In this document: positions 1 to 64,000 of the stretch, one piece after another
How the letters are laid out: every line of letters starts with the position of its first letter
Numbering within the stretch: the stretch's first letter is position 1
IMG/VR virus record: IMGVR_UViG_3300017917_002374
Coordinates: 1-64,000 of that record
Length of the DNA: 64,000 nt
Strand: one strand, 5' to 3'
The notes under the pieces: generated by a model
Database searches by the model: none
The model's input: only the letters and a program-made list of their open reading frames with translations
What the model was told of the DNA's origin: nothing
Program-made: the position numbers and the translations under genes

Positions 1-1
1 C

Positions 2-1183
2 AAAGAGCTTTATGAGCGAGCAGAGCGTAATACCAAGCTGAGAAAGAAAACTTTCAAGGCTGCTGATTTGTTTAGTAGATTCATGCAGGAACGCAAAGAC
101 ACTGGTCGTATCTATCTTCAGAATGTGGATCATGCCAACACGCACAGTCCATTTGATGAAAGTGTGGCTCCGATCAAGATGAGTAATCTTTGCGCAGAAA
201 TAGATTTGCCAACTGTACCGTTGAACGATGTCAACGACGAGGATGGTAGGATCGCCCTGTGTACTCTATCAGCGATCAATTGGGGTAATGTAAAAGGCCC
301 CCATGACTTCGAGAAGATGTGTCGGTTAGCAGTGCGAGGGTTGGATGCACTATTAAGCTATCAAAATTATCCTATACGTGCCGCAGAACTAGCTACAAAA
401 GAATTTAGGCCTTTGGGTATTGGTATTATTAATTTTGCCTACTTCCTTGCAAAACATGATGTTAGTTATAGTGATCCACGAGCATTGGCTTTGGTTGATG
501 AATATGCAGAAGCATGGTCATACTATTTGATCAAGGCCAGCGCAGATCTTGCTGAAGAACAAGGCGCTTGTGAACGTTGGCAAGATCTCAAGAGTGCTCG
601 TGGAGTTTTACCTGTTGATACAAGAAAACCAGACGTGGATGAACTGGTGCCCTACCAAGAGCGCATGCCTTGGCAATCACTACGCGAACAGATTCAACGC
701 ACAGGTCAGCGTAATGCTACCTTGATGGCATTGATGCCGGCAGAAACCAGTGCGCAGATTTCAAATGCCACCAATGGCATTGAGCCACCACGTTCTTATG
801 TGTCAATCAAAGGCAGTAAACATGGACAACTCAAACAAGTGGTGCCAGAGTATCGTAGATTGAAAAACAAATACGAACTGCTGTGGGATCAAACTAGTCC
901 AGAAGGCTATCTCAAACTGTGTGCAGTGCTACAGAAATACATTGATCAAGGTATCAGTGTGAATACTAGTTACAACCCACAGTTTTACGAGGACGAAAAG
1001 ATTCCTATGAGTGAAATGTTGCAGCACATTCTCATGTGTTACAAGTATGGAATCAAACAGTTATATTATTTCAACACCTTTGATGGGCAAGGCGAAATCA
1101 ATGTGGACAAACTAATGGAAAGTCGTCCAGTTGAAGTGGAGCAAATGTCCGATCAAGAAGATTGCGACAGTTGTGTGATCTAG
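2..1183 (+). CDS. nrdA: Class Ia ribonucleotide reductase alpha subunit, 5'-truncated by the window
   Basis: SNLCAEI catalytic loop, ALMPAETSA, LYY, C-terminal CxxC (DCDSC); frame is open from base 2. Confidence 0.97.
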   Translation, partial: KELYERAERNTKLRKKTFKAADLFSRFMQERKDTGRIYLQNVDHANTHSPFDESVAPIKMSNLCAEIDLPTVPLNDVNDEDGRIALCTLSAINWGNVKGPHDFEKMCRLAVRGLDALLSYQNYPIRAAELATKEFRPLGIGIINFAYFLAKHDVSYSDPRALALVDEYAEAWSYYLIKASADLAEEQGACERWQDLKSARGVLPVDTRKPDVDELVPYQERMPWQSLREQIQRTGQRNATLMALMPAETSAQISNATNGIEPPRSYVSIKGSKHGQLKQVVPEYRRLKNKYELLWDQTSPEGYLKLCAVLQKYIDQGISVNTSYNPQFYEDEKIPMSEMLQHILMCYKYGIKQLYYFNTFDGQGEINVDKLMESRPVEVEQMSDQEDCDSCVI

Positions 1184-1191
1184 GAAGTCAA

Positions 1192-1641
1192 ATGAATCTA
1201 AGAAAACTTATGGACTTGGTAGAACAGGCCGGCGCAGGAATCTCTGATGCATGGTTTCAGGATGGAGCATTTGAAACTTATAAAAAACCAAATCCTGAAA
1301 AATACGAGATCGCACAGCAAGACGGTGTTATTCAGACACTAGAAGGTCCTGTGAATTACAAAGCAGGATACTATATCTTAACCGGACCCAAAGGGGAACA
1401 GTATCCTATTCCTCCAGAAAAGTTTCATGAACTCAAGGACGACGCTGGCAATGGTATCTGTTATCCTAAGAAAATTATAAAATTAGCCAAATTGGCTGAT
1501 CATGACGGTTCGGTTGCAACCAGCTGGGGAGAAATATTAAACTATACCACTGGGCAAGATGTTATTGTTAGACATGGCTCTAATGATTACGGTGTAGTTA
1601 AAAAAGATATTTTTGCAAAAACTTATACACAGGAAAAATAA
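1192..1641 (+). CDS. PGDYG-like protein with an internal tandem duplication
   Basis: IQTLEG..GYYILTGPKGEQYPIPPEKF and second copy VATSWG..QDVIVRHGSNDYGVVKKDIFAKTY; ATG at 1192 follows the nrdA stop. Confidence 0.6.
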   Translation: MNLRKLMDLVEQAGAGISDAWFQDGAFETYKKPNPEKYEIAQQDGVIQTLEGPVNYKAGYYILTGPKGEQYPIPPEKFHELKDDAGNGICYPKKIIKLAKLADHDGSVATSWGEILNYTTGQDVIVRHGSNDYGVVKKDIFAKTYTQEK

Positions 1642-2768
1642 TGAGCGTATTTAATATTAATAATAAAAAAGATCATACCAAATCTCTAGCATTTTTTGAC
1701 GAGACTGGCGGAGCGCCAATTCAACGTTATGACGTACTAAAGTACAGACAGTTTGACAAACTAACAGACAAACAACTGGGGTTTTTTTGGCGCCCTGAAG
1801 AAGTTGATGTATTACGTGACGCCAAAGATTTCAAAGACCTGACCCCTTATGAGCAACACATTTTCACCTCAAACCTTAAACGACAAATACTTTTGGACAG
1901 CGTACAAGGTCGTAGCCCCAACCTGGCTTTTCTTCCTGTTGTATCATTACCTGAGTTGGAAACATGGATTCAAACTTGGAGTTTTAATGAAACAATCCAT
2001 AGCCGTAGCTATACTCATATCATTCGCAATGTTTATTCTGATCCTAGTGAAATATTTGATCAGTTATTGGACATTGGTGAAATCGTTGAATGCGCTACCG
2101 ATATCAGTAGATACTATGACGATCTCATCCAAGCCAATCAATGGTATCTGTTGCTCGGACCCGGAACACACACAGTGAATGATAAAACTGTTGTAGTAGA
2201 CGAATACGAACTAAAGAAAAAACTGTGGCTGTGTCTTAACAGTGTGAACGCACTGGAAGGCATTCGTTTCTATGTTAGTTTTGCTTGTAGTTGGGCGTTT
2301 GCTGAACTTAAAAAGATGGAAGGCAATGCCAAGATCATCAAGCTGATCGCACGAGACGAAAACGTACATTTAGGGTCTACGCAAACCCTTCTCAAATTGC
2401 TACCTCAGGATGATCCAGATTATGTTCGTATCAAAGAAGAAACTCGTGCAGAGTGCGAACAGATATTCTTGGCTGCTGCTGCTCAAGAAAAAGCCTGGGC
2501 ACGGTATTTGTTCAAGGATGGTAGCATGATTGGTCTTAATGAACAACTGCTATGCGATTACGTAGATTGGTTGACCTGCAAGCGCATGACCGCAGTTGGT
2601 CTCAAGTGCGGTATCAAGACCGGTAGTAATCCACTGCCTTGGACAGCCAAGTGGATCGCAGGTGCAGAAGTTCAAGTTGCTCCACAGGAAACAGAGATAA
2701 GTAGTTACGTGATTGGTGGCACCAAACAAGATGTCACTACCGAAACTTTTAAAGGATTTACATTATAA
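1641..2768 (+). CDS. nrdB: Ribonucleotide reductase beta subunit
   Basis: FFWRPEEV, ETIHSRSY, LEGIRFYVSF, RDENVH, APQETEISSY. Confidence 0.97.
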   Translation: MSVFNINNKKDHTKSLAFFDETGGAPIQRYDVLKYRQFDKLTDKQLGFFWRPEEVDVLRDAKDFKDLTPYEQHIFTSNLKRQILLDSVQGRSPNLAFLPVVSLPELETWIQTWSFNETIHSRSYTHIIRNVYSDPSEIFDQLLDIGEIVECATDISRYYDDLIQANQWYLLLGPGTHTVNDKTVVVDEYELKKKLWLCLNSVNALEGIRFYVSFACSWAFAELKKMEGNAKIIKLIARDENVHLGSTQTLLKLLPQDDPDYVRIKEETRAECEQIFLAAAAQEKAWARYLFKDGSMIGLNEQLLCDYVDWLTCKRMTAVGLKCGIKTGSNPLPWTAKWIAGAEVQVAPQETEISSYVIGGTKQDVTTETFKGFTL

Positions 2769-3011
2769 ATGCTCACTGTGTATTCAAAGAACAACTGTCC
2801 CTTCTGCGTACAGGCCAAACGTTTGTTAGAAAGTAAAAATGTTCCTTACGAGGAAATCAATATAGAGAATCAACCTGAGGCAAGACAAATGCTATTGGAT
2901 CGTGGACTAAGAAGTGTACCACAGATCTTCAATCAACAAGAACTTGTGCCTGGTGGGTTTCAAGGACTGAGTAAACAACCCGCAGAATTTTTTAATCAAT
3001 TTCAAGGATAA
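2769..3011 (+). CDS. Glutaredoxin
   Basis: CPFC active site, RSVPQIF, GG; directly after nrdB. Confidence 0.93.
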   Translation: MLTVYSKNNCPFCVQAKRLLESKNVPYEEINIENQPEARQMLLDRGLRSVPQIFNQQELVPGGFQGLSKQPAEFFNQFQG

Positions 3012-3013
3012 AA

Positions 3014-3328
3014 ATGTTAATTTCAAACAACAAGTATGATGATGGTGATGTGGTCAGTTTTAAATTGGTCAACGGTGACGAAATCGTGGCCAAAATTGTT
3101 GAAGACCGATCAGATGCTTGGGTATTAAGCAAACCTTGTACAGTACTACCCAGCCCTAAGGGTATTGGTTTGGTACAAAGTTTATTCACTGCTGATCAAA
3201 ACAAAACTATCACACTTAAAGAACAGCATGTGATGATGCATCAATTGTGTGTTAAAGAAGTAGGCAATCATTATTTTGAAGTTACAACAGGTATCAAGCC
3301 TGTGACAAGTGGGAGCATAGTAATCTAA
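3014..3328 (+). CDS. Conserved phage hypothetical protein (possible Sm/SH3-like beta fold)
   Basis: Tightly packed ORF; FKLVNGDEIVAKI pattern. Confidence 0.6.
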   Translation: MLISNNKYDDGDVVSFKLVNGDEIVAKIVEDRSDAWVLSKPCTVLPSPKGIGLVQSLFTADQNKTITLKEQHVMMHQLCVKEVGNHYFEVTTGIKPVTSGSIVI

Positions 3329-3588
3329 TGCCAGGTGCAGTAAGACAAAGTCAAGACAGTGCAGGTGGAGTACTTGTAGCAGGCAGTCCAAATGTTATTA
3401 CAAATGGAACTCCGCAAGTGCGTATTGGCGATGCAGTTCAAGGACATGCACCGCCGCCTCATGCAGCACCAGTGATGGCCGAAGGTAGCCCCAACGTGAT
3501 TGTGAATGGTATTCCTGCATGTCGTGCAGGAGATAAGGCCACATGTGGACATCCAGCGTCAGGCAGCCCTAATGTGATTATTAACTGA
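3328..3588 (+). CDS. PAAR-repeat spike-tip protein (T4 gp5.4-like)
   Basis: Three GSPNVI repeats, PQVRIGD / PACRAGD, His/Cys ligands. Confidence 0.92.
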   Translation: MPGAVRQSQDSAGGVLVAGSPNVITNGTPQVRIGDAVQGHAPPPHAAPVMAEGSPNVIVNGIPACRAGDKATCGHPASGSPNVIIN

Positions 3589-3589
3589 C

Positions 3590-5425
3590 ATGACATACTC
3601 TGCATCACAACTTATAGCAGTAAGCGGATTCAGTCAAAATCTGGGTCTGCAGGTATCATCTGCTATGTTGAACCGAATCGCAGACTGTCAAGACATCACG
3701 GTACTGTCTGGGAAACTCAGACAGATGCTAACTCATCCTAACAGCACAAACAATGTGGTGACCATATGTAGAACCAAAATTCCAGGAATCAGCATGACAG
3801 TGCCGGCATCATTTAGCACAGTTCCTGAAGGATTTGTGTTTTCTAATCTATCCGACAGTGTCAAAGAACTGGCAGAAATTTATTTTAACAATGGAGTTGC
3901 AGGATATCTAAATCGTCTTGGGCAAGCAGCCAACGCTTGCAGAGCAGCAAGAGATATTCTTGGCAGTGTTTACTTTTTAGAAACCGAAGGATTCAGCGGA
4001 GTCGCGCCAGACGTGAGCAATCACAATGACTTGGTCACTGGTGGTATTACCAGCAAGTTTGGTCCGCTGGCAGTGGGCAGTCAAGACTATTTGCGAGCTT
4101 CAGGATTGTACACTGGAGGAAGTGCGATTTCAGCTACATCTGCAGATATAAAAAGAAGCATAGAATCTGTAGCAGATGCCATTGACAATCTTGGCACTTT
4201 GTACGATTTCACAAGATTAGAATCTTTAGGCACAGCCTATGGGCTGATCAATAATCTGTTGCTGCAAGGCCTGATAAAAACTGAATTCATACAAACTTTT
4301 GAAAATCAAAATGTTGATGTCAATGCACTACAACAAGCAAGCGAATCAGTTTTGATTTCTATCCTAGAACAAATTCAAGGAAAAGATGTACAAAGAATCA
4401 TAACCGGCACAGGCCTTAAACAGCCCACCAATTCCATTATACAAAATGCAGCAGATCTACTTAAAACTGACAAAGTGATAACCATAGCTGCCATAAATGC
4501 TATTCCTGGTGGCAAACTGACTGACTTGGCTGCTGCACTGATCAGTCTTAATGTAAACTATGAAACCAAGGAAGACTTGGTTACCACTTTAAGAAACATT
4601 GAACTGTTGGACACACCAACTCTGTCATCTTTGTCCAAACCAGTGCCTACTGTGGACACACAATCAATTAGATCTTCATTTCCTTCAGGATCAGGAGATT
4701 TTGGTTCGCCGTTTATTCAAGAAATTATTGGAACTCCGTCTGGCTACATACACACCGACACATTTTCAACTGTGTTTAGAGTGTGCAGCTCCATCGCAAG
4801 CACAGCCGAATCTATCGCGCTGATAGCTGCCTGCAACACTGTGTTGGCTGCTTATGATGCTGACGCTGATCCAACTGCGGCAGAAAATGCATTTGAAACA
4901 GCAGTGGATAACTTGATTGCTTTATCTTCTATCAGTAGTTTGCTAGACGAAGCTGACACAGCGATAGGTCTTTCCACAGCTCAGGTGATACTAGAAGAAA
5001 ACAATCAACTCAAAGGCGGCATTGACATTCAAAGTTACATACCGGGTAGTGCCACGTTGAGTCAATTGACTTCGTTGCTTACCACATTAGGCACAGACTC
5101 TTTTAACAGTGGCGCTACTTCTATGTTGCTGGACATGCTAACCGATGACATCTATGGTGAGGCAACAAGAGCAGTATTGCTTCAAGGAAAAAATGAACAA
5201 ACACTCAAACTGATTGGTAAAGAAACCATTGGTATTTCTGATATTGAAAGATTGGCATTGGGTGTACGTGCAGCAGAAGGCGAAGGGCTCACTGCACAAC
5301 AAAGAGAAAACGTGATTGACGACGCAAGATCAAGAAATCTTGATATCAACACAGCATTGGCTAATGCTGCTTTTTATGGATACAATAATCAATATTATAC
5401 CAGTAGAGGTTACCCAAAAGCATAA
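3590..5425 (+). CDS. Probable virion (baseplate/tail) protein
   Basis: 611 aa, Ser/Thr/Ala-rich, next to the PAAR gene; no catalytic motif. Confidence 0.5.
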   Translation: MTYSASQLIAVSGFSQNLGLQVSSAMLNRIADCQDITVLSGKLRQMLTHPNSTNNVVTICRTKIPGISMTVPASFSTVPEGFVFSNLSDSVKELAEIYFNNGVAGYLNRLGQAANACRAARDILGSVYFLETEGFSGVAPDVSNHNDLVTGGITSKFGPLAVGSQDYLRASGLYTGGSAISATSADIKRSIESVADAIDNLGTLYDFTRLESLGTAYGLINNLLLQGLIKTEFIQTFENQNVDVNALQQASESVLISILEQIQGKDVQRIITGTGLKQPTNSIIQNAADLLKTDKVITIAAINAIPGGKLTDLAAALISLNVNYETKEDLVTTLRNIELLDTPTLSSLSKPVPTVDTQSIRSSFPSGSGDFGSPFIQEIIGTPSGYIHTDTFSTVFRVCSSIASTAESIALIAACNTVLAAYDADADPTAAENAFETAVDNLIALSSISSLLDEADTAIGLSTAQVILEENNQLKGGIDIQSYIPGSATLSQLTSLLTTLGTDSFNSGATSMLLDMLTDDIYGEATRAVLLQGKNEQTLKLIGKETIGISDIERLALGVRAAEGEGLTAQQRENVIDDARSRNLDINTALANAAFYGYNNQYYTSRGYPKA

Positions 5426-5438
5426 TCTGGGTATATAA

Positions 5439-5479
5439 CCGCCGTAATAACCCACTAGATCCACCGTAATATGCCCACT
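5439..5479 (+). repeat. Tandem imperfect direct repeat with 22-bp period
   Basis: ccgccgtaataacccact (5439) and ccaccgtaatatgcccact (5461). Confidence 0.5.
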
Positions 5480-5503
5480 TTATGGGCTTGAACGATATTT
5501 AAG

Positions 5504-5557
5504 TTGACATAGCACAACTTATATTGTATTATTACCTGGATCCTGTGTTCTTAAATA
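5504..5557 (+). promoter_or_regulatory. Sigma70-like promoter plus late TAAATA motif upstream of the cell-wall hydrolase
   Basis: TTGACA(5504)-17-TATTAT(5527); inverted repeat aagttg/caactt overlaps -35; TAAATA at 5552. Confidence 0.55.
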
Positions 5558-5590
5558 TCACTACGTCTAAAACTAAGGAGGAAGTAAATT

Positions 5591-6181
5591 ATGACTCTGA
5601 CCAATAGATCTTGGCAACGATGGATTCCAGGCATTACCAAACTGGTAATCGGAATCGCAGGATTTACATTTTGTGCAACCATGGCAGTAAAAGTCACGAC
5701 CGCCAAAATGAATCAACTACGTGAAGCAAACAATCAGGCACAAACCGTTTTTGTGACTGCTGCCACACGCGAAAGACAGTTAACCTGTCTAGCAAGAAAT
5801 ATCTATCACGAAGCAGGTTTTGAACCTTTTGAAGGCAAAGTGGCTGTAGCACAGGTAACACTGAATCGTGCTGCCAGCGGACAGTTTCCCAATGACATCT
5901 GTGCTGTGGTGTATCAGAAAGGTGTGATCTACGACAAGGTGATTTGCCAGTTTTCCTGGTACTGTGAACAGCCCGGCAAGATGCGCCCAGTGAATCCTGC
6001 TGCCTATGCAGAAAGCTATGCTGTGGCCAAAAAGGTATTGCTGGAAAATTTCCGTCTTGACGGATTGAAGCATGCATTGTATTATCATGCAGACTATGTG
6101 AACCCACAGTGGGGCAAGGAAAAAATTGCCAAAATTGGGCGACATATTTTTTATTCAGATCGTAAAGCAAAAGGCACATGA
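5591..6181 (+). CDS. SleB/CwlJ-type cell wall hydrolase (Hydrolase_2) with N-terminal membrane anchor
   Basis: CLARNIYHEA, VAVAQVTLNR, ICAVVYQ, CQFSW, ALYYHADYVNPQW, IGRHIFY. Confidence 0.92.
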   Translation: MTLTNRSWQRWIPGITKLVIGIAGFTFCATMAVKVTTAKMNQLREANNQAQTVFVTAATRERQLTCLARNIYHEAGFEPFEGKVAVAQVTLNRAASGQFPNDICAVVYQKGVIYDKVICQFSWYCEQPGKMRPVNPAAYAESYAVAKKVLLENFRLDGLKHALYYHADYVNPQWGKEKIAKIGRHIFYSDRKAKGT

Positions 6182-6498
6182 TGAAAAAGTTTAGTGTTGA
6201 GCAATTTCGTGAGGGCACACTGGCCTGGTTCCGTGCGCACCTTACCCATGTAAGTGCCGAAACGCTGGGCTGGATGGCCAGCTTGTTTATTCATTTCAGT
6301 ATCATTCCCAGTCTGCTAGCAGCCATGGCAGGACTCACTGATAAAATGCCTCCTGTGGACATGGTGCTGTTCTGTTGGGGCGCATTGGCCCTGCTGTTTA
6401 TCAAGGCTGTGATGATGCGTGATCGTTTGAACATTCTTACAATTGGCGCAGGCTTTATTGTACAGTGTGTTCTTATGGGGCTCATGTTATTCAAATAA
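6178..6498 (+). CDS. Small membrane protein, about 3 TM helices
   Basis: Three hydrophobic segments; coupled to the hydrolase (ATGA overlap). Confidence 0.6.
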   Translation: MMKKFSVEQFREGTLAWFRAHLTHVSAETLGWMASLFIHFSIIPSLLAAMAGLTDKMPPVDMVLFCWGALALLFIKAVMMRDRLNILTIGAGFIVQCVLMGLMLFK

Positions 6499-6528
6499 AT
6501 AATGTAGCAGTTTAGGAGGCTGCAAAAC

Positions 6529-6777
6529 ATGAGCAAAATCTCCCAAGAAGAACAAGAGCAAGAACAAGAACTGAGCCTGGAAGAAGAACTAGGCATTGAC
6601 GACGAAACTGATTATGGTTTTGTTATAGGCGCAGATGGTGAACTCAAACACCTGTTCACTCCAGATCAGTTCTACCTAGATCCGCCCCCAGTAGTGCGCA
6701 AGATACTAAAACTGCTGGGTATCAAAGATATCAATCTTGTGGCCACAGACAGCGCACCCAGCGACAGCATACACTGA
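6529..6777 (+). CDS. Acidic hypothetical protein
   Basis: SD aggagg and upstream TAAATA. Confidence 0.6.
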   Translation: MSKISQEEQEQEQELSLEEELGIDDETDYGFVIGADGELKHLFTPDQFYLDPPPVVRKILKLLGIKDINLVATDSAPSDSIH

Positions 6778-6820
6778 TTATAGTTTACACCGTGATTTTG
6801 CTATGGTTAAATAGTATATT

Positions 6821-7318
6821 ATGGCCATAGATGCAAACTTATACCCTAATTCCAGTGGACTTGTTCTAAATCGTTTTCTTGGAGTTTTTGCCAACACAGA
6901 CACGATTGATGATTCTACCGGAGCCCTGCAGGTCTGGGGCGGGGTGGCGATTAAAAAAAATCTATATGTTGGCGGCAATACTGTAATTCAAAACACTTCT
7001 CTTGATAATCTCACAGCAAACCTAATCAGTGTAAGCAACGTTGTTGTTGCCAACCTAACAGCTACAACAACCAGTACGCTATCTACTTTGGCTGTGATTG
7101 GTAACATTTCAGCAGCAAACGTTTCAACTGGTAATATAACAGTTTCAGGTAATATTTCAGCTAATAATCTGCTGTCTGATACACTAAGTACACAAAATAT
7201 ACTAGTGTCGGGAAACATTCAAGCTTCAAATGTGATTATCACAGGCACCGGTACCAATCCTCTGGCTGCAATCACACGGTCAGAAGCGTTTGGGTTGAGC
7301 ATTGCGTTTGGACTCTAG
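6821..7318 (+). CDS. Probable virion fibre-like protein
   Basis: STGALQVWGGVAIKKNLYVGG tail-fibre-type motif, GNI repeats; late motif upstream. Confidence 0.65.
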   Translation: MAIDANLYPNSSGLVLNRFLGVFANTDTIDDSTGALQVWGGVAIKKNLYVGGNTVIQNTSLDNLTANLISVSNVVVANLTATTTSTLSTLAVIGNISAANVSTGNITVSGNISANNLLSDTLSTQNILVSGNIQASNVIITGTGTNPLAAITRSEAFGLSIAFGL

Positions 7319-7348
7319 TTCAAACTAAATAGCTTAAAAGGATCAGTT

Positions 7349-7678
7349 ATGAAAGTTGCAGATATTATCCGTGGAGTTCTAGATCTTCTAGATGGGGAAG
7401 ATCGTCCTGTACACGCACAGGGTACCATAGTATTAGGTCCTAAACCGGACACTGTAGAAATTAATCAAGTTGATGATGAGAATGAACTGATCAGGCTCAA
7501 ACAAATTGCTGGATTGATAGGCTCGGGCAATACAGAATTTTCTAACAGTCCTGAAGAAAAAATTGCTGGAATAGAAGCAGTTATACAATCTGGTGATGAT
7601 GTACATCACAGCAAGCATCCTAGTGATATTCGTAGTGACAGCGTGAGCATGTATCCTATGTATCAGAGTAGACCATAA
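7349..7678 (+). CDS. Hypothetical late protein
   Basis: TAAATA upstream; ELIRLKQIAGL motif also echoed in the 34476 ORF (DDLKKKAGL). Confidence 0.6.
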   Translation: MKVADIIRGVLDLLDGEDRPVHAQGTIVLGPKPDTVEINQVDDENELIRLKQIAGLIGSGNTEFSNSPEEKIAGIEAVIQSGDDVHHSKHPSDIRSDSVSMYPMYQSRP

Positions 7679-8088
7679 TGTATCTATTAGTGCAAAGCTA
7701 TCTACAAAGTGCTAGAACTGTGAACCTTACTGTGAACAGTTCAGACACTATCAGCAGTGTAAAAGTTCAGATGTTCACAGCAGAGGGATTTAGTCCTGCT
7801 TACATGGAAATGTACTATAATGGCACCTTGTTGGCAAATGCCAATACTTTGAGCAGTTATGGAATAATATCCAATGATATCTATATCAAGACCAGCAACA
7901 ATATTGCCACATTGGCCACTAGAGAAGCCAGACAAAAGGCCAAGCTGGATCTTGCTGCACTACAGCGCACAGAGTGGGGTCGTCCAGACACCTATGATAT
8001 CACAGAGCTACCCACACAGTACAGCGGCAACACCGTGGTAGACAATCCCAATGCTGGAGGCCTGATAGTTGGTCGCCCATGGAGTTGA
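7678..8088 (+). CDS. Ubiquitin-like (beta-grasp) domain protein with C-terminal extension
   Basis: TVNLTVNSSDTISSVK..EGFSP..NGTLL...TLSSYGI aligns without gaps to ubiquitin residues 12-61 (19/50 identities, hand count). Confidence 0.8.
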   Translation: MYLLVQSYLQSARTVNLTVNSSDTISSVKVQMFTAEGFSPAYMEMYYNGTLLANANTLSSYGIISNDIYIKTSNNIATLATREARQKAKLDLAALQRTEWGRPDTYDITELPTQYSGNTVVDNPNAGGLIVGRPWS

Positions 8089-8091
8089 TCC

Positions 8092-9714
8092 ATGAGTAAT
8101 CCACGCACCAACACAACCAATTATGCTCATCCACAAGAGACCAATCTCTTAAACGTTCACAAGGCCATGGAGTATGACCTTGCTGGCAAACCCATGCTTC
8201 GTGTGGCAGCACAACTGTCAGGCCCCAGCATTGCTGGACAGGTGTCGGCATTTGGTGAACCTCTTGCTATCAGTCCTACGGCAGTTATACAACTAGATGC
8301 TATCTACGGCACTACTACAGATGTAATACAGACTTTTACCAGTGGCACAGGATCATCAGCAGGAGCAGATACACAACTGTTCCGTGTACAGTCAGGAACT
8401 ACCCAAGGCGGATATGGTGTGCTACGTTCAAAGCGTTTCATGCGTTATCGACCAGGACAAGGTATCGTGTGTAGACTCACCGCGGCATTTACAACAGGTG
8501 TGGTAGGCAGTGGTCAGTATGCAGGATTGGCAAATCAAGAAAATCGTGTGGCATTTGGTTGGAATGGCAATCGTTTTGGAGTTGTTCGCAGTACCGGTGG
8601 CAAAGCCACAATATATCTTATGACCATGACAGTGGCACCCAATGCCACACAGACAGCGACTATCACTCTTAACGGTGTTGCCTACACAGTTACTTTGAGT
8701 AACACTTCATCTGACGTAGCTGTACAAACTATTGTGAATCGTGCGGGAGGGTATGGCGGCTGGTTGTTTCAACAAACAGACGGTGCTATGTTATGGTTGG
8801 CGCCCACACTGGGGCCAATGAACGGTACATTCTCGTTTACCAGCACTGGCAATGCTCAGGCAACATTTATACTAAAACAGGTAGGTGTAGCACAAACAGA
8901 CAACTGGACCTATCAAGAAGACTGGAACGTTGACAAGCTGGATGGTACTAACACTATTACAACCAATCCCAGTGGTATGCTGTTGGATCATACCAAGCTG
9001 AATGTTTACCAGATTGGCATGCGTTGGTTAGGTGCTGGAGTGATCAGTTATGCTGTTGAAGATCAAGCATCAGGTGCCATGGTATATGTGCATAGAGAAC
9101 ACTATGTGAATCAACACACCACACCACACACTCTAAATCCCAGTTTTAAAATAACCTATGCTGCCTTTAACACCACTGGCAATACCAGTGTCACAGTAAC
9201 TGGTGCAAGTGTGTACGGCGCAGTAGAAGGCACTATATTCCAGAATGAACTCACCCGCAGCCACAGTGCATCAAAATCCAGCCTCACACAAAATGTCACA
9301 CATCATATGATGACTATTAAAAATTCTGTGGTCACTAACGGACTGGCCGGTGCAAACAATGGCAACTATGTGTTGAATACCAAAGAAGCCATCGTCAAAA
9401 GTTTGAGTGTGTCGGTGCAGGCCACAGATCCGTCACAGGTGTTTTTGTTTTTTGAACCCACTAGTTTTTCTAGCACTCATTTGTACTTTAACATACCGAA
9501 CTGCAACGAAGTGTACAGTGAAGCAACAGGCACATTGAACCTTGCTGTGGACACTCCAGTCTACACAGGTTTGCTTGCCATTAACGGAACTATCAACATT
9601 GATCTTAGTCCCTATCGTATAACCGTTCCGCCAGGTAGTCAGGTCAGCATCGCAGTGCGCAGTACAAATGGTATCACGCAGGCCACAGTGGCCCTGGTTT
9701 GGTCAGAAGATTAA
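8092..9714 (+). CDS. Probable virion structural protein (beta-rich, Thr/Ser/Gly-rich)
   Basis: 540 aa; composition typical of tail/fibre proteins; lies in the late cluster. Confidence 0.6.
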   Translation: MSNPRTNTTNYAHPQETNLLNVHKAMEYDLAGKPMLRVAAQLSGPSIAGQVSAFGEPLAISPTAVIQLDAIYGTTTDVIQTFTSGTGSSAGADTQLFRVQSGTTQGGYGVLRSKRFMRYRPGQGIVCRLTAAFTTGVVGSGQYAGLANQENRVAFGWNGNRFGVVRSTGGKATIYLMTMTVAPNATQTATITLNGVAYTVTLSNTSSDVAVQTIVNRAGGYGGWLFQQTDGAMLWLAPTLGPMNGTFSFTSTGNAQATFILKQVGVAQTDNWTYQEDWNVDKLDGTNTITTNPSGMLLDHTKLNVYQIGMRWLGAGVISYAVEDQASGAMVYVHREHYVNQHTTPHTLNPSFKITYAAFNTTGNTSVTVTGASVYGAVEGTIFQNELTRSHSASKSSLTQNVTHHMMTIKNSVVTNGLAGANNGNYVLNTKEAIVKSLSVSVQATDPSQVFLFFEPTSFSSTHLYFNIPNCNEVYSEATGTLNLAVDTPVYTGLLAINGTINIDLSPYRITVPPGSQVSIAVRSTNGITQATVALVWSED

Positions 9715-9722
9715 TTTTAACA

Positions 9723-10508
9723 ATGAATCATTTTTATGAATCCATATATGGTTGGAGTCATTATCTAATGCCCTGGTACAAGTACATAGTACCATTGTTG
9801 CCTGATAATCCGCAGGTGGTAGAGGTTGGCTGCTGGCACGGTCGTAGCACAGCATGTTTAGCAGTAGAATTAATTAATCATAAGCAAACTTTTAATCTCT
9901 GGGCAGTGGATCATTGGCTAGGTTGTAATGAACCATTTTATTTTCAAAACATCATTCTTGAAGAACTAGCAGAAGATCAGCCTTACAAAATATTCTTAAA
10001 AAACATGGAACCTGTAGTCGATCAACTGAACATCATTAGAGAGACCAGTGTACGAGCAGCAGAACAATTTGAGGATAACAGTTTGGATCTTGTGATACTA
10101 GACGACGACCATGTGCAGGAGGCTGTGGCAAATTCTATCATGGCTTGGTGGCCCAAATTAAAACCAAATGGAATACTATGTGGTGATGATCATGACAGTA
10201 ATTACCCTGGCGTGATAAATGGAGTAAGAAACATGTTTGGCAGCGATCCAGGCAGCTATGCTATCTATACCTATCTAGGCTTCGCTGAAATAGAAAGCAC
10301 CGGAGTGTGGGTGGTACAAAAAACTCCAGACAGACAATTATTAGATCAATCCTTGCCAGAAGATTTTTGGCAATATAAGATTCCTTACAAATCCAACGAT
10401 CACGTTGAACACGAATCAGAAATCATTTGTCAAGATTGCTCTAGCAAAGAAGAAAAAATTATTCCAATTAGTCGCTTGCAAAATCCAAAGAAACATAGTA
10501 TAATTTAA
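9723..10508 (+). CDS. Class I SAM-dependent methyltransferase (Methyltransf_24-like)
   Basis: VVEVGCWHGRS, SLDLVILDDDH, LKPNGILCGDD. Confidence 0.85.
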   Translation: MNHFYESIYGWSHYLMPWYKYIVPLLPDNPQVVEVGCWHGRSTACLAVELINHKQTFNLWAVDHWLGCNEPFYFQNIILEELAEDQPYKIFLKNMEPVVDQLNIIRETSVRAAEQFEDNSLDLVILDDDHVQEAVANSIMAWWPKLKPNGILCGDDHDSNYPGVINGVRNMFGSDPGSYAIYTYLGFAEIESTGVWVVQKTPDRQLLDQSLPEDFWQYKIPYKSNDHVEHESEIICQDCSSKEEKIIPISRLQNPKKHSII

Positions 10509-10532
10509 AATCTTACACCAATAAATAGATCT

Positions 10533-12524
10533 ATGTTTTTTGGATATCTCATTCTTTTAATTGCCATTCTTATTTCGGCGATAGCGGCATACTACTCTGT
10601 GGTAGGACTCACAGCGATATTTGCTGCGGCAGTGCTGCCCGTAATGATCATGGGCGGCGCACTAGAAGCCGGCAAGATTGTGGCCACAGTATGGTTACAC
10701 AATAACTGGCAACGCATAGGATGGGCATTCAAAACCTATCTAGTGCCTGCTATCGTATTTCTCATGCTGCTCACCAGCATGGGTATCTTTGGATTCCTTA
10801 GCAAAGCACACAGTGACCAAGGACTGGTCAGTGGTGACAGTCAAGCCAAACTGGCCATATATGATGAAAAAATTAAAACCTCTCGTGATAACATCGAAAC
10901 CAACCGCAAGGCTCTTAAACAAATGGATGAGGCTGTGGACCAAATCATGGGTCGCAGTACAGATGAAAAGGGAGCCGATAAGGCAGTGGCAGTGCGCCGG
11001 AATCAACAAAAGGAACGTACTAGGCTCCTTGCTGAAATTGACGCCGAGCAGAAAAAGATTGCTCGCCTTAACGAAGAAGCAGCGCCAATACGAGCAGAGA
11101 ATAGAAAGATTGAAGCCGAGGTAGGCCCAATCAAATATATCGCTGCACTGATCTATGGTGACAATCCTGATGCCAATCTACTGGAAGCAGCAGTGCGCTG
11201 GGTGATCATATTGATTGTGATTGTGTTTGATCCTTTGGCACTAACCTTGATTCTAGCTGGTAACAAACAACTGGAGTGGGCTCGCGAAGATCGTCGTAAA
11301 CAAGATCAAGAGTTTGATGAGAAGTATGTGGAAATACCCACAGAGCCAGCCAAGGAGTTTAGCCTATTCCAGTGGACCAAGCCAGAAGAAATTCCTCCTG
11401 AAGAAGAAAAGTCTGTTGAAGTGGCACAAAATGTACAAGACACGCCACCACCTCCGGAGGATCTTGGGTTGTGTCCAAAATGTGATACGCCTATACAGTC
11501 AGCACCGGGTATCGGCCCATTCTGCCCTAATAAAGACTGCGATGTAGTAGATGGGTTAGAACAGGCTAGAAAAGAATTGGCAGACAAAGAACAAGAAGAA
11601 TTTTTCTTCCGCAGCCGCATGATTGCCAAAGGCCTGGACGCAGAAGAACAAGAACGCATGATCACTGAAGCCAACACTGCTTTGGCGGCTATTGGCGATC
11701 AAGACTATGACATTGAGTCTGTGGTAGAACAAGCAGAAAAAATCAATGCCTACGAACAACAGATTGCCGGTCTAGCAGAAGAAAAAGAAAATCTAGCAAT
11801 TGAAAAAAACAAATTGCAAGAAGCACTGGATCTGTTGGCAGTGGAATTTGAAAGAGTAAACAACCACCTGCCTGATGTAGAAGTGTATAGAAACCAACTA
11901 GAACAGCAGGTGGCGCAACTGTCGGCTGAAAAATACATCATTGAACGAGAACTGGTTAGCACAAAAGAAACTCTTGAGTCCACAGTGCAAAGACAACAGG
12001 AACTAGAACAGTTTTTGGACACACTGCCTCCTCAATTGGATCAGCTGGAGACAGTAAAAACTCAACTGCAAACTGAAATTCAAAGTCTGTTGACTGACAA
12101 TCGTCAGTTGAGAGAATGGGTGGATCAACTGGAAAAAGATCTTAAAGAAGCAGTTGAACTAGCACAGCAAAAAACCCAAGCACTGGCACAAGTTCAAGAA
12201 CCGCAGGTGGCTGTGACAGCCGACAACGATGACGGCACTCCCAATGACACCAAGGCAACTTTTGGTACAGAATTTCCTAAAAATCAAAAGAAAGGTGATC
12301 TTTTTCTAAGAGTGGATTATTTGCCCAGCAGACTGTTCAAGTGGAACGGAACCAAGTGGATTGAGATTGATAGAGATCAAACCGATCGCTATGCCTATGA
12401 CAGCGCATATATAAGAATGCTGGTAGAAAAACTGCAATCAGGCGAATATGATATTGATGATTTAAACGAACTAGAAAGATCACAAGTAAGCACATATCTA
12501 AACGATCCTCGTACGGATGCATAG
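10533..12524 (+). CDS. Multi-pass membrane protein with coiled coils and a C4 zinc ribbon
   Basis: N-terminal TM helices, further TM near aa 225, CPKC...CPNKDC, long heptad region. Confidence 0.7.
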   Translation: MFFGYLILLIAILISAIAAYYSVVGLTAIFAAAVLPVMIMGGALEAGKIVATVWLHNNWQRIGWAFKTYLVPAIVFLMLLTSMGIFGFLSKAHSDQGLVSGDSQAKLAIYDEKIKTSRDNIETNRKALKQMDEAVDQIMGRSTDEKGADKAVAVRRNQQKERTRLLAEIDAEQKKIARLNEEAAPIRAENRKIEAEVGPIKYIAALIYGDNPDANLLEAAVRWVIILIVIVFDPLALTLILAGNKQLEWAREDRRKQDQEFDEKYVEIPTEPAKEFSLFQWTKPEEIPPEEEKSVEVAQNVQDTPPPPEDLGLCPKCDTPIQSAPGIGPFCPNKDCDVVDGLEQARKELADKEQEEFFFRSRMIAKGLDAEEQERMITEANTALAAIGDQDYDIESVVEQAEKINAYEQQIAGLAEEKENLAIEKNKLQEALDLLAVEFERVNNHLPDVEVYRNQLEQQVAQLSAEKYIIERELVSTKETLESTVQRQQELEQFLDTLPPQLDQLETVKTQLQTEIQSLLTDNRQLREWVDQLEKDLKEAVELAQQKTQALAQVQEPQVAVTADNDDGTPNDTKATFGTEFPKNQKKGDLFLRVDYLPSRLFKWNGTKWIEIDRDQTDRYAYDSAYIRMLVEKLQSGEYDIDDLNELERSQVSTYLNDPRTDA

Positions 12525-12873
12525 CAATTTTATTACTCCACCAGATTTCGTTGACAACAACTTACCAACTATATTGGTAGTTGATGCTGCTTGGGATGAT
12601 ATAGAAACTCTAGCATTGTATTGTCAAAATTCAAATTATCTTTATAATGTGTATATCTATCAAGATGTGATGTTCGATACCGAATGGCTGCAACAAGCTG
12701 CACTAAGATCACATGCCATAATCATGAACTCAGATCAAAGTGCATGCACCAACGAAAAAAATAAATTTTTGAAAGAATCTAAAACTTGGTATTACGGTCC
12801 TAATCGTTATCTAGGCAACAACAATCAGTTGCAATCTTTGATTGAATTTTTTATAAAACATAATGAACAATAA
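12517..12873 (+). CDS. Hypothetical protein
   Basis: Overlapping packing with both neighbours. Confidence 0.6.
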   Translation: MHSNFITPPDFVDNNLPTILVVDAAWDDIETLALYCQNSNYLYNVYIYQDVMFDTEWLQQAALRSHAIIMNSDQSACTNEKNKFLKESKTWYYGPNRYLGNNNQLQSLIEFFIKHNEQ

Positions 12874-14071
12874 TGTACACCATGTGCTGTGCAATTTTTG
12901 TGGTAAAAGTCGCAGCGAAGTAGACAAACTTATCGTGGCCAATGACGCCGGTATATGCAACGAGTGTATTGAGTTTTGTGCAGATCTCTTGAATCGCGAA
13001 CGTATCAAAAATATTCAATCTGATAAGAAAATTTCAAGATCACTTGATGCAGTCAAACTCAAGAACTATCTTGATGAGTATATTATTGGTCAAGAGCAGG
13101 CCAAGATAGCTCTAGCAGTGGCAGTGGTCAATCACTACAAAAGAATTTATTTTCAACCCGACATAGAACTAGAAAAAAGCAATCTGCTGATATATGGTCC
13201 TACTGGTGTTGGTAAAACCATGCTGGCAAAAACTGTAGCCAAATATCTAAATGTGCCATTTGTGATTGCTGATGCTACCACTCTTACTCAGGCAGGATAT
13301 GTAGGCGATGATGTTGAAAGTGTGATTTCAAGATTGTTTAGCGAAGCAGATTTTGACATTGACAAGTGCCAACAGGGCATAGTGTTTATTGACGAAATTG
13401 ATAAAATCAGTAGAAAAAATGAAAGCAGTAATCTGCACCGTGATGTAGGCGGCGAGGGTGTGCAACAGGCCCTGCTCAAGCTGGTCGAAGGTACCAAATG
13501 CACTGTGAGTGTGGAGTCAAGAAAAAAACACCCCAGTGTTGATACTGTGGAAATAGACACAAAAAATATTCTTTTTGTTGCAGGTGGAGCATTTGACGGG
13601 CTGGAAAAAGTGGTATCCGCTAGAGCCAAAGGCAACAGCATAGGATTTACATCTCAGGCTGTGGAAAATTCTTCTGGCCAGGTGTTGGCCGAAGATTTTA
13701 TCAACTACGGCATGATTCCTGAATTTATAGGCAGATTTCCTGTTACAGTAAGTGTTAATGCACTGGGACTAGAAGATCTAACAAGAGTGCTAGTTGAACC
13801 TAAAAGTAGTTTACTGCAACAAATGCAGTGGTATTTCAACACCGATGACATTGAGTTAGAGTTTGAAGATCAAGCAGTTCTAGCTATTGCACAACAGGCT
13901 CTGGACAGAGGAATTGGAGCAAGAGGACTTAAAACCATTTTAGAGCAGTGTCTTATGCCTGTTATGTATTCTTTGAACGAACTGAAAACTCAAGGTATAA
14001 GTAAAGTGAGGATTACTAAAAAAGTAATTACAGAAAATCAAAAACCGGAATTTATTAAACATGAGAGATAA
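12863..14071 (+). CDS. clpX: ClpX AAA+ unfoldase
   Basis: CNFC/CNEC zinc domain, GPTGVGKT, GYVG pore loop, DEIDK, RKKHP, IGF loop, GARGL. Confidence 0.96.
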   Translation: MNNNVHHVLCNFCGKSRSEVDKLIVANDAGICNECIEFCADLLNRERIKNIQSDKKISRSLDAVKLKNYLDEYIIGQEQAKIALAVAVVNHYKRIYFQPDIELEKSNLLIYGPTGVGKTMLAKTVAKYLNVPFVIADATTLTQAGYVGDDVESVISRLFSEADFDIDKCQQGIVFIDEIDKISRKNESSNLHRDVGGEGVQQALLKLVEGTKCTVSVESRKKHPSVDTVEIDTKNILFVAGGAFDGLEKVVSARAKGNSIGFTSQAVENSSGQVLAEDFINYGMIPEFIGRFPVTVSVNALGLEDLTRVLVEPKSSLLQQMQWYFNTDDIELEFEDQAVLAIAQQALDRGIGARGLKTILEQCLMPVMYSLNELKTQGISKVRITKKVITENQKPEFIKHER

Positions 14072-14297
14072 ACCACCTTTTTTAAATGGATCCATTGTTG
14101 TGGTTGTAAACGACAACGTGGAAAAAGCTCTGCGCAAGCTGAAAAAGAAAGTGCAAGAAAGCGGCATTCTTCAAGAGTTGCGTGAAAGAGAACAGTACGA
14201 AAAACCAACCACTTCTAGAAAACGAGCCAAAAACGCAGCACGTCGTCGTTGGCAGAAAAAACTGGAAAGCGAGCAGTTGCCTAAAAAACTGTTCTAA
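14061..14297 (+). CDS. rpsU: Ribosomal protein bS21
   Basis: VEKALRKLKKKVQESGIL.ELRERE.YEKPT. Confidence 0.93.
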   Translation: MRDKPPFLNGSIVVVVNDNVEKALRKLKKKVQESGILQELREREQYEKPTTSRKRAKNAARRRWQKKLESEQLPKKLF

Positions 14298-14548
14298 TGT
14301 ATATTGAATTTTGGTTGCCCAGCGGTGCAGGAGGTGTTGCTGCTTCGTATGCTAGCAGTGTGATACAACGAGAGATCAAGTCCTGGGCATCAAAATACAA
14401 TGTGGTCTACCGAACCAAGATAGTAAAGTACACTCTTAGACTATCGTTCAATAACAGTGAAGACTATGTGCATTTCCAGTTGAGCTGGAATCCTGACAAT
14501 GTTTTTGCCACTCGTTACTCCATTATAGAACCTGGCCAAATAAATTGA
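14297..14548 (+). CDS. Hypothetical protein
   Basis: TAATG coupling to rpsU. Confidence 0.55.
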   Translation: MYIEFWLPSGAGGVAASYASSVIQREIKSWASKYNVVYRTKIVKYTLRLSFNNSEDYVHFQLSWNPDNVFATRYSIIEPGQIN

Positions 14549-14603
14549 CTTTTGAGAGTCAATCATGTATAAATACACATGTAAGATGCCTACGGGGTCT
14601 TGC
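14545..14603 (+). promoter_or_regulatory. Composite early/late promoter and structured leader of hsp20
   Basis: TTGACT(14545)-17-TATAAA with full TATAAATA (14568); hairpin with c(UACG)g loop at 14581-14603. Confidence 0.6.
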
Positions 14604-14637
14604 AAGCCAATTACTTGCTTATTGAAAGGAGAAAAAA

Positions 14638-15075
14638 ATGGCTACTATTCTAACTCTAGATCTACCTACGCTGCATCGTCGTTTTATTGGTTTTGATCAA
14701 TTCTTTGACGAAATAGAGCGTACATTTAATGTGCAAAAACAAGACAACTATCCTCCTCATAACATAGTGCGTATCAATGACACACATTTCATGATTGAAT
14801 TAGCTGTGGCAGGATTCGCCGAGGACGAGTTAGATGTTAGTTTGTACAACAATAAATTGATTGTTAAAGGCGAACGCAAGCGAGACATTGATGAAGCTTG
14901 GCAGTATCTACACCGAGGTATTGCCAGTAGAGACTTTGAACGCAGCTTTCCTCTTAACGAAAATGTTGAAGTCAAACAGGTTACTGTGCAAAATGGTATC
15001 ATGACTATTAATTTGGAATTGGTTGTTCCTGAGGAACAAAAAGCCAAAAAGATAGCAATTACCTTTGCCAAGTAA
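14638..15075 (+). CDS. Small heat-shock protein Hsp20 (IbpA-like)
   Basis: IGFD, NYPPHNI, ELAVAGF, YLHRGIASRDFERSF, NGIMTINL. Confidence 0.95.
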   Translation: MATILTLDLPTLHRRFIGFDQFFDEIERTFNVQKQDNYPPHNIVRINDTHFMIELAVAGFAEDELDVSLYNNKLIVKGERKRDIDEAWQYLHRGIASRDFERSFPLNENVEVKQVTVQNGIMTINLELVVPEEQKAKKIAITFAK

Positions 15076-15122
15076 TATAATAGTGGGTGCAACATCGCAC
15101 CCACTATATCAAAGAGGAAACA

Positions 15123-15446
15123 ATGGGAAACGCAGATACTTTGACCAAAACACAAAGCAGTCTTAAAATTGAACCAAAATTAAATATTCCTGAACCACGG
15201 TTATGGAAAGTGATTTTTATCAATGATGAAATCACTACCATGGAATTTATCATAGAAGTTCTAAAAAACATATTTGATTACGACGAAGATCAAGCTCAGA
15301 ACATGACCATGAGAATACACCAAGAGGGTGCAGGTGTAATCGCAATTTATCCGCATGAAATCGCAGAACAAAAAGGTATTGAAACCACTTTGCTTGCAAG
15401 AAACAATGGATTCCCACTACAGGTTAAACTAGAACCAGAAGGATAA
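15123..15446 (+). CDS. clpS: ClpS N-end-rule adaptor
   Basis: WKVIFINDEITTMEFI, IHQEG, EIAEQK, GFPL. Confidence 0.92.
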   Translation: MGNADTLTKTQSSLKIEPKLNIPEPRLWKVIFINDEITTMEFIIEVLKNIFDYDEDQAQNMTMRIHQEGAGVIAIYPHEIAEQKGIETTLLARNNGFPLQVKLEPEG

Positions 15447-15448
15447 TC

Positions 15449-16006
15449 ATGGATGTAATGTTGGACTTAGAAACTCTAAGCACAAGACCCGAAAGCGTTA
15501 TTCTTACCATTGGTGCAGTAAAATTTGATCCTTGGGGCGAGGATGTGGATGCAGAACACGGACTTTACTTTCGTGTGAACGTTGATCAACAACTTGCTCT
15601 CGGGCGTCATGTGCAAGAAGAAACTATACAGTGGTGGAGTAAACAACCAGCAGAAGTTTTTGAAGAAGCCATGGGCGAAAATGATCGTGTGGGTTTAGAA
15701 GATATGACTGCTGGACTCAATCGTTTTCTAGTAGGAGTAAACAACATCTGGTGCCAAGGTCCTGCATTTGATATTGTGATTCTAGAAAATCTTTACAGAC
15801 AATTGGTCAAGCCCACTCCCTGGCAGTTTTGGCAAATTCGCGACAGTCGTACACTGTTTGGTGTACACGGCGATCCAAGAGAAAAAGATCGTAAGGCAGC
15901 ACATAATGCACTCATGGACTGTTACTATCAAGCCATTGGTGTACAGCAGATATATAAACAGGCAAAAGTGCCCAACCCCAAGGAGAGAGCTTATGCCCAT
16001 GTATGA
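15449..16006 (+). CDS. DEDDh 3'-5' exonuclease (DexA/Rv2179c-like)
   Basis: MLDLETL, FDIVIL, RDSRT, HNALMD. Confidence 0.9.
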   Translation: MDVMLDLETLSTRPESVILTIGAVKFDPWGEDVDAEHGLYFRVNVDQQLALGRHVQEETIQWWSKQPAEVFEEAMGENDRVGLEDMTAGLNRFLVGVNNIWCQGPAFDIVILENLYRQLVKPTPWQFWQIRDSRTLFGVHGDPREKDRKAAHNALMDCYYQAIGVQQIYKQAKVPNPKERAYAHV

Positions 16007-16211
16007 AGACAGCATAATAGAGAAACTGGAAGAATTAGCCAGTTTGATACGAGTATTAGACACACGAATTCAATTTGTGCAGCAGGACATAGAAGAACTG
16101 AAACAAGGTGAACTAACTGCTATAAAATTGTGTGTTGAACAGTTGGCTCAAAAACAGTTAGAAGAAGTTCATGATAACACAGCCAAACGATGGACTGTAG
16201 AAAGACTATAA
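15999..16211 (+). CDS. Small coiled-coil hypothetical protein
   Basis: Fills the gap between neighbours; start uncertain. Confidence 0.45.
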   Translation: MYEDSIIEKLEELASLIRVLDTRIQFVQQDIEELKQGELTAIKLCVEQLAQKQLEEVHDNTAKRWTVERL

Positions 16212-16546
16212 TGCAAATAGTATTTGGAAAAGAAACAGTAGAGCAACTGAAAGAAAAATACACTGTGTTGGAACTGGAAAAAATTTCCACACCAAGTGGA
16301 ACTCTTGAACCATATTGCGTGATTCCTGTTGAACAGATTGCTCTTAATCTGTCACACATTGAGCATGATATTCAACTACACGAGAAGTTTGTTCAAGCTA
16401 TTAAAGACAATGATGTAAAATTGTGTTTGGATCTGCATGAACATCTTGTTGGTAAATTTGGTGGCGAACTAGACAGCTTTTACGACATTGTAACACAACG
16501 TTGCCGAGACACTGGCAGCGCACAATTGGTACTACCGCAGCAGTAA
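16211..16546 (+). CDS. Hypothetical protein
   Basis: Coupled ORF (TAATG). Confidence 0.6.
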   Translation: MQIVFGKETVEQLKEKYTVLELEKISTPSGTLEPYCVIPVEQIALNLSHIEHDIQLHEKFVQAIKDNDVKLCLDLHEHLVGKFGGELDSFYDIVTQRCRDTGSAQLVLPQQ

Positions 16547-16624
16547 TCATAAACATATTACATTTAGATTACAAGTCATGAAATATATACTGTATGGGTA
16601 GATTTGACTGCCCAGGGGTGTTTC

Positions 16625-16966
16625 ATGAAAAATTTACTAGCTGCCATCTTACTGGCCACTCTAGCCACGGCAGCTAACGCAGAGCCAAGACCTAGAAAAA
16701 TTCAAATGATGTGTGGCAGCTTTGAGGATGTTGAAGCTACCATGAACAAATACGGCGAAAAAATGGTTATTGCCACACAAGCGCCTAACGAGCAAACAGT
16801 TAACATGCTGTATGCGAATTTTGAAACACAAACTTCCAGCTGGTTTATTCATGACCTACAAACCGATGAGTACTGTATGGTTGGTGTAGGAAAAGCTGTG
16901 TATATACCAGATGATAGTGCCCTACAAAAAGGCACCGGAGTTGGATTAAAAGTAACTTACAAATAA
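16625..16966 (+). CDS. Secreted hypothetical protein
   Basis: Signal peptide MKNLLAAILLATLATAANA. Confidence 0.65.
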   Translation: MKNLLAAILLATLATAANAEPRPRKIQMMCGSFEDVEATMNKYGEKMVIATQAPNEQTVNMLYANFETQTSSWFIHDLQTDEYCMVGVGKAVYIPDDSALQKGTGVGLKVTYK

Positions 16967-16989
16967 GCCTGGAAATTCCAGGCTTTTTT
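16965..16989 (+). terminator. Rho-independent terminator
   Basis: aagcctgga-aat-tccaggctt followed by T run. Confidence 0.75.
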
Positions 16990-17009
16990 ATGATCATAAG
17001 GAGCATGCC

Positions 17010-17087
17010 ATGAGCTGGTTTTCACATAGACCCAAACGAAATCCACCAACTCCACCGCAGCCCACACATCCTCCGCACAGAATGTAA
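17010..17087 (+). CDS. 25-aa proline-rich peptide MSWFSHRPKRNPPTPPQPTHPPHRM (not in ORF track)
   Basis: SD aaggag 6 nt before ATG; 8 of 25 residues are Pro. Confidence 0.55.
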   Translation: MSWFSHRPKRNPPTPPQPTHPPHRM

Positions 17088-17152
17088 ATAAATACTGTTG
17101 TTTTCAACGATTCCTGCCCTTCAAAATAATAACAAAATGGAATCAATGAGTC

Positions 17153-17929
17153 ATGGATCCGTTAACACTGTTTGCACTGGCAAATGGCGCGGTCAAACTT
17201 GTAAAGGAAGGCTGTAAACTTTACAAGGACATAAAAGGAGCTGCCGGGGACATTAAAGATGTACTCGCAGATCTTGATGACCAATTTCACAACAAATTCC
17301 GAGATCGTGCTCCTACTGTCGCGGAAAAAAATCAGTTCATCACTGAAAAAAATCGCATAATTGAACTTAACAAAAAGGCCGGCGACACTACCAACATCTA
17401 CACAGAAATTGGTCAGCAGTTGGGTGCATACTTTGACAACTACTACAAGTGCAAGGCTATATTTGAAGAAGAAGAACGACGTAGTAAAACAGAAGTATAC
17501 CACGGCGAAGATAGTATAGGCAAACGTGCATTACAACGTGTTTTGCTAAAAAAACAGCTTCAGCACATGGGCGAAGAACTGCGTGAAATCATGGTCTATA
17601 ACAGTCCGCCAGAACTGGGTGCTTTATGGACTGAAGTAGACGAAATGATGCAAAAAGTTGGCAAGGAGCAAGCAGGTGCTATTGCCATACAAATGAGAGC
17701 AGATGCTGAAGCTAAAAAACGAGCCTATCGTCGTAGAAAGAAAATACAGTACAAGATCATGTGCTGGACTATGAGCACTGTGGGTGTGTTATATTTGGTA
17801 TGGTTGATCTGGGCAGTGGTACAAGTGCGCATAGAAAAATATCCTGAACTAGGCGTGTGTTTGCTGCCCAAAGGAACACCTGGGTATAATTTTTATAATA
17901 ATTTAAAATGGGTAGACTGCGATAAGTAA
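17153..17929 (+). CDS. Helical hypothetical protein with C-terminal TM
   Basis: 258 aa; TAAATA upstream. Confidence 0.65.
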   Translation: MDPLTLFALANGAVKLVKEGCKLYKDIKGAAGDIKDVLADLDDQFHNKFRDRAPTVAEKNQFITEKNRIIELNKKAGDTTNIYTEIGQQLGAYFDNYYKCKAIFEEEERRSKTEVYHGEDSIGKRALQRVLLKKQLQHMGEELREIMVYNSPPELGALWTEVDEMMQKVGKEQAGAIAIQMRADAEAKKRAYRRRKKIQYKIMCWTMSTVGVLYLVWLIWAVVQVRIEKYPELGVCLLPKGTPGYNFYNNLKWVDCDK

Positions 17930-18126
17930 ACTTACAGAGATTGCTTATGCCAATTTTTATTAATTTTTTTAGTTTTTGGATATTGATGACCTGGACCTTG
18001 CATCGCGGTGATCCAATTGGCGCAGTGTTAACTATAATTACTTTCCTCATAATGCATGGTTTCTGCGAAGAACTTGTAGACAACAGCACTGGTTTATCAT
18101 AGTATTAGACTTTTTTGACAAGCAGA

Positions 18127-18954
18127 ATGATGCGAAAACTACTAGCCTTCTTTTTACTTTTTTGTACACAAGCAGCGGCTGCCCCTTTAACTGCAAAAAG
18201 CTGGTTGGTCACAGATGGCGAAGGAAATTTCATAGCCGGCGAAAACATGTTTGATGTTAGAAGCATTGCCAGTGTTACCAAGCTGATGACCGTGGTTACC
18301 ATACTGGACAGCAAGCTAGAACTAGACAGTCCACTCAATATCAAACTTACCACTTATAGTAAAAAAAATCGCAAGGTCAAATCCAGTCCTTACGACAATA
18401 CTACTAGACGCCAGTTGATTGATCTAGCCATGGTACGCAGTGACAATAATGCTGCACGTTTGTTATGTACCACTTATCCCACAGGATACGATGGTTGTAT
18501 AAGAGACATGAATATCAAGGCACGCAGTTTGGGCATGATCAACAGTGTGTTTTATGATCCTACAGGGCTAGATGATAGAAACAACAGTACCGCCAAGGAT
18601 CTGGTTCTTCTGGTACAATCTGGACACTTGCACCCAGAAGTTGTGTCCGCCAGTCAAAAAAGCAAAATACAAATCAAGATCAAAAAACGCTGGTTTTTAG
18701 GAAGAAATACCAATCCCTTGATTGGTACCAAACATGACATTCAAGTGAGCAAAACCGGTTGGACCACTCGAGCCGGTGGGTGTATTGTGATGCTCATGGA
18801 TACAGATCGCGGTCGCCGCATAGTGATAGTGTTGGGCAGTCGCAGTATCAAAACCAGAATTCCCGAAGCAGAATTTATTTCAACAATTGAAGGTTCTCCT
18901 GAAGAAAAACTACAACAACAAGAACCTTCAAACTTGTGGCGCCGGTGGTTTTAG
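18127..18954 (+). CDS. Peptidase S11 D-Ala-D-Ala carboxy/endopeptidase (PBP7-like)
   Basis: Signal peptide; SVTK (SxxK), SDN (SxN), KTG. Confidence 0.92.
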   Translation: MMRKLLAFFLLFCTQAAAAPLTAKSWLVTDGEGNFIAGENMFDVRSIASVTKLMTVVTILDSKLELDSPLNIKLTTYSKKNRKVKSSPYDNTTRRQLIDLAMVRSDNNAARLLCTTYPTGYDGCIRDMNIKARSLGMINSVFYDPTGLDDRNNSTAKDLVLLVQSGHLHPEVVSASQKSKIQIKIKKRWFLGRNTNPLIGTKHDIQVSKTGWTTRAGGCIVMLMDTDRGRRIVIVLGSRSIKTRIPEAEFISTIEGSPEEKLQQQEPSNLWRRWF

Positions 18955-19009
18955 TTTGCTCACCCATAATTCTTTGAACCCTATATAAATATTATTAACG
19001 AGGAGCATC

Positions 19010-19735
19010 ATGGGGTTTTTAGAATATTCTGACATCAGTTTTAGAGCATTTTCATCTAGTACAAAAAAACAAGATATCATACAGCGCAAAAACAGCATTC
19101 TAGATGAAGTACATCGGCATCATAGAATGACTCCGCAATCAATATTATTTGTGGGATTTAATCCTGCACTGTTTGGATCTACAGTATCTGATATCTATGT
19201 TACAGAAGTTGACGACGAAGCGTTGGCCTACATCCAGTCTCAAAACGCACAAGTTAAATTTGTGAGCATAGACAATCTTTTCAACTACGAAAAACATTTT
19301 GATGTAATTGTAGCACTAGAAGAGTTCTTTACTTTTAGCGACAGCGAAAACAATCAAAAAGTTCAATTTGAAATGATTTGTCGCGCCAGTAAAAAACTAG
19401 TGATAACTACACTTAGGGACTATAAAAATCAAGAATTCAAAGATAGAGAATTTAGCATTCCTGCTGTGATCAAAAACGATGACAGCACTAATGTGTATCT
19501 TGAATATCATGATTATGATGCAACAGATCGTAACGCATGGTGCAGAGTGGTGTACGAAGTAGAAGGCAGAACATTGACCTACAACGGACCTTTTGAATGC
19601 AGAAACATGTATTTTAAGCAGTGTGCAAAATTTGGCTATGACATGGGAGCCAAAGAATTCTTGATACATAAGAACATCATGTACAAGAGTTTGATCAAAA
19701 AGAATTATGAACATGTGATTTCAATTTTATTCTAA
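19010..19735 (+). CDS. Methyltransferase-like fold protein
   Basis: SILFVG, FDVIVA pattern with degenerate SAM motif; TATAAATA and SD upstream. Confidence 0.45.
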   Translation: MGFLEYSDISFRAFSSSTKKQDIIQRKNSILDEVHRHHRMTPQSILFVGFNPALFGSTVSDIYVTEVDDEALAYIQSQNAQVKFVSIDNLFNYEKHFDVIVALEEFFTFSDSENNQKVQFEMICRASKKLVITTLRDYKNQEFKDREFSIPAVIKNDDSTNVYLEYHDYDATDRNAWCRVVYEVEGRTLTYNGPFECRNMYFKQCAKFGYDMGAKEFLIHKNIMYKSLIKKNYEHVISILF

Positions 19736-19738
19736 TAT

Positions 19739-21001
19739 ATGGACGTAACAGCACAGGTAGACAGCATAGTTGAAAATCTTGTACGTGGTATTGAAACCAG
19801 ACTTGAAGCTAGACTAGAACAAACAGTAACAGCTTTTTTGCAAAGCAAACTTGACGCAGTTGATGTTGATAAAAAACTCAACTGGCTGGCCAGTGTTAAA
19901 CTTGACAATCTAATTGGTGCTTTGAGTATTGATCAATCCACAGTGCAACAGCGAGTGGAAGCAGTCACAGACACAGTGGTCAACGGCATTGAAGCAGAGT
20001 GTAGGAAAACCAGTCTTGAAAGAATAAGACATCGCATCAACAGTGAACTGGATATCAACAAGTTGGTCAAAGAAGTGTTGTCCAGCGAACTTGAATCTAA
20101 AATAACGCAGTTGAATTTTCCTGCAAAAAGCATACCATCAGAAGCTATTGAGTTTAAAGGATTACAACTCACCGGAGACAACATTGTTGGCGGCATAATC
20201 AAAAACTTTGGCAGTTCAGGCATACAGGATCTCAGCGAGAATGTACAACTGACCTTGCTTGACGAAGCCGTGGTGATAGAAAACAATGTGGTAACACTGG
20301 GCCTACAGGTAAAAGGAACCACAGTGCTAGAAGGCGATGTGGTAATCAACGGCAACGTGCCTCCCGAAAGTCAATTCTATTCCAGCTTGATCAGCAATGC
20401 AGTGGATGGTGTAAAGCGCAGCATGAATCAAGAGTTCTTTGGTGATTATGCAGAGGTAATCTTTGATCGCATTCGCCAAGAAGGCTTGGATCTCAATCGC
20501 ATTACACTGAATGGTACAGAAATCATAACTGGTAACAAACTGAACTATGGAATCACTGACACCAATATCTCCAGACTGGGCATGGTCAAGGATCTCCAAA
20601 CCGCAGGTGAAACCTATCTAAGCGAAGTGCTGTATGTTGGCAAGAACCGTGTGGGAATCAACACACTGGAACCAGCAAACAGTCTAAGTGTTTGGGATCA
20701 AGAAGTTGAACTGGGTATGGGCAAGCGTAGTAAAGACGTGGGCTGGATTGGTACTACTAGACGTCAGGATTTTATACTCAGTGCCAACAATCAAGACAAC
20801 CTTACACTCAAACAAGATGGCACAGTGAGTGTTCAAAAACTACAGGTCAACAAGATCACTATCATGAGCAGTGCAGGAACACCTGCCGGCGATGAACCTC
20901 GTGGCACAGTGGCATTCAATGAAAATCCAGCTCCTGGACAGCCTATCGGATGGGTGAGTTTAGGTAATGGCGCATGGTCTAAATTTGGCACAGTTGGTTG
21001 A
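19739..21001 (+). CDS. Hypothetical protein (N-terminal coiled coil, beta-rich C-terminus), possibly virion
   Basis: NRVGINTLEP and PIGWVSLGNGAWSKFG are fibre-type motifs. Confidence 0.55.
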   Translation: MDVTAQVDSIVENLVRGIETRLEARLEQTVTAFLQSKLDAVDVDKKLNWLASVKLDNLIGALSIDQSTVQQRVEAVTDTVVNGIEAECRKTSLERIRHRINSELDINKLVKEVLSSELESKITQLNFPAKSIPSEAIEFKGLQLTGDNIVGGIIKNFGSSGIQDLSENVQLTLLDEAVVIENNVVTLGLQVKGTTVLEGDVVINGNVPPESQFYSSLISNAVDGVKRSMNQEFFGDYAEVIFDRIRQEGLDLNRITLNGTEIITGNKLNYGITDTNISRLGMVKDLQTAGETYLSEVLYVGKNRVGINTLEPANSLSVWDQEVELGMGKRSKDVGWIGTTRRQDFILSANNQDNLTLKQDGTVSVQKLQVNKITIMSSAGTPAGDEPRGTVAFNENPAPGQPIGWVSLGNGAWSKFGTVG

Positions 21002-21032
21002 CAATTCAAGTTACAAAAATTAAAATCTTATA

Positions 21033-21737
21033 ATGCTATTCTTATTTGATGTAGATGGTACTCTTACACCCAGCCGAGGTACCATGGATCCAGAATTCAA
21101 ACATTGGCTGTGGCACGAGTTCAAACATCCTATTAGGCTAATCACTGGCAGCGATCCAGAAAAAACTCAAGAACAAATTGGCATGGATTTCTGGAGTGAT
21201 TGTTTTGTGTACAATTGTGCTGGCAATCATGTGTTTGATCACGGTAAAGAAATTTTCCGCAGCGAATGGCGTTTGCCTGCAGATCTAGAATGGATTCTAC
21301 AGGCCAAACTGTTTGCCAGTCCTTGGTTGATTCGCACAGGCAAGCATCTAGAACATAGGACCGGGCTGTGCAACTTTAGTATTGTGGGGCGTAACGCCAC
21401 TCCTGAACAGCGCAAAATGTATTACGATTGGGACTGTATAACTAAAGAACGAGAAATTCTAGCCAAACTGATCAACATGGTTTGGGGAGCCACAGTTGAA
21501 GCCACAGTAGCAGGCGAGACTGGCATTGACATATATCAACGCGGGGCAGGCAAGGATCAGATTTTGGACCAAGTGACAGAACTAGGACCTATCCATTTTT
21601 TTGGCGATCGGCAAGATCCAGCAGGCAATGATTACAAACTAGCACAAGTTATCTTGACAAAAAATGCAGGTCAGTGTTATCATGTTAAAAACTGGCAACA
21701 CACCTGGGATCTTTTGAAAGAACTTAATGACAATTAA
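21033..21737 (+). CDS. HAD-IIB phosphomannomutase-like enzyme
   Basis: FDVDGTLT, TGSD, NFSIVGRNA, FFGD...GND. Confidence 0.88.
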   Translation: MLFLFDVDGTLTPSRGTMDPEFKHWLWHEFKHPIRLITGSDPEKTQEQIGMDFWSDCFVYNCAGNHVFDHGKEIFRSEWRLPADLEWILQAKLFASPWLIRTGKHLEHRTGLCNFSIVGRNATPEQRKMYYDWDCITKEREILAKLINMVWGATVEATVAGETGIDIYQRGAGKDQILDQVTELGPIHFFGDRQDPAGNDYKLAQVILTKNAGQCYHVKNWQHTWDLLKELNDN

Positions 21738-22758
21738 ACGCATTGGCTTTGCTTGTAAATGGCTCACAGATCCAGCAGAAGTTGCTGGTGCTAAACCTGC
21801 TGCCACAGACCACAACACTCGTTCAACCACTGTGGCCTGGCTTAACCGTCAACCCAAAGATGAAGCTGTGCAAAGACTTTGGGATATTGTTCGTCATAAC
21901 ATTGCAGCAACACAACGTCTTGTAGAAAGGGTAGGCAGCTATGATCTCTCACGTCGCATGGTTCGTATTGGCAGCGATATTCTGCCTATGTACACTCAGC
22001 CTGATTGGAGCTGGTTTTATCAGCAACCGGATGTTAGAGCTTATGCCGAGAAGCATTTTGCTGATGTGGGGCGGGTGGCTCGCGCCCTTGATGTGCGCCT
22101 CAGTTTTCATCCTGGCCAGTATTGTGTTCTTGCAAGTGAGTCTGATAACATCGTTGAACGTAGTATTGAAGAATTTGAGTACCATGTAGACATGGCTCGC
22201 TGGATGGGCTACGGTGCCACCTGGCATGAGCATGGTTTTAAAATTAATGTGCATTTAAGCGGGCGCGGTGGTCCCGACAAATTTCTAGCCACACTGGGAA
22301 GGCTCACACCAGAAGCTAGAAATTTAATCACCATTGAAAATGATGAGATGAAATATGGACTTGATTATACTCTTGCTGTCAGTAAACATGTGGCTCTTGT
22401 TCTCGATCTTCATCATCACTGGGTCAACTCGGGGGAGTATATTGTGGCGACAGACGATCGTGTTCAGCGTGTTATTGACAGCTGGCGTGGTTCTCGTCCT
22501 GTTCTGCACTACTCTGTTAGTAGGGAAGATATTCTTGTGGATCATTGTACCCGATCTAGGCCCGATCTTCACGCACTTATTGGAAGAGGCCATAAGAAAC
22601 AGCAGCTTAGGGCGCACAGCGACTTCTATTGGAATGAAGCTGTGAACGAGTGGGCGTTGGAATTTGGTGATGAGTTTGATACCATGTGTGAAAGCAAGGC
22701 CAAAAATTTAGCCAGCTTCGCATTATACGAACTGGCTAAATCCAAGAACATAATCTAG
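21727..22758 (+). CDS. uvsE: UV damage endonuclease
   Basis: RIGFACK, RLSFHPGQY, TIENDE, LDLHHH, RAHSD, ESKAKN. Confidence 0.92.
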   Translation: MTIKRIGFACKWLTDPAEVAGAKPAATDHNTRSTTVAWLNRQPKDEAVQRLWDIVRHNIAATQRLVERVGSYDLSRRMVRIGSDILPMYTQPDWSWFYQQPDVRAYAEKHFADVGRVARALDVRLSFHPGQYCVLASESDNIVERSIEEFEYHVDMARWMGYGATWHEHGFKINVHLSGRGGPDKFLATLGRLTPEARNLITIENDEMKYGLDYTLAVSKHVALVLDLHHHWVNSGEYIVATDDRVQRVIDSWRGSRPVLHYSVSREDILVDHCTRSRPDLHALIGRGHKKQQLRAHSDFYWNEAVNEWALEFGDEFDTMCESKAKNLASFALYELAKSKNII

Positions 22759-22759
22759 A

Positions 22760-23059
22760 TTACTTCTTGGTTTTTGGCTTGGCAGTTTTTTTGGCTGCTG
22801 TTTTAACTTTGGCTACAGTTTCTTTTGCCTTGCGAGTGGTCTTTTTAACCACTTCAACCGCATCAGCTGCATCAACTTTGCCATCCTTGTTTACATCAGC
22901 AACTTGTGCTACGGTTTGCGTGAGCACAGGTGCAACGCTCAAGGCATCTTTAGCATCAACTTTACCGTCCTTGTTTAAGTCCAGAGGCTTTTTGCTGTTA
23001 TTCACGTAAAGCAGATAGCCCACTACTACAAATACAACTAGGCCAATTAGAATTTCCAT
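22760..23059 (-). CDS. Membrane-anchored protein with two EF-hand/dockerin-type Ca loops and Lys-rich tail
   Basis: N-terminal TM; DLNKDGKVDAKD and DVNKDGKVDAAD; SD and TAAATA upstream on the minus strand. Confidence 0.75.
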   Translation of the reverse strand: MEILIGLVVFVVVGYLLYVNNSKKPLDLNKDGKVDAKDALSVAPVLTQTVAQVADVNKDGKVDAADAVEVVKKTTRKAKETVAKVKTAAKKTAKPKTKK

Positions 23060-23231
23060 TTAAATCTCCTTGTAAGGTATAAAATATTTAGCGATCAAAT
23101 TAAACACACAAAATCTTAATCTGGGCAGATAAAATTTGCTGCGCTGCAATAAATACTATATAATGATGCATGTGATGCCCAGGTGGGGTCATTTCAGCAT
23201 TATGGAACATTTCGTCTAAAAGGAGAAACTC

Positions 23232-23510
23232 ATGTTCAACGCATACGAAACAGTAATTGACGCAGTTACCGCTGCCAAAAAAACCGCAATCGCAACTTTT
23301 GTAAGAAACGACACTGTGGCAGACAGTCTGACCAAATGGACTGATACTGAAGCAGCCGTGGCCAAAAATATCATCAAGGCCAGTGTGGAAACAGCCACAG
23401 TGATTGGTACTGAAGTTACCAAGGCCGTGCAAGAAGCTGCCAAGGTTGACCTGAGCAAAGGTTTTACGACCTGGGCACAGGATGTGCAAAAGACCAGCAA
23501 AGCCAAATGA
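23232..23510 (+). CDS. Ala-rich amphipathic helical protein (phasin-like, tentative)
   Basis: Strong SD; composition only. Confidence 0.5.
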   Translation: MFNAYETVIDAVTAAKKTAIATFVRNDTVADSLTKWTDTEAAVAKNIIKASVETATVIGTEVTKAVQEAAKVDLSKGFTTWAQDVQKTSKAK

Positions 23511-23665
23511 TTTTTAAAATTGTAGAGCATATTGCAGATCAATTTCGTCCAAATCTCCAAAGTGATTTGGAAAGATGGTTACAATATCAAAATCCAACAA
23601 ACGGCGCAGATCTTGAACGGTTGATCAAGGAATACACCTACAAAGATCTAGGCATGCGGTTGTAA
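23507..23665 (+). CDS. 52-aa protein (DUF3563-like, tentative; not in ORF track)
   Basis: ATGA coupling; LERWLQYQNPTNGADLERLIKEY. Confidence 0.5.
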   Translation: MIFKIVEHIADQFRPNLQSDLERWLQYQNPTNGADLERLIKEYTYKDLGMRL

Positions 23666-23735
23666 AAAAAGCAACGAAAACGGGCAGAAATGCCCGTTTT
23701 TTATGGTTGACCTAAATTCTTGCTTTTGCTAAAAT
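23659..23735 (+). promoter_or_regulatory. Terminator + early promoter cassette
   Basis: gttg-taaaaaaag-caac box, hairpin cgggca-gaaa-tgcccg-T6, TTGACC(23707)-17-TAAAAT. Confidence 0.7.
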
Positions 23736-23760
23736 AAGGTTGTGTTTAAATTTTAAGAGG

Positions 23761-23970
23761 ATGATCATGAACATCAGAATGCAAAGTGTTAGCGGATTTG
23801 TAATTGTTTTGATTCTTGCAATATTAATAATTTTGCTAGCACCCTTGGCAGTGATCTGGGCTATTAACACTCTAGTGTCCACAGCGGCTATTCCTTACAC
23901 TCTGGAAACCTGGGCAGCCAGCATTATAATTTGCAGCGTGTTTGGTGTGGGCAAGGTAAAAACCAATTGA
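23761..23970 (+). CDS. Small 2-TM membrane protein
   Basis: Hydrophobic segments; follows the early promoter. Confidence 0.55.
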   Translation: MIMNIRMQSVSGFVIVLILAILIILLAPLAVIWAINTLVSTAAIPYTLETWAASIIICSVFGVGKVKTN

Positions 23971-24025
23971 CTTTTTTGCCCAAAAGTGTATAATAACATT
24001 GTTATCAATATGTTGGACTGCGATC

Positions 24026-24178
24026 ATGAATCTAGCAAACAAAACTCCTGTAAAACAGTCTCGCACACGAGCACATCGGGTATTGTTTCTCAACGACAGT
24101 CCGTTTCGTTCTCGCACTGTTGAAAATAAAAAACAGTTTCGTCGTCAACCCAAGCATCGTTTTCAACAACCACTCTAA
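24026..24178 (+). CDS. ArfA-like alternative ribosome rescue factor, 50 aa (not in ORF track)
   Basis: MNLANKTPVKQSRTRAHRVLFLNDSPFRSRTVENKKQFRRQPKHRFQQPL compared with ArfA [27 protein letters not shown]; own promoter TTGACT(23967)-16-TATAAT. Confidence 0.55.
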   Translation: MNLANKTPVKQSRTRAHRVLFLNDSPFRSRTVENKKQFRRQPKHRFQQPL

Positions 24179-24188
24179 GGAGAAATCC

Positions 24189-24356
24189 ATGAGCAATTCC
24201 TTTTACAACACCGTGATGACCGTGGCCGATGAAGCTATCTTTGTACGGCAGCTGAACACAGAAGCAGCCATTAGGTATATCATAAACAAAACCGAAGCCA
24301 ACCGCGATATGGCGGCAGAAGCTCTGCGTCAGGTTGTGACTTTTTACAAACAATGA
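24189..24356 (+). CDS. Hypothetical protein
   Basis: SD aaggag before ATG 24189. Confidence 0.6.
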   Translation: MSNSFYNTVMTVADEAIFVRQLNTEAAIRYIINKTEANRDMAAEALRQVVTFYKQ

Positions 24357-24643
24357 CCAGACAGTTTATTTTCGCGGCGTTGATGGCCACTGGCAGCATG
24401 CAAGTGTTTGCTCAAACTGCAGGTTCTGCATCCAGTCTGGGCATTCAGCCCATGACCATAGATTGTGCTCAGGCAGCTGCCATGAGCCAAGAGCTTGAAG
24501 CTATTATTGCTGAACCCGGCAAACGCAACGCCACATGGGATCCCACGCTGTCATGGGTGGGCGGTATCAACTCTGCACAACAAAGGTTGGCCAGTGCCAA
24601 GACTGTGTTATGGAACATAAGAACACAATGCCGCGGATTTTGA
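24353..24643 (+). CDS. Secreted hypothetical protein
   Basis: Signal peptide ending VFA. Confidence 0.6.
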   Translation: MTRQFIFAALMATGSMQVFAQTAGSASSLGIQPMTIDCAQAAAMSQELEAIIAEPGKRNATWDPTLSWVGGINSAQQRLASAKTVLWNIRTQCRGF

Positions 24644-25191
24644 TTCTCCTGCTATTGGTAGCGGGCACTGCGCAAGCAGACTGTTACTATCGCAGCAGCA
24701 ACATCAGCCGACTGCGGGCACCCATTGAACGCATTGCTGATCTAGAGCGTACAGTGATGCCAGTAGGACAGGATCAAAATCGTTGTCGTGTGACATTTAG
24801 AGCCTTGATACAGAATCAATGGCACACAGTGGAAGGTGAAAGCACTGGTCCAATCACTACCAGTTTGGATCAAATCTGTGGGCAGGCTCTTAATCTTGGA
24901 CGCACTCAAATCTTAGATCGTGTGGCCGGTACAGATATCACAGCAGCTCAAGAAATGATCTGTACGGATCAACCTATTCCACGCACAAGAGATCTTGTGG
25001 CAGTGGGCGATACAGTGCGCGAAAGCGAAGTTCAACCGCATCCTGTGCATCGCAGAAGTTTTGGATATAGAGGTAGCGAGTGTAAATGGTTTGTGGAAAG
25101 TCGTCCAGAAAGCGGGCGGGTTGACATGAATCAAGGTATCATTTGTCGCGGATCCAAAGAACAGGATTGGCGAGTGGTTGACAAATGGTAG
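24628..25191 (+). CDS. Secreted Cys-containing hypothetical protein
   Basis: MPRILILLLLVAGTAQA signal; 6 Cys in the mature part. Confidence 0.65.
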   Translation: MPRILILLLLVAGTAQADCYYRSSNISRLRAPIERIADLERTVMPVGQDQNRCRVTFRALIQNQWHTVEGESTGPITTSLDQICGQALNLGRTQILDRVAGTDITAAQEMICTDQPIPRTRDLVAVGDTVRESEVQPHPVHRRSFGYRGSECKWFVESRPESGRVDMNQGIICRGSKEQDWRVVDKW

Positions 25192-25247
25192 ATTTTTTAG
25201 TAAACTGTGACAGTGGTAATCTTTATCAACTTCCGAAAGGAAACAAA

Positions 25248-26081
25248 ATGAAACGTATTATAGCAATCAGTGCAGTATCTGTAATTCTTGCAGCATGTAA
25301 CAGTGCGCCCAAACGTGCGGAGGCACCGCCCATTCCTAGTCCTACGCCGCCTGTGACCAAAGATGTCACGGTGCCTGTGCAAGGCAAAGTGGATGCTCCG
25401 CCTACTCTGGACATTCCAGCATGGTACATCAAGGCACCTGCCAGCACAGACGACTATGTGTTTGTCACAGGCACTGCGGTGAGTTCCGATCTTGCCATGA
25501 GCCGTACCAAGGCACTGCTGGACGCACAAGTACAGTTGGCTGACAAGATCAATGGCATGCTCAACGCCATAACCAAGCAAACTCGTAAGGATGACAGTGG
25601 ACAGGTTGGCATTGACCGTACCAGTCAAACTGTGAAAAAGCTGATCATTGACACAGCTCTCACAGGCTATCATCTAGAGGACAGTCGTGTGATGAGCGAA
25701 AATCGCAACTATCGTACCTTTGTGCTGGTGCGCTATCCGCTGGGCGATGCTAACCGTTTGCTCAAAGACAAACTGCAACGCGAACGTCAGGACAAGGACG
25801 ATGTTGACAATGCCCTAGATGAGCTGGAACGTGAAATCAACTCACGCAAGAAAAAGCCGGCTGCACCTGCTGCGCTTGATGACAAACAGAGTCAAGTGCA
25901 AGACGACAGCACTGTTCTTGCTCAAGCGGATCCTGTAAAACGTCCGCTGACCATAGATGAAATTGTGGCTATTGAAAAACAGCACAATCTAGTGGATACC
26001 AAAAACATGGATCTGCGCCGTCGTAGAGCCGAAGCACTTACCAAGCCCGGAGCAACTGTGCAGAGATTTACTGTGCAATAA
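25248..26081 (+). CDS. Lipoprotein, LPP20-like
   Basis: Lipobox LAAC; IPAWY, GTAVSSDLAMSRTKALLDA. Confidence 0.75.
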   Translation: MKRIIAISAVSVILAACNSAPKRAEAPPIPSPTPPVTKDVTVPVQGKVDAPPTLDIPAWYIKAPASTDDYVFVTGTAVSSDLAMSRTKALLDAQVQLADKINGMLNAITKQTRKDDSGQVGIDRTSQTVKKLIIDTALTGYHLEDSRVMSENRNYRTFVLVRYPLGDANRLLKDKLQRERQDKDDVDNALDELEREINSRKKKPAAPAALDDKQSQVQDDSTVLAQADPVKRPLTIDEIVAIEKQHNLVDTKNMDLRRRRAEALTKPGATVQRFTVQ

Positions 26082-26095
26082 CAGCTCTGCTCAAA

Positions 26096-26131
26096 AAAGC
26101 CCTCCTCGGTGTAAATACCAAGGGGGGCTTT
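26096..26131 (+). terminator. Terminator-like hairpin with a late promoter (TAAATA) in its loop
   Basis: aaagccctcctcggt-gTAAAT-accaaggggggcttt. Confidence 0.6.
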
Positions 26132-26134
26132 CTT

Positions 26135-26620
26135 ATGGCTAGACCAAATCCTATACGACGTATCATGCAATCCGCGCTGCCTAGTGTTACATATCAGCGA
26201 CAGAAACTTTTTAGGCCCTCTCCAAAAGATGTAAAATATGCGTATAAAATAATCAACAGGCATGTGTTTAACAATCAGCTGAAACTGCCACCTATCCAAC
26301 TGGGCGTGACCAGGGGCTATTGGGGCATGTGTATTGGGTTACACGAAGAAACTAGTCCTAACACTTTGTGCAGTCTAAAACTCAGCGACAAATACTTTTG
26401 TGTGCAATGGTTCATGAACACTCTGGCACACGAAATGGTACATCAATATCAATGGGACATCAATAGTGAATACAGACAGCAGCACGGACTGGAACCTTTG
26501 ATGAGCCACGGTCCTAGTTTTTTTGCCTGGCGTGATGTCATGGACTACTATGGACTGAGCTTGAAAACTGCACATGGACAGCGACGTTGGTTTGCACATC
26601 AAGATTTCAATAAGTGTTGA
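26135..26620 (+). CDS. SprT-like zinc metalloprotease
   Basis: TLAHEMVHQYQ, HGPSF. Confidence 0.85.
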   Translation: MARPNPIRRIMQSALPSVTYQRQKLFRPSPKDVKYAYKIINRHVFNNQLKLPPIQLGVTRGYWGMCIGLHEETSPNTLCSLKLSDKYFCVQWFMNTLAHEMVHQYQWDINSEYRQQHGLEPLMSHGPSFFAWRDVMDYYGLSLKTAHGQRRWFAHQDFNKC

Positions 26621-26670
26621 CAAACTTCCCGCAGTTCTCTATAATTGACTCTAGTTAACCAGGAGTCAGT

Positions 26671-27261
26671 ATGCCCCATTTTGTACCTACCGTATTAGAA
26701 AAAACCAGCAACGGCGAACGTGCGTATGATATTTACAGTCGCCTGCTTAAAGATCGTATTGTGATGCTGGACACAGATGTAAATGAACATTCAGCCAGCC
26801 TTGTGGTTAGCCAATTGTTGTTCCTAGAAAGTGAAAACCCTGATGCAGACATTCTTTTCTATATTAACAGCCCTGGTGGCGTGGTTACTGCTGGCATGGC
26901 TATCTATGATACTATGCAGTACATTAAACCTGACGTATCTACTATTGTAATGGGCCAGGCCTGCTCCATGGGCAGTTTGTTAGCACAAGCCGGCGCAGCA
27001 GGCAAACGCTATATTCTGCCCAATGCACGTCACATGATACACCAACCGTCAGGGGGTGCAGGTGGGCAAGCCACAGACATGGAAATTCAGGTGCGTGAGA
27101 TACTCAAAATGAAGCGTACACTTACAGAAATCTATGTCAAGCACAATAGTGCAGGCAAAGTGTATGACGAAATCCTAGCAGACATGGAACGTGATTTCTT
27201 TATGAGCGCACATGAAGCTGTGACGTATGGACTGGCAGATCAAGTGATTGAAACCAGATAA
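26671..27261 (+). CDS. clpP: ClpP protease subunit
   Basis: [24 protein letters not shown] (Ser), MIHQP (His), ERD (Asp); promoter TTGACA(26617)-17-TATAAT. Confidence 0.97.
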
Positions 27262-27282
27262 TACCTAAAACTGTACCTGCGG

Positions 27283-27318
27283 TAAATAATAGGAGACAGT
27301 TTGTCTCCTATTTTTTTA
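27283..27318 (+). promoter_or_regulatory. Late promoter TAAATA overlapping the 5' arm of a terminator hairpin at the head of the modular-protein cluster
   Basis: TAAATA 27283; aataggagaca-gtt-tgtctcctatt plus T run. Confidence 0.65.
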
Positions 27319-27323
27319 TTATT

Positions 27324-28991
27324 ATGCGTCTAAACGAATTTGAATCACTGGATCTTGCTGTTAATTTTCATGACGAATTGAACCCAAAACTATGGGATGA
27401 CAATCGCATGCGTCCCGAAGTACGTGCAGCACTCATGCGTATCGCAGAAAATTTCAAAGATTTCTTGGGTGTTGATATCTATGATTTACTGGATATCACA
27501 GTAAGTGGTAGTAATGCAGCATATACCTATACTTCACACAGCGACATTGATCTACATCTTGTGGTCATGATTCCTGAAGCACACGAAACCGAACTCAAAG
27601 AACTGTTCACAGCTAAAAAATATCAGTACAATGATCAACACGATATCAAGGTACGTGGATTTGATGTTGAACTGTATGTGCAAGATGCAGAAGATCCGCA
27701 TCACAGCATGGGCATCTACAGTGTGCTCAACGATCGCTGGATCAAGCAGCCTAAAAAAGTACGGGCACAAATTGATGATATAGAAGTACAAGAAAAATAT
27801 CGCAGCATCAAACACAGAATCAATCGTGCTATTGTTAGCGACGACTACGACAGTGTGCAGCAGGTTTGGAACAGTGTGAAAAACATGCGCCAGACTGGTC
27901 TAGAACAAGGTGGTGAATTCAGCCCTGAAAATCTTGCATTCAAGATTCTGCGAGCAGACGGTACCTTGGAAAAACTCAAGCGTCATATGGGCAATCTCAA
28001 AGATGCCGAACTCAGCATACACGAAGCCACTAATGCTCCTAAAAGAAAAAGTGAAGTGTATCTAGACATGGATGGTGTGTTGGCAGATTTTTTTGCAGAG
28101 TATGCAAAACTGGCGGGCGTTCAAGGAACCTATAGAGACATACCTCCTGCCAAGACTGACCCTACCTTGAACAAAATGGTAGGTACTGATTTTTTTGCAC
28201 GATTGCCTAAGTTTGGATCCGCAGATACCTTGGTCAGCATGGTGACAAGTATATTTGGTCACTATAACATCTGCTCCAGTCCACTGCGCGGAGATCACGC
28301 CAACAGTGAAAAACAAAAACGTATTTGGATCGCAAAACATCTATCACCACAGCCTAAAGATATCATTATAACACCACGTAAAGAACGTCATGCAGTACAA
28401 GAGGATGGCACTCCTAATGTGTTGATTGATGACCGCGGTGACAACATTACCAAGTGGGAAGCAGCTGGCGGCGTGGGAATAAAATATCAAGCAGATGAAG
28501 ATGGTCTTGACACTGTGACTCGTGGATTAAAACGTGCTATGAAAATCATTGCAGGCAAAAAGCAGCTGGTGCCGCAAAAATTAAAAAGTCTAGATCGCAG
28601 CATGCCAGTGGCCACACAGGACGACCCCAAGCCTCTACAGGAAACCGTTAACCAATCAGAAGTGGTCAATTTTATTAAATTTGTTTATGACAGACTGCAT
28701 ATAGACGCTCCGCTACCACGCATCAAACTGCAACAGGAAAAAGAATCTCCAGATCAAAATCGCACTGGTTGGTATAACCCTGATACAAATGAAATGTGGG
28801 TGTACACAGGCAACAGAAATTTGATTGATATTCTACGCACGGTGGCTCACGAACTGGCACATCACAAACAAAGACTAGATGGTGACACTGCTGCCAACAC
28901 TGAACTGACAGACCTAGAAGGACAAGCAGATCAAGTGGCAGGCATAATTATGAAAATATATGTAAGAAAGCATCCGGAGATTATTGAATGA
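27324..28991 (+). CDS. Fusion protein: Pol-beta-type nucleotidyltransferase + HAD 5'(3')-deoxyribonucleotidase + HExxH zincin
   Basis: GSNAAY..SDIDLH / VELYVQD; YLDMDGVLAD..LIDDR; TVAHELAHH; domains joined at IHE and LQE. Confidence 0.8.
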   Translation: MRLNEFESLDLAVNFHDELNPKLWDDNRMRPEVRAALMRIAENFKDFLGVDIYDLLDITVSGSNAAYTYTSHSDIDLHLVVMIPEAHETELKELFTAKKYQYNDQHDIKVRGFDVELYVQDAEDPHHSMGIYSVLNDRWIKQPKKVRAQIDDIEVQEKYRSIKHRINRAIVSDDYDSVQQVWNSVKNMRQTGLEQGGEFSPENLAFKILRADGTLEKLKRHMGNLKDAELSIHEATNAPKRKSEVYLDMDGVLADFFAEYAKLAGVQGTYRDIPPAKTDPTLNKMVGTDFFARLPKFGSADTLVSMVTSIFGHYNICSSPLRGDHANSEKQKRIWIAKHLSPQPKDIIITPRKERHAVQEDGTPNVLIDDRGDNITKWEAAGGVGIKYQADEDGLDTVTRGLKRAMKIIAGKKQLVPQKLKSLDRSMPVATQDDPKPLQETVNQSEVVNFIKFVYDRLHIDAPLPRIKLQQEKESPDQNRTGWYNPDTNEMWVYTGNRNLIDILRTVAHELAHHKQRLDGDTAANTELTDLEGQADQVAGIIMKIYVRKHPEIIE

Positions 28992-30292
28992 GGTACCAAG
29001 ATTTTTTAGCGGAAGGCATACTGTTTGAATATGATAGAACAATCACTGCCAAGAACTATGGAGACAAGATTTTACTTGTAGCAGCCAAAGACCGTTGGCT
29101 GGTTGATCAAATTGCAGGACGCAATCGTCTAGGCATGAGCTTTCAAGAAGCAGTGAAAAAAGATCCTGCCATGATCATAGATGCTATTTTAGAAATACTA
29201 GAACGTGGCGATCCCACCCGCAATAAAGAATACACACAGGCCATTGCCAAGATGTATGCCAATGGTGGCATCATGGCAGAGGATGTGGTATCCACTCTAG
29301 CAGACTACCTGGCTAAGTTTGACAAGCTGAAACGCCGGAAGAAAATTCCGCCGCCACGTAACGACTTCAATCGTTACAAGAGCAAGGATGATTTCTATGA
29401 TGTGGTGGATGAATATCCTGACGAAGAAGCAGAAGACAAACCAGAAGAAAAAAAGAACGCTACGGAACTGTATCGTGATAGCAAACTGATTGTGACCATA
29501 CCCAATGATGTGGAAGCTGCCTGTTACTATGGACAGGGCACACGCTGGTGTACAGCGGGCAAGAACAATAACATGTTTGACTACTATACCAAGGGAGGCC
29601 GTCCACTGTATGTGATCATTCCACGACAGCAGGAGTACCCAGGTGAAAAGTATCAGTTTCACTTCGAAACCAAGCAGTTCATGAATGAACAGGATCGTCA
29701 GATTGGCGAAGACGGCATGCGCAAGCTGGTCAAGCGTTTTCCACAGTTGCCCAAGATCCTGCAGAAGCCTGCAGAGCAGTTCATGATTGCACCACTACTG
29801 TCGCAGGAATACAAGAACATCGTGATAGAAAGCACAGAAGAAGTTCAGAAGGCCACTGTGCAGTTGATCAATCAGTATGCTGACCGTATCATTGCATTTG
29901 GATTCAAGAGTTTGGATGGCTATGGTGTGCAATTGCCAGACGCAGCAAAACAGACCATTGCAGACAGCATGCGTGACTACTTGGCTGACTGTGTGAAAAA
30001 CATGGGCAGCTTTTGGCAGGAGATTACTGCCAAACCAGAACTGGCTCGTGATGAAGACAAGATTGAAAGCCTGCTGAGTGCCAACAGAAATCTACAGGCA
30101 GTGGCAGATAAAAGCGCAGCGGTGGACCAGCTGAAAGCAGCACTGGCACAGACCGGACAGAAGATTCACAAGGATGCAATGGCACACATTATTGAACTCA
30201 CAGTGCGTGATCCACTGTTCCGCTTCATGATGAAACAGGTGGCCAAACTGTACACCGCTAAACTACAGGAGCAGGGCCATGCGCTACAGTGA
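28988..30292 (+). CDS. Putative head-packaged protein with YGxGTxWC domain (PcfJ-like, tentative)
   Basis: N-terminus MRYQDFLAE; AACYYGQGTRWCTA, KYQFHF. Confidence 0.55.
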   Translation: MRYQDFLAEGILFEYDRTITAKNYGDKILLVAAKDRWLVDQIAGRNRLGMSFQEAVKKDPAMIIDAILEILERGDPTRNKEYTQAIAKMYANGGIMAEDVVSTLADYLAKFDKLKRRKKIPPPRNDFNRYKSKDDFYDVVDEYPDEEAEDKPEEKKNATELYRDSKLIVTIPNDVEAACYYGQGTRWCTAGKNNNMFDYYTKGGRPLYVIIPRQQEYPGEKYQFHFETKQFMNEQDRQIGEDGMRKLVKRFPQLPKILQKPAEQFMIAPLLSQEYKNIVIESTEEVQKATVQLINQYADRIIAFGFKSLDGYGVQLPDAAKQTIADSMRDYLADCVKNMGSFWQEITAKPELARDEDKIESLLSANRNLQAVADKSAAVDQLKAALAQTGQKIHKDAMAHIIELTVRDPLFRFMMKQVAKLYTAKLQEQGHALQ

Positions 30293-32141
30293 ACTGATTG
30301 AAAACACAGACAGCGACGATGATTTGTTTGCTAAACCATTGGCGGATAGAATTCGTGCTCGTTTGGCAGAGTTAGAAGATCAGGACTTTATGGAACCTGA
30401 GGACATGATTGACCAGGTGGCTGAGGAGTTCAATCTAGAAGTAGAACAAGTTTATGATCTACTGGATGACGAAGTATACGAAAACACAGATGACGATGAT
30501 CTGTTTGGCGGCAGTGATCGCGGGACGCCCTCTCCTGAGAAGGCAGTGGCCAAGTTCAAGATGTTTTTTCCTATAAACAAGCGTGTGAGCTGGAGTAAGA
30601 TGCATTTTGGAACCGTTGACCGCTTGTTTGGCTTCTCCACCGACTCACGTTTTCACGCAGGAGCCAGTTATGACAGACACAGCTACTGGGGCACACAGGC
30701 CTATACCAATCGCCAGACTGGCCTAGGCTTGCTGATCTATGAAGACAGTGGTCAAGGTACCTGGGCATATCTAGGCGCACAGAGTCGTGAGGATATGGCT
30801 CACATGATACAGCAGTTGATTGCAGCAGATCAGTTGGAAGATCCTGAGGCAGCAAAGCAACGTCGCCTGGCCAAACAACAAGGCCGTGCTGCTGCCGCTG
30901 AGAAAAAAGGCATTCGTGTGGGCGCCAAGATACGAGTACCCTACCAAGGACAAACTGCCACAGCAGAAGTGGTCAGCATTTCCAAGGCTGGTAAACTGAA
31001 CCTACGCATGATAGATGGACCAGATGCAGGACAACTGCACTCCTGGCAGCCCTCCGCACACAGCGTTAGAAAAGCAGATGTGCTAGGTGAGAATGATGAT
31101 GACGATGACGAGCTGTTTGGTGAGCCAAGATCCTACATGTTCATTGTGGCAGCTCCAGATGATGAAATAGTAGGAAACTACAAAAATATTGAAGATGCTC
31201 TAGACGCAGCACGATTTTTAGTAGATGATTATCTAGAGGCAGGCTATGAGGACACTGATGCTATTAGAGTTATGAAATACAAAACAGACAGTGATGGCAT
31301 GGTTGATTTTGACGAAGCAGGGGTCACAGTTGGCACTATCTATCTAGGCACAGGAGAACTGGCAGAAAATTTTGACGACGATGATATGTTCGCTACCCCC
31401 ACAATCAAGTTTGCTGACTTGTTCAACGAGTACGACGAGGATCAATTAATGGCACAAGGTTTTCAATATGGAGACCATCCTGAGCAGGACATTGAAATAC
31501 TCAACGACTATTTAGAAGACTATAAAGATTTCCGTGTGGTTGGTATCAGTGGCGGCGAGCATGACCTAGTGCTGCATCTAGACCGCAGCAGCAAACTAAG
31601 AGAAACAGACGATGATGAACTGTTTGGTTCACTAGCACTAACCGCTGCCAAGATTGGTAAACTGTTAGGTGCAGCAGGCATAACCAGTGGTGAAATCGTT
31701 GATCCTGAAAGCGTAAATCTAGCCTTGCACAGAATTGCGGCACTGGACAAGTATCGTATCCGGGCAGAAATCATGCAGCAGCAGTGGTTGAACATGGATG
31801 AAGACACTGCCTGGAACATGGTAGATGACATAGCCAATGTGGTATACGACATCAACGGTGACGGCTGGGAACCAGAAGACACCATCTACAACGAATCAGA
31901 TGATGAGCTGTTTGGTAAAAAGTGGCATGAGCGCATCAACATGAGCAGCATTGAGTTGGACGGCATAGATCGCAGTGACAGTCCTGACTTCTCAGATGCT
32001 CATGTGAGCTATGCAGAGTTTGACGACGGCAAGCCACTGAATAATGAACAGTTGGAATGGCTGACCAATGAGCTGGGCAGCACAGGTGAATTGCATGAGC
32101 TGGTCTGGGACAGTTTGCACGAGGGCCAGCATGCGTTATAA
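30279..32141 (+). CDS. Modular acidic polyprotein-like protein, 6 xE-DDDLF linkers
   Basis: LIE-NTDSDDDLF, VYE-NTDDDDLF, LGE-NDDDDDELF, LAE-NFDDDDMF, LRE-TDDDELF, YNE-SDDELF. Confidence 0.75.
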   Translation: MRYSELIENTDSDDDLFAKPLADRIRARLAELEDQDFMEPEDMIDQVAEEFNLEVEQVYDLLDDEVYENTDDDDLFGGSDRGTPSPEKAVAKFKMFFPINKRVSWSKMHFGTVDRLFGFSTDSRFHAGASYDRHSYWGTQAYTNRQTGLGLLIYEDSGQGTWAYLGAQSREDMAHMIQQLIAADQLEDPEAAKQRRLAKQQGRAAAAEKKGIRVGAKIRVPYQGQTATAEVVSISKAGKLNLRMIDGPDAGQLHSWQPSAHSVRKADVLGENDDDDDELFGEPRSYMFIVAAPDDEIVGNYKNIEDALDAARFLVDDYLEAGYEDTDAIRVMKYKTDSDGMVDFDEAGVTVGTIYLGTGELAENFDDDDMFATPTIKFADLFNEYDEDQLMAQGFQYGDHPEQDIEILNDYLEDYKDFRVVGISGGEHDLVLHLDRSSKLRETDDDELFGSLALTAAKIGKLLGAAGITSGEIVDPESVNLALHRIAALDKYRIRAEIMQQQWLNMDEDTAWNMVDDIANVVYDINGDGWEPEDTIYNESDDELFGKKWHERINMSSIELDGIDRSDSPDFSDAHVSYAEFDDGKPLNNEQLEWLTNELGSTGELHELVWDSLHEGQHAL

Positions 32142-34479
32142 CGAGATCATTGAAAGTGCGGATGATGACGATGACCTGTTTGGTCGCGGTCTGCATCATC
32201 GTATCGCTGCGGCTCTACTGGCACAGGCCGAGGAAGACCAGCGTATCGCAGATGAAGAACGCGGACTAGGTGACCAGATTCATCGTAATGTGCAAAACGC
32301 AGATGAGTTTGAAGCACAAGCTAGAAACTATCGTTACATAGCAGACGCTTTTAATCAAAGCATGGCTCAGGGAGTTAAAGTTTATCGCAGTCTAGACCGC
32401 AGCTGGAAAGGTGCAGTGGATGATGTTGTGGACATTGAGCTTGACATGGACTTCCGCGACTATGTGAAACAGATTCCAGAAAGTGCGGATGACGATGACT
32501 TGTTCTCTACCAGTCCAAAGTTGGATCGCCGTCAAGAGCTGAAAGCCAAGGCCATTCGTCGCATAGAAAAGCGTGACGCACTGAACATACAGCCAGGCAC
32601 ACGACTCATGGTCAAATGGGACAATGGCAAATACTACAAAGGCAAAGTGGTCAGACTCACTCCCAGTGGCCGCGTGATAGCACAGGTAAAGTTTCACAAT
32701 GTGGGCTGGCCCTTGGAAAAGAACATCAGTCCACGTGACATCAAGCCTGAACACATCTTGAAAGAAACAGATGATGACATGTTTGCCAAGAACAGTCAGA
32801 TGAGCCAAGACATCAAAACCAAGCTAAAACAAATTGATGATCCTTATCTGCGCACTGTACGCAAGATTCGTGAGTTGGCAAAAACCAAATATGGTGCAAA
32901 AATTCGTGTGAGTGGTGCACCCAAGACATCGGCCCGCGGCAGAGCAACTGTTTGGGTGGGCGACTATGATGCAAATTATCAAATTCCAAAAACTACCCCT
33001 GAGGCCTATGCTGTAAAAAACGATTTAGAACAGATGGGATTTGAGTGTCGTTTTACAGACGCAGGTTGGCTCAGTGTCAAGGTTCCGCCAGTGTTCTCTG
33101 ATCTAATCAGCGAAGAAAGCGACGACGAGCTGTTTGGGCAAGAAGATGGCGCTCGTCTGGCACTGAAACTATTGAAACTGTTACGAGCAGCAGTGGCTCG
33201 CGATCCTCGTGGTGTGGGTGAAATGCTGAAACAGTACAGCAATGAAAACAGCACTCTGGCACAGAGAGTAGATTATACCTTGGATTACATGGCACAGGCC
33301 GTGGGCATGCCACGTGAGATATTTGACAAATACGCAGATGACTTTTTCATACTGCCATGGCCCACAGGTGTGGACATAAACCGTCCATGGCAGATCTGGG
33401 ATGCACAGGTGTTGGACCGAATCATTGAGACCATGCGACGAGTGGTTTATGGCCGGGACATGAATGAAAGTGATAATGACGATGACCTGTTCAGCCATAG
33501 TGTGCATGAAGAAGTGATATATCGTGTGGAAGAATATAAAAAAGGTCTTGAAAAACATCTAGAAGTAGTACAGCAGGCAGATCCTGAAGACGCAGAATAT
33601 CTTGAGGATGTGATCAATGATGTGAATCAAGTGTTGGCCAAATTGCAGAAAAATTGGATAGAAGGCATGGATGCACTGCTACAAGCATCAGATAGCGAGG
33701 ACTGGGCAGAAAATATCATGCACGAACTCAAGGCAGATAATATACCGTTGAACAGATACTACCGCGCACCTTGGCTGCGCGAAGACGCAGACGATGATGA
33801 ACTGTTTGGTGAAACTACCTTGGCAGATCGTGTGGCTGATTTAATCAAGCACAAGCAACGTGTACGCATTCTAGTACCTGGTGCCATGGGCTTTGTGCGA
33901 GCTGTATTTCATGGCAGCACTGCTATCAGTCGCAGCATGAAGAGCACTACACGCTACGCCTGGCCAGGACTGCACGGCGAACGAGCTAACGGCCTTGAGT
34001 TGGTACAAAATCCTGCCACACGCACCTGGGACATTGTAGAGCGAGACCAGGCTGTAAACATGCGTAAATACACAGAAGACATTGGTGACGATGAACTGTT
34101 TGGCAGCGGCTACAGTGCTGTGCAAAGACAGATCTATGAAACAGGCCGGCAAATGTTGCAAGCACTGAAAGACAGTTGGAAACAGGATTCTGTGCGCAGC
34201 GAATTTCAAACTTACATGGATGCCGACGATGGCGACGCTATGTTTGATCTTGTGCAGGATGTGACCAGAGTGCATGGTTGGCCAGCACTGGTAGTAGACA
34301 CTGTGATTCGTGAATACACTACCATGGAAGGACTCAACGACTTTGGCTGGATGCTGGAAGAAGGCAGCTTCAACGACCTAGAGGAAGCCTGGGAAAGATT
34401 TAGAACAGATAGAGAAATCAAAAACGAACCCTGGTTCCAAGCGGAAGCAGACAGATTTATGAAAAGAAAACTAAGATGA
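32131..34479 (+). CDS. Modular polyprotein-like protein, 7 xE-DDDLF linkers
   Basis: Start MRYNEIIE at 32131; IIE-SADDDDDLF, IPE-SADDDDLF, LKE-TDDDMF, ISE-ESDDELF, MNE-SDNDDDLF, LRE-DADDDELF, YTE-DIGDDELF. Confidence 0.75.
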   Translation: MRYNEIIESADDDDDLFGRGLHHRIAAALLAQAEEDQRIADEERGLGDQIHRNVQNADEFEAQARNYRYIADAFNQSMAQGVKVYRSLDRSWKGAVDDVVDIELDMDFRDYVKQIPESADDDDLFSTSPKLDRRQELKAKAIRRIEKRDALNIQPGTRLMVKWDNGKYYKGKVVRLTPSGRVIAQVKFHNVGWPLEKNISPRDIKPEHILKETDDDMFAKNSQMSQDIKTKLKQIDDPYLRTVRKIRELAKTKYGAKIRVSGAPKTSARGRATVWVGDYDANYQIPKTTPEAYAVKNDLEQMGFECRFTDAGWLSVKVPPVFSDLISEESDDELFGQEDGARLALKLLKLLRAAVARDPRGVGEMLKQYSNENSTLAQRVDYTLDYMAQAVGMPREIFDKYADDFFILPWPTGVDINRPWQIWDAQVLDRIIETMRRVVYGRDMNESDNDDDLFSHSVHEEVIYRVEEYKKGLEKHLEVVQQADPEDAEYLEDVINDVNQVLAKLQKNWIEGMDALLQASDSEDWAENIMHELKADNIPLNRYYRAPWLREDADDDELFGETTLADRVADLIKHKQRVRILVPGAMGFVRAVFHGSTAISRSMKSTTRYAWPGLHGERANGLELVQNPATRTWDIVERDQAVNMRKYTEDIGDDELFGSGYSAVQRQIYETGRQMLQALKDSWKQDSVRSEFQTYMDADDGDAMFDLVQDVTRVHGWPALVVDTVIREYTTMEGLNDFGWMLEEGSFNDLEEAWERFRTDREIKNEPWFQAEADRFMKRKLR

Positions 34480-36722
34480 AAAGCAAAGATTTCCTAAATG
34501 AAAAGTGGAGCCAGAAGTACAAGAAGAGCATCAACTGCTCTAACCCCAAAGGCTTCAGCCAACGTGCGCACTGTGCAGGCCGCAAGAAAAACGAAAGTGT
34601 GGAACTGGATGAAATTGATCGCAGAGGATTCCTCAAGGGCCTTGGTGCTGCTGCACTGGCAGGTGCAGGTGGCGCTGCCATGGCAGGAGATCTAGAAGGT
34701 CAGATAGGCCCACTGCCCATCATGGCTACTATCAAAGTGCAGATGCCAGACGGCACTGTGAAAACAAAAAAGATTGATCTTGGTCATGAGTACGACTACA
34801 GACTGGATGATGCCAAGAAAGAAATTGAACAGATCCTGGATCGCAAGGGCGTGAAGAACTATACCATTCACTTGGACAGATACAAGGACAATGAGGCATA
34901 TCTGGATCGTGAACAGATGAAGCCGCAGTCAAAGACTGACAAAAACGACTACATGGATCGTAAACCCTATCAGCCCAAAGGCGGCAGTGGCAGCTATGTG
35001 GACAACACACCTGCCCGGGCCAGCGGCAAACACAACTACATGGATCCTGCCAACTACGAAGAAAGTTTACAGGAATACGGCGATACTGCCCGAGGTCAAA
35101 AGCAGTTGACCCGGGTTCACAAACGTGCAGTTGATCGTCTAATCAAGGCAGATGACCAAAACATGTTAGAGCCAGATTATACCAAAAGAGATTTAAAAAC
35201 AGTAAGAAAGAATGCAGACACTGCTAACCGTGCTTGGGATAGATTCACAGATCTGGATTTAGATGAAGCATCAGTTTATAAAAAAGATCAAGACCTAAGC
35301 AGTATTCCTACTCAAGAACTTGAAGCATTTGTTAAAAAACATTGGGGTGGTGGTATTCCAACTTATGGCCAAGGCAAAAGTGTTCAACGAGCCATGCGAG
35401 AATTGCGCCGCAGACAAAAGCAAGGTGTGGCGGAAGGCTCTGCTGGAGCAAAATACAAAATAAAAAGCATTGGCAAAGACAAGAACGGTGATTACTACAT
35501 CAGCCCTAACACAGGCAAAAAAGTTTACAAGAATGCTAAAGTGGGTGATCACGAAACTCCACGCGGGGAAGTAAAACCTAAGGTGACGGAAAACAATGAC
35601 AGTGATGAAGAATTGTTTAGCGTGTCTCAAACGCCACCACGAACAGCACAGGCACTATACCATTGGAGCCGCATGGATCCCAACAGATACAGTTTTCGTG
35701 CCATAGCTGAATTTGCCTTGAGTAACAAGCTGACCTTAAAGCAGGCACTGGAAGTTACTTCAAGGTTTGACGAGTACAACGAACAGATGCAAGATGAATA
35801 TGGTGTTGATGATGATCAAATGAGTGATCTGTTTGGCGCATATGAAGAAGTGTGTGATGCATGGAACACTGATCCAACAGGCGATACCAGTACAAATGAC
35901 TCCTGGGAAAAACTACGAGAAGCAGATGCAGAACTAGCAGAACCACCTGAGCGTCCACGCAAAACCACAACAAAGACCAAGACCAAACCTGATATCAAAT
36001 TTGATATTCCGTTCCAGCAAGATCAAGATCGTCCTCTGGCCAAAACAGATCCACTGGATGACTTGAAAAAGAAAGCTGGACTAGGTGATGAGCCTAAGGT
36101 CAACATTAAGAAGGCCAAACAAAAGGATACCTTGAGCAAAACCGCAGGCATTGGCAGTGATGACATGGCAGACATGCTGAGTCGCATGCGTAACATTGAA
36201 ATAGATCGTGATCTAGAAGCCTATCCAGAGCCAGAACCACCAGAGCAGTTGCCATCAGTGGAAGTGAACACAGCCAATTTGCCAGCAGTGGCAGGGCAGG
36301 CATTACAAGCCGCAGGCGTGCAGAATCCAGATTTCCATCAAGTGGCTAACCTGCCAGGCAACATGGCAGACCAAATTCGCCAGCTGGGCAAGAGTCTGTT
36401 TGGCAGTCTAACCATGACACCTACCAAGCGTATTCACGTGGTGGCCAATCTAGGCGGACAAGGCCCTAACAGCTCAGCAGAAGTAAACGCAGTGGCCGGC
36501 TTCCTAAAAGACCACGGTAAAGATCTAGGCCCAGGCGACATTGACTTTGACAATGTCATGCCAGGCTACAAGGCACAAACACACATGTTCTCAGCAGCAG
36601 GCATTCGCTGGATGCTGGTAAAAGACTTTGCCGGACAGTACATCTACTGCTGGCCAGAAGAAGACAGCCATGATGCAGTGGATGCGATTGGCCAGGACAC
36701 GGACGTTAAAAGACTAAAATGA
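34476..36722 (+). CDS. Modular polyprotein-like protein with internal Tat-like signal
   Basis: MKSKDFLNE; LDE-IDRRGFLKGLGAAALAG; QGVAE; VTE-NNDSDEELF; further LQE/LDE/LRE joints. Confidence 0.7.
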   Translation: MKSKDFLNEKWSQKYKKSINCSNPKGFSQRAHCAGRKKNESVELDEIDRRGFLKGLGAAALAGAGGAAMAGDLEGQIGPLPIMATIKVQMPDGTVKTKKIDLGHEYDYRLDDAKKEIEQILDRKGVKNYTIHLDRYKDNEAYLDREQMKPQSKTDKNDYMDRKPYQPKGGSGSYVDNTPARASGKHNYMDPANYEESLQEYGDTARGQKQLTRVHKRAVDRLIKADDQNMLEPDYTKRDLKTVRKNADTANRAWDRFTDLDLDEASVYKKDQDLSSIPTQELEAFVKKHWGGGIPTYGQGKSVQRAMRELRRRQKQGVAEGSAGAKYKIKSIGKDKNGDYYISPNTGKKVYKNAKVGDHETPRGEVKPKVTENNDSDEELFSVSQTPPRTAQALYHWSRMDPNRYSFRAIAEFALSNKLTLKQALEVTSRFDEYNEQMQDEYGVDDDQMSDLFGAYEEVCDAWNTDPTGDTSTNDSWEKLREADAELAEPPERPRKTTTKTKTKPDIKFDIPFQQDQDRPLAKTDPLDDLKKKAGLGDEPKVNIKKAKQKDTLSKTAGIGSDDMADMLSRMRNIEIDRDLEAYPEPEPPEQLPSVEVNTANLPAVAGQALQAAGVQNPDFHQVANLPGNMADQIRQLGKSLFGSLTMTPTKRIHVVANLGGQGPNSSAEVNAVAGFLKDHGKDLGPGDIDFDNVMPGYKAQTHMFSAAGIRWMLVKDFAGQYIYCWPEEDSHDAVDAIGQDTDVKRLK

Positions 36723-38998
36723 GATACAACGAACTGATTGAAAACGATGATGAGGACATGTTTGGCGCCAGCGAACGTGTGGATCGTGACCTGCGTCGCG
36801 CTACCTTCAATGCCAATATACCAGAAATGATTCGTCGTGTGCAGCAGGGCCTACTGGCCAGTGCAGATCGTCAGGCGCGAGCCATGGCCATGGAGTTTGT
36901 TAGAGAAGCCAACTATCTTGAAAAAGAAGAAGTGTATGGACTGGCTCGCGAGATATTCACACACGATGCACCGCAGCATCTGCATCAGGCCTTTGCTATT
37001 GTGAGTGAGGATCCTGCCATCATTGCAGATGAAGATATGCTGAGTGACGTCTTGATGACCAACAACATATTCACCAACATACGCAAGGACAGCGATCTGT
37101 GGATCTATGCAACAGAAATGATAGAAGATTTTGCTGAAGGTGACGAGGAACTGGAATATCACCTGGGCATGGAAATAGAAGGCACAGTGGGCAATCTAAT
37201 AGTACGGCTCATGCAAGACGCATTTGCCAATGTGCGAGCACTGGGTGAGAATAGCAAGCCAGGTGTGCCGCAACCAGGGCCAAGTTCTGGGGCTCCTAAG
37301 AAATTTGGCTCTGATGCTAAAATACAAACTCGCCAGATGACGGTAAATGATATTATATCATCTGTGCCTGGTGTTCCCTATTACAACAATGTGGTGGATG
37401 ATTGGGACGCCAAAGATTACAGTTGGGGCGTGACCAAAAAGGTCATAGAGTACGCAACCTACTTGAAGGATCATCCAGAAAGTCTGGCACAGTTACCGCC
37501 AGCAATAGTGTTGAATGGCAAGTTTGAAGATGGTGCCCACAGGGTATCTGCCATATGGTTGCTGCAACAAAGAATGGATCCTAAAAATCCCTTATGGAAA
37601 CGTGCCAAATTAAATGTTCAGTTTGTTGAGCAAGGTGTCACAGAAGCCACAGACGACGAACTGTTCAGCAAATCACGTGAGCGTCCTGTGAATCGTTTTA
37701 CCATTTATGTTAATAATAAACCACTGCGCACCATGATAGATCTGGAGCAGGCGGCAGGTGTGGCAGAGGACTTGATAAACCAAGAAACCCGGCGAGTGAA
37801 TGTGCAGGTGGTCAACGCCGTTGATGGTGAAATACTCTGGAGTGGCGGCACTGACCGCATGGGCAAATGGTATGGTGCTTATGCAGCTTATCTTGAAGAA
37901 ACAGAAGATGATGACGACTTGTTCAGCAATCGCCCCAACGGCAAAGTAATAGCACATGATCTAGAACTGTGGCTGCGTCGCAGACAGTCAGGCAGTCGTC
38001 GTCCGCTCAGCAGCTATTCTGCAGATGCCATAACGGAAATTATAGCAGCGTTTAATAAAAGTTTTGCAGCAGGTGTGCAGGCCTGGGACGTGGCGCCAAT
38101 CATTGCAGATCTAAAATACGACATTCGCGAGTACATTGGCAGCAGTCAGCACATTGATCTTGCTGACCATGTGCAAGAACTCAATGAAGCTCCTCTAGCA
38201 GACTACGAGCCCATGGGTGACTTTGAAAAGCCAGGCCCCTTTCGTGGCGCAGATAAGAAATTAATTCCTCATCCTACCAACAAGCTCAAGACCGCACGTT
38301 TCTTTGAACAAACACCCTATGACTTTAGACTGTTCTTCAGCAACATTCCTGGCACCGGTCGTTACAGCGAATACGGTCCAATGGAACCACGGGTCATACA
38401 AGAGATATTCAAGGATGCTGCTGAACAGATTCTAGCAGGATCAGAAAATGCCATTACAGTGGTGTTTGTGGGCAACAAAGGTGACAGCAAGGTCATGCTC
38501 ACACCCTGGATGATGGCGCATAGAATTGGACATGCTGTGCAAGCCGGCACAAGATTAGCAGGTGGACGCGGCGCCTGGCGCGAAGCAGAAAATCATTTCT
38601 TCCGTGGCATCAATCAATTGCTCAAAGACTTCTATGGCAAGAGCAGCAACAATCGTTACGACGGTGAAGCCAACTGGGCCATGAGTCAAGAATATGCAGC
38701 ACTGTTCAATGCCATTGGCACACAGCGCAGTAGCCGCAAAGGTGAGATCAAAAGACCATACGAATTTCTGTATGAATTGTTTGCACAGTATCTGGGCACA
38801 GGACGGATTGAGCTCAATCCACTGCCACAAAAACAATCCTATGGTCGCAAGGTGTTTGGTCGCAGCAGTCAAAGTCTACGCATGACACCTGGCGCAGAAG
38901 AGGAATCAAAATACACAACTGAAGTCTTAGCACGTGACATGGAAATCATGTTCAGCGATGTGCTGAGTGAACTGGTTGGGAAAGTGTTGGTGATGTGA
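36719..38998 (+). CDS. Modular polyprotein-like protein with a ParB/Srx-like module and an HxxxH module; 3 xE-DDDLF linkers
   Basis: MRYNELIE-NDDEDMF; LPPAIV..EDGAHR; VTE-ATDDELF; LEE-TEDDDDLF; MAHRIGH. Confidence 0.7.
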   Translation: MRYNELIENDDEDMFGASERVDRDLRRATFNANIPEMIRRVQQGLLASADRQARAMAMEFVREANYLEKEEVYGLAREIFTHDAPQHLHQAFAIVSEDPAIIADEDMLSDVLMTNNIFTNIRKDSDLWIYATEMIEDFAEGDEELEYHLGMEIEGTVGNLIVRLMQDAFANVRALGENSKPGVPQPGPSSGAPKKFGSDAKIQTRQMTVNDIISSVPGVPYYNNVVDDWDAKDYSWGVTKKVIEYATYLKDHPESLAQLPPAIVLNGKFEDGAHRVSAIWLLQQRMDPKNPLWKRAKLNVQFVEQGVTEATDDELFSKSRERPVNRFTIYVNNKPLRTMIDLEQAAGVAEDLINQETRRVNVQVVNAVDGEILWSGGTDRMGKWYGAYAAYLEETEDDDDLFSNRPNGKVIAHDLELWLRRRQSGSRRPLSSYSADAITEIIAAFNKSFAAGVQAWDVAPIIADLKYDIREYIGSSQHIDLADHVQELNEAPLADYEPMGDFEKPGPFRGADKKLIPHPTNKLKTARFFEQTPYDFRLFFSNIPGTGRYSEYGPMEPRVIQEIFKDAAEQILAGSENAITVVFVGNKGDSKVMLTPWMMAHRIGHAVQAGTRLAGGRGAWREAENHFFRGINQLLKDFYGKSSNNRYDGEANWAMSQEYAALFNAIGTQRSSRKGEIKRPYEFLYELFAQYLGTGRIELNPLPQKQSYGRKVFGRSSQSLRMTPGAEEESKYTTEVLARDMEIMFSDVLSELVGKVLVM

Positions 38999-39258
38999 TG
39001 CTCAAACTATTGGTTCTCAGCGTGGCACTGAATGCGGCAGAATTGCCATATAGAGAGTTGGAAAAGTACTACTGGGACTGCGATACCCTGTTCATGAAAG
39101 GTGAACTGGGCGGGCAGGACACCTGGAGTTGTCTGGCTGTCACTGACGAGTTCCAAACCTATTTTGACAGCAAAGAAGATTTCATGATCTATTGGCACGA
39201 ACACAGAATGCAACAGTGGCAGAGTCGTGGTTATTACCCTAAGGCAGAGATATACTAA
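38998..39258 (+). CDS. Small secreted hypothetical protein
   Basis: Short signal-like N-terminus. Confidence 0.55.
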   Translation: MLKLLVLSVALNAAELPYRELEKYYWDCDTLFMKGELGGQDTWSCLAVTDEFQTYFDSKEDFMIYWHEHRMQQWQSRGYYPKAEIY

Positions 39259-39259
39259 A

Positions 39260-39985
39260 ATGAGATACCACGAAATAGTAGCAAAAGATTCACCTGCTGA
39301 GGATAGGCATCCTAATGATCGTCCATATGGACCAGAAGCCAAACCTACCATGCCCAAGGGCACAGTTAGAGTGGATGTCAGCGACGTGTATGATTGGTAC
39401 AAGCTGGGCATGAACATCAGTGATCTTAAAAAAGCCAACAAGAGTCAGTTTGGTAAAGGTCCTCCTAGCACCATAGTTTCTTTTGGTGACGAAAACACTG
39501 AACACAAGTATATCAAGGATCTTGAAAATCTTGGACTTACGACCACTGACATAGATCCTGTTGATCCCAATCAGCCCCGAGGCATGCCGCGTCAGAAAGT
39601 TGATCCCACATTCAATGTAGATGAAAACTTTGCTGATGGCAAAGTAAAAGGCAAGAGTCGTCCGGGCCGTGTGAAACGTGCAGGCGCAAGTTGCAACGGG
39701 TCAGTAACTGATCTACGAGCTCGTGCCAAGAATGCTAGCGGTGAAAAGGCAAAAATGTATCACTGGTGTGCAAACATGAAAAGTGGTCGTAAGAAAGCCA
39801 ATGAAGCCAGCCCCACAGGACTAGAGTTTAAAGGTTACCCATGCACCAAGGACTGTTCAGGACATCAAGCCGGGCATGATTGGGCAGAGCGTTGGGGTAT
39901 TGAAAATCCAGATTCTTGTCCTTACAGCAACAACAGTTTCTGGGAGGGCTGTCTAGCTCGCACAGACGACTTTCAAGATGAGTAA
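39260..39985 (+). CDS. Modular protein with three E-joined modules, two of them Cys-rich
   Basis: MRYHEIV start; VDE-NFADGK..SC..HWC; ANE-AS..GYPCTKDCSGH. Confidence 0.65.
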   Translation: MRYHEIVAKDSPAEDRHPNDRPYGPEAKPTMPKGTVRVDVSDVYDWYKLGMNISDLKKANKSQFGKGPPSTIVSFGDENTEHKYIKDLENLGLTTTDIDPVDPNQPRGMPRQKVDPTFNVDENFADGKVKGKSRPGRVKRAGASCNGSVTDLRARAKNASGEKAKMYHWCANMKSGRKKANEASPTGLEFKGYPCTKDCSGHQAGHDWAERWGIENPDSCPYSNNSFWEGCLARTDDFQDE

Positions 39986-39993
39986 ATAAGCAT

Positions 39994-41349
39994 ATGAAAA
40001 TTACAGAAATTACCAAAGGTCGCACATTAGGCGGATTCCCAGTCCAAGTGTTAGACATACAAAACAGCGAAGTAGACGAAAATCAATATCGCCGCGAGTT
40101 TAAACGCAACGAGCTAGAACATGAGCTAGGACACGAAACAAACAACTATTCCGTTAGTATTAATGGTAAAAGTTGGAAAGTGTTTGCGAGCAAAGCACAT
40201 GCCGAAGCAGTGGCTCGCAGTGTACAAATGAAAAATCCTACCAAAAAAGTAGGTGTGCATGAGACTGGTGAATCAGTCTCAGAAGCACTCAAGCTGAACG
40301 CTCCGCAGCGTCGCATGAGTAGAGATGAGTTACAAGGCTATGCTGATCGTATTAAAACAGGTACTAAAACCAAACAAGATAAATTTGCACCAATTATTCA
40401 CGGGAGTAATATCAAGGCAATCACGCAGAGCGACAATCCTGATGACAAATGGGATCTGGATGATCTAGCGGCGCAGATTACAAAACGTCCTTCTAAAATA
40501 CTTGGCACCAATGCCAAAATGGAAAAAAGCCGTACAGAAGGCGAGATTGTGTATGACCTTACGCTACCAGCACTTTCCGGCATAGTGGTGGATGAAAGTA
40601 ACGGCGACTTTGTGGAAATCACAACCTGCCCAGGTGCAGGTGAATGCCAATTGTATTGTTATGCTCGCAAGGGCGGATATGTGATGTTTCCTGCCAGCTC
40701 CATGAGTGCGGCACAGGCCTTGAACTTCTTGGTTAATGATCCTGAGGGATACATGGCCATGGTGAATCGCGAAGTTAAAGCACTCAAAGGCAAAACAGAC
40801 AAGCATGGGATTAGACTGGTAGTACGTTGGCACGATGCAGGCGACTTCTTCAGCAAAGAATATTTAGATCTAGCCTATAAGGTAGCAGAAGCCAATCCTG
40901 ATGTGAAGTTTTATGCTTATACCAAGATGGGCGAAGTGGCAGTAGGAAACAAGCCGGCCAACTTTATTGTGAACTTCAGCACAGGTGCCAAGAGTCGTGA
41001 AGTGAAAAAAGTTACCTTACACAAACAAGCAGGCAACATTGTTAAGGACGCCATCACTGTGCCTAAGGACATGTTCCGCAACCTGTTTGTAACAGATGCC
41101 AAAGGCAAGTATGTGAAGGATGAAAAAGGTCGTACACAGGTGCGTGGCGAAGCGGAATGGAATCAATTCAAACAGCAGTTGGGCGCCAAGTATGACATTG
41201 ATCCAGACACCATTATTACATATGACCAAATGCTAAAGATTCCAGAAGGGCCTACGCCCAAGTGGCATGTGGTTATTTTCCCTGCAGGGCATGGCGATCG
41301 TGCTGCAAACAGACTGGACGTGATCAACAGTTTCTTAATGTTTCATTAA
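39994..41349 (+). CDS. Phage GP88-like Cys-cluster protein with N-terminal extra modules
   Basis: TCPGAGECQLYCYA, VRWHDAGDFFS, FYAYTK. Confidence 0.75.
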   Translation: MKITEITKGRTLGGFPVQVLDIQNSEVDENQYRREFKRNELEHELGHETNNYSVSINGKSWKVFASKAHAEAVARSVQMKNPTKKVGVHETGESVSEALKLNAPQRRMSRDELQGYADRIKTGTKTKQDKFAPIIHGSNIKAITQSDNPDDKWDLDDLAAQITKRPSKILGTNAKMEKSRTEGEIVYDLTLPALSGIVVDESNGDFVEITTCPGAGECQLYCYARKGGYVMFPASSMSAAQALNFLVNDPEGYMAMVNREVKALKGKTDKHGIRLVVRWHDAGDFFSKEYLDLAYKVAEANPDVKFYAYTKMGEVAVGNKPANFIVNFSTGAKSREVKKVTLHKQAGNIVKDAITVPKDMFRNLFVTDAKGKYVKDEKGRTQVRGEAEWNQFKQQLGAKYDIDPDTIITYDQMLKIPEGPTPKWHVVIFPAGHGDRAANRLDVINSFLMFH

Positions 41350-41354
41350 CAAAT

Positions 41355-41457
41355 TAGCAAAAAAGCAACAAAAAACCCTAGTATTTGCTAGGGTTTTTTT
41401 ATGGTTGACCAAAAACACCCATTTCTATATAATATGGGTTCAATAACAAATTAGGAG
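41355..41457 (+). promoter_or_regulatory. Terminator + early promoter + SD cassette (start of early region)
   Basis: gcaaaaaagcaac box, aaccctag-tatttg-ctagggtt plus T run, TTGACC(41405)-17-TATAAT. Confidence 0.8.
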
Positions 41458-41462
41458 CAAAC

Positions 41463-41693
41463 ATGGAAGTAACAGAATTTCGTGGTCGTGTGTACGATCA
41501 GCGTCATGGCGGTGCATTTGATCGTGGCAGTGCTGACAGTTATTACGGTCGCCCGCGTCGCCCGCATTATTTTGAAGGTGCTACTCATGCCAGCAAGGAA
41601 ATCATTCCTGAGCCAGGTAGCAAAGAATACCAGGATTACATGGCTGGCTATGAGCAGAACGAACTCTACGGTGACAAAAAGGACTGGGGTTAA
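41463..41693 (+). CDS. Small early hypothetical protein
   Basis: SD; RHGGAFDRGSADSYYGR. Confidence 0.7.
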   Translation: MEVTEFRGRVYDQRHGGAFDRGSADSYYGRPRRPHYFEGATHASKEIIPEPGSKEYQDYMAGYEQNELYGDKKDWG

Positions 41694-41696
41694 AAC

Positions 41697-41753
41697 GGTT
41701 GACCAAAAATACCCATTTTTGTATAATATAGGCATACGTTAACAAAAAGGAGC
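41697..41753 (+). promoter_or_regulatory. Repeated early promoter-leader-SD cassette
   Basis: ggTTGACCaaaaatacccatttttgTATAATataggcatacgttaacaaaaAGGAGc. Confidence 0.9.
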
Positions 41754-41757
41754 ACAC

Positions 41758-42036
41758 ATGGACATCAAGCAAATCAACTCCGCTATCATGTTTGGCACAT
41801 GGACCAATGCAGAACTCACTGCAATGGGCGACGCTATCAAATTCAACCGGGCTCAACTGGCCAAGCAGGTCAAGCGAAGCATTGTAGTAGGTGACAATGT
41901 GGAGTTTACCTCCAACAAAAATGGTCGTCGCATGCGCGGCTTTGTGTCTAAAATTGCAATCAAGTATGTGACCGTGAACACAGGTGCAGGCTTGTGGCGG
42001 GTGCCTGCTAACATGCTGGAGCCTGTAAATGCTTAA
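41758..42036 (+). CDS. Small early protein with SH3/KOW-like C-terminus
   Basis: VGDNVEF..GFVSKIAIKYVTV..WRVPANML. Confidence 0.65.
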   Translation: MDIKQINSAIMFGTWTNAELTAMGDAIKFNRAQLAKQVKRSIVVGDNVEFTSNKNGRRMRGFVSKIAIKYVTVNTGAGLWRVPANMLEPVNA

Positions 42037-42250
42037 GGAGTGGGTACTGATCATTGAACTGCTCAGTCCGGGCGGCGACTACATGGACAAGGTCACTGTG
42101 ACCATGCCTACCAAGGCCGCCTGCGAGCAGGCCAAGCGAGATCTAAAACGAGAACCTGAGCATCCTTTGGGCATACGATTTCAAGGTAAATGTGTTACAA
42201 AAGCACACTGGACCGGCAAGCAAACTATGAAGGATGTGCCTCTTGATTAA
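42029..42250 (+). CDS. Hypothetical protein
   Basis: Coupled ORF. Confidence 0.55.
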   Translation: MLKEWVLIIELLSPGGDYMDKVTVTMPTKAACEQAKRDLKREPEHPLGIRFQGKCVTKAHWTGKQTMKDVPLD

Positions 42251-42458
42251 TACTGTGCTGAAATGGGTGGCCTGTGCTGTGACACTGTTTGGTGCCTTGT
42301 GTACCAGTCTACAGATAGATCCACTGAACATCTGGCTGTTGAATGCTGGCGCACTACTGTATCTAATCTGGAGTTGGAGAATTAGAGAATGGAGCCTGGT
42401 AACCATTAATTTTGGGTTGCTGGCAATTTATTTGGTTGGATTGGTTGTAAGGAGTTGA
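42234..42458 (+). CDS. Small membrane protein
   Basis: Three hydrophobic stretches; start uncertain. Confidence 0.55.
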   Translation: MCLLINTVLKWVACAVTLFGALCTSLQIDPLNIWLLNAGALLYLIWSWRIREWSLVTINFGLLAIYLVGLVVRS

Positions 42459-42459
42459 T

Positions 42460-42750
42460 ATGGAAAAAGGAACTTGTCCAGTTTGTAATGGTAGCGGCAG
42501 AGCCGCAGTGCCGATCAGTATGGAGCGATACAAGAATGTTATCACTGGCTATGACAAGGACACAGACACCCTACCCTGCACCAATTGCGGTGGACAGTAT
42601 ATGTTCGGATCGCCAAAAGGTCAAGTCCGTCTCAACCGGGATGGTGAACCCTGTCACCACAAATACTCCAGTCAGACGGTGGGACGATGCCTGACCGAAT
42701 ACACCTGCGAGTTTTGTGGAGATCGTTTTCAAATTGACTCAGGAGATTGA
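42460..42750 (+). CDS. Zinc-finger protein
   Basis: CPVCNGSG, CTNC, CHH, CEFC. Confidence 0.7.
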   Translation: MEKGTCPVCNGSGRAAVPISMERYKNVITGYDKDTDTLPCTNCGGQYMFGSPKGQVRLNRDGEPCHHKYSSQTVGRCLTEYTCEFCGDRFQIDSGD

Positions 42751-42752
42751 AC

Positions 42753-43160
42753 ATGGGACTGGACATGTACGCATACGTGGCCTCTAAGGCAGGACAGAAC
42801 GACGAGTACTGGGAACAGTATGATCTTCCAGAAGAAGAAAAGACTGTGGAGAAGCCACGTGAAATTGCCTACTGGCGTAAACATCCTAATCTGCATGGCT
42901 GGATGCACCAACTGTGGCGTAGAAAAAACATAGATCCTAGTGCAGATCCTACGTTCAATGGTGTGGAACTAGAACTCTCCTGGGAAGACCTAGACGAACT
43001 AGAACAGACTATTGAAAGTGGCAATCTACCAGCCACACAAGGATTCTTTTTTGGTGATAATGCAGATGAGTACTATCGCGAACAGGATCTTGAGTTTATT
43101 AAAACCGCAAGAAGTGAACTGTTCTGCGGACTGCGAGTGTTTTACAACTCCAGCTGGTAA
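42753..43160 (+). CDS. Conserved phage hypothetical protein
   Basis: MGLDMY, YWRKHPNLHGW, GFFFG, YNSSW. Confidence 0.7.
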   Translation: MGLDMYAYVASKAGQNDEYWEQYDLPEEEKTVEKPREIAYWRKHPNLHGWMHQLWRRKNIDPSADPTFNGVELELSWEDLDELEQTIESGNLPATQGFFFGDNADEYYREQDLEFIKTARSELFCGLRVFYNSSW

Positions 43161-43382
43161 TTATCTTGAATAGCGGCGCACATGATGGAACACTGGATGT
43201 CGTGCCTGTCGTGTGCCCGGATCACCGCCTACGGTGAGTCGTAGTGCAGGATCAATGCCGCGACTGAGATAGTGAATCAGATGTGCCATGTACCCGTCTG
43301 TGGTATAAAGCAAACAGGAGCCAGCGTCGTTGCATACCATGTAAGTGGTTATACCATTTTCGTCTTGGTTTCTAATAAGCAT
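43161..43382 (-). CDS. Hypothetical protein
   Basis: Fills the gap; TAAATA on the minus strand at 43404-43409. Confidence 0.5.
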   Translation of the reverse strand: MLIRNQDENGITTYMVCNDAGSCLLYTTDGYMAHLIHYLSRGIDPALRLTVGGDPGTRQARHPVFHHVRRYSR

Positions 43383-43413
43383 TTGTTGTTATTATTATAA
43401 CCATATTTATTGA

Positions 43414-43465
43414 TTGACCAAAAAGACCCATTTGTGTACAATACTGATATTGAACATTAAAGGAG
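43414..43465 (+). promoter_or_regulatory. Early promoter of rIIA
   Basis: TTGACC-aaaaagacccatttgtg-TACAAT; SD aggag. Confidence 0.75.
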
Positions 43466-43471
43466 CAGACA

Positions 43472-45646
43472 TTGATTCTCAATAACGCACCGCAGCACGA
43501 AGCTGTTCTGTCTAACGTAGGCGAGATTGGCGAGTTCCGTATTCGTAACTCAGCCAAGGCATTTTCCATTCTTTCGTCAGGACTTTACGCTAACAAAATT
43601 CGTGCAATTATCCGCGAACTATCCTGTAATGCTGTGGACAGTCATGTGGCTGCTGGTCGCAGTGATGTGCCTTTTGATGTGCATCTACCCAACAACCTGG
43701 ACCCTACCTTTCGCATCCGTGACTATGGCACTGGCCTATCTCACGACCAGGTGTTGAACATCTACACCACCTACTTTGAGTCAACCAAGACCGAGAGCAA
43801 TCAGTTTATTGGTGCGCTGGGTCTTGGTAGCAAAAGTCCTTTTTCTTACACCGATAACTTTACTGTTACCGCTATCAAGGACGGCACTCGCAATGTATAT
43901 TCGGCTTTTATCAACGGCGAAGGCGTGCCTTCTGTTGCACTCATGCACAGTGAGGCCAGTACGGAATCAAACGGTGTAGAAGTACAATTTGCTGTCACAG
44001 ATCGTTGGGACTTTGACAAGTTTTATGACGAAGCACGACAGGTGTACACCTATTTTGCTCTGCGCCCTAATGTGTTAGGTGGCGATCGCGAGTTCAAGTT
44101 TCGCGATGTAGAATACAAAGATCGCAACATCATTCCTGGTGTACACTATGTGGGTCGCGGTGCCAGCCGGGCAATAATGGGCAATATTGCCTATCCTATT
44201 GACATGCCCAATGCAGACACCAACCTTGGCGAACTGCATCGGCTGTTGGGCTGCGGTCTAGAAATGCACTTTGACATTGGCGAACTGGACTTCCAGGCGT
44301 CGCGTGAGGGTCTTTCTTATATCCCTAGCACCATTGAAGCAATCAAGCAAAAACTGATTGCTCTTAATGCTCAGTTGGCAGTGCATCTAGAAATGGAAGC
44401 CAGTGCTATCACCAATGACTGGGAAAAGGTCTACTTCCTGCAGAAAAAGGTGCATGAAGATCTCTGGGCAGGTGCCACTCGTGCCTATATCACAGCCAAG
44501 CAACCTCCCATGATGGATTACACTAACCTGCACTATGTTCGTGCTCAGGCACCAAAGATCAGCTTGAAAGAACTGGCCTCACGACACAATATCTCTATTC
44601 TGGCCTTTAACAAGACTCGTCACAGTGTTACCTGCCACGAGATCAAACCGCACAAGGATTTCACTGATCGTGCGCTGAGCCAGTACGAAGAATCTTGGCA
44701 GTTCAGTGTGGATGCTGGCACCATCTTTGTCAAGAATGATCTCAAGGTAGGTGCACTGACTCGTGCCAAGTACCATTGGCGTCATGCTGCCAGCAAAGGC
44801 GTTAAACTGCCCAGCGAAGGTTACAGTCATAATGTGTATGTGCTAAGTCCTGCTACCAAGGGTCATGCCATGGACACTGTGGGTTTCTTTGCTGCTCTCA
44901 ACATGCCACCTGAGAACCAGATTGTTAAGGCCAGTGACCTGATTGAAAAAGAACGCAAGGTCAGCTCGGGCAATCGCGCCAAGGATGTGCGCATTGTACG
45001 TCTGGAACGCAAGGATTATGGTCGTCGTGGCTATGAAAATCTAGTATGGGGCGAAGCGGGTCGTGCAGATCAATACGATACAAGCAAGAACTATTATTAT
45101 ATTCCGTTGAGTGGATACACTGCTATTGACTGCAAGATGGACCCAAAAACTCTGCAGGACAAAATGGCCAATAGTGGTATTCCTGCACTGGCTGTGGATG
45201 TGTATGGTGTACGAAAAGGTGACATTGAATTTATTCGTACTCAGAAGAACTGGATCCCGTTGGAGACTCATGTGAGTGCGGTGCTCAACAATCTCAGCGC
45301 CAAAGATCTGGGTAATTTGGCCTTGAATGAAATTGACAATGGCGCCCTGTTTCGTTATAATAAGACCATAGCGCACAACATCACCAATCGTAACAGTGCC
45401 TATCTTGCATTGATTAGTAAATTTGAAAATCTCAGCAAGGTTCGCTACAGCAAGCATGCATTGGAGTATTTGTTTAAAACCTATGCGCCCGGTGTGGGTG
45501 TTCAGCCCACCATTGACGCATTGGTAGCGGAACTGGATGCTGTGAAACGTCGTTATCCGCTGCTGGATTCAATTCGTGATTACTCCATTCCTGAATTGGC
45601 AGTGGCACAGTATATTAACTTGATTGACAACTCGAAAGGCAACTGA
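43472..45646 (+). CDS. rIIA: rIIA protein (GHKL ATPase N-terminus)
   Basis: IRELSCNAVDSH, IRDYGTG, STK, IGALGLGSKSPFSYTD, SREGLSY; precedes rIIB. Confidence 0.9.
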   Translation: MILNNAPQHEAVLSNVGEIGEFRIRNSAKAFSILSSGLYANKIRAIIRELSCNAVDSHVAAGRSDVPFDVHLPNNLDPTFRIRDYGTGLSHDQVLNIYTTYFESTKTESNQFIGALGLGSKSPFSYTDNFTVTAIKDGTRNVYSAFINGEGVPSVALMHSEASTESNGVEVQFAVTDRWDFDKFYDEARQVYTYFALRPNVLGGDREFKFRDVEYKDRNIIPGVHYVGRGASRAIMGNIAYPIDMPNADTNLGELHRLLGCGLEMHFDIGELDFQASREGLSYIPSTIEAIKQKLIALNAQLAVHLEMEASAITNDWEKVYFLQKKVHEDLWAGATRAYITAKQPPMMDYTNLHYVRAQAPKISLKELASRHNISILAFNKTRHSVTCHEIKPHKDFTDRALSQYEESWQFSVDAGTIFVKNDLKVGALTRAKYHWRHAASKGVKLPSEGYSHNVYVLSPATKGHAMDTVGFFAALNMPPENQIVKASDLIEKERKVSSGNRAKDVRIVRLERKDYGRRGYENLVWGEAGRADQYDTSKNYYYIPLSGYTAIDCKMDPKTLQDKMANSGIPALAVDVYGVRKGDIEFIRTQKNWIPLETHVSAVLNNLSAKDLGNLALNEIDNGALFRYNKTIAHNITNRNSAYLALISKFENLSKVRYSKHALEYLFKTYAPGVGVQPTIDALVAELDAVKRRYPLLDSIRDYSIPELAVAQYINLIDNSKGN

Positions 45647-45648
45647 TC

Positions 45649-46488
45649 ATGGCATACTCATATCTCATTCAAGGCAAAAACATTGTTGTGGTAATTGACA
45701 ACAAGCCTTATACTATTACTTCAACTCATATTGGCTACGAGAAGCTGAAAGAAGCTATCAAGGCTGGTGATTGGGATACTGTAAAGTCAGTGGTTGATCC
45801 AGTTAAAGAGATTCTCAACTACGGTAAGGGTCTGGTGGCTGTGCAAGGTTCCAAAGTGTTCTACAAGGACCGTGAGATGGTGGGTGTGATCACCCAGCGT
45901 CTGATTGACATGTATCAGGAAGGCTTTCCTGTGGAGCCCTTGATCCTGTTCATGGAGAACTTGATGCAAAATCCCTCCAAGCGAGCTGTGGAAGAACTGT
46001 ACACCTTCCTGGAAAAAGGCAAACTGCCCATCACTCCAGATGGACACTTTCTGGCATACAAGAAGGTCCGTGCAGACTTTCTGGACATTCACTCGGGTAC
46101 TATGAACAATGCTCCTGGACAGATTGTGGAGATGGAACGTAATGAAGTAGACGATGACGCTAATCGTACCTGTTCCGCAGGCTTGCACTTCTGCTCCAAA
46201 GAGTATCTAGACCACTTTGGTGGCAGCGACAGTCGTACAGTGATCCTCAAGATCAACCCTGCTGACGTGGTTAGTATTCCAGCTGACTACAATGCAACCA
46301 AGGGTCGTGCCTGCCGTTATGAAGTGTTGGGTGAGTTGGGTGTGCATCCAGATGAAGCATTTATTGCACCTGTACAAACAGAAGCAGTGAGCAAAGATGT
46401 AAGCAACGAAGAACTGATCAAAGCCGCTGTGGATGCTGCTGTAAAGGCCGCACTTGCCGCGGTAAGAAATGGAACTGATCACAAATGA
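45649..46488 (+). CDS. rIIB: rIIB protein
   Basis: PITPDGHFLAYKKV, MERNEVDDD..TCSAGLH, INPADVVSIPADY..KGRAC.Y. Confidence 0.9.
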   Translation: MAYSYLIQGKNIVVVIDNKPYTITSTHIGYEKLKEAIKAGDWDTVKSVVDPVKEILNYGKGLVAVQGSKVFYKDREMVGVITQRLIDMYQEGFPVEPLILFMENLMQNPSKRAVEELYTFLEKGKLPITPDGHFLAYKKVRADFLDIHSGTMNNAPGQIVEMERNEVDDDANRTCSAGLHFCSKEYLDHFGGSDSRTVILKINPADVVSIPADYNATKGRACRYEVLGELGVHPDEAFIAPVQTEAVSKDVSNEELIKAAVDAAVKAALAAVRNGTDHK

Positions 46489-46724
46489 TGAAACACTACG
46501 ACTTTGAACTGGCAATGGGTGCCACTATTTCTGAATCGGTAGTACAAGAGATGGTGGCATCTGTTGTGGAAAAACAAACAGGTAAGAAAATCAAGAACAT
46601 AGACGCTGTGTACACAGATGGCAAGTTTAAAGGATACACAGCGACCTTTTATACGGACATTAAACCACAACGATTCAAGCCTAGCAAGGAATTTATTGTG
46701 GAAAATTATGGAGCAGAAGAATGA
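46485..46724 (+). CDS. Hypothetical protein
   Basis: ATGA coupled at both ends. Confidence 0.6.
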   Translation: MMKHYDFELAMGATISESVVQEMVASVVEKQTGKKIKNIDAVYTDGKFKGYTATFYTDIKPQRFKPSKEFIVENYGAEE

Positions 46725-47791
46725 GTCATTTTATTCGTAACGGTAATACCTGGCGGGTGGCCGACGAAGCCGCAATGGATCTTCACAAGCAACTGCCACC
46801 TGGTAATTATGTGGTCAAGCAGGATCAGTTTGGCAATTTGTTTTTAGAACAAGTGGACCACTTTGAACTCAAAGGCAAACGCTACGGTGAAAACGATAGC
46901 AATCGTGATCGTATCTATAGCACCTTTATGGACCGTTCAAGTTCAACTGGTGTGATGCTCACTGGCGAAAAGGGTTCAGGTAAAACCATGTTGGCCAAGA
47001 GTCTGGCTATTCAGTGTGCAGAAAACGGGCATCCTTGTATCTTGATCAACAGTGCCTGGCACGGAGATTCATTTTCTAAACTGCTGCAAGATATTCAACA
47101 GCCTTGCATGGTGTTGTTTGACGAGTTTGAAAAGGTGTACGACAATGATGAGCAGGAACAGATGCTCACACTGTTGGACGGAGTATTTCCTAGCAAGAAA
47201 CTGTTTGTGCTAACCTGCAACGACAAATGGCGAGTGAATCAACACATGCGCAATCGTCCTGGTCGTATCTATTATATGTTAGATTTTAAAGGACTGGACG
47301 AAGATTTTGTGACGGAATACTGTCACGATAATCTTAAAAATCTAGCCAACATTGACGGAGTGCTGACTGTGGCAGGTCTATTTGCCGAGTTTAACTTTGA
47401 CATGCTCAAAGCTCTTGTGGAAGAAATGAATCGTTACAACGAAACTGCTCAAGAGGCCATGCGCATGCTGAATACCAAGCCTGAGTTCGGCGACGGCGGC
47501 GAGTACAAGGTAACCTTGATTCCTGTGGGTCGTGGTCCGCTGAACACCAAGGAGTTTGACGAAGACGATTGGGAAGGCAATCCGCTTACATATCGTCGTG
47601 GCTGGCACTACGGCTACGACCCAGATCCTGAAAACGACAAGGAAGATTGGTATCGCATGCAGTTCACTTACCAAGACCTTAAAAAGGTTGAGGGCAAGGA
47701 TGGCAAGTTTGTTTATGTAAACAGTGTAGGCGACACCCTGATCCTTACACGCAAGAAGGATCGTTATAGCTATCATTGGAATGCGTTCTAA
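46721..47791 (+). CDS. AAA ATPase
   Basis: GEKGSGKT, LFDEFEK, LLDG, NRPGRI. Confidence 0.9.
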   Translation: MSHFIRNGNTWRVADEAAMDLHKQLPPGNYVVKQDQFGNLFLEQVDHFELKGKRYGENDSNRDRIYSTFMDRSSSTGVMLTGEKGSGKTMLAKSLAIQCAENGHPCILINSAWHGDSFSKLLQDIQQPCMVLFDEFEKVYDNDEQEQMLTLLDGVFPSKKLFVLTCNDKWRVNQHMRNRPGRIYYMLDFKGLDEDFVTEYCHDNLKNLANIDGVLTVAGLFAEFNFDMLKALVEEMNRYNETAQEAMRMLNTKPEFGDGGEYKVTLIPVGRGPLNTKEFDEDDWEGNPLTYRRGWHYGYDPDPENDKEDWYRMQFTYQDLKKVEGKDGKFVYVNSVGDTLILTRKKDRYSYHWNAF

Positions 47792-47793
47792 AA

Positions 47794-47911
47794 TTGTTGC
47801 AAAAAAGCAACAAAAACACCCTGTAAACCCTAGCATTTGCTAGGGTTTTTTTTTGGTTGACCAAAAATACCCATTTTGCTATACTATAGGCATACGTTAA
47901 CAAAAAGGAGC
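47794..47911 (+). promoter_or_regulatory. Palindrome + terminator + repeated early promoter cassette
   Basis: ttgttgc-aaaaaa-gcaacaa; aaccctagc-attt-gctagggtt plus T run; TTGACC(47857)-17-TATACT; 57 nt identical to 59188-59244. Confidence 0.9.
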
Positions 47912-47916
47912 CCAAA

Positions 47917-48180
47917 ATGAAAGCACTTCAATCATATGTAGAGCAAAAAAACAAATGGTATGCCTTGTTTAATAAGCAACCTAATTATTTGGACCTGAGC
48001 AAAACTGCGGATCGTCAGCGTATTGCCAACATGATAGACTCTGAGCTGAGCCCAGAAAATCTCACCTGCGATGGCGAATTGAGCCGCGCTCAGGTACAGG
48101 CACGTTACAACACCTTGACCAAGGTTGCAAAAGAATTGCAGCAACTGGATCCGTCTGTTAAATTTTACGAATTCGCTTAA
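47917..48180 (+). CDS. Small early hypothetical protein
   Basis: LSPENLTCDGE; follows the cassette. Confidence 0.7.
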   Translation: MKALQSYVEQKNKWYALFNKQPNYLDLSKTADRQRIANMIDSELSPENLTCDGELSRAQVQARYNTLTKVAKELQQLDPSVKFYEFA

Positions 48181-48391
48181 GGAGAAAAACATGATTGAAC
48201 TCACTTGTGCAAATGTACCTGGTGGCTGGCAAACAGAAATCAAAGCCAGTGGTTACCGGTTTGGTCCTGTGTTTAATCGTATCAACGACCTTTGGTCTTG
48301 GCAGCGAGAGTTCATTTACGCACAAAATTGATTTTGATTGACAAGTATTTGACCTTTTGCTATACTTTAGACTCCAAGTAAGGAGAATATT

Positions 48392-48877
48392 ATGAAACGC
48401 TTAATTGTTACTGCTGCTCTGATTTCTGCTGCTGCCGGTGCCCAAGCTCAACAGAGCAATTGGATAGCGGAAGGTATTGGTGCGGTAACTGGTGCTGTGC
48501 TGTGTAGCGAACTAGGCGGCGGCAATGCCAGATATGTGGCCAGCGGTGTGTGTGCATACGCAGGCGCTCAAATTGCTCGCAAGTTGACCACGCCCAACAC
48601 GCCACCAGTGTATCCTGTACAGCCTGGTCAGCCTGGCATGGTGTACGCACCGCCTCAGCCGGTATATCAAGACAACTGTTTGACTGATGGTTATTTCAAA
48701 GGCGAATACAATCCAGCTGCGGCACGTGCCTACTGCCGTGGTGCAGTTGAAGCCCAGCGTCGTGCTGCTATTGCTGCTGAACGTGATGCCTACTATGAAG
48801 GCCTGCGTAGCAGCCAACAGCTGGAGCGTGATGCCCATCGTTGGGGTGCTGCCAACAACATGTACACCGGTTACTAA
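48392..48877 (+). CDS. Secreted glycine-zipper protein
   Basis: Signal peptide; GIGAVTGA..GGGNAR..GAQI; promoter TTGACA(48338)-17-TATACT. Confidence 0.65.
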   Translation: MKRLIVTAALISAAAGAQAQQSNWIAEGIGAVTGAVLCSELGGGNARYVASGVCAYAGAQIARKLTTPNTPPVYPVQPGQPGMVYAPPQPVYQDNCLTDGYFKGEYNPAAARAYCRGAVEAQRRAAIAAERDAYYEGLRSSQQLERDAHRWGAANNMYTGY

Positions 48878-49045
48878 GGAGACCTTATGAATTTCTTGAT
48901 TGACATTGATTACGATCCAGTTAGTGGTGCGTACATGGCTTGTTTTGCAGATGGACAAAACATACTGTTAGGTGCCACCAGTTATGAGGATGCTGTGCTG
49001 GAAGCAGACATGATTGATCTAGATCTTTACGAGCTAGGTTAACAC

Positions 49046-49258
49046 ATGGTCCGCAAAACTGCCAAACCAGTTGTTGAATCTAATGAAGACTTTGGTCCGC
49101 CCATGACCTACTTTGTATGCGATACCTGTGCTCATCAGTATTATGATCTAAACAATTATTTTTATGATACCAAGAGTTCCAGATGCATGTGGTGTACCAA
49201 ATTTCCAAAGGCTAAAAATGAACGATCAGTTAAACCAAGCAGTGATACATCTGCATGA
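49046..49258 (+). CDS. Small zinc-ribbon protein
   Basis: CDTC...CMWC. Confidence 0.5.
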   Translation: MVRKTAKPVVESNEDFGPPMTYFVCDTCAHQYYDLNNYFYDTKSSRCMWCTKFPKAKNERSVKPSSDTSA

Positions 49259-49617
49259 TATAGCAAGATTGATTGAAACGGATATTGGAAGCGGTCAGCT
49301 GAGTGAAGATGTACGTGAGTGTGCGGATCGTTTGCATAGTCTTTTACAACCATTAACAGTTGAACAGGATATAGAATAATGGGAAACTTTCTGCTAGGAT
49401 TTCTTTTGGCCTGCGCTATCATGAATCCTGTGCAGACCAAGGCCTTCTTGAGCAAGGGTGTGGACGCTGTGCATCATGTGTACAAGGCCACAGTGAAAGA
49501 GGCAAAGTGATTTGGTAAAATTGCCTACCAGAAATTGGTTGACACAATTTCAAAATGGCAATACAATAATGGTAAGCTACATGGTGTGGCTGACTTTTAA
49601 CTAAACTAGGAGTATGT

Positions 49618-49944
49618 ATGTCTGACAAAATGTTTACTATCGCTGGTGTTTCTAAACTCAAAGGCGCTTACAAGGTTCGTTTCGCCAACGACATGACTCG
49701 TGTAAAGGTGCTGGCCAAGACCGGTCACACTGAGATTGAGCTGATTGAGCTGCCCAAGGCCATGGACAAGCCTGCAATCGTTACTTTCCTCAAGGGCTCT
49801 GAGCTGTACAAGCGAGCCGAGTTCCGTGCTGCCATTGATGCAGCTGATGAGAAGTATAATGCAGCTGGTACTGTGAAGGTTGCTGGTGTTAAGGTCAAGG
49901 CTCCTGCCAAGGCTCCTGCTACCAAGGCCAAAGCCACTGCCTAA
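49618..49944 (+). CDS. Conserved phage protein with Lys/Ala-rich tail (possible nucleic-acid binding)
   Basis: YKVRFAND, IELIELPKAM, KAPAKAPATKAKATA; own promoter and terminator. Confidence 0.7.
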   Translation: MSDKMFTIAGVSKLKGAYKVRFANDMTRVKVLAKTGHTEIELIELPKAMDKPAIVTFLKGSELYKRAEFRAAIDAADEKYNAAGTVKVAGVKVKAPAKAPATKAKATA

Positions 49945-49963
49945 GCGTTTACACACGCTCTCC

Positions 49964-49990
49964 AAAGCCCGCTTACATGCGGGCTTTTTT
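49964..49990 (+). terminator. Rho-independent terminator
   Basis: aaagcccgc-ttacat-gcgggcttt plus T run. Confidence 0.8.
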
Positions 49991-50013
49991 ACGATTGTAA
50001 AAATAAATATAGA

Positions 50014-50145
50014 ATGGGTGTTGAACAACTGTACTTTATAATAGGATTCCTACTTGGTAGTATTTTTGTAGGTTGTTTTTGTGTGGTTGGATTTGTACTA
50101 TGGTACGAGTGGGTTTTTCAACCGCCCAAACGAGACCACGAATGA
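50014..50145 (+). CDS. 43-aa single-TM protein (not in ORF track)
   Basis: TAAATA-N4-ATG; MGVEQLYFIIGFLLGSIFVGCFCVVGFVLWYEW; ATGA-coupled to the next ORF. Confidence 0.5.
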   Translation: MGVEQLYFIIGFLLGSIFVGCFCVVGFVLWYEWVFQPPKRDHE

Positions 50146-50330
50146 AAACAGTTTGGATCATGGTCGTGCTAGTAATAGCAGATGGTGAATGGAGAGAGTG
50201 GGATCACCATTACGCTAGACTAGAAGAATGCCTTGAAGCCAAAGAAATACTCACACATCGCAGAGAACATCTTTTAACCATACGCTGCGAACCAAGACAA
50301 GTAAAATCACTTGACATTCCTGAAAAATAA
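50142..50330 (+). CDS. Small protein with N-terminal hydrophobic segment and Cys pair
   Basis: MKTVWIMVVLVI...EEC...RC. Confidence 0.55.
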   Translation: MKTVWIMVVLVIADGEWREWDHHYARLEECLEAKEILTHRREHLLTIRCEPRQVKSLDIPEK

Positions 50331-50345
50331 ATATACACTGTAATC

Positions 50346-50717
50346 TATTGCTGTATGAAGCAGATTGAAAGGCGTTCTGGACGCGGGTTCGACTCCCGCC
50401 TGGTCCACCAAAAGTATATTACTAAGAGTCCAGGTTCAGAGCGTGGCATAATATACTTCTGATGGGCCAGACATGGTTTCGACAGGGTGATGAGTAAGGA
50501 AGTGGACAGCACGGCAATGCGAAAGCCGTAGGACAGGGGTAACCCGGTCGTAGAAGCAAACCAAGTAAATGCAAAAGCATCTACAACAGAGAGCGCAGTA
50601 AAAGTAACCAAAGCACGTGGTTTCCGTTTCGGCGGTGCTCGTGTTGCGGCAGCTGACGCTGCTTTCGCCTAATCAGCGAAAACTCCGGGGCAGTTATGCC
50701 TTGTAACCCAAAATAGC
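50346..50717 (+). ncRNA. ssrA: Circularly permuted (two-piece) tmRNA
   Basis: Acceptor piece with T-arm gcggg-ttcgact-cccgc and ctggtcc-ACCA ends at 50410; coding piece starts gggccag at 50464; 7-bp acceptor stem with G3.U70; tag ORF 50571-50672; promoter TTGACA(50311)-17-TACACT; outer ends approximate. Confidence 0.92.
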
Positions 50718-50741
50718 AAAACGGCCTTCGGGCCGTTTTTT
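50718..50741 (+). terminator. Terminator after tmRNA
   Basis: aaaacggcc-ttcg-ggccgtttt plus T. Confidence 0.85.
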
Positions 50742-50758
50742 CTTTTATAAATATCTGC

Positions 50759-50959
50759 ATGTGGGTATTAATCATCAGCTTGTATTTGCCGCAGCCTTTA
50801 GGATTCACTCAGAGCAAAGGCATCATTCAGGCTCCACAGCCCAGCTACGAAACCTGCATGCGCGAACGCGACAGAATCAAAGCCACTTGGTACACAGACG
50901 GCTATCGTGTGAGTCCACGTTGTGTGTACATCAAATACTACGATCCTCGTGGCAGTTAA
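50759..50959 (+). CDS. Small hypothetical protein
   Basis: TATAAATA-N5-ATG; MWVLIISL, Cys pair. Confidence 0.55.
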   Translation: MWVLIISLYLPQPLGFTQSKGIIQAPQPSYETCMRERDRIKATWYTDGYRVSPRCVYIKYYDPRGS

Positions 50960-50982
50960 AATATTTTTGCCAAACCACCATT

Positions 50983-51000
50983 TTGTAACACGCTTGTAAT
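50983..51000 (+). promoter_or_regulatory. Putative Pho box
   Basis: TTGTAAC-acgc-TTGTAAT, 11-bp direct repeat upstream of pstS. Confidence 0.6.
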
Positions 51001-51058
51001 CTTAAGATGTTTAAATATTTTTGTGCAATGCACATAATAATATCTTAAGGAGATACAA

Positions 51059-52069
51059 ATGAAACAACTCGTAGCGGCGCTATTGGCCATGTTGGCAATC
51101 AGCGCACAAGCGGCCGATATTACCGGCGCAGGAGCAACATTCCCTTTCCCAATCTACAGCAAGTGGGCAGAAGCCTACAAGGCGCAAACAGGAATTGGCC
51201 TTAACTATCAATCAATTGGATCAGGTGGCGGTATTCGTCAAATCAAAGCCAAGACAGTGGATTTTGGCGCTAGCGACATGCCACTCAAATTGGAAGATTT
51301 AGAAAAAGATGATCTGGTGCAGTTTCCGGTAATTATTGGAGGTGTGGTGCCAGTGGTGAATGTAGAAGGCATTCAGCCAGGACAATTAAAACTAACCAGC
51401 GATGTTGTAGCTGGTATTTTTTTAGGAAAAATTACCCGGTGGAACGACACTGCAATTGCAGCACTGAACCCTGACACAAAATTGCCTGCTCAAAACATCA
51501 CCGTGGTTCATCGCAGTGACAGTTCAGGCACAACATTCTTGTTCACAGACTGGCTGAGCAAGACCAGTGCAGAATGGCGAGACCAAGTGGGCGCAGGTGC
51601 AGGAGTCAAATGGCCCGTGGGCGTGGGTGGCAAAGGCAACGAAGGTGTGGCCACACAAGTGCAACAGGTTAAAGGAGCCATTGGTTATGTGGAGTATGCG
51701 TATGCCAAACGTAATAAGATTCCGCACACACAGCTCAAGAACCGTGATGGCAAGTTTGTACAACCAGACGATCTTACTTTTAAAGCAGCCGCTGATGGTG
51801 CAGAATGGAGTGGCACCAATGGCATGTATACTCTGCTCACAGATCAAAAAGGCCAAAATGCTTGGCCAATCACGGGTGCATCGTTTATAATCATGCACAA
51901 GAAACAACAGGACCCTCTAGTGGGTAGAGCTGTGCTGAAGTTTTTTAGTTGGGCATTCAACAACGGCGGTAAGATGGCCGAGGACTTGGACTACGTACAC
52001 TTGCCAAAAAGTTTACAAGACAAAGTTCGTGTTGAATGGACAAAATTTAACCTAGGAGAAATCAAATGA
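51059..52069 (+). CDS. pstS: Phosphate ABC transporter substrate-binding protein
   Basis: GAGATFP, YQSIGSGGG, DFGASD, RSDSSGTT, GAIGYVE, WPI. Confidence 0.97.
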   Translation: MKQLVAALLAMLAISAQAADITGAGATFPFPIYSKWAEAYKAQTGIGLNYQSIGSGGGIRQIKAKTVDFGASDMPLKLEDLEKDDLVQFPVIIGGVVPVVNVEGIQPGQLKLTSDVVAGIFLGKITRWNDTAIAALNPDTKLPAQNITVVHRSDSSGTTFLFTDWLSKTSAEWRDQVGAGAGVKWPVGVGGKGNEGVATQVQQVKGAIGYVEYAYAKRNKIPHTQLKNRDGKFVQPDDLTFKAAADGAEWSGTNGMYTLLTDQKGQNAWPITGASFIIMHKKQQDPLVGRAVLKFFSWAFNNGGKMAEDLDYVHLPKSLQDKVRVEWTKFNLGEIK

Positions 52070-52626
52070 AGTTGGTAAAATATCTAGCAGTCGCACTGCT
52101 GTTGACAGCAGGTGCTGCACAAGCACAGTTGAAATATTATGGAACTTATGAATTCACTGATGAAGAAAATCGCGTGACAGATGCTAACAAGCAGAAAAGT
52201 GGTTTTGTGCTGGGTGGCAAAAATGCTCAAGGTTGGGACTTCAGTGCCAAGTTTGACATGGGTCATGAGTCAGGCGCCAGCAAGGGTGCAGAAGTGCGCA
52301 TTCGTAAAAACTGGGCCAATGCTGTTGGCACATTGAGCCCATGGTTGGGAGTGCGTGGTGGCGAAGCCATCACCACAGATGACAACTGGACCTACTATGC
52401 ACTGGAGGGTGGCGTTAAGTTTCCCATCGTGGGCGCACTCACAGGTGATGTAGGGTACCGTTATCGCAACGCAGTGGAACAGAGTCGTGCATACCAAACT
52501 GATCGTTATTACGGCATGGTCAGCTATGCGTTAACCAAACAGGACAGTGTGGGCTTGCGCTATGCTCGCAGCTACGGAGACAGTGAAACCAATGCTTGGC
52601 GATTGAGTTATACACGCAGTTTTTAA
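52066..52626 (+). CDS. Outer-membrane beta-barrel (porin-like)
   Basis: Signal peptide, alternating strands, C-terminal YTRSF. Confidence 0.8.
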   Translation: MKLVKYLAVALLLTAGAAQAQLKYYGTYEFTDEENRVTDANKQKSGFVLGGKNAQGWDFSAKFDMGHESGASKGAEVRIRKNWANAVGTLSPWLGVRGGEAITTDDNWTYYALEGGVKFPIVGALTGDVGYRYRNAVEQSRAYQTDRYYGMVSYALTKQDSVGLRYARSYGDSETNAWRLSYTRSF

Positions 52627-52649
52627 AAAAGGCCCGCAAGGGCTTTTTT
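52625..52649 (+). terminator. Terminator
   Basis: ggccc-gcaa-gggct plus T run. Confidence 0.75.
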
Positions 52650-52782
52650 AATGGCCGCGCTTAAACCCAGTGTATTATTTTTTACAGAGACTGCTTAAAT
52701 AATCAAAAGGAGTCTCTGTTTTTCAATTAATGCCACTTCAATCAACTCCATAACAAAAGGGTACGAAACCCAGGGAGTATAA

Positions 52783-53238
52783 ATGAAGAAAAAAATACTA
52801 GCAAGCATTATGATATTTGCTGCTGTTGGAGCGAACGCAGCAGATCCTATAGTAACCGATAGCACCAGCCGCAGCACATCAGAAACCACAATTAAATCAC
52901 CACCACCAACAGCAATTGCGCCCGGAATTACCAGCATGAATACCGACTTGTGCGCAGTGGGTGTAAGTGGTGCAGCACAAACACAAATACTAGGCATTGC
53001 TATTGGATCTACATTTGTAGACAAAAATTGCGAACGTCTAAAATTATCCAAAACACTATATGACATGGGCATGAAAGTGGCAGCAGTGGCTACCCTGTGC
53101 CAAGACGAACGAGTGTTCACTGCCATGATGAATGCTGGCACACCTTGTCCAGTGGATGGTAAAATTGGTGCTGAGGCCAAAGAAATATGGGACAACAATC
53201 CACAGCGCCAGCCACAAAAGGTCAAGAGTAAAGATTAA
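52783..53238 (+). CDS. Secreted Cys-containing protein
   Basis: Signal peptide; DLC, NCERLK, LCQD, AGTPCP. Confidence 0.7.
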   Translation: MKKKILASIMIFAAVGANAADPIVTDSTSRSTSETTIKSPPPTAIAPGITSMNTDLCAVGVSGAAQTQILGIAIGSTFVDKNCERLKLSKTLYDMGMKVAAVATLCQDERVFTAMMNAGTPCPVDGKIGAEAKEIWDNNPQRQPQKVKSKD

Positions 53239-54743
53239 TGAAAAAACTTTTTGCAATTCTAGCATTCCTGTCATTGCCGGCATTTTCTGTTGAACCAACA
53301 GTGGGAGAAAATGCACTGATCAACGGCGCACTAAATGGTAATGCCACAGGATGGACACAAAGCGGCATGGCAGGCGGAGCGGATGGCAACGGCGGCGGCG
53401 GTTATACTTTTAGTTTTCAAAGCGGTACCATATCTCAAACCTATGCTATCAATCAGGCACTGCAAGGAACTGGCATTCAGATACATGGATTCAATTATGG
53501 ATTTGAATATAGATTCAATTGCGGTCAACGCATTGGTGCCAGTTGTGACAGCAATTCGTTACAAGATACATTGAATGCCACAGTTAGCATAACCAACAAC
53601 AGCGGTGCTACAGTGTATTCTCAGTACTATGGATTAGGTGCTAAAAATGCTGCCGACGGTAACAGTGCCTATAATCCAAATTGGCAAAGTGTGGCCACCG
53701 AACAAAGATTTACCAATCCCTATGACATTGCCAATCTGGGCACTTTTACCATGAGTATCACTGGCATGGACGCAGGCTTCTGGGGCGGTAACTATGGTCC
53801 TAGTGTTCGTAACGCATATTCAAGACCTGTGTACACACAGAATGTTTGTACTACCAATCCATTGAGTTCGCCAGAATGCCCTGGATACGAGACAGCATAT
53901 TTGAATCTTCAGTGCAGTATGAATCCAGGATACAGTCCAAGCTGTCCAGGATATTTTACACATCAATGCTCTGCGAATCCTTTGTTTAATGCAAGCTGTC
54001 CAGGATATGCCACTGCCTATCATACCTTGCAATGTAGTACGAATCCGTTGTATGCCACTGATTGCCCTGGATACAAACAAGCATACTTCTTAGAACAGTG
54101 CAAAAAAGACAGTTTATACAGTCGCGACTGTGAGGGTTATAGTACAGCTTATGCAATAAAGAATTTAGTGGCGTTGGAAGTTGATAGCAGTTTGATCAAT
54201 CAGTCTCTGGCCACAACTGCGGCCAGCAGTCCGGCAGTGGTGCAAAAGCAAGCTGAAGCGCAGGCTACCACGGCTAGTGCAACTGTGTCGCCAACTTCAG
54301 TAACTTCTGTTAACTCTGTTGTGAGACCATCCGTGACATCAACTCCAGAAACTCGCACACCGCCCAAAGAAGAACGACGTGAAACAGCCAGCAATCCAGA
54401 AACACGTACTCCTCCTAAAGAAGAGAAACGTGAAACAGTGGCCAAGAAAAATACAGAAAATAAAAAGAACGCTGAAACCGCAGCAAGAGACATTACAAAA
54501 GCCAAAAAACAAGAAGACATTGTGGCAATTCAAAATGTCATAGTATCAGGCATGGGCATATTACCAGGGTTTGAAGCCTATCAGTACAATGCACTACCCG
54601 ACGGAATGTTTTATAAGCCAAAGGAAATGTACGCCAATCAAAAAAATGTGGACAATAGAAATGCCCAAAGATTTTTAGGTGGCGCAAGCGATGCCCGTCA
54701 TCAACAGATGATAGAACAACAATACCAATTAGGAGAAAAATAA
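53238..54743 (+). CDS. Secreted protein with beta domain and five CxxNPxxxxxCxGY repeats
   Basis: Signal peptide; tandem Cys repeats; duplicated PETRTPPKEE. Confidence 0.7.
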   Translation: MKKLFAILAFLSLPAFSVEPTVGENALINGALNGNATGWTQSGMAGGADGNGGGGYTFSFQSGTISQTYAINQALQGTGIQIHGFNYGFEYRFNCGQRIGASCDSNSLQDTLNATVSITNNSGATVYSQYYGLGAKNAADGNSAYNPNWQSVATEQRFTNPYDIANLGTFTMSITGMDAGFWGGNYGPSVRNAYSRPVYTQNVCTTNPLSSPECPGYETAYLNLQCSMNPGYSPSCPGYFTHQCSANPLFNASCPGYATAYHTLQCSTNPLYATDCPGYKQAYFLEQCKKDSLYSRDCEGYSTAYAIKNLVALEVDSSLINQSLATTAASSPAVVQKQAEAQATTASATVSPTSVTSVNSVVRPSVTSTPETRTPPKEERRETASNPETRTPPKEEKRETVAKKNTENKKNAETAARDITKAKKQEDIVAIQNVIVSGMGILPGFEAYQYNALPDGMFYKPKEMYANQKNVDNRNAQRFLGGASDARHQQMIEQQYQLGEK

Positions 54744-55376
54744 ATGGCAGAAGAAAAAGTTGACGTAAACAAAAAAATTGACGATCTTGAAGCAGCATCT
54801 AAAAAATATGCTAGTAAAGACACAGTGATCAGTATTGGCGGGTATGAATTTACTCCAGCCAAATTAATGGTGGCATTTACTTTGGTGAGTTCTGCACTAG
54901 GCGGCCTATATGGATGCTTTGAAGTGTACAAAGACTACATGGGCATGAAGAAAAAGATTGCTGAATACGTGAGTCCTGATCTAACAGAAGTTTATAAAAA
55001 GTTGGAAGTGCTAGAAGCCAACACCAACAAAACCGTAGAATACAGCCAAGATATCAAGAACGATCTTAAAAGCGACATTCGCAGACTTGAAGGTGTGGTA
55101 GAAAGTGTAGAGCGTGACAGCAAGGTAGCACAGCGAGATACAGATAAAAGTGTGCAGGATGCACGTAAAGATGTGCGTGAAACCAAAGCAGAAGTAGACA
55201 AAATAACTCGTCAACTGGAAAAAGACACTACCCAGCAAAACAAAGAATTGCAACGCAGTGTTGACAATGCAGTGCGACAGTTACAAAAAGAAAACGAAGC
55301 CGAGCTCAAGTCCATACGCAGAGAGCTAGACGACAAAATCAAAAAAGCTCTGGACAATCCACTCAACAACAAATAA
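54744..55376 (+). CDS. Membrane-anchored coiled-coil protein
   Basis: One TM then long heptads; ends ALDNPL. Confidence 0.7.
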   Translation: MAEEKVDVNKKIDDLEAASKKYASKDTVISIGGYEFTPAKLMVAFTLVSSALGGLYGCFEVYKDYMGMKKKIAEYVSPDLTEVYKKLEVLEANTNKTVEYSQDIKNDLKSDIRRLEGVVESVERDSKVAQRDTDKSVQDARKDVRETKAEVDKITRQLEKDTTQQNKELQRSVDNAVRQLQKENEAELKSIRRELDDKIKKALDNPLNNK

Positions 55377-55383
55377 AACCCAC

Positions 55384-55419
55384 TATAATAAAAAAGCCCG
55401 CAAGGGCTTTTTTATTATA
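55384..55419. terminator. Bidirectional terminator
   Basis: tataataaaaaagccc-gcaa-gggcttttttattata perfect inverted repeat. Confidence 0.85.
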
Positions 55420-55447
55420 AGACAGTTGTCCACTATAAGTAAATTCT

Positions 55448-55699
55448 ATGCTAGATTATGCCTTGACATTCTTTTCCATTTTTTTTCTTGATATTGTGTA
55501 TACATACTATCTAAGATGTGTGGCCAAAGAGCATGTGTTGGGCGCCAGTTTTTGGAGTGTGGCCTGTTATCTACTGGGCAGCATTGCAGTAATCAGCTAT
55601 ACCACAAATCATTGGTTGATTATTCCTGCGGTGATTGGTGCTTTCTGTGGGACCTATGTAGGGATGAAGCTGAAAAAGCTGAATTTTTTAACAGAGTAA
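55448..55699 (+). CDS. Small 3-TM membrane protein
   Basis: Hydrophobicity pattern. Confidence 0.6.
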   Translation: MLDYALTFFSIFFLDIVYTYYLRCVAKEHVLGASFWSVACYLLGSIAVISYTTNHWLIIPAVIGAFCGTYVGMKLKKLNFLTE

Positions 55700-55707
55700 A
55701 TACTGTT

Positions 55708-56352
55708 ATGAAACCTACCATTGCCATGTTTTTGTATCAGCCTCGTGCAAGTGTACAATGCGGTAATGCAATGATGGAGGCTCTATCTGACTACTACCGA
55801 TTCAAGATCTTTACCAAGCAAGAAATGGAAGAAGATTTTTTTGATGATGTAGACATTGTGGCTTTTCCGGGTGGTGACGGCGATAGTGAAAGCTATCGCT
55901 TTTTAATGAAACATCACCAAAAACGCATTCAAAATTTTGTTGCCAATGGCGGGCGTTATTTGGGCATTTGCATGGGCGCATACTGGGCAGGATCACATTA
56001 TTTTAATATTCTACATCATGTGGATGCTGTGCAGTATATCACTCGTCCTGGCACAGACACACGTAGACCTCATGCCAAGGCCTGCCCAGTGAACTGGCTT
56101 GGTGAACCCATGCGCATGTATTTTTACGATGGATGTGCATTGGTTGGAGACGAGCGTAGATTTGAAACAGTGGCTCGATACGCAAACGGTGACCCAATGG
56201 CCATATTTCAGGATCGTGTTGGAATCATGGGTTGCCATCCAGAAAGTCAACAGTGGTGGTACAACATGTACAACTATCTCAAGCCACACTATCATAATGG
56301 TTACCATCATCGTTTGCTGTTGGATTTTGTTGACCAACTCATGCGTCAATAA
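55708..56352 (+). CDS. BPL_N / class I glutamine amidotransferase-like protein
   Basis: FPGG, YLGICMGAY, HPE; likely start MKPTI at 55708. Confidence 0.8.
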   Translation: MKPTIAMFLYQPRASVQCGNAMMEALSDYYRFKIFTKQEMEEDFFDDVDIVAFPGGDGDSESYRFLMKHHQKRIQNFVANGGRYLGICMGAYWAGSHYFNILHHVDAVQYITRPGTDTRRPHAKACPVNWLGEPMRMYFYDGCALVGDERRFETVARYANGDPMAIFQDRVGIMGCHPESQQWWYNMYNYLKPHYHNGYHHRLLLDFVDQLMRQ

Positions 56353-56437
56353 GTTTTTTCTATTCAATTCATAAAAATATATTTGGTAAAAACCTATGGA
56401 AAATGCCTAGACAATAGGCATTGTAGTCATATATAAT
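56349..56437 (+). promoter_or_regulatory. Putative OxyR-type site and promoter of ahpC
   Basis: ATAA-N7-CTAT-N7-ATAA ... TTGG-N7-CTAT next to TAGACA(56408)-18-TATAAT. Confidence 0.5.
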
Positions 56438-56473
56438 TGTTTTATGCACTGCAACATTATTCAAGGAGATAAA

Positions 56474-57007
56474 ATGAAAACCGTAGGTGATAAGATTGAG
56501 AAGTTTGCCGTTACTGGTGTGAACCCAGGCAAGGATGATTTCTTTGCCATTACAGATGAGAGCTTTGCTGGCAAGTGGAAAGTGATTGTTTACTATCCAA
56601 AAGACTTTACCTTTGTGTGTCCAACTGAAATCGTGGCATACGACAAACTGTTCCAGGATTTTGCTGACCGTGACGCTGTGCTGCTCACAGGCTCAACAGA
56701 CAACGAGTTCTGCAAGTTGGCATGGCAGAACGCACATGAGGATCTGAAAAAGATTCGTCACATTCAGTTTGCTGACACTGCTCGTGATGACAACAGTCTG
56801 ATCAATCAACTGGGCGTGTTCTATGCACCAGCTGGTGCAGCACTACGTGCCACCTTTATTGTTGATCCAGAGGGTGTGATTCAGCATGTGACCGTGAACA
56901 ACCTCAACGTTGGTCGTAGTCCAGAAGAAACACTGCGTGTGCTGGATGCACTGCAAACAGGCGAACTGTGTGCATGTAACCGTAACATTGGCGGCGAAAC
57001 ACTTTAA
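56474..57007 (+). CDS. ahpC: Peroxiredoxin AhpC
   Basis: YPKDFTFVCPTE, RATFIVDP, GRSPEETLR, ELCAC. Confidence 0.95.
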   Translation: MKTVGDKIEKFAVTGVNPGKDDFFAITDESFAGKWKVIVYYPKDFTFVCPTEIVAYDKLFQDFADRDAVLLTGSTDNEFCKLAWQNAHEDLKKIRHIQFADTARDDNSLINQLGVFYAPAGAALRATFIVDPEGVIQHVTVNNLNVGRSPEETLRVLDALQTGELCACNRNIGGETL

Positions 57008-57019
57008 TAGGAGGCTCAA

Positions 57020-57424
57020 ATGCTAGAATGTTTGATTGTTGGAGACAGTATTGCAGTAGGTGTAAGTCAAGTAAGACCTGAATGCCGGTCCATTGCGAAA
57101 AGTGGAATTAATTCTGCCAATTGGAACAAGCAGCATTTGAACAAACTGCAACCAACCAAGACCATGATTATCAGCCTGGGTGCAAATGACCTAGGGGTGA
57201 ACACTGAAGAAAACATTCGCCAACTGCGTGAACGTGCGCAGGCTGATAGAGTGTTTTGGTTGTTGCCCAGTCAGCGACTGAAACCTGATCAGGTACGAGC
57301 TGTAAAATTTGTTGCCATAGACTACGGTGATACAGTGATACCAAGGCCCGAGCGAGACATCAGTGCTGATGGGGTGCATCCTACATATAAAGGATATAAA
57401 GTTTTAGGAGAATTAACACGATGA
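57020..57424 (+). CDS. SGNH/GDSL hydrolase
   Basis: GDSI, LGAND, DGVHP. Confidence 0.85.
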   Translation: MLECLIVGDSIAVGVSQVRPECRSIAKSGINSANWNKQHLNKLQPTKTMIISLGANDLGVNTEENIRQLRERAQADRVFWLLPSQRLKPDQVRAVKFVAIDYGDTVIPRPERDISADGVHPTYKGYKVLGELTR

Positions 57425-57933
57425 GTTGGTTAGAACAGATCAAGTCAGGACTTCCTGACTACGCAAAAGATACTAAATTAAATTTAGATGCTGTGATACT
57501 TCGCAGTACCTTGGATCCAGTTGAGGCAAACGCTGTTGCATTAGCAGCGGCCATGGCTACAGGCAATGGCAAGTTGGTGACCTTTATTCAAAGCAACATT
57601 GAAGATGCCAAGGAACGTGATGCTGCCCTGACAGCGGCCGCTATCATGGCGCAGAACAATGTATGGTATCCGTATGTTGAAATGACCGACGATGAAAATC
57701 TCAAAGGCTTGCCTGCGCAACTGCGTATGAACGCCATTGCCAGCCATGGTGGTACAACCAAGGCTCGTTTTGAAGCATATAGTCTTGCTGCCAGCATTGT
57801 GGGCAAGTGTCATTTCTGTGTGAAAGCGCACTATGAAACTCTCAAACAGGAAGGCTACACAGTTGAACATCTTCGTGACATTGGACGTATTGCAGCCGTA
57901 ATCACCAGTGTGGCTAGAGTGCTGAATTCCTAA
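57421..57933 (+). CDS. ahpD: Alkyl hydroperoxidase AhpD
   Basis: LPDYAKD.KLNL, MAQNNVWY, LRMN, GKCHFCV.AH. Confidence 0.93.
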   Translation: MSWLEQIKSGLPDYAKDTKLNLDAVILRSTLDPVEANAVALAAAMATGNGKLVTFIQSNIEDAKERDAALTAAAIMAQNNVWYPYVEMTDDENLKGLPAQLRMNAIASHGGTTKARFEAYSLAASIVGKCHFCVKAHYETLKQEGYTVEHLRDIGRIAAVITSVARVLNS

Positions 57934-58046
57934 AGAAAATCACGAGTACAAAATCATGATGTACTGGATACGAAATGTCCAAAATTCATCGTATAATTCA
58001 GATACATACTGTTGCAGTATGTTAATTTTAATCAAGGAGAAATAAC

Positions 58047-58121
58047 ATGGCATGGACTACACCTCAAGCAACCGACCTTCGGTACGGTTTTGAAATTTCA
58101 ATGTATATCGCCAACCGCTAA
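58047..58121 (+). CDS. pqqA: Coenzyme PQQ precursor peptide MAWTTPQATDLRYGFEISMYIANR (not in ORF track)
   Basis: 24 aa; W..P...DLR.GFE...YI.NR with the ExxxY core; SD aaggag. Confidence 0.93.
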   Translation: MAWTTPQATDLRYGFEISMYIANR

Positions 58122-58139
58122 TATACATTTGAAATAAAG

Positions 58140-58616
58140 TTAGCCCTCTTGTAGGGCTTTCTTTTTGGCTCTTGTTTCTGCAAGAGTGCGTCTAATTTTT
58201 TCTCTGGTTTCTTCTGTTACGGCATGTCCTTTTCTAGATGCTGCCCAATTGGCTAAATGCTCGGGAGATTTAGTTTTACCTTTATGAGATTCAGATCGTT
58301 TCTTATTTGCGTTAAGCAAGGTACCATCAGCTCGTTGTCGTTCAGTTCGTTTGGTACATGCTTCTTTCATTTTAGCAATGGCTTCGGGTGTGTGTTTCTT
58401 GCCTTTCATCCCCATACCTTGTTTCATCCTTAACATTTCTTCTTGTCCTATTCTTTTAGAAAGTGCAAGCCAAGCAATTTTATCTTGTATATTTCCATGC
58501 TGCTCGTACAATACACGATGAGCTTCCGCATGCTCCTCTACTGTAAGCTCTACTAGATTACTCGGATCGTCTGTGCCGCCCATGTATTTGGGTATGATAT
58601 GGTGTATGTGTTTCAT
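58140..58616 (-). mobile_element. Free-standing HNH homing endonuclease with NUMOD3-type tail
   Basis: HHIIPKYMGGTDDPSNLV..EEHAEAH; GKKHTPE, GKTKSPEH, VTEETREKI; likely start MKHIH at 58616. Confidence 0.85.
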
Positions 58617-58733
58617 GTAATTATTTAGCAATCGTGACTTCAAAACCTAGTGTTAAAAAATCAAGATCTTTTTGGTTGACCATTTTGTTCACATGCACTA
58701 CAATACAAGCTCTATCACTTGATTCTCACAATT

Positions 58734-59186
58734 ATGACTTTGCTAATTCTAGTTTTGATCTTTGCTGCGATCATACGCTGGTACGAAACCAACGAATATT
58801 TTTGGATACTAGCGTGGCCGGGCACTATCATGCATGAACTGCTACATGCCGTGGTTGGATTTGTGATGTTGGCACAGCCCAGCAATTTCAGCATTCTACC
58901 TCGCCGCACAGAATTTGGTATGGAATTGGGCAGTGTGGGATTTGATAACCTCACCTGGTACAATAAACTGCCCATTGCAGTGGCGCCGTTGCTGGCTATA
59001 CCCATTGTTTTTATTGCAACTAATAGTATTACATTTTCAACAACTGTTACAGGATTTGCAACTGTTTGGATTCTAGCAAGCATGTTGAGCCAGTGTATGC
59101 CCAGCAAACAGGACTGGCAAGTTGGGTTCAGTAGCCCTGTGGGTGTAGCAGCCTGGGCAGGTGTTGCATATTTGCTAATTCGCTAA
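58734..59186 (+). CDS. Membrane zinc metalloprotease (M50B-like)
   Basis: PGTIMHELLH, APL, PSKQD, TM helices; promoter TTGACC(58676)-17-TACAAT. Confidence 0.7.
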   Translation: MTLLILVLIFAAIIRWYETNEYFWILAWPGTIMHELLHAVVGFVMLAQPSNFSILPRRTEFGMELGSVGFDNLTWYNKLPIAVAPLLAIPIVFIATNSITFSTTVTGFATVWILASMLSQCMPSKQDWQVGFSSPVGVAAWAGVAYLLIR

Positions 59187-59187
59187 C

Positions 59188-59244
59188 GGTTGACCAAAAA
59201 TACCCATTTTGCTATACTATAGGCATACGTTAACAAAAAGGAGC
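59188..59244 (+). promoter_or_regulatory. Repeated early promoter-leader-SD cassette
   Basis: Identical to 47855-47911. Confidence 0.9.
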
Positions 59245-59249
59245 GATAA

Positions 59250-59573
59250 ATGGCCAAACTGCTGATCACCACCCAAGTGTTTGAAAACTATGCCTGGCGC
59301 GAAGATGGCACTCTGGGCACAGGTGCTGATGCCTACTGGAAGGCCAAAGGCGGCAACGACTACGTGGTCAAGAATTTCAAGGGCAATGAGCAGGATGCCA
59401 CTGTGGCTGTGATGGCCCTGCGTGAGCAGATTGAACAGGCCAACGACGGCTACATGGAGCACATTGTTGATTTTACTATTGTGGCTGACGACCACCTTAC
59501 CGAGTTTGAGCGTAGCCAACTGGAGTACGAGGGCTGTATTACATTTCCTGCAACAGAATTGCAATTTGCCTAA
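59250..59573 (+). CDS. Small early hypothetical protein
   Basis: ENY..YWKAKGG..FERSQLEYEG. Confidence 0.7.
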   Translation: MAKLLITTQVFENYAWREDGTLGTGADAYWKAKGGNDYVVKNFKGNEQDATVAVMALREQIEQANDGYMEHIVDFTIVADDHLTEFERSQLEYEGCITFPATELQFA

Positions 59574-59575
59574 CA

Positions 59576-59631
59576 GTTGACCAAAAAGATCCGTTTTGCT
59601 ATAATATAGGCATACGTTAACAAATAGGAGC
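59576..59631 (+). promoter_or_regulatory. Repeated early cassette
   Basis: TTGACC(59577)-17-TATAAT-ataggcatacgttaacaaatAGGAG. Confidence 0.88.
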
Positions 59632-59635
59632 TCAT

Positions 59636-59872
59636 ATGATACTAGCAGACACTGTTACAACTCTTACAACCATGACCCCAAAGAGCCTGGCTAAAACGCT
59701 GGACACCAGTGGTTACAAAGATTGCAAGTTTGACACCGCTAAATTTTTGGGCTTGACCAACGGTAAGCAATTCTGCTACTCTGTGACTTTTGTTGAAGAC
59801 GGACAGGTGCAGACCAGCAAGGTGTTTGTGCGTTACGATTCTGCTACGGGCTTTATCACTGCTGATTTCTAA
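59636..59872 (+). CDS. Small early hypothetical protein
   Basis: Follows the cassette. Confidence 0.7.
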   Translation: MILADTVTTLTTMTPKSLAKTLDTSGYKDCKFDTAKFLGLTNGKQFCYSVTFVEDGQVQTSKVFVRYDSATGFITADF

Positions 59873-59875
59873 AAC

Positions 59876-59931
59876 GGTTGACCAAAAATACCCATTTTGT
59901 TATAATGTTGTTATCGTAACTGATAAGGAGC
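59876..59931 (+). promoter_or_regulatory. Early cassette with variant leader
   Basis: TTGACC(59878)-aaaaatacccattttgt-TATAAT; SD aaggag. Confidence 0.85.
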
Positions 59932-59937
59932 TCACAA

Positions 59938-60321
59938 ATGGCTTATATTTCCGCTCAAGATGTTGCAGCAATTCGCGCAGAACTCAAGCAATCCTTTCCT
60001 GGTTGGAAGTTTAGTGTTCGCAAAGGCTCAGGCTCGTTGAGTGTGGATGTTACTATCCTGCAAGGTGATGTGGACTTTAGCGAGAACTTGGACCACGGCT
60101 ATTGCCAGGTGAACCAGTATTGGATCAATGATCATTGGACCAATCCAGCGGCTCGTGATGCACTCACCCGTATCAATGATATCATGCACCATGCACCGGG
60201 TCGTGCAGGTGGCAAGAAATACTTTGATGAAAGTGACGCCATGACCGATTACTTTCACACTGCATTCTACACTCATCTGAGCATTGGTGACTGGCGCAAA
60301 GAATACGCACTGGTGAAATAA
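59938..60321 (+). CDS. LPD29-like protein
   Basis: IRAELKQSFPGWKFSVR...FDESDAMTDYF. Confidence 0.65.
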   Translation: MAYISAQDVAAIRAELKQSFPGWKFSVRKGSGSLSVDVTILQGDVDFSENLDHGYCQVNQYWINDHWTNPAARDALTRINDIMHHAPGRAGGKKYFDESDAMTDYFHTAFYTHLSIGDWRKEYALVK

Positions 60322-60322
60322 C

Positions 60323-60508
60323 ATGACACCAGACTACTCACCCAAACAATATTATATCGTGAATCAAACCAATCTGCGCCGTGAAGCAATTGATGCACTG
60401 CTACAAGAACTTCATGCGCAACACGAACAGATGATAGAGCAGGCGCTGGCATACAGCGACATGCAACAAGCACGTGATGTGATCAAATGGATACAGGAGA
60501 AATCGTGA
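60323..60508 (+). CDS. Hypothetical protein
   Basis: Tightly packed ORF. Confidence 0.5.
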   Translation: MTPDYSPKQYYIVNQTNLRREAIDALLQELHAQHEQMIEQALAYSDMQQARDVIKWIQEKS

Positions 60509-60738
60509 TGCAGTTGGAATTTGAAAATATCCAAAGCGCAGGTTTTCAAGGCAATGGCTTATACAGCGAGAATCTCATGAATGAAGTGTATGCGCGAGTC
60601 ACTGAACTGGAAGAAATCGTAGAACTGTTAGATCTCTCTCCTTCCGTTCGTGCCAACATACAGTACGAACTGAATCGTTGGACCAGTGTGATAGAGGACG
60701 AACTGGACCGTGCTGCTCAACAGATGAGGACCAAGTGA
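60508..60738 (+). CDS. Hypothetical protein
   Basis: TGATG coupling. Confidence 0.5.
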   Translation: MQLEFENIQSAGFQGNGLYSENLMNEVYARVTELEEIVELLDLSPSVRANIQYELNRWTSVIEDELDRAAQQMRTK

Positions 60739-60923
60739 TGAGTATCACACTAGATGGTGAAACTGCGGATCGTATCACTGCACTTACACTTGCAGAGCAT
60801 CGTGAGTTCATGGTAGAACAGTTGGACAACGAGGCATTGCATGACGAAGACCGTGGCAGATACACTCGCTATATCAAGGCCATTGATACCTTGCTAGGCG
60901 AATACTTTGAGGTGCCGCGATGA
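60738..60923 (+). CDS. Hypothetical protein
   Basis: TGATG coupling; MSITLDGETADRIT. Confidence 0.55.
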   Translation: MSITLDGETADRITALTLAEHREFMVEQLDNEALHDEDRGRYTRYIKAIDTLLGEYFEVPR

Positions 60924-61282
60924 AATACTTTCAAGAAGTAACAGAATGGAGCGACGGCTCTAATGCCAATCACATCTATCTGCTAGACGACAGCAAAGGC
61001 AAAATGTATGCGTATGTACCCAAGGACACAGATCAATTGGTTCAGTTCAAAAACCCAATCAAAATTGACATCCGTGGACGCAAATTCAAGCCGGTGGCCG
61101 CTAGGTGGCACTACGTTGGTGCAGACGAGCCCAAGTTGGGGCCAAAAGAAAAACACGTGGTCAAAGGCAGCAACGGAAACGAGTACGTGGTGGAAAAAGT
61201 AGACAGCATATATACTTGCACCTGCCCGGGCTACAAATACCGAGGCGATTGTAAACATGTTAAGGAGTTTGGTAGTGAATAA
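60920..61282 (+). CDS. SWIM zinc-finger protein
   Basis: CTCPGYKYRGDCKH. Confidence 0.8.
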   Translation: MKYFQEVTEWSDGSNANHIYLLDDSKGKMYAYVPKDTDQLVQFKNPIKIDIRGRKFKPVAARWHYVGADEPKLGPKEKHVVKGSNGNEYVVEKVDSIYTCTCPGYKYRGDCKHVKEFGSE

Positions 61283-62600
61283 ACAGAATGCACCCTGGGA
61301 TGTGATTGCTAGGCTAGAAGCTGATAACAGTCGTCTGGCCAAAGAGCAAATCATTCGTGTGGAAGCAGAAGCTGGTAACACAGAATTTTTTCGTGGCTGC
61401 CGTGCTGCGCTGGACAGCATGATCACCTATGGTGTTAAACAAGTAGAACCCAAATCTGGTGATGGTAAAGGATTGCGATCTGAAACCTTTTGGCGTATTG
61501 CACAGGAACTGGCCGAGCGTCAGCTCACAGGCAATCAAGCCTTGTTCACCATCAACACCTTGCGAGCACAAGCCACCGAAGCCGAATGGAATCTTTGGTA
61601 TCGTCGCATACTGATCAAAGACCTGCGTTGTGGTGTAAGCGAAAAAACAATCAACGGTGTGGTGAAAGATATCCGTGAAGATTATTCCGTTCCTGTTTTT
61701 ACTTGCCAGCTGGCTCACGATGGAGCTAATCACGAATCCAAAATCACCGGTGAGAAACTGGTGGAAGTCAAGCTGGACGGAGTTAGGGTTGTGGCTGTCG
61801 TGTATCCTAGTGGTGTTGTCAATCTTTTCAGCCGCAATGGTAAAGAGCTGAACAACTTTCCGCACATTGAAAAACAGTTGAGCAAACATGCAGTGCTGTT
61901 TGCAGAACCCACTGTGCTGGACGGAGAGATCATGAGTGCCAGCTTTCAGGATCTAATGAAGCAGGTGCATCGCAAGGACAATGTGCAGGCCAATGATGCT
62001 GTGCTTCATCTATTTGACATGCTGACCTTGCGTGAGTTTCAAGCAGGACGCGGAGAACATAGACAGATTGATCGCAGTTATACTCTGCAGGCCTGGCATA
62101 GTCACATCAAAGACCATATGCCCAACGTGACCACTGTGGGATGGGAACTGGTAGATCTACGTGAAGCTGCTGGCCAAGCTCGCTTTGCTGAGATCAATAA
62201 TCTGGCTATACGTCGTGGTTATGAAGGCATTATGATCAAGGATCCAGAGTCTGTTTACGAATGTAAACGCAGCACTGCCTGGCTCAAGCAAAAGCCTTTT
62301 ATTGAAGTCAGCCTTACTGTGGTTGGACTGGAAGAAGGTACAGGCAAGAATGCTGGACGTCTTGGTGCTCTAATCGTGGAAGGCGAAGACGACGGTAAGT
62401 TCATCCGTACCAATGTGGGTTCAGGACTGACCGATGCTATGCGCGAAGAGATCTGGGCAAATCAAAATGGTGTGCTTGGGCAGATTGTGGAAGTGCGAGC
62501 AGATGCTGCCACACAGAATCAAGACAGTAACGGAGAGTGGAGTCTACGTTTTCCACGTTTCAAAGGCTTTCGTGGATTTGGTGCAGGTGAAAAATTGTAG
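61275..62600 (+). CDS. ATP-dependent DNA ligase
   Basis: EVKLDGVR, LDGEI, FDML, EGIMIK, WLKQK, VGSG, SLRFP; GTG start after aaggag. Confidence 0.95.
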   Translation: MNKQNAPWDVIARLEADNSRLAKEQIIRVEAEAGNTEFFRGCRAALDSMITYGVKQVEPKSGDGKGLRSETFWRIAQELAERQLTGNQALFTINTLRAQATEAEWNLWYRRILIKDLRCGVSEKTINGVVKDIREDYSVPVFTCQLAHDGANHESKITGEKLVEVKLDGVRVVAVVYPSGVVNLFSRNGKELNNFPHIEKQLSKHAVLFAEPTVLDGEIMSASFQDLMKQVHRKDNVQANDAVLHLFDMLTLREFQAGRGEHRQIDRSYTLQAWHSHIKDHMPNVTTVGWELVDLREAAGQARFAEINNLAIRRGYEGIMIKDPESVYECKRSTAWLKQKPFIEVSLTVVGLEEGTGKNAGRLGALIVEGEDDGKFIRTNVGSGLTDAMREEIWANQNGVLGQIVEVRADAATQNQDSNGEWSLRFPRFKGFRGFGAGEKL

Positions 62601-62911
62601 ATACCATGGCCGAGATCATACCGTTTCCTGGACGCAAACAAATTGACTCGGTAGAGCTGGCACGATTACGAGCCAAACTATTAGAGCTGCATGATTGCAG
62701 AGAAGCCATACAAAGAGAAATAAGACTGACCAAGGACCTTATTAGACTGTACGAAAGCGGTGAGAGCAAATGACTAGATTAATCATAATTTTTTGTTGTG
62801 CAACACTAACAGGTTGTGCTATAGTAAAAGATGCTCGCAACGAACTGCGAAAAGAGGTAGTGGGATTCAAAGACAACTGGGATCGCTATGTACTCAAAAA
62901 GGATGCTGTAA

Positions 62912-63217
62912 ATGAACGAACGAATTAAAGAACTAGAAAAACAATGCTGGAGTCATCGAGTTAATGGTACTCTAGTAGACGGGCAATTACATTTTGATAC
63001 AAAAAAGTTCGCCGAGTTAATAGCCGAGTATTGTGCCCAATTATGTGGAAGTCAAGCAGATAAGAAAAACATTCGCAATGCGTTTGGAATATCTGTTGGC
63101 AGCGATGTAAAATATCCTGGACCAGAAGCACACAACAGCGTGGTATCACAATACACAAGAGAATACAATATACCTAAAGTCTTGACATTAGATAAAGATG
63201 ATAGCAAAATAGTGTAG
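62912..63217 (+). CDS. Hypothetical protein (MNERIKEL..KFAELI family)
   Basis: N-terminal pattern common in phages. Confidence 0.6.
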   Translation: MNERIKELEKQCWSHRVNGTLVDGQLHFDTKKFAELIAEYCAQLCGSQADKKNIRNAFGISVGSDVKYPGPEAHNSVVSQYTREYNIPKVLTLDKDDSKIV

Positions 63218-63510
63218 GAGACATTTTTATGAAACTAGGAATTATAGTACTAGGTTTATTTGTTTTGATAGGCTTGTTTTTGTTTGTTTGGTATCATATT
63301 GAACGCATGCAAGACGAGCTTGAACAAATAAATCATTTGGATCATAAGGACCAAACATGATAGCAGAAATGATTATCTGGGGATTTTTTAGTGCGTGTGG
63401 ATGGCTCACCGCCAACTGGATCAAAGAAGAAATATGGCCTGAACCGCCTGCTCAACAGCAACCTGCAGAAAAAGCCGAGCAAGGAGTAAATACCAAAAAG
63501 GCCACTTCAA

Positions 63511-63723
63511 ATGACCCAGGACGATAAAGAAATCAAAGCACAGTTAAAGAAACTTAAACCCAAGAAAAAGTTAGCAGTGCCCGCAGAGTTTTTGGACAAT
63601 GCCAAAAGCTACGAAGACAAATTGGGATTGGTACAAGTGTTAACAGAAAAAGAAAAAGGCCGTGTGCTGTTGATCATCAAAAGCATGCTAGCCGATGCAG
63701 TTAAATCAAGAAATCGTAAATGA
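63511..63723 (+). CDS. Basic hypothetical protein
   Basis: TAAATA upstream. Confidence 0.55.
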   Translation: MTQDDKEIKAQLKKLKPKKKLAVPAEFLDNAKSYEDKLGLVQVLTEKEKGRVLLIIKSMLADAVKSRNRK

Positions 63724-63947
63724 AAAAGAAAAGAGAACTTGCTGCCAGCAGAGAAGATGATTCAGGCACTGTGATTTTTCGTGCCGGCAACTGGTTAGAT
63801 GATGACAGCGAAATGTTGAAAATTGCCAAGGACGGTTTTTGGGTTAGAGGTGTGAAAGTACCACAAGACGAACGTGAAGCCCAGCATGTGTACAGTGCAT
63901 TTAAAGAATGGTTGACCTGGTCAGCCTTGTCAAGGAAAAATCAATGA
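63720..63947 (+). CDS. Hypothetical protein
   Basis: Overlap-coupled ORF. Confidence 0.5.
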   Translation: MKKKRELAASREDDSGTVIFRAGNWLDDDSEMLKIAKDGFWVRGVKVPQDEREAQHVYSAFKEWLTWSALSRKNQ

Positions 63948-64000
63948 GTGTAACCAATCAAAATGTAAAACGCATAGGCCAAGAAGTTGGCATATACATG

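What the first reader, a model, noticed from the sequence alone, without database searches (positions are those of the whole stretch)
7678..8088. Eukaryote-like ubiquitin domain in a phage late gene
Seen: residues 14-63 align without gaps to ubiquitin 12-61 with 19/50 identities (SDTI, VK, EG..P, G..L, TLS.Y.I). This looks closer to true ubiquitin than to ThiS/MoaD. There is no Gly-Gly at the domain end; a ~65-aa tail follows, with NAGG eight residues from the C-terminus. The gene sits among virion-type genes, and no E1/E2/JAB gene is in the window. Known: some bacterial defences (Bil, CBASS Cap2/Cap3) use ubiquitin-like conjugation, including onto virion proteins. Inference: a decoy or inhibitor of such systems, or a structural domain.
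Basis: partly seen in the sequence, partly recalled or inferred. Interest (0 to 1): 0.75.

Follow-up and report, generated by a model that had tools for sequence, protein, structure and literature searches.

The report
Captured ubiquitin on a jumbo-phage module
A 355-kb freshwater T4-like jumbo phage encodes a true ubiquitin-fold domain, descended from eukaryotic ubiquitin but unable to be conjugated, welded to a very conserved 63-residue phage module that in related phages carries sugar-binding domains, so it looks like a virion-surface or assembly part, not a ubiquitin-signalling or anti-defence factor.

Summary
ORF 7678..8088 (+, 136 aa) passes Pfam ubiquitin (36.1 bits; cut-off 25.4). It aligns without gaps to ubiquitin 9-61 (19/53 identical). 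Its model (pLDDT 93.5) superposes on ubiquitin at about 1 A over 75 residues. Relatives in other uncultured phages are up to 66% identical to canonical ubiquitin, so the domain was captured from a eukaryote-type ubiquitin.

The more conserved part across the family is the 63-aa tail (NxIxxL...LPTQY...GGLxxGRPW), not the ubiquitin domain. The tail occurs:
- alone (68 aa);
- with C-terminal LamG, PA14/GLEYA or ILEI lectin domains;
- with ubiquitin at its N-terminus;
- with both.

It was single-copy in all five T4-type jumbo genomes checked. It was absent from 50,697 GenBank phage records and found once in 185,579 species genomes.

In this phage it lies in a tightly packed three-gene cassette with a 109-aa acidic protein and a 540-aa protein with a ConA-like lectin fold, annotated as a virion structural protein.

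Ubiquitin's Gly-Gly, its lysines other than K27 and its Ile44 patch are not kept. The genome has no E1 or JAB gene. Best reading (inferred): a non-conjugatable ubiquitin domain on a virion anchor or adaptor module. The decoy idea has no support. No published description was found.

The parts
7678..8088 (+). Gene for the 136-aa ubiquitin-plus-module protein. Its ATG shares a base with the stop of the upstream gene (ATGA).
   Evidence: ORF list and sequence. More than 637 full-length homologues in metagenomes. One copy in the genome.
7678..7896 (+). Ubiquitin-fold domain, residues 1-73. It has a 2-residue insertion in the beta1-beta2 loop (VQSxLN) and no C-terminal RGG.
7897..8085 (+). Conserved 63-aa 'GRPW module', residues 74-136: NxIxxL, helix 82-99, hairpin 113-122, then NPNxGGLxxGRPW. 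No Pfam, PHROG, NCBIfam or PDB match.
   Evidence: Invariant columns N74, Q86, K89, L92, R97, L111, G128, L129, R133, P134, W135. Occurs alone or with other domains in IMG/VR loci. No family hits.
7349..7678 (+). Upstream cassette gene, 109 aa: N-terminal amphipathic helix (MKxxDIIRxxLDLxD), an acidic linker, then the motifs (Y/F)xNxPxE and KHP(A/S)DIR...MYP. Function unknown.
   Evidence: Homologues sit next to the module in 44 of about 85 loci. Alignment A6. No family hits.
8092..9714 (+). Downstream cassette gene, 540 aa, all-beta. Residues about 60-380 form a concanavalin-A-like lectin / GH16-type sandwich, with further beta domains. Family phrog_1645, 'virion structural protein'.

Best explanation
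The gene encodes a two-part protein.

Part 1 (shown). Residues 1-73 are a real ubiquitin fold that descends from canonical eukaryotic-type ubiquitin, taken up by horizontal transfer into a lineage of uncultured freshwater T4-like jumbo phages. It was joined at about ubiquitin residue 70 directly to the N-terminus of a pre-existing phage module, which removed the LRLRGG tail. The domain keeps ubiquitin's fold-determining core and K27. It has lost the Gly-Gly, the other lysines and the Ile44/His68/Val70 patch. It therefore cannot act as a conjugatable modifier and is unlikely to be read by ubiquitin-binding machinery.

Part 2 (shown as anatomy, function inferred). Residues 74-136 are a very conserved, single-copy 63-aa module, NxIxxL...LPTQY...GGLxxGRPW. 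In sister phages it occurs alone or carries LamG, PA14/GLEYA or ILEI sugar-binding domains at its C-terminus. It usually lies beside lectin-fold or fibre-like virion genes.

Most likely mechanism (inferred). The module is an anchor or adaptor that docks onto a conserved virion component, and whatever is fused to it is displayed on the particle. In this phage the displayed unit is the compact, stable ubiquitin domain. The neighbouring 540-aa ConA-like protein supplies glycan binding as a separate polypeptide.
For: Ubiquitin nature:
- Pfam above cut-off; gapless alignment.
- Model pLDDT 93.5, superposed on ubiquitin at about 1 A.
- Family members reach 42/64 identity to ubiquitin.
- The closest non-phage relatives are canonical eukaryotic ubiquitins at 65-67%.

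Loss of modifier features: per-column analysis of 128 sequences shows that K6, K11, K29, K33, K48, K63, I44, H68, V70 and RGG are not kept, while I3, V5, K27, I30, L43, L50, T55, L56 and I61 are. No ThiF or Prok-JAB gene in the 355-kb genome.

The module as the constant element:
- Mean pairwise identity 67% against 43% for the ubiquitin part.
- IMG/VR loci show module alone (68 aa), module+C, Ub+module and Ub+module+C.
- C-terminal domains among 19 long members: LamG_3 in 7, GLEYA/PA14 in 5, ILEI in 2.
- One copy in 5 of 5 jumbo genomes, all five with a T4 gp23 capsid gene (own genome).

Neighbourhood:
- A tightly spaced cassette of up, module and down genes, with gaps of 0-4 nt.
- The down protein has a ConA-like lectin fold that also resembles phage receptor-binding CBMs, and its cyanophage homologues are annotated as virion structural protein.
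- In another sub-lineage the gene overlaps the stop codon of a 1019-aa tail-fibre-like gene.

The model is one compact body (pTM 0.83), so the ubiquitin domain packs on the module rather than hanging free.
Against: - No direct evidence that the protein is in virions. The family has no cultured member, so no proteomics or structure exists.
- The docking partner is unknown.
- Three complete jumbo genomes carry the module but lack the 540-aa family, so that neighbour is not the obligatory partner.
- The module has no detectable similarity to T4 Soc or to any solved chain by sequence.
- The gene lies about 230 kb from the core head genes.
- The order of events (module first, ubiquitin added later) rests on a poorly resolved 63-column tree with no root. 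The opposite, loss of ubiquitin in some lineages, is not excluded.
Confidence: 0.5

Rival explanations
1. Assembly factor that does not end up in the virion. The module (with or without ubiquitin) would be a chaperone or scaffold that helps fold or mount the adjacent lectin-fold or fibre proteins and is then released. The ubiquitin domain would act as a folding and solubility aid.
For: Tight gene spacing with the 540-aa lectin-fold gene, or with a 1019-aa tail-fibre-like gene. The small size and single copy are typical of fibre chaperones, by general knowledge of T4 gp38/gp57-type helpers.
Against: A chaperone would not normally be fused permanently to LamG, PA14 or ILEI domains. The module persists in genomes that lack the 540-aa family. 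The complex prediction gave no verdict and counts neither way.
Confidence: 0.2
2. Intracellular effector or regulator. The invariant C-terminal GGLxxGRPW peptide would plug into a conserved host or phage machine, and the ubiquitin domain would be a stabilising or steric add-on.
For: Extreme conservation of a short C-terminal motif and a single copy per genome. The location is far from the head/tail core genes and near early-type genes such as rIIA and DNA ligase.
Against: In many relatives the motif is internal, followed by extracellular-type lectin domains. That is hard to reconcile with a C-terminal plug or a cytoplasmic regulator.
Confidence: 0.1
3. One reading: a ubiquitin decoy or inhibitor that jams host ubiquitin-like conjugation defences (Bil, CBASS Cap2/Cap3).
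For: It is a true ubiquitin fold without a conjugatable end, encoded by a phage whose genome lacks its own E1 and JAB. Bil is reported to conjugate a Ubl to phage tail proteins (bioRxiv 10.1101/2023.09.26.559546, listed; not read in depth).
Against: - The bacterial defence Ubls are not close to eukaryotic ubiquitin, and no PADLOC model matches.
- Across the family the ubiquitin surface drifts (43% identity) while the tail is fixed.
- Many phages carry the tail with no ubiquitin at all.
- The lectin fusions make no sense for a cytoplasmic decoy.
Confidence: 0.07
4. A processed modifier. The protein would be cut after N-A-G-G (residues 125-128) and the exposed Gly-Gly conjugated by a host enzyme.
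For: A Gly-Gly pair lies 8 residues from the C-terminus, and G128 is invariant.
Against: - G127 is kept in only 70% of sequences, while the residues after the supposed cut (L129, G132, R133, P134, W135) are invariant.
- The Gly-Gly lies 55 residues beyond the ubiquitin fold, within a model that is confidently folded throughout.
- In fused relatives the chain continues into lectin domains.
- No E1 or JAB in the genome.
Confidence: 0.02

Closest known systems
Eukaryotic ubiquitin and ubiquitin genes captured by eukaryotic viruses (baculovirus v-ubi, pestivirus inserts, giant-virus ubiquitins)
   Same: Same fold and clear sequence kinship. The window protein is 19/53 identical and relatives reach 42/64. 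BFVD hits include baculovirus, BVDV and giant-virus ubiquitins. In both cases a virus has captured a cellular ubiquitin.
   Different: The carrier is a tailed bacteriophage with a T4-type capsid gene. The C-terminal RGG, the lysines other than K27 and the I44 patch are lost. The domain is permanently fused to a phage-specific module.
BfUbb, the eukaryote-like ubiquitin of Bacteroides fragilis
   Same: A prokaryote-world ubiquitin about 63% identical to human ubiquitin, thought to come from inter-kingdom transfer and not used for conjugation (PMC3352274, PMC5705921). Its structure 8hm1 is among the top fold matches.
   Different: BfUbb is a stand-alone secreted antibacterial protein. Here the domain starts at residue 1 with no signal peptide and is fused to a 63-aa module. 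The family is phage-borne and has hundreds of members.
Capsid decoration and display proteins of T4-like phages (Soc, Hoc)
   Same: By analogy only. A small single-copy protein of a T4-type phage whose two ends tolerate extra domains, including adhesin-type domains, as Soc does in engineered display and Hoc does naturally (general knowledge).
   Different: No sequence similarity to Soc (hhalign probability 0.03). Virion location is untested and the docking site is unknown.
N-terminal anchor domains of phage receptor-binding proteins or fibres with swappable C-terminal lectin modules
   Same: A conserved N-terminal piece followed by variable LamG, PA14 or ILEI domains. Neighbours have a ConA-like fold that resembles the phage CBMs 9n6a and 5ly8, or are tail-fibre-like.
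   Different: Only one copy per genome. The piece is very short (63 aa), often stands alone, and matches no known anchor family.
Bacterial ubiquitin-like conjugation defences (Bil, CBASS Cap2/Cap3) and ThiS/MoaD
   Same: Beta-grasp fold.
   Different: No C-terminal glycine at the end of the domain, no E1 or JAB partner, no PADLOC hit. Pfam places it in ubiquitin proper, not ThiS/MoaD.

Membership tests
Ubiquitin family (Pfam PF00240), as a fold and homology class | Profile score above the curated gathering threshold | tested here: met
   36.1 bits against 25.4, E 5.4e-9; 37 bits in the genome scan.
Ubiquitin family (Pfam PF00240), as a fold and homology class | Beta-grasp fold with the ubiquitin topology | tested here: met
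Ubiquitin / Ubl protein modifiers (functional class) | C-terminal Gly-Gly (or Gly) at the end of the beta-grasp, free or exposed by processing | tested here: not met
   Ubiquitin residues 71-76 are replaced by the module. The only GG lies 55 residues later and is followed by invariant residues.
Ubiquitin / Ubl protein modifiers (functional class) | Conserved acceptor lysines and the L8/I44/H68/V70 recognition patch | tested here: not met
   Across 128 family members K6 is Q in 100%. K48 and K63 are kept in 0-2%, I44 in 1% and H68 and V70 in 0%. Only K27 (91%) and L8 (77%) are kept.
Ubiquitin-like conjugation systems (Bil, type II CBASS, 6E/JAB operons) | Cognate E1 (ThiF), E2 and JAB/DUB genes in the same element | tested here: not met
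   No ThiF or Prok-JAB match in the 354,959-bp genome, with controls ringing. The UQ_con search was uninformative because no control rang. No PADLOC hit.
ThiS/MoaD sulfur carriers | Match to the ThiS/MoaD profiles and a C-terminal GG | tested here: not met
   A Pfam scan at E up to 1 listed only ubiquitin, Rad60-SLD and Ubiquitin_2. No terminal GG.
BfUbb-type secreted bacterial ubiquitin | Stand-alone ubiquitin with an N-terminal signal peptide | tested here: not met
   Ubiquitin strand beta1 starts at residue 2 and a 63-aa module follows. Seen directly in the sequence.
T4 Soc small outer capsid protein | Sequence or profile similarity to Soc (PF16855) | tested here: not met
   hhalign of the module alignment against T4 Soc: probability 0.03. 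The genome scan with PF16855 was empty, but its controls did not ring.
T4 Soc / Hoc-like decoration (functional class) | Binding to the assembled capsid surface | not testable with these tools
   No cultured member.
Lambda gpI-type (TAPI) ubiquitin-like tail assembly proteins | Ubl domain encoded next to a JAB/NlpC tail-tip protein (gpK-like) | tested here: not met
   No Prok-JAB in the genome. The neighbours are a 109-aa acidic protein and a ConA-like protein. The TAPI profile itself was not searched.

The most novel reading that the evidence does not exclude
Freshwater jumbo phages captured a eukaryotic ubiquitin and display it on the outside of the virion, on a natural display peg (the GRPW module) that in sister phages carries lectins. 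The exposed ubiquitin would be under selection for what it does outside the bacterial host. Examples would be interaction with eukaryotic cells or surfaces (grazers, algal or animal mucus), or with ubiquitin-binding proteins met after ingestion. It would not be there merely as a stable filler domain.
Probability: 0.1. Interest if true: 0.85.

Novelty: new variant of a known kind. Interest (0 to 1): 0.62.

Why it matters
Eukaryote-type ubiquitin outside eukaryotes and their viruses is very rare. [quoted passage not shown]

Here a whole family is carried by uncultured T4-like jumbo phages: more than 600 clusters at 90% identity, seen in freshwater metagenomes from at least a dozen studies. Some members are still 66% identical to ubiquitin. 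This gives a datable, stepwise record of how a captured ubiquitin is stripped of its signalling features and reused as a plain structural domain.

The work also defines a new, extremely conserved 63-aa phage module with interchangeable N- and C-terminal cargo. If the module proves to be a virion anchor, it is a natural display scaffold and a handle for studying adhesion in uncultured giant phages.

Finally, it is a caution for annotation. 'Ubiquitin family' hits in phage genomes should not be read as ubiquitin signalling or anti-defence.

Tried and rejected
- Complex prediction. The upstream 109-aa, downstream 540-aa and ubiquitin-module proteins, each with its own alignment, scored 0.00. The tool gave no verdict and this is not evidence either way.
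- Cultured phages. A search for the family in 50,697 GenBank phage records used the window protein, a module-only protein and the most ubiquitin-like member. None matched, so no annotated or proteomically studied relative exists.
- Cellular genomes. A scan of 185,579 species genomes gave one hit, on an 18.6-kb contig of a Crocinitomicaceae MAG. This is too little to name a host.
- Module family searches. Pfam, PHROGs, NCBIfam, PADLOC and a PDB profile search with the module gave nothing.
- Soc hypothesis. No Soc profile hit in the genome (controls silent) and no hhalign similarity.
- Rosetta-stone check. The C-terminal domains of fused relatives are not homologous to the 540-aa neighbour by BLASTP. 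They share only the broad ConA-like/lectin class by fold or Pfam.
- Module tree. The tree built to time the ubiquitin fusion has 63 columns, is poorly resolved and has no root. The ubiquitin-bearing state needs 6 changes on it. The most ubiquitin-like members sit near the ubiquitin-less ones, but no order of events can be claimed.
- Late promoter. No TATAAATA within the cassette region.
- Fold searches. With the whole model against AFDB clusters and the ESM Atlas, only the ubiquitin part matches cellular proteins. The full fold is matched only by phage relatives.
- GH16 activity of the 540-aa protein. I considered it and did not adopt it. The window copy shows no evident ExDxxE motif where the family consensus has D-x-E-W. 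This was by eye only.

Full report
**What is there**

The window is the first 64 kb of a 354,959-bp virus record with direct terminal repeats, rated complete. The record carries a T4-type major capsid gene gp23 at 238,131-239,123 (337 bits). Its closest capsid relatives are Sinorhizobium phage Phosso, Vibrio phage 2.275.O and the Pseudomonas PA5oct group, at 69-76% identity. It also has rIIA. It is therefore a T4-like jumbo phage.

The DNA is found in pond and freshwater metagenomes from at least a dozen studies.

The ORF 7678..8088 (+) encodes 136 residues.

- Pfam ubiquitin PF00240 scores 36.1 bits against a cut-off of 25.4.
- Residues 11-64 align without gaps to ubiquitin 9-62, with 19 identities in 53 columns.
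- AlphaFold2, run with a 46-sequence alignment, gives pLDDT 93.5 and pTM 0.83.
- There is no Gly-Gly where the fold ends. NAGG lies 8 residues from the C-terminus.

**It is a captured eukaryote-type ubiquitin**

The protein belongs to a family of more than 637 clusters of about 136-141 aa in metagenomes. Identity of members to canonical ubiquitin runs from near nothing up to 42/64 and 43/67 (P0014, P0015, P0030).

With the ubiquitin part of P0014 as query, the nearest non-phage proteins are ordinary eukaryotic ubiquitins at 65-67% identity, for example from Salpingoeca, Phytophthora and fishes. That is as close as BfUbb of Bacteroides fragilis, which is 63% identical (PMC3352274).

In the whole-library phmmer search, polyubiquitins dominate, each repeat matching residues 11-64 at about 35% identity.

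**It is not a modifier**

A column-by-column comparison of 128 family members with ubiquitin shows two things.
- Kept: the core residues I3, V5, I30, L43, L50, T55, L56 and I61, and K27.
- Not kept: K6 (Q in every sequence), K11, K29, K33, K48, K63, I44, H68, V70 and the LRLRGG tail.

Ubiquitin residues 71-73 are overlaid by the first invariant residues of the tail (N74, I76).

After the late G127-G128 pair come invariant L129, G132, R133, P134 and W135, which is the opposite of what a processing site would show.

The whole genome has no ThiF-type E1 and no Prok-JAB, with controls positive. The UQ_con search was uninformative. PADLOC and NCBIfam give nothing.

**The tail is the real family**

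Mean pairwise identity is 67% in residues 74-136 and 43% in the ubiquitin part. Within the window's own close clade the ubiquitin part is also well kept (88-90%), so it is under selection and is not decaying.

Scanning IMG/VR with the family gave 183 confirmed loci, of which 80 were fetched. They show four architectures:
- the module alone, 68-72 aa, starting M-A-A-N-G-I-S-T-L;
- module plus a C-terminal domain (186-457 aa);
- ubiquitin plus module (136-147 aa);
- ubiquitin plus module plus a C-terminal domain (286-367 aa; up to 536 aa).

One protein has a long N-terminal domain before ubiquitin plus module (P0189).

The C-terminal domains are LamG_3 (7 of 19 long members), GLEYA/PA14 (5) and ILEI (2). 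All are carbohydrate-binding or adhesin-type domains.

Ten representative modules are 75% identical per column, while neighbouring genes of the same phages are only 20-35% identical.

The module:
- is single-copy in 5 of 5 jumbo genomes examined, all five of which have gp23;
- has no match in Pfam, PHROGs, NCBIfam or PDB sequences;
- has no equivalent, as part of the full fold, in AFDB clusters or the ESM Atlas other than phage relatives;
- is absent from 50,697 GenBank phage records;
- occurs once in 185,579 species genomes, on a short contig of a Crocinitomicaceae MAG.

**Neighbourhood**

In this phage and in many relatives the gene is the middle of a tight cassette.
- Upstream: a 90-116-aa gene with an N-terminal amphipathic helix, an acidic linker and a KHP(A/S)DIR..MYP motif (alignment A6). 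It overlaps the start codon of the module gene.
- Downstream: a 430-670-aa gene that starts 0-4 nt after the module gene's stop.

In a census of about 85 loci, 44 had the small gene adjacent and 34 had the large one directly downstream, whether or not ubiquitin was present.

The large protein (540 aa here):
- belongs to phrog_1645, 'virion structural protein';
- has homologues annotated as virion structural protein in Synechococcus phages S-T4 and S-B05; in S-T4 the gene lies between the two terminase genes;

In another sub-lineage the ubiquitin-module gene overlaps the stop of a 447-1299-aa gene. The one examined, 1019 aa, has a C-terminus that matches a tail-fibre PHROG.

However, three complete jumbo genomes that have the module lack the 540-aa family. 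That protein is therefore a frequent companion, not an obligatory partner.

**Interpretation**

Shown:
- a ubiquitin fold of eukaryotic descent;
- its fusion, without Gly-Gly, to a conserved phage module;
- the modular architectures and the synteny.

Inferred:
- Lectin-type cargo and lectin-fold or fibre-like neighbours make sense mainly outside the cell.
- The module is far more conserved than its surroundings and is single-copy.
- Together these suggest that the module docks on a conserved virion component and exposes its cargo.

On this reading, the ubiquitin domain in this phage is the cargo, or a stabilising cap packed on the module (pTM 0.83). I give this reading 0.5. A non-virion assembly helper (0.2) and an intracellular role for the GRPW peptide (0.1) remain open. 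The decoy (0.07) and processed-modifier (0.02) ideas are poorly supported.

The predicted three-protein complex gave no verdict.

**Order of events**

On a 159-row tree of the module, the most ubiquitin-like members lie next to ubiquitin-less ones. This fits a fusion inside that group followed by divergence. But the tree has only 63 columns, weak support and no root, so this is a lead only.

**Expression**

One 255-nt contig from a freshwater metatranscriptome covers 7600-7854 with two differences, and another run covers parts of the 540-aa gene. DNA carry-over cannot be excluded.

No T4-type late promoter motif lies near the cassette, so 'late gene' is unproven.

**Literature**

Full-text searches found no description of a eukaryote-type ubiquitin in a tailed phage. 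A comparative review of 224 jumbo phages mentions ubiquitin only in passing, about eukaryotic viruses (PMC7824862).

Noticed in passing
window 50318..50763 (+): ARAGORN calls a tmRNA-like gene, flagged with '*', with a 33-residue tag peptide ending AADAAFA. A phage-borne tmRNA would be unusual.
   Followed up: no
window 5591..6498 (+): Probable lysis cassette about 1.2 kb upstream of the ubiquitin cassette. It has a SleB-type cell-wall hydrolase (PF07486, 89 bits) with an N-terminal membrane segment, followed by an overlapping 106-aa membrane protein. The same hydrolase lies upstream of the cassette in related contigs L005 and L006.
   Followed up: partly
window 6821..7318 (+): A 165-aa protein rich in N/T/S with repeats such as 'GNISAANV' and 'GNISANNL', which looks fibre-like. 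It has no family hit. In a close relative from run X6, the 900 nt at 6767-7668 (this gene plus the 109-aa gene) are replaced by 361 other letters.
   Followed up: partly
window 10533..12524 (+): A 663-aa protein with three N-terminal membrane helices, long coiled coils and a C-terminal match to phrog_11591, 'virion structural protein'. A protein with a match to the same PHROG sits directly after a module-only gene in another jumbo phage, locus L050.
   Followed up: partly
window 9699..10508 (+): A Methyltransf_24-family methyltransferase (65 bits) sits between the two structural-type genes. Its start overlaps the end of the 540-aa gene.
   Followed up: no
window 30279..38998 (+): Four consecutive large genes (620, 803, 748 and 759 aa) have no Pfam or PHROG match at all.
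   Followed up: no
L005:10199-11590: A related phage contig encodes ribosomal protein S21, an HSP20 and ClpS a few kb downstream of its ubiquitin cassette.
   Followed up: no
L060:1683-5048 (also L061, L062, L064): In a 383-kb phage the module-plus-C-domain gene follows a 1122-aa multidomain protein with glycosyltransferase and methyltransferase PHROG matches. This hints at glycan chemistry around the module.
   Followed up: no
L003:6723-8687 and L004:6463-12414: In one sub-lineage the gene after the ubiquitin-module gene (beyond a 95-aa gene in L003) is a 654-aa protein with an Ice_binding domain. In a near-identical context in L004 it is an ORF of more than 2000 aa.
   Followed up: no
L093:4302-5177: A 292-aa protein begins with the module's first residues (MAANGISTL) and ends with GRPW, with about 220 unrelated residues between them. 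This looks like a domain inserted inside the module. Pfam finds nothing.
   Followed up: partly

What the first reader, a model, noticed from the sequence alone, without database searches (positions are those of the whole stretch)
10522..58627. Recurring TAAATA-N5-ATG: late genes probably on leaderless mRNAs
Seen: exactly 5 nt separate TAAATA from an SD-less ATG at 10522/10533, 39983/39994, 50748/50759, 55697/55708 and, on the minus strand, 58627/58616. N4 occurs at 50004/50014 and N7 at 6808/6821. Early-cassette genes have strong AGGAG SDs instead. Known: T4-type late promoters (TATAAATA) start transcription a few nt downstream, and bS21 affects SD-led initiation. Inference: a leaderless late class, with phage bS21 possibly tuning initiation between classes.
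Basis: partly seen in the sequence, partly recalled or inferred. Interest (0 to 1): 0.6.

Follow-up and report, generated by a model that had tools for sequence, protein, structure and literature searches.

The report
Late promoters fused to start codons
In this 355-kb freshwater jumbo phage, TAAATA is the core of a T4-style late promoter used about 100 times, and in about one site in six it sits 4-8 bases before an ATG with no ribosome-binding site, which points to leaderless late mRNAs, although no RNA data exist to prove it.

Summary
TAAATA-N5-ATG occurs 5 times in the window against 0.8 expected, and there is a genome-wide peak at N5.

It is one part of a larger signal. TAAATA is the commonest hexamer in co-directional intergenic DNA of the 354,959-bp phage (77 forward, 3 reverse-complement). 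It is strongly depleted inside genes in both orientations. It precedes the portal gene, the protease-capsid operon and a baseplate gene. The genome encodes a T4 gp55-type late sigma factor.

Distances from TAAATA to the gene start fall into two groups: N4-8 (18-20 genes, none with a Shine-Dalgarno, SD, sequence), almost nothing at N9-14, and N15-40 (about 62 genes, mostly with an SD). In T4 numbering TAAATA occupies -11 to -6, so N5 puts the A of ATG at +1.

Relatives in IMG/VR show the same split. 53 of 57 orthologues of gene 10533 keep TAAATA at N4-8. 54 of 56 portal orthologues keep it, 52 of them at N18-25. T4 itself has no short class.

The late-promoter and leaderless readings are well supported in silico, but only for a minority of late genes; the main structural genes have leaders with an SD. 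The bS21 idea is untested; that gene lies in the operon headed by the 10522 site. No RNA runs exist, so no start site was mapped.

The parts
10522..10527 (+). TAAATA late-promoter core, N5 before ATG 10533. This is the best-supported short-class site.
   Evidence: 53 of 57 unique orthologous loci keep TAAATA at N4-8 before the conserved ATG, with diverged flanks and no SD. The base before ATG is T in 50 and C in 3 of these orthologues.
10533..14548 (+). SD-less operon of five overlapping or abutting genes: 10533-12524 (663 aa, N-terminal membrane helix), 12517-12873, 12863-14071, 14061-14297 (bS21) and 14297-14548.
   Evidence: Gene calls and upstream sequences. bS21 matches PF01165 with E=1.4e-18 at 14097-14249. 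Weak PHROG hits to virion structural and tape-measure proteins for the first gene.
10476..10504 (+). Sigma-70-like TTGCAA-N17-TATAAT just upstream of the 10522 site; a possible second (host-type) promoter that would give a ~23-nt leader without an SD.
   Evidence: 10 of 12 matches. This is a consensus match only, and such hits are not strongly above the shuffled controls.
39983..39988 (+). TAAATA N5 before ATG 39994. Its TAA is the stop codon of gene 39227-39985.
   Evidence: The start is supported by the conserved N-terminal motif M[KR]xxE[LF], but none of ~60 orthologues has the short spacing; 4 have TAAATA at N20-28.
39994..41349 (+). 451-aa protein (Pfam GP88 domain), last member of a run of paralogues that share the N-terminal motif M[RK]xxE[FL].
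50748..50753 (+). TAAATA (full TATAAATA here) N5 before ATG 50759, directly after the terminator hairpin of the tmRNA gene.
   Evidence: Terminator at 50718-50739 with a T tract. tmRNA at 50297-50741.
50759..50959 (+). 66-aa hydrophobic ORF; uncertain as a gene.
   Evidence: Coding score 8.2. No PHROG or Pfam hit.
55697..55702 (+). TAAATA N5 before ATG 55708. Its TAA is the stop codon of the 83-aa membrane ORF 55448-55699.
   Evidence: 21 of 48 unique orthologous loci have TAAATA at N4-8, 4 have it at N21-23 and 23 have none.
55708..56352 (+). 214-aa glutamine-amidotransferase-like protein (BPL_N/GATase).
   Evidence: Pfam BPL_N residues 17-97 align to profile positions 18-98. The N-terminus MKPTIA is conserved in relatives. 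The upstream in-frame extension has coding score -8.6.
58622..58627 (-). TAAATA N5 before ATG 58616 of a minus-strand HNH endonuclease gene. The upstream neighbour is divergent, so there is no read-through transcript.
58140..58616 (-). HNH homing-endonuclease-like gene, 158 aa if it starts at the ATG.
   Evidence: phrog_655 E=1.5e-18 and Pfam HNH. The protein starts MKHIHHIIPK. TTG alternatives at 58631 and 58643.
6808..6813 (+). TAAATA N7 before ATG 6821 (165-aa gene 6821-7318).
   Evidence: An in-frame stop lies 9 nt upstream and there is no SD. No relatives were found for this gene.
50004..50009 (+). TAAATA N4 before ATG 50014; probably not a gene start.
   Evidence: The ORF is only 43 aa with coding score 2.9. 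The site lies after a terminator and before the tmRNA promoter.
5552..5557 (+). Leadered TAAATA site, N33 to ATG 5591, with a TAAGGAGG SD.
6496..6501 (+). Leadered TAAATA site, N27 to ATG 6529, with an AGGAGG SD. Its TAA is the upstream gene's stop codon.
7326..7331 (+). Leadered TAAATA site, N17 to ATG 7349, with an AAGGA SD.
18986..18991 (+). Leadered TAAATA site (full TATAAATA), N18 to ATG 19010, with an AGGAG SD.
27283..27288 (+). Leadered TAAATA site, N35 to ATG 27324, heading the run of large paralogous genes 27324-41349.
51012..51017 (+). Leadered TAAATA site, N41 to ATG 51059, with a TAAGGAG SD.
23085..23090 (-). Leadered TAAATA site on the minus strand, N25 to ATG 23059, with an AAGGAG SD.
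41405..41462 (+). First of eight early cassettes in the window: GTTGACC -35, TGnTATAnT extended -10, conserved leader, and AAGGAG 5-7 nt before the start. The others begin near 41699, 43414, 47857, 48338, 59190, 59577 and 59878.

Best explanation
What it is. The window is the left end of a complete 354,959-bp jumbo phage with terminal repeats, assembled from freshwater metagenomes. The phage is distantly T4-like: it has a gp23-type capsid protein, a portal protein, and a gp55-type late sigma factor.

The promoter. TAAATA is the conserved core of its late promoters, equivalent to positions -11 to -6 of the T4 box TATAAATA. Host RNA polymerase carrying the phage gp55 homologue would recognise it without a -35 element.

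Two layouts. About 100 such promoters are scattered through the genome and come in two layouts:
- In most, TAAATA lies 15-40 nt before the start codon, so the transcript has a short leader that carries an SD.
- In about 18-20 genes it lies 4-8 nt before an ATG with no SD. Transcription would then begin at, or within 1-3 nt of, the A of ATG, giving a leaderless late mRNA that ribosomes must start on through its 5'-terminal AUG.

Spacings of 9-14 nt are avoided because such a leader is too short for an SD and too long to act as leaderless.

Shown: the motif, its strand bias, its avoidance in genes, the sigma-factor gene, the two-group spacing, and its conservation in relatives. Inferred: the position of the transcription start, late timing, and leaderless translation.
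For: Promoter identity:
- TAAATA is the top hexamer in co-directional intergenic DNA: 77 forward against 3 reverse-complement, 19.6-fold enriched.
- The matrix shows only the hexamer, a mild A preference just upstream, an AT-rich stretch downstream, and no -35 element. The T4 review describes the same features.
- Inside genes the motif is depleted on the sense strand (49 observed, ~127 expected) and on the antisense strand (38 observed, ~129 expected). These are the lowest ratios among all 15 same-composition hexamers. That argues for a DNA-level signal.
- A gp55-family sigma factor is encoded at 224261-225115 (phrog_12791 E=6.6e-73; the T4 gp55 family phrog_234 E=1.4e-23). The closest annotated homologues are in PA5oct, Atu_ph07 and CBB/Rak2-like jumbo phages.
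- An ATAAATA late promoter has already been predicted in CBB and GAP32.
- TAAATA precedes the portal gene, the protease-to-capsid operon, structural proteins and a gp25-like baseplate wedge gene.
- 54 of 56 portal orthologues keep the hexamer amid diverged flanks: 50 at N18-25, single cases at N7, N15, N30 and N33, and none at N8-14.

Short class:
- Using a start definition that ignores the motif, spacings are N4-8 = 18, N9-13 = 1 and N14-40 = 62. SD cores occur in 0 of 18 against 38 of 62. 17 of the 18 starts are ATG. The binomial test of 18 against 1 gives p = 8e-5.
- The T4 box occupies -13 to -6, so N5 puts the A of ATG at +1.
- The base before ATG is a pyrimidine in 18 of 19 short-class genes against 119 of 269 other genes (Fisher p = 1e-5). 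In orthologues of gene 10533 it is T in 50 and C in 3. This fits the known pyrimidine(-1)/purine(+1) preference at start sites.
- Six sites allow no read-through transcription. They follow strong terminators (50748, 67179) or face a divergent gene (58627, 294426, 338531, 280516).
- 53 of 57 orthologues of gene 10533 have N4-8 and none has N9 or more. 21 of 48 orthologues of 55708 have N4-8 and none has N9-20.
- In 80 related loci the unique TAAATA-to-ATG spacings are N4-8 = 16, 19, 6, 13, 7 and N9-13 = 0, 1, 1, 3, 2.
- In four related 340-525-kb genomes, N4-7 against N9-12 counts are 34/14, 43/19, 55/30 and 114/41. In T4 they are 16/19.
Against: - No transcript 5' end has been mapped. No RNA run holds this phage and the host is unknown.
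- gp33 and a T4-type sliding clamp were not detected, so the T4 activation mechanism may not apply. The start position relative to the box is borrowed from T4.
- Spacing varies from 4 to 8 nt, with a mode of N6-7 at the best-conserved gene. Many of these mRNAs would therefore carry a 1-3-nt leader unless start-site choice is flexible.
- The pyrimidine bias before ATG is weak in orthologues of 55708 (10 of 21).
- At 39983, 55697, 273088 and 279974 the TAA of the motif is the upstream gene's stop codon, so translational coupling on read-through transcripts could serve those genes. The 39983 arrangement is not conserved.
- Folding energy of the first 40 nt does not set the short class apart.
- My gene calls come from a home-made caller.
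Confidence: 0.62

Rival explanations
1. TAAATA is a late promoter, but the short-spaced copies matter only for downstream genes or are tolerated by genome compaction. The adjacent ATG genes would be translated from longer read-through transcripts by termination-reinitiation or coupling, not from leaderless mRNA.
For: Genes are tightly packed and many SD-less genes overlap their upstream neighbour. At 39983, 55697, 273088 and 279974 the TAA of the motif is the upstream gene's stop codon. The 39983 arrangement is absent from orthologues. 23 of 48 orthologues of 55708 have no TAAATA and abut an upstream gene.
Against: This does not explain why the hexamer is confined to N4-8 and absent from N9-14 in this genome and in relatives. 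It does not explain the retention in 53 of 57 orthologues of gene 10533, nor the pyrimidine before ATG. Six sites lie behind terminators or divergent genes, where no read-through transcript exists.
Confidence: 0.2
2. At N4-8, TAAATA acts in the RNA as an SD-independent, A/U-rich ribosome-recruiting element, perhaps read by S1 or by ribosomes carrying the phage bS21. Under this model its spacing mimics SD-to-start spacing.
For: The 4-8-nt spacing resembles the optimal SD spacing. No SD is present in any of the 18 short-class genes. The phage encodes bS21 in an operon headed by such a site. Phage bS21 has been proposed to bias translation late in infection.
Against: The same strict hexamer occurs at N15-40 with an SD in between, and it is conserved there. 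It is avoided on the antisense strand of genes, at 0.29 of expectation, which an RNA signal would not require. It has no complementarity to the anti-SD sequence. The gp55 homologue together with the T4 precedent explains the motif without a new mechanism.
Confidence: 0.08
3. The pattern is a compositional by-product: TAA stop codons and AT-rich intergenic DNA lying just before start codons.
For: The total number of TAAATA in the window is not above expectation (30 found, 33 expected). Some copies contain a stop codon.
Against: The count is 5 against 0.8 expected in the window. The strand bias is 77 to 3. None of the 14 other same-composition hexamers shows the N5 peak or a comparable depletion. 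The hexamer is invariant across diverged orthologous spacers.
Confidence: 0.03

Closest known systems
Bacteriophage T4 late promoters (TATAAATA at -13 to -6, read by gp55 with gp33 and the gp45 clamp)
   Same: The core sequence TAAATA is the same. There is no -35 element and the downstream segment is AT-rich. A gp55-family sigma factor is encoded. The sites precede virion genes on either strand.
   Different: Only the hexamer is conserved here; T(-13) and A(-12) are not. The sigma homologue is 296 aa, with about 140 extra N-terminal residues. No gp33 or T4-type clamp was detected. T4 shows no excess of TAAATA at N4-7 before ATG (16, against 19 at N9-12).
Predicted ATAAATA late promoter of Rak2-like jumbo phages (Pectobacterium phage CBB, Cronobacter phage GAP32)
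   Same: The motif is the same. It was found before structural genes in jumbo phages that encode a gp55-like factor and lack detectable gp33 and gp45. These phages are among the best matches to this phage's sigma factor.
   Different: That work reports 35 sites and no spacing classes or leaderless subset. Here there are about 100 sites with a two-group spacing that is conserved across hundreds of uncultivated relatives.
Leaderless mRNAs of bacteria and phages (for example lambda cI from PRM; common in Actinobacteria)
   Same: The promoter element lies a fixed few bases before an ATG, there is no SD, and the start codon is ATG. The lambda cI and Actinobacteria examples are from my own knowledge, not from a tool result.
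   Different: The promoter here is a phage late-sigma type, not a sigma-70 -10 element. Leaderless status is inferred, not mapped. Jumbo phages with mapped starts showed none: AR9 leaders are 26-491 nt, and phiKZ early transcripts include no leaderless ones.
T4 homing-endonuclease genes expressed from late promoters
   Same: The minus-strand HNH gene at 58140-58616 has TAAATA directly before its start, which suggests late-only expression. The comparison with T4 is from my own knowledge; the paper found (PMC2988022) discusses late promoters of T4 mobile elements, but I did not read it.
   Different: In T4, control works through leader RNA structure on earlier transcripts. Here there would be no leader at all.

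Membership tests
T4-type (gp55-dependent) late promoter | Conserved -10-region box TATAAATA (core TAAATA) with no -35 element | tested here: met
   The hexamer is invariant and directional (77 forward, 3 reverse). There is no upstream conservation except A at -12 in 39 of 77 sites. The first two bases of the octamer are not conserved. The review notes that -13/-12 also vary among T4 relatives.
T4-type (gp55-dependent) late promoter | The phage encodes a gp55-family late sigma factor | tested here: met
   phrog_12791 E=6.6e-73 and phrog_234 E=1.4e-23 at 224261-225115. 42% identity to the PA5oct 'sigma factor for late transcription'.
T4-type (gp55-dependent) late promoter | AT-rich segment immediately downstream of the box | tested here: met
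   A+T is 71-81% at four positions (the 2nd, 4th, 5th and 7th bases) after the hexamer, against 57% genome-wide. The feature is described.
T4-type (gp55-dependent) late promoter | Located before late (virion) genes | tested here: met
   Found before the portal gene (N21), the protease-to-gp23-capsid operon (N30), structural proteins (N18, N32) and a gp25-like baseplate wedge gene (N7). Non-structural genes are also served.
T4-type (gp55-dependent) late promoter | Co-activator gp33 and sliding clamp gp45 | tested here: not met
   phrog_223 (gp45) gave no match. phrog_254 (gp33) gave only E=0.02 over 23 residues. A DsbA-like protein is present (E=3e-10). Very diverged homologues cannot be excluded.
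T4-type (gp55-dependent) late promoter | Transcription starts about 6 nt after the box, late in infection | not testable with these tools
   No RNA run holds the phage.
Leaderless mRNA | The transcript 5' end lies at, or within a few nt of, the A of the start codon | not testable with these tools
   Geometry only: N5 equals +1 in T4 numbering; the N4-8 range; a pyrimidine at -1 in 18 of 19 genes.
Leaderless mRNA | No Shine-Dalgarno sequence, and an ATG start codon | tested here: met
   0 of 18 have an SD core and 17 of 18 start with ATG.
Shine-Dalgarno-type ribosome-binding site | Complementarity to the 16S rRNA 3' end, acting in the RNA only | tested here: not met
   TAAATA shares no part of the AAGGAGGT core. 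It is also avoided on the antisense strand of genes.
Host sigma-70 promoter | TTGACA-N17-TATAAT with T at the last -10 position | tested here: not met
   There is no -35 element in the matrix and the last base is A. The phage has a separate, clear sigma-70-type class (GTTGACC ... TGcTATAcT) before its early cassettes.

The most novel reading that the evidence does not exclude
A large clade of uncultivated freshwater T4-like jumbo phages has a conserved set of late genes whose gp55-type promoters are fused to the start codon. One of these sites heads the operon that carries the phage's own bS21. The phage would then shift part of its late translation to an SD-independent, 5'-AUG-dependent mode, and phage bS21 would take part in partitioning ribosomes between SD-led and leaderless messages.
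Probability: 0.12. Interest if true: 0.8.

Novelty: new variant of a known kind. Interest (0 to 1): 0.55.

Why it matters
T4-type late promoters and leaderless mRNAs are each well known. A conserved subset of late-sigma promoters placed so that transcription would begin at the start codon has not been described in the papers I could search. The two jumbo phages with mapped start sites showed no leaderless transcripts.

If confirmed, this would have three consequences:
- It would give a simple rule for annotating start codons and late genes in hundreds of uncultivated jumbo phages.
- It would show that a gp55-type holoenzyme can feed leaderless translation.
- It would offer a concrete setting in which to test what a phage-encoded bS21 does, because the gene lies in such an operon.

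It also warns gene callers not to search for an SD, or extend ORFs upstream, at these sites. The longest-ORF call at 55516 is an example of such an error.

Tried and rejected
- Sequencing runs: 20 DNA metagenome runs from ponds, lakes, rivers and soil hold the stretch, but none is RNA. I did not use read laying, because contigs from DNA runs cannot show transcript ends.
- Nearest phages: a near-identity search of the phage collection gave nothing. A protein search with gene 39994 gave only distant Streptomyces and other phages.
- Full T4 octamer: TATAAATA is not enriched.
- Overall count: TAAATA in the window is not above chance. The signal lies in placement and strand, not in abundance.
- 5' RNA structure: folding energy of the first 40 nt does not differ between the short class, the leadered class and other genes (p = 0.4-0.5). 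This is uninformative.
- Start-site signal at leadered sites: a pyrimidine-purine step after the hexamer gave only a broad A-rich zone 4-7 nt downstream, with no sharp position.
- Relatives of gene 6821: none found.
- PHROG functions of short-class genes: mostly unknown, so the class cannot be called structural.
- Tail sheath: Pfam PF04984 was not found.
- PA5oct omics paper: it reports only TATAATA/TTGAC promoters and says nothing on leaderless mRNAs.
- Not used: the large protein searches, structure prediction and complex prediction, because nothing in the claim rests on them.
- Operator limits: no other genetic code was needed, and nothing human-like or toxin-like came up.

Full report
**1. 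The observation**

The pattern TAAATA-N5-ATG occurs five times in the window, at exactly the coordinates given. That compares with 0.81 +/- 0.76 expected, and none of 100 dinucleotide shuffles reached five. The N4 site (50004) and the N7 site (6808) are also there. The total number of TAAATA in the window is not unusual (30 found, 33 expected), and the full T4 octamer TATAAATA is not enriched (3 found, 1.75 expected). Whatever is special therefore lies in where the hexamer sits.

**2. The genome**

The window is the first 64 kb of a single 354,959-bp virus record with direct terminal repeats, rated complete. It is found in pond, lake, river and soil metagenomes, but in no RNA run.

It encodes the following:
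- a T4 gp23-type major capsid protein (PF07068, E=1.9e-101);
- a portal protein and a head protease;
- a gp25-like baseplate wedge protein;
- a bS21 ribosomal protein;
- a permuted tmRNA.

Genes are about 90% on the + strand in my own gene call (415 genes, 94% coding).

**3. TAAATA is a genome-wide directional signal**

Among all hexamers in co-directional intergenic DNA, TAAATA ranks first: 77 forward copies against 3 of its reverse complement, 19.6-fold over its genome-wide frequency. AAGGAG has 26 copies. 100 of the 187 copies on both strands lie in the ~5.5% of the genome that is non-coding.

Aligning the 77 sites shows only the hexamer, a mild preference for A just upstream (39 of 77), an AT-rich stretch downstream, and nothing at a -35 position.

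Inside genes the hexamer is strongly avoided:
- sense strand: 49 observed against about 127 expected from synonymous-codon shuffles;
- antisense strand: 38 observed against about 129 expected.

These ratios (0.38 and 0.29) are the lowest of all 15 hexamers with the same base composition. The others range from 0.72 to 1.05 on the antisense strand. Avoidance on the antisense strand is what a DNA-level signal such as a promoter predicts. A signal read only in mRNA would not require it.

**4. Why a late promoter**

- The genome encodes a gp55-family sigma factor at 224261-225115 (phrog_12791 'sigma factor for late transcription' E=6.6e-73; the T4 gp55 family phrog_234 E=1.4e-23).
- Its best annotated relatives are in Pseudomonas phage PA5oct (42% identity), Sinorhizobium phage Phosso, Agrobacterium phage Atu_ph07 and the Rak2-like phages such as CBB.
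- For CBB and GAP32 an ATAAATA motif before structural genes has already been proposed as the late promoter. Those phages likewise have a gp55-like gene but no detectable gp33 or gp45 (PMC5259590).
- The same holds here. There is no T4-type clamp and no convincing gp33 (E=0.02). A DsbA-like protein is present (E=3e-10).
- TAAATA precedes the portal gene (N21), the operon running from a 303-aa gene through the protease to the capsid gene (N30), two large structural proteins (N18, N32) and the baseplate wedge gene (N7).
- The T4 review describes late promoters as an 8-bp TATA box one helical turn upstream of the start, with an AT-rich downstream segment and no -35 conservation. It places the box at -13 to -6, with -13/-12 variable among relatives (PMC2988020). 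TAAATA is therefore the -11 to -6 core.

A separate, clearly sigma-70-like class heads the early cassettes: GTTGACC, about 14 nt, then TTTGCTATACT, a conserved leader, and AAGGAG 5-7 nt before the start.

**5. Two spacing classes**

For the 77 intergenic sites, the distances to my called gene starts are 5 (six sites), 7 (five sites), none from 8 to 14, and then a broad group from 15 to about 36.

I repeated this with a start definition that ignores the motif: the first start codon of an ORF of at least 50 aa with coding score at least 8, within 120 nt. Under that definition 111 of the 187 hexamers have a gene start downstream:

| Spacing | Genes | With an SD core |
|---|---|---|
| N4-8 | 18 | 0 |
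| N9-13 | 1 | 0 |
| N14-40 | 62 | 38 |

In the N4-8 class, 17 of the 18 start codons are ATG. The contrast of 18 against 1 has binomial p = 8e-5. Adding 55708 and 58616, which the 'first start' filter missed, brings the short class to about 20 genes, roughly one in six TAAATA-associated genes.

In T4 numbering, five intervening bases put the A of ATG at +1. From general knowledge of bacterial RNA polymerase, start sites fall within a few bases around the preferred position, which would cover N4-8. A leader of 3-8 nt (N9-14) can neither hold an SD nor behave as leaderless, and that explains the gap.

**6. Independent support for a start at the ATG**

- The base before the ATG is a pyrimidine in 18 of 19 short-class genes (T 14, C 4). 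In other ATG genes it is a pyrimidine in 119 of 269, and A is the commonest base (Fisher p = 1.2e-5). Pyrimidine at -1 with purine at +1 is the usual start-site preference (general knowledge).
- Six short-class sites cannot be served by read-through transcription. Two follow strong terminators (50748 after the tmRNA gene; 67179). Four face a divergent neighbour (58627, 294426, 338531, 280516).
- Family profiles or coding scores support the ATG as the true start for 55708, 120358, 217760 and 234938.

**7. Relatives**

IMG/VR holds hundreds of related contigs.

*Gene 10533.* In 57 unique loci, 53 keep TAAATA just upstream of the conserved start, and none has it further away:
- Protein identity to the query is 46-81%, and the N-terminus M[IL]FG... 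is conserved.
- Spacings are N4 (6 loci), N5 (6), N6 (22), N7 (16) and N8 (3).
- The flanks are diverged and there is no SD.

*Portal gene.* In 56 unique loci, 54 keep the hexamer. Fifty of them have it at N18-25, with a mode of N21. One each has N15, N30 and N33, and one has switched to N7. None has N8-14.

*Gene 55708.* In 48 unique loci, 21 have N4-8, 4 have N21-23, none has N9-20, and 23 have no hexamer. Here the pyrimidine bias is weak, at 10 of 21.

*Gene 39994.* The start is conserved, but the short spacing is not. Four relatives have the hexamer at N20-28.

*Pooled counts.*
- Across the 80 loci around gene 39994, unique TAAATA-to-ATG spacings are 16, 19, 6, 13, 7 for N4-8 and 0, 1, 1, 3, 2 for N9-13. 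Most of these ATGs open long ORFs.
- In four related genomes of 342-525 kb, the N4-7 and N9-12 counts are 34/14, 43/19, 55/30 and 114/41. In T4 they are 16/19, with no excess over a reversed-pattern control.

The short class is therefore a property of this clade, not of T4.

**8. The five reported sites, one by one**

- **10522:** the strongest case. It is conserved, heads an SD-less five-gene operon that includes bS21, and has a possible sigma-70-like promoter 20 nt upstream.
- **55697:** good. The start is verified and the arrangement recurs in relatives, but its TAA is the stop codon of a small membrane ORF.
- **58627 (-):** good on context, because the neighbour is divergent. The start is plausible but not proven.
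- **50748:** good on context, because it follows a terminator. The 66-aa ORF is uncertain.
- **39983:** the weakest. Its TAA is a stop codon, the site is internal to a gene run, and the arrangement is not conserved.
- **6808 (N7):** belongs to the class.
- **50004 (N4):** probably does not precede a gene.

**9. bS21**

The gene is at 14061-14297 (PF01165, E=1.4e-18). It is the fourth gene of the operon headed by the 10522 site, so by this reading it is itself a late gene. Late expression of phage bS21 alongside structural genes has been reported for other freshwater phages (PMC9723584).

Nothing here tests whether bS21 affects the choice between SD-led and leaderless messages. From textbook knowledge, bS21 helps SD-dependent initiation and is dispensable for leaderless mRNAs, so a simple 'bS21 favours the leaderless class' model is not the obvious expectation.

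**10. Verdict**

I put the late-promoter reading at about 0.85-0.9. I put the claim that the N4-8 subset yields leaderless or near-leaderless late mRNAs at about 0.6, pending 5'-end mapping.

The finding is a new variant of known things: a T4-type late promoter combined with leaderless initiation. It applies to a minority of late genes. The literature I could search describes the motif in related jumbo phages but not the spacing classes. Jumbo phages with mapped starts had no leaderless transcripts.

**11. Limits**

- Counts in related loci are de-duplicated by sequence but not corrected for phylogeny.
- The host is unknown. The tmRNA type and the sigma-70/SD-type early signals point away from Bacteroidetes and perhaps towards Proteobacteria.

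Noticed in passing
window 50297-50741 (+): The phage encodes a permuted (two-piece) tmRNA: Rfam tmRNA_permuted 90.6 bits and beta_tmRNA 87 bits, and ARAGORN calls a tag peptide. It has its own TTGACA-N17-TACACT promoter at 50311-50339 and a terminator at 50718-50739. It may hint at a proteobacterial or cyanobacterial host.
   Followed up: partly
window 41405-48391 and 59190-59937: Eight near-identical early cassettes: GTTGACCaaaaatacccat-TTTGCTATACT, then a conserved leader (ATAGGCATACGTTAACAAAAAGGAGC) and the start codon of a small gene. The conservation of the leader beyond the SD is unexplained.
   Followed up: partly
window 27324-41349 (+): A run of seven large genes (434-803 aa), six of which begin with the motif M[RK]xxE[FL]. 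In relatives the paralogues start the same way, and a conserved AAAGTGAGCA often lies just before TAAATA. This could be a shared N-terminal targeting signal of virion or ejected proteins. The last gene carries Pfam GP88.
   Followed up: partly
window 14061-14297 (+): Phage bS21 (78 aa) has no SD and overlaps its neighbours on both sides, inside an operon whose first product is a 663-aa membrane-anchored protein with weak virion and tape-measure hits.
   Followed up: partly
G000 224261-225115 (+) (L003:1504-2394): The gp55-type late sigma factor is 296 aa. T4 gp55 (185 aa) aligns only to the C-terminal part of this family (profile positions 141-248 of 286), so about 140 N-terminal residues have no counterpart in T4. 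They might replace the missing gp33 or clamp contacts.
   Followed up: no
G000 123133-123357 (+): A homologue of T4 DsbA, the dsDNA-binding enhancer of some late promoters (phrog_639, E=3e-10), is present although gp33 and gp45 were not found.
   Followed up: no
window 55448-55699 (+): An 83-aa hydrophobic ORF with positive coding score lies between a bidirectional terminator (55383-55420) and gene 55708. A longest-ORF gene call (55516-56352) wrongly swallows it.
   Followed up: yes
G000 120345 and 121777 (+): Two short-class sites 1.4 kb apart share the identical 16-nt string TAAATACAACACTATG, before a DNA-binding protein gene and a 191-aa gene. This suggests duplication of the promoter-start unit.
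   Followed up: no
G000 117121-117134 (+): TAAATA-N5-ATG lies in frame inside a longer ORF, with the in-frame stop 1014 nt upstream. It is a possible internal late start giving a 308-aa shorter product, or a chance match.
   Followed up: no
G000 150052 and 288197 (+): Two TAAATA-N5-ATG copies follow directly after what look like tRNA 3' ends (GGTTCGA-type T arms). ARAGORN was not run on that part of the genome, so this is unconfirmed.
   Followed up: no
L298 (IMG/VR portal orthologue): One portal orthologue out of 56 has TAAATA at N7 instead of about N21. A gene can therefore switch between the leadered and the short layout during evolution.
   Followed up: no

What the first reader, a model, noticed from the sequence alone, without database searches (positions are those of the whole stretch)
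12863..27261. A near-complete phage-encoded translation-rescue and proteolysis circuit
Seen: clpX-rpsU-orf-hsp20-clpS as one block, an intact clpP elsewhere, an ArfA-like ORF, and tmRNA at 50.3 kb. ClpS is present but its usual partner ClpA is not in the window. Known: each gene type has been reported in large phages. Inference: together they could form a phage-specific quality-control route (tag, unfold, degrade), and ClpS could redirect host ClpAP.
Basis: partly seen in the sequence, partly recalled or inferred. Interest (0 to 1): 0.6.

Follow-up and report, generated by a model that had tools for sequence, protein, structure and literature searches.

The report
Jumbo phage Clp and ribosome-rescue genes

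Summary
Every listed gene is real and looks intact: ClpX, S21, an unknown ORF, Hsp20 and ClpS in one block, ClpP, and a permuted tmRNA. The window is the first 64 kb of a complete 354,959-bp virus record.

The main correction is that the phage has its own ClpA, at 110.5-112.8 kb, beside DnaJ and near DnaK. ClpS therefore need not hijack host ClpA. SmpB, release factors, SspB and L/F-transferase were not found, so tagging and N-degron supply depend on the host.

The block is not new. Pseudomonas phage PA5oct has ClpX-S21-(2 ORFs)-Hsp20-ClpS, then ClpP, then DnaJ-ClpA in the same order. Phage ClpPs form one clade apart from 81 bacterial ClpPs.

In five complete relatives ClpA, ClpP, tmRNA and the small peptide are all present. 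ClpX is present in only three.

Two items may be new:
- A conserved 50-aa protein (24026-24178) matches the ArfA core in profile comparison (P about 1e-4; 0 of 300 shuffles) but fails Pfam.
- The tmRNA writes a 33-residue "AKAST..." tag, a class found on 36 viral contigs.

No evidence ties this tag class to phage ClpX or DnaK.

The parts
12517..12873 (+). 118-aa ORF of unknown function, just upstream of clpX. In relatives that lack ClpX it sits directly before S21.
   Evidence: No Pfam or PHROG hit. Homologs lie upstream of ClpX or S21 in related loci. A promoter-like site matching 11 of 12 consensus positions lies inside it at 12621-12648.
12863..14071 (+). ClpX unfoldase, 402 aa.
   Evidence: NF003745 scores 509.9 bits against a cut-off of 359. 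The four zinc-finger Cys, Walker A and B, the GYVG pore loop, a KKH version of the RKH loop and the IGF ClpP-docking loop all align with E. coli ClpX at 50% identity.
14061..14297 (+). Ribosomal protein bS21, 78 aa. It overlaps the end of clpX by 11 nt.
   Evidence: PF01165 scores 65.2 and TIGR00030 scores 65.8 against a cut-off of 28.95. PA5oct has the same overlapping ClpX-S21 arrangement.
14297..14548 (+). 83-aa ORF of unknown function.
   Evidence: No family hit. It is conserved only in the closest relatives.
14638..15075 (+). Small heat-shock protein, IbpA-like Hsp20, 145 aa.
   Evidence: PF00011 scores 64. The NF008013 IbpA model scores 124.9, below its equivalog cut-off of 212. It is conserved in all related loci.
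15087..15446 (+). ClpS adaptor, 119 aa from a GTG start. An ATG 12 codons downstream is an alternative start.
   Evidence: PF02617 scores 90.3. The N-degron pocket residues N-D-E-x-T-x-M and His, and the Glu/Lys contacts to ClpA, align with E. coli ClpS. It is predicted to sit on the phage ClpA N-domain with score 0.87 against a best control of 0.00.
15449..16006 (+). Rv2179c-like 3'-5' exonuclease, 185 aa. It follows ClpS in all related loci with long enough flanks.
   Evidence: PF16473 scores 117.2 and phrog_255 'exonuclease' scores 164. Synteny is shown.
16190..16546 (+). 118-aa conserved ORF of unknown function, the last member of the conserved core block.
   Evidence: It is present after the exonuclease in all related loci with long enough flanks. 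The AlphaFold2 model has mean pLDDT 80.9. It has no PDB fold match.
16965..16985 (+). Terminator-like hairpin that may close the clpX-to-lipoprotein transcription unit.
   Evidence: This is a consensus scan only.
23967..23994 (+). Promoter-like site, TTGACT-16-TATAAT, ahead of the small ArfA-like gene.
   Evidence: This is a consensus scan only.
24026..24178 (+). 50-aa basic protein with an ArfA-core-like motif (SPFRSRTVENKK-QFRRQPKHR). It is a candidate alternative ribosome-rescue factor.
   Evidence: It belongs to 35 protein clusters of 47-50 aa with 19 invariant columns, some on contigs up to 350 kb. It is present in 5 of 5 complete relatives. Against ArfA alignment A5, hhalign gives P = 1.3e-4 and probability 54%, and no column shuffle out of 300 reached the real score. 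It has no Pfam, NCBIfam or PDB hit.
26617..26645 (+). Perfect sigma-70 consensus (TTGACA-17-TATAAT) just upstream of clpP.
   Evidence: matching 12 of 12 positions. This is a consensus scan only.
26671..27261 (+). ClpP peptidase, 196 aa, the only ClpP in the genome.
   Evidence: PF00574 scores 266.9, and NF001368 scores 301.7 against a cut-off of 249. The Ser-His-Asp triad aligns with E. coli ClpP at 62% identity. It is the single copy. Phage ClpPs form one clade.
27288..27312 (+). Terminator-like hairpin directly after clpP.
50318..50763 (+). Two-piece (circularly permuted) tmRNA gene. It encodes the tag AKASTTESAVKVTKARGFRFGGARVAAADAAFA. A promoter-like site lies at 50311-50339 and a terminator at 50718-50739.
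   Evidence: ARAGORN. Rfam gives RF04321 at 90.6 and RF01850 at 87. The sequence shows the T-arm, the CCA end and the GCA resume codon. A tmRNA is present in 15 of 15 related IMG/VR records.

Best explanation
The region is part of an old, vertically inherited set of helper genes for protein upkeep and translation. It belongs to a lineage of freshwater jumbo phages of about 350 kb that shares this module with Pseudomonas phage PA5oct.

The phage makes its own ClpP barrel and two unfoldases that dock on it through IGF loops, ClpX and ClpA. ClpS binds the N-domain of the phage's own ClpA and hands it proteins with bulky N-terminal residues. An IbpA-like small heat-shock protein, DnaJ and (in this phage) DnaK hold or refold unfolded proteins. 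bS21 enters host ribosomes.

A two-piece tmRNA, charged and delivered by host enzymes and host SmpB, frees ribosomes stuck on broken mRNAs. It adds a 33-residue tag with a non-polar end that marks the fragment for proteolysis. A 50-aa ArfA-like peptide probably offers a second, tag-free release route through host RF2.

The likely purpose is to keep ribosomes and amino acids available, and to clear debris, while host mRNA and proteins are being destroyed and a very large virion is being built. The kit supplements and partly replaces host capacity. It is not autonomous.

Shown here: gene identity, intact motifs, conservation, shared ancestry and the missing partners. Inferred: who binds whom in the cell, when the genes are expressed, what the substrates are, and the ArfA-like activity.

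The phage's own partners outside the window:
- ClpA, 763 aa, is at G000:110495-112786. TIGR02639 scores 824 bits. It has an N-domain, two AAA+ modules and an IGF loop, and lacks a ClpB middle domain.
- DnaJ lies directly upstream of ClpA.
- DnaK, 639 aa, is at 102807-104726.
- ClpS on the ClpA N-domain scores 0.87, with a best control of 0.00. The test's mark was reached by 51 of 78 solved complexes and 2 of 108 mismatched pairs. The three runs agreed in 100% of contacts and the partner's pLDDT was 93.

Shared ancestry:
- PA5oct has ClpX-S21-2 ORFs-Hsp20-ClpS, ClpP 8 kb further on, PhoH(-), and DnaJ-ClpA in the same order.
- Eleven phage ClpPs, PA5oct included, sit on one side of a branch with SH-aLRT 100 and length 0.97, apart from 81 bacterial ClpPs of many phyla.
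- The nearest bacterial ClpPs are only 58-66% identical.

Conservation:
- The S21-Hsp20-ClpS-exonuclease-orf118b order holds in more than 30 loci.
- In records at least 90% complete, ClpA, ClpP, the permuted tmRNA and the small peptide are each present in 5 of 5.

Dependence on the host:
- SmpB is found in 0 of 16 records.
- No RF-1 domain, SspB or L/F-transferase is found.

Transcription signals and habitat:
- Own promoter-like and terminator-like signals flank clpP, the small gene and the tmRNA.
- Near-identical DNA recurs in pond, lake, river and soil metagenomes of about nine studies other than the likely source.

ArfA likeness is supported.
Against: - No expression data exist, because no RNA run holds the sequence. 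Timing and activity are unknown.
- ClpX is missing from two complete relatives, which have a clean orf118a-S21 junction. At least that arm is dispensable.
- PA5oct lacks the tmRNA and the small peptide. The rescue and protease parts may therefore serve unrelated purposes.
- The ClpA, ClpS, Hsp20 and ClpP (TIGR00493) scores lie below NCBI's equivalog cut-offs. Specificities may differ from the bacterial enzymes.
- The tag of this phage ends in AFA and is 33 residues long, unlike the canonical ALAA degron. Degradation of tagged proteins is assumed, not shown.
- The ArfA-like protein lacks the KGKGSY motif and fails every curated model.
- The complex prediction may only reflect memory of solved ClpS-ClpA structures.
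Confidence: 0.65

Rival explanations
1. One reading: an orthogonal, phage-specific circuit. The phage tmRNA writes a private tag, the long AKAST class. Only the phage's own Clp machinery reads that tag, so phage-directed tagging and degradation run beside the host system and apart from it.
For: The tag of this phage is 33 residues long and ends in AFA rather than ALAA. Thirty-six viral contigs carry tmRNAs with the same resume region, and the 34 that could be read in full give 25-34-residue tags starting AKAST, which shows selection on the peptide. The phage has its own ClpX, ClpA, ClpS and ClpP with intact docking loops. Unknown conserved ORFs in the block could be adaptors.
Against: Twelve of 15 related records write ordinary ANDxxFALAA-like tags. 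Tag type does not follow ClpX. G023 has ClpX and an ALAA tag. G009 lacks ClpX and has an ALVA tag. G012 has a long tag and no ClpX next to S21. All the long tags still end in non-polar residues typical of general C-terminal degrons. SmpB is missing everywhere. The conserved orf118b has no recognisable fold relative.
Confidence: 0.12
2. The Clp genes serve host take-over rather than quality control. ClpAPS and ClpXP would be aimed at particular host proteins, such as defence proteins, regulators, or fragments made by a phage protease that expose N-degrons. The tmRNA and S21 would be unrelated translation helpers that happen to lie nearby.
For: ClpS with ClpA and ClpP is the invariant core, whereas ClpX, the main reader of ssrA tags, is optional. 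PA5oct keeps the Clp set without any tmRNA. clpP has a perfect host-type promoter, which fits early expression. The tmRNA lies 23 kb from clpP and 35 kb from clpS.
Against: No substrate, protease or N-degron-generating enzyme was found; L/F-transferase is absent. The block is embedded with general chaperones (Hsp20, DnaJ, DnaK), which points to bulk proteostasis. The tmRNA is present in all 15 related IMG/VR records together with the Clp genes.
Confidence: 0.18
3. The tmRNA gene is not a working rescue RNA. It would be a leftover of integration at a host ssrA site, or a decoy that soaks up host SmpB to shut down host trans-translation.
For: tmRNA genes are common integration sites, and phages can carry ssrA fragments. 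A tRNA-like-domain-only phage tmRNA (DS6A) has been discussed as a possible SmpB titrator (PMC4131195; PMC9004378). The phage has no SmpB of its own.
Against: The gene is full length, with a T-arm, a CCA end, a resume codon, an open tag frame and a stop, and its own promoter-like and terminator signals. It scores above Rfam thresholds in 15 of 15 relatives. The tag peptides are conserved at the amino-acid level. The genome is a 355-kb record with terminal repeats; I did not search it for an integrase.
Confidence: 0.05

Closest known systems
Pseudomonas phage vB_PaeM_PA5oct (Arenbergviridae, Wroclawvirus), GenBank MK797984.1
   Same: The gene order matches: ClpX overlapping S21, small ORFs, Hsp20, ClpS; then ClpP some kb downstream; then PhoH on the opposite strand and DnaJ-ClpA. 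The proteins are 41-55% identical. Its ClpP falls in the same phage-only clade. Its record marks ClpP as detected by ESI-MS/MS.
   Different: PA5oct has an FtsH gene, which is absent here. It has no tmRNA above the Rfam threshold, no homolog of the ArfA-like peptide and no DnaK. Its ClpX lacks the RKH-type loop and has MGF instead of IGF. It infects Pseudomonas aeruginosa, whereas this phage is an uncultured freshwater virus of unknown host.
[quoted passage not shown]
   Same: The published inventory of AP-J-162 lists six Clp ORFs, Hsp20, DnaJ, many tRNAs and a tmRNA in one phage genome. Atu_ph07 and the related Sinorhizobium phage Phosso have ClpA about 42% identical to this one.
   Different: These genomes are 470-490 kb and infect alphaproteobacteria. 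In AP-J-162, ClpX sits next to IF-3 and topoisomerase genes, not S21. I did not test whether the block order is kept.
Bacterial ClpXP, ClpAPS and tmRNA-SmpB quality control (E. coli model)
   Same: All catalytic and docking motifs are kept. ClpS is predicted to bind the ClpA N-domain through the same Glu/Lys face. The tmRNA has the standard tRNA-like and tag-coding parts.
   Different: There is no SmpB, SspB or L/F-transferase. The genes are scattered over 100 kb and mixed with S21, Hsp20 and an exonuclease. The tag is 33 residues ending in AFA, not AANDENYALAA. The phage ClpP lineage is separated from bacterial ClpPs by a long branch.
ArfA, alternative ribosome-rescue factor A (Pfam PF03889)
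   Same: It is a small basic protein. The core [LF]-x-x-P-x-FR-x-R ... KK ... [YF]-x-R-x-x-KH aligns with ArfA residues 21-48. Short bacterial ArfAs that end right after KHR exist, for example L216.
   Different: It lacks the invariant KGKGS motif and scores below every curated threshold. It has an ordinary stop codon, so it would not be repressed by trans-translation as E. coli arfA is. Its activity is untested.
Phage-encoded tmRNAs (mycobacteriophage Bxz1 group, Bacillus phage G, Melnitz-like methylophages, huge phages)
   Same: tmRNA genes are known in about 2% of phage genomes. Two-piece forms occur mostly in aquatic phages (PMC9004378; PMC4131195). tmRNA and S21 have been reported in huge phages (PMC7162821).
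   Different: Here the tmRNA matches the betaproteobacterial two-piece model (RF01850). It belongs to a tag class starting AKAST that I did not find described in the papers I read.

Membership tests
ClpX (AAA+ unfoldase of ClpXP) | N-terminal C4 zinc finger, a single AAA+ module with Walker A and B, a GYVG pore-1 loop, an IGF ClpP-docking loop, and an RKH loop. | tested here: met
   All align with E. coli ClpX. The RKH loop is present as KKH. NF003745 scores 509.9 against 359, and TIGR00382 scores 471.5 against 370.75.
ClpP (serine peptidase S14) | Ser-His-Asp catalytic triad and a family score above the curated cut-off. | tested here: met
   The triad aligns. PF00574 scores 266.9 and NF001368 scores 301.7 against 249. 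The TIGR00493 equivalog scores 287.2, just under its cut-off of 308.6. The prohead-protease model NF045542 scores only 99.7 against 120.
ClpS (N-degron adaptor of ClpA) | ClpS fold with the N-degron pocket (Asn, Asp, Thr, Met, His). | tested here: met
   PF02617 scores 90.3 against 23. The pocket residues are conserved, with D36 of E. coli replaced by Glu. NCBIfam equivalog cut-offs are not reached (74.6 against 143).
ClpS (N-degron adaptor of ClpA) | Binds the N-domain of a ClpA or ClpC partner. | tested here: inconclusive
   The fold test with the phage ClpA N-domain scores 0.87 against a best control of 0.00, and the interface uses ClpS residues 88-98. A homologous complex has been solved, so this shows likeness only and not measured binding.
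ClpA (double-ring Clp ATPase) | Clp_N domain, two AAA+ modules, an IG[LF] ClpP-docking loop, and no ClpB middle domain. | tested here: met
   Pfam finds Clp_N, AAA, AAA_lid_9, AAA_2 and ClpB_D2-small. The IGF loop and pore loops align with E. coli ClpA at 42% identity over 763 aa. TIGR02639 scores 824 across its full length but falls below the equivalog cut-off of 993.
Two-piece tmRNA (trans-translation) | Covariance-model match above threshold, with a tRNA-like domain, a CCA end, a resume codon and a tag reading frame. | tested here: met
   RF04321 scores 90.6 against 47, and RF01850 scores 87 against 84. ARAGORN calls a permuted tmRNA. The sequence was read directly.
Two-piece tmRNA (trans-translation) | SmpB partner encoded alongside. 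| tested here: not met
   PF01668 is absent from this genome and from all 15 other records searched. Function would need host SmpB.
Two-piece tmRNA (trans-translation) | Tag ends in the canonical ClpX degron (A-L-A-A type). | tested here: not met
   The tag ends ...AADAAFA. Most relatives end in ALAA.
ArfA (PF03889) | Match to the curated family model, including the KGKGSY motif. | tested here: not met
   There is no hit at E up to 10 in the genome or for the ORF. A PDB profile search does not find ArfA chains. The KGKGS motif is deleted in the alignment.
ArfA (PF03889) | Conserved core that occupies the mRNA channel and contacts RF2 (ArfA residues about 21-48). | tested here: inconclusive
   hhalign gives P = 1.3e-4 and probability 54% over 25 columns. 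The real score was 25.6, against column shuffles with mean 9.9 and maximum 19.8 (0 of 300 reached it).
ArfA (PF03889) | Releases non-stop ribosomes through RF2. | not testable with these tools
   This needs an in vitro release assay or genetic complementation.
Ribosomal protein bS21 | Family model above the curated cut-off. | tested here: met
   TIGR00030 scores 65.8 against 28.95, and PF01165 scores 65.2 against 27.
Small heat-shock protein (Hsp20, IbpA/B) | Alpha-crystallin domain. | tested here: met
   PF00011 scores 64 against 20.8. The IbpA equivalog scores 124.9 against 212, so that cut-off is not reached.

The most novel reading that the evidence does not exclude
The phage lineage runs its own non-stop-ribosome programme with two new parts.

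1. The first would be the first viral ArfA-type factor: a 50-aa peptide with a normal stop codon, so it is always on, that recruits host RF2 to stalled ribosomes.
2. The second would be a phage-only class of long 'AKAST...' tmRNA tags. These would be read preferentially by the phage's own Clp unfoldases, or by one of the conserved unknown ORFs acting as an adaptor. Fragments made on phage-damaged host mRNAs would then be sorted into a phage-controlled degradation channel.
Probability: 0.12. Interest if true: 0.75.

Novelty: new member of a known kind. Interest (0 to 1): 0.45.

Why it matters
Jumbo phages carry many genes that look bacterial, and it is unclear which of them work together. This work shows three things.

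- A complete Clp protease set (ClpP, ClpX, ClpA, ClpS) with chaperones is an old, inherited trait. It is shared by an abundant freshwater phage lineage and the cultured phage PA5oct, so PA5oct can serve as an experimental model for it.
- The ribosome-rescue genes are a separate add-on.
- The kit cannot run without host SmpB and release factors.

If the small peptide proves to be a working ArfA analogue, it would be the first viral alternative rescue factor. It would also be a naturally minimal version of ArfA for structural study. The AKAST tag class offers a set of natural long degrons to test against Clp and Lon proteases.

Tried and rejected
1. Phage ClpX co-varies with non-canonical tag ends. 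This looked promising, because G000 and G003-5 have ClpX and odd tags. It fails: G023 has ClpX and ANDSQFALAA, G009 lacks ClpX and has ...ALVA, and G012 has a long tag with no ClpX beside S21.

2. The long AKAST tag goes with phage DnaK. All five DnaK-bearing records have AKAST tags, and none of the 12 short-tag records has DnaK. However, two near-complete AKAST genomes (G343, G345) have no DnaK. The tag therefore does not need DnaK, and shared descent was not excluded.

3. ClpP replaced by a bacterial copy in some lineages. Two score classes (about 270 and about 210 bits) suggested this. The tree puts all phage ClpPs in one clade, and the low-score class merely shares an insertion with PA5oct.

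4. Direct ArfA identification failed by every route tried: Pfam, NCBIfam, PHROGs, PDB sequence and profile searches, and the protein atlas.

5. Function of the unknown ORFs. orf118a, orf83, orf118b, the 193-aa ORF after DnaK and the 246-aa ORF after ClpA give nothing informative in Pfam or PHROGs; the only match is the 193-aa ORF's hit to a PHROG of unknown function. The orf118b model (pLDDT 81) has no PDB match at E <= 0.001.

6. A weak Clp_N hit in ORF 3590-5425 (E 0.069) was not confirmed by Pfam or NCBIfam.

7. Recent capture from a host. The nearest bacterial ClpPs are 58-66% identical and spread over many phyla, which gives no host signal.

8. Stop-codon recoding suggested by a tRNA with anticodon CUA. 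Coding density under code 11 is 93%, and TAG ends 11 of 108 long ORFs.

9. Expression. No RNA run holds the sequence.

10. Genes not found in this genome: FtsH, GroEL, SspB, L/F-transferase, RF-1-domain proteins and SmpB.

Full report
**What the window is.** The window is the first 64 kb of a 354,959-bp IMG/VR virus record. The record has 99-bp direct terminal repeats and a CheckV completeness of 100%. Genes run almost entirely on the + strand. PHROG hits include rIIA, a DNA ligase and a virion protein. The genome holds 30 tRNA genes and one tmRNA gene. Near-identical DNA recurs in pond, lake, river and soil metagenomes from about nine studies besides the probable source. No RNA run holds it. 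It is therefore a real, recurrent, uncultured freshwater jumbo phage.

**Check of the observation.** Pfam and NCBIfam confirm each named gene at the stated place:
- ClpX, 12863-14071
- bS21, 14061-14297, overlapping clpX by 11 nt
- an 83-aa ORF with no family, 14297-14548
- an IbpA-like Hsp20, 14638-15075
- ClpS, 15087-15446
- ClpP, 26671-27261

An Rv2179c-like 3'-5' exonuclease follows ClpS at 15449-16006. The tmRNA at 50318-50763 is of the circularly permuted, two-piece kind (RF04321 90.6 bits, RF01850 87 bits).

**Are the genes intact?** Alignment with the E. coli proteins, fetched from NC_000913.3, shows the defining residues in each.
- ClpX has the four zinc-finger cysteines, Walker A and B, GYVG, a KKH version of the RKH loop, and the IGF loop.
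- ClpP has the Ser-His-Asp triad.
- ClpS has the N-degron pocket, with Asp36 replaced by Glu, and the Glu/Lys face that contacts ClpA.

**The missing partner is not missing.** A search of the whole genome for the Clp_N domain found a 763-aa ORF at G000:110495-112786.
- It matches the ClpA model over its full length (TIGR02639, 824 bits).
- It has an N-domain, two AAA+ modules, both pore loops and an IGF ClpP-docking loop. It has no ClpB middle domain.
- A CbpA/DnaJ-type co-chaperone lies directly upstream.
- A full DnaK lies 6 kb further upstream, at 102807-104726.

A fold test of the phage ClpA N-domain with phage ClpS gave a score of 0.87, with a best control of 0.00. The three runs agreed fully and the partner's pLDDT was 93. 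The test's mark was reached by 51 of 78 solved complexes and 2 of 108 mismatches. Homologous complexes have been solved, so this shows likeness and not measured binding.

**What is absent.** None of the following was found in the genome:
- SmpB
- the ArfA Pfam family
- FtsH
- L/F-transferase
- RF-1-domain proteins, meaning release factors or ArfB
- SspB
- GroEL

There is a single ClpP. SmpB is also absent from all 15 other records searched. By established knowledge tmRNA needs SmpB, ArfA needs RF2, and many N-degrons are made by L/F-transferase. The set is therefore host-dependent, and 'near-complete' overstates it.

**The ArfA-like ORF.** The only candidate is a 50-aa basic ORF at 24026-24178. 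A TTGACT-16-TATAAT site precedes it, and another small ORF with a good ribosome-binding site follows it.
- It is a real gene. There are 35 protein clusters of 47-50 aa with 19 invariant columns, some on contigs up to 350 kb. It is present in all five complete relatives.
- Curated models and PDB searches do not link it to ArfA, and the protein atlas shows only viral hypothetical proteins.
- Its profile aligns to exactly the conserved ArfA core (residues 21-48). Against E. coli ArfA alone, P = 0.0025.
- Against an 11-sequence ArfA alignment that includes three divergent bacterial ArfAs, P = 1.3e-4 and probability 54%.
- Three hundred column shuffles gave a mean score of 9.9 and a maximum of 19.8, against 25.6 for the real alignment.
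- It lacks the KGKGS motif and has a normal stop codon.

I rate it a plausible ArfA analogue, not a shown one.

**Relatives and co-occurrence.** tblastn against GenBank phages found ClpA and ClpS in the PA5oct group, in Sinorhizobium phage Phosso, in Agrobacterium phage Atu_ph07 (ClpA only) and in a few others. The PA5oct record shows the same layout:
- ClpX overlapping S21, two ORFs, Hsp20, ClpS
- FtsH
- ClpP
- PhoH on the minus strand
- DnaJ-ClpA

A paper on Sinorhizobium phage AP-J-162 lists six Clp ORFs, Hsp20, DnaJ and a tmRNA (PMC11242549).

In IMG/VR, 80 loci encode ClpS at 51-77% identity. In all loci with long enough flanks the order S21-Hsp20-ClpS-exonuclease-orf118b is kept. ClpX precedes S21 in only some of them; in the others orf118a abuts S21.

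Presence in 16 whole records, five of them at least 90% complete, was as follows:

| Feature | Complete records with it | Other observations |
|---|---|---|
| ClpA | 5 of 5 | |
| ClpP | 5 of 5 | |
| Permuted tmRNA | 5 of 5 | 15 of 15 IMG/VR records; not in PA5oct |
| Small ArfA-like peptide | 5 of 5 | not in PA5oct |
| ClpX | 3 of 5 | |
| DnaK | 1 of 5 | |

A ClpP tree puts all 11 phage sequences, PA5oct included, on one side of a branch with SH-aLRT 100 and length 0.97. On the other side are 81 bacterial ClpPs from many phyla. The Clp/S21/Hsp20/DnaJ set is therefore old and vertically kept. ClpX and DnaK come and go. The tmRNA and the small peptide characterise the freshwater lineage only.

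**The tag.**
- Most relatives encode ordinary proteobacterial-type tags: ANDEQFALAA, ANDSQFALAA, ANDSVYALAA and ANDSSFAIAA.
- One group has ...FLMVA, and one has ...ALVA.
- G012, G014 and G031 have a 28-residue tag, AKASTLGTVKVSMGRGFRFARGTEAVAA.
- This phage has a related 33-residue tag ending in AFA.
- A scan for the resume region found 36 viral contigs; in 34 of them the tag reads in full as 25-34 residues that start AKAST and end in non-polar residues (FAV, LAV, VLA, VAA, LAA).
- I tested whether tag class follows phage ClpX or phage DnaK. Neither held (see Tried and rejected).

**Mechanism.** The most likely reading is a helper kit.
- The phage supplies its own ClpP, both unfoldases and the ClpS adaptor for its own ClpA, plus holdase and foldase chaperones and bS21.
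- It adds ribosome-rescue capacity through a tmRNA that works with host SmpB, and probably through an ArfA-like peptide that works with host RF2.
- Consensus promoter-like and terminator-like sites frame clpP, the small gene and the tmRNA as separate units. That fits transcription by host RNA polymerase but does not show it.
- The exonuclease next to ClpS suggests a reason for the rescue genes. Nucleic-acid breakdown during infection would create non-stop messages and stalled ribosomes. This step is inference.

**Literature.**
- tmRNA, SmpB and S21 have been reported in huge phages (PMC7162821).
- About 2% of phage genomes carry a tmRNA, and two-piece forms are mostly aquatic (PMC9004378).
- Earlier lists of phage tmRNAs exist (PMC4131195).
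- I found no paper that combines ClpS, phage-encoded and N-degron, and none on a phage ArfA.

**Verdict.** The core is a new member of a known kind, the PA5oct-type proteostasis module together with a phage tmRNA. Two leads are worth a bench test: the ArfA-like peptide and the AKAST tag class.

Noticed in passing
window 50318-50763; loci L229-L264: The tmRNA tag belongs to a class of long tags that start AKAST. Thirty-six IMG/VR contigs share the 19-nt resume region, and in 34 of them the tag reads in full at 25-34 residues. The middles vary and often alternate hydrophobic and basic residues, for example GEVTVSGKGVKFSARTVKAESFAV. The ends are FAV, LAV, VLA, VAA, LAA or AFA.
   Followed up: partly
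G000:102807-104726 (outside the window); G012, G014, G350, G352: A phage DnaK is found only in records whose tmRNA has an AKAST tag: 5 of 5 DnaK-bearing records, and 0 of 12 short-tag records. Two near-complete AKAST genomes lack DnaK. In G012 the dnaK gene sits between S21 and Hsp20, whereas here it is near DnaJ-ClpA.
   Followed up: partly
G000:318225-318298 (outside the window): ARAGORN calls this tRNA 'Pyl'. It has anticodon CUA and would read TAG. Coding density and stop-codon use give no sign of recoding.
   Followed up: partly
window 16190-16546: This 118-aa ORF always follows the exonuclease in the conserved block. Its AlphaFold2 model is confident (pLDDT 81; a small sheet plus three helices), but it has no PDB fold match.
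   Followed up: yes
window 22760-23059 (- strand): A 99-aa protein on the opposite strand has an N-terminal hydrophobic segment, two dockerin/EF-hand-like calcium-binding repeats and a lysine-rich tail.
   Followed up: no
window 18115-18954, 21033-21737, 21727-22758, 26135-26620: Bacterial-type genes lie between the Clp block and clpP: a D-Ala-D-Ala carboxypeptidase (S11), a phosphomannomutase-like protein, a UvdE UV endonuclease and a SprT-like metalloprotease.
   Followed up: no
window 26617-26645 and 27288-27312: clpP is framed by a perfect TTGACA-17-TATAAT site and a strong terminator-like hairpin. It looks like a single-gene unit read by host RNA polymerase.
   Followed up: no
G001:C1:22717-23220: One relative carries a second, divergent ClpP-like ORF (100 bits) 1.2 kb from its main clpP.
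   Followed up: no
window 43472-45646 and 61257-62600: An rIIA-like protein (phrog_612, 424 bits) and an ATP-dependent DNA ligase are present. Four ORFs of 620-803 aa at 30279-38998 have no PHROG match.
   Followed up: no
G003-G005 tmRNA loci (L095, L097, L131): These ClpX-bearing relatives end their tag with ...FLMVA, followed by two stop codons in tandem.
   Followed up: no
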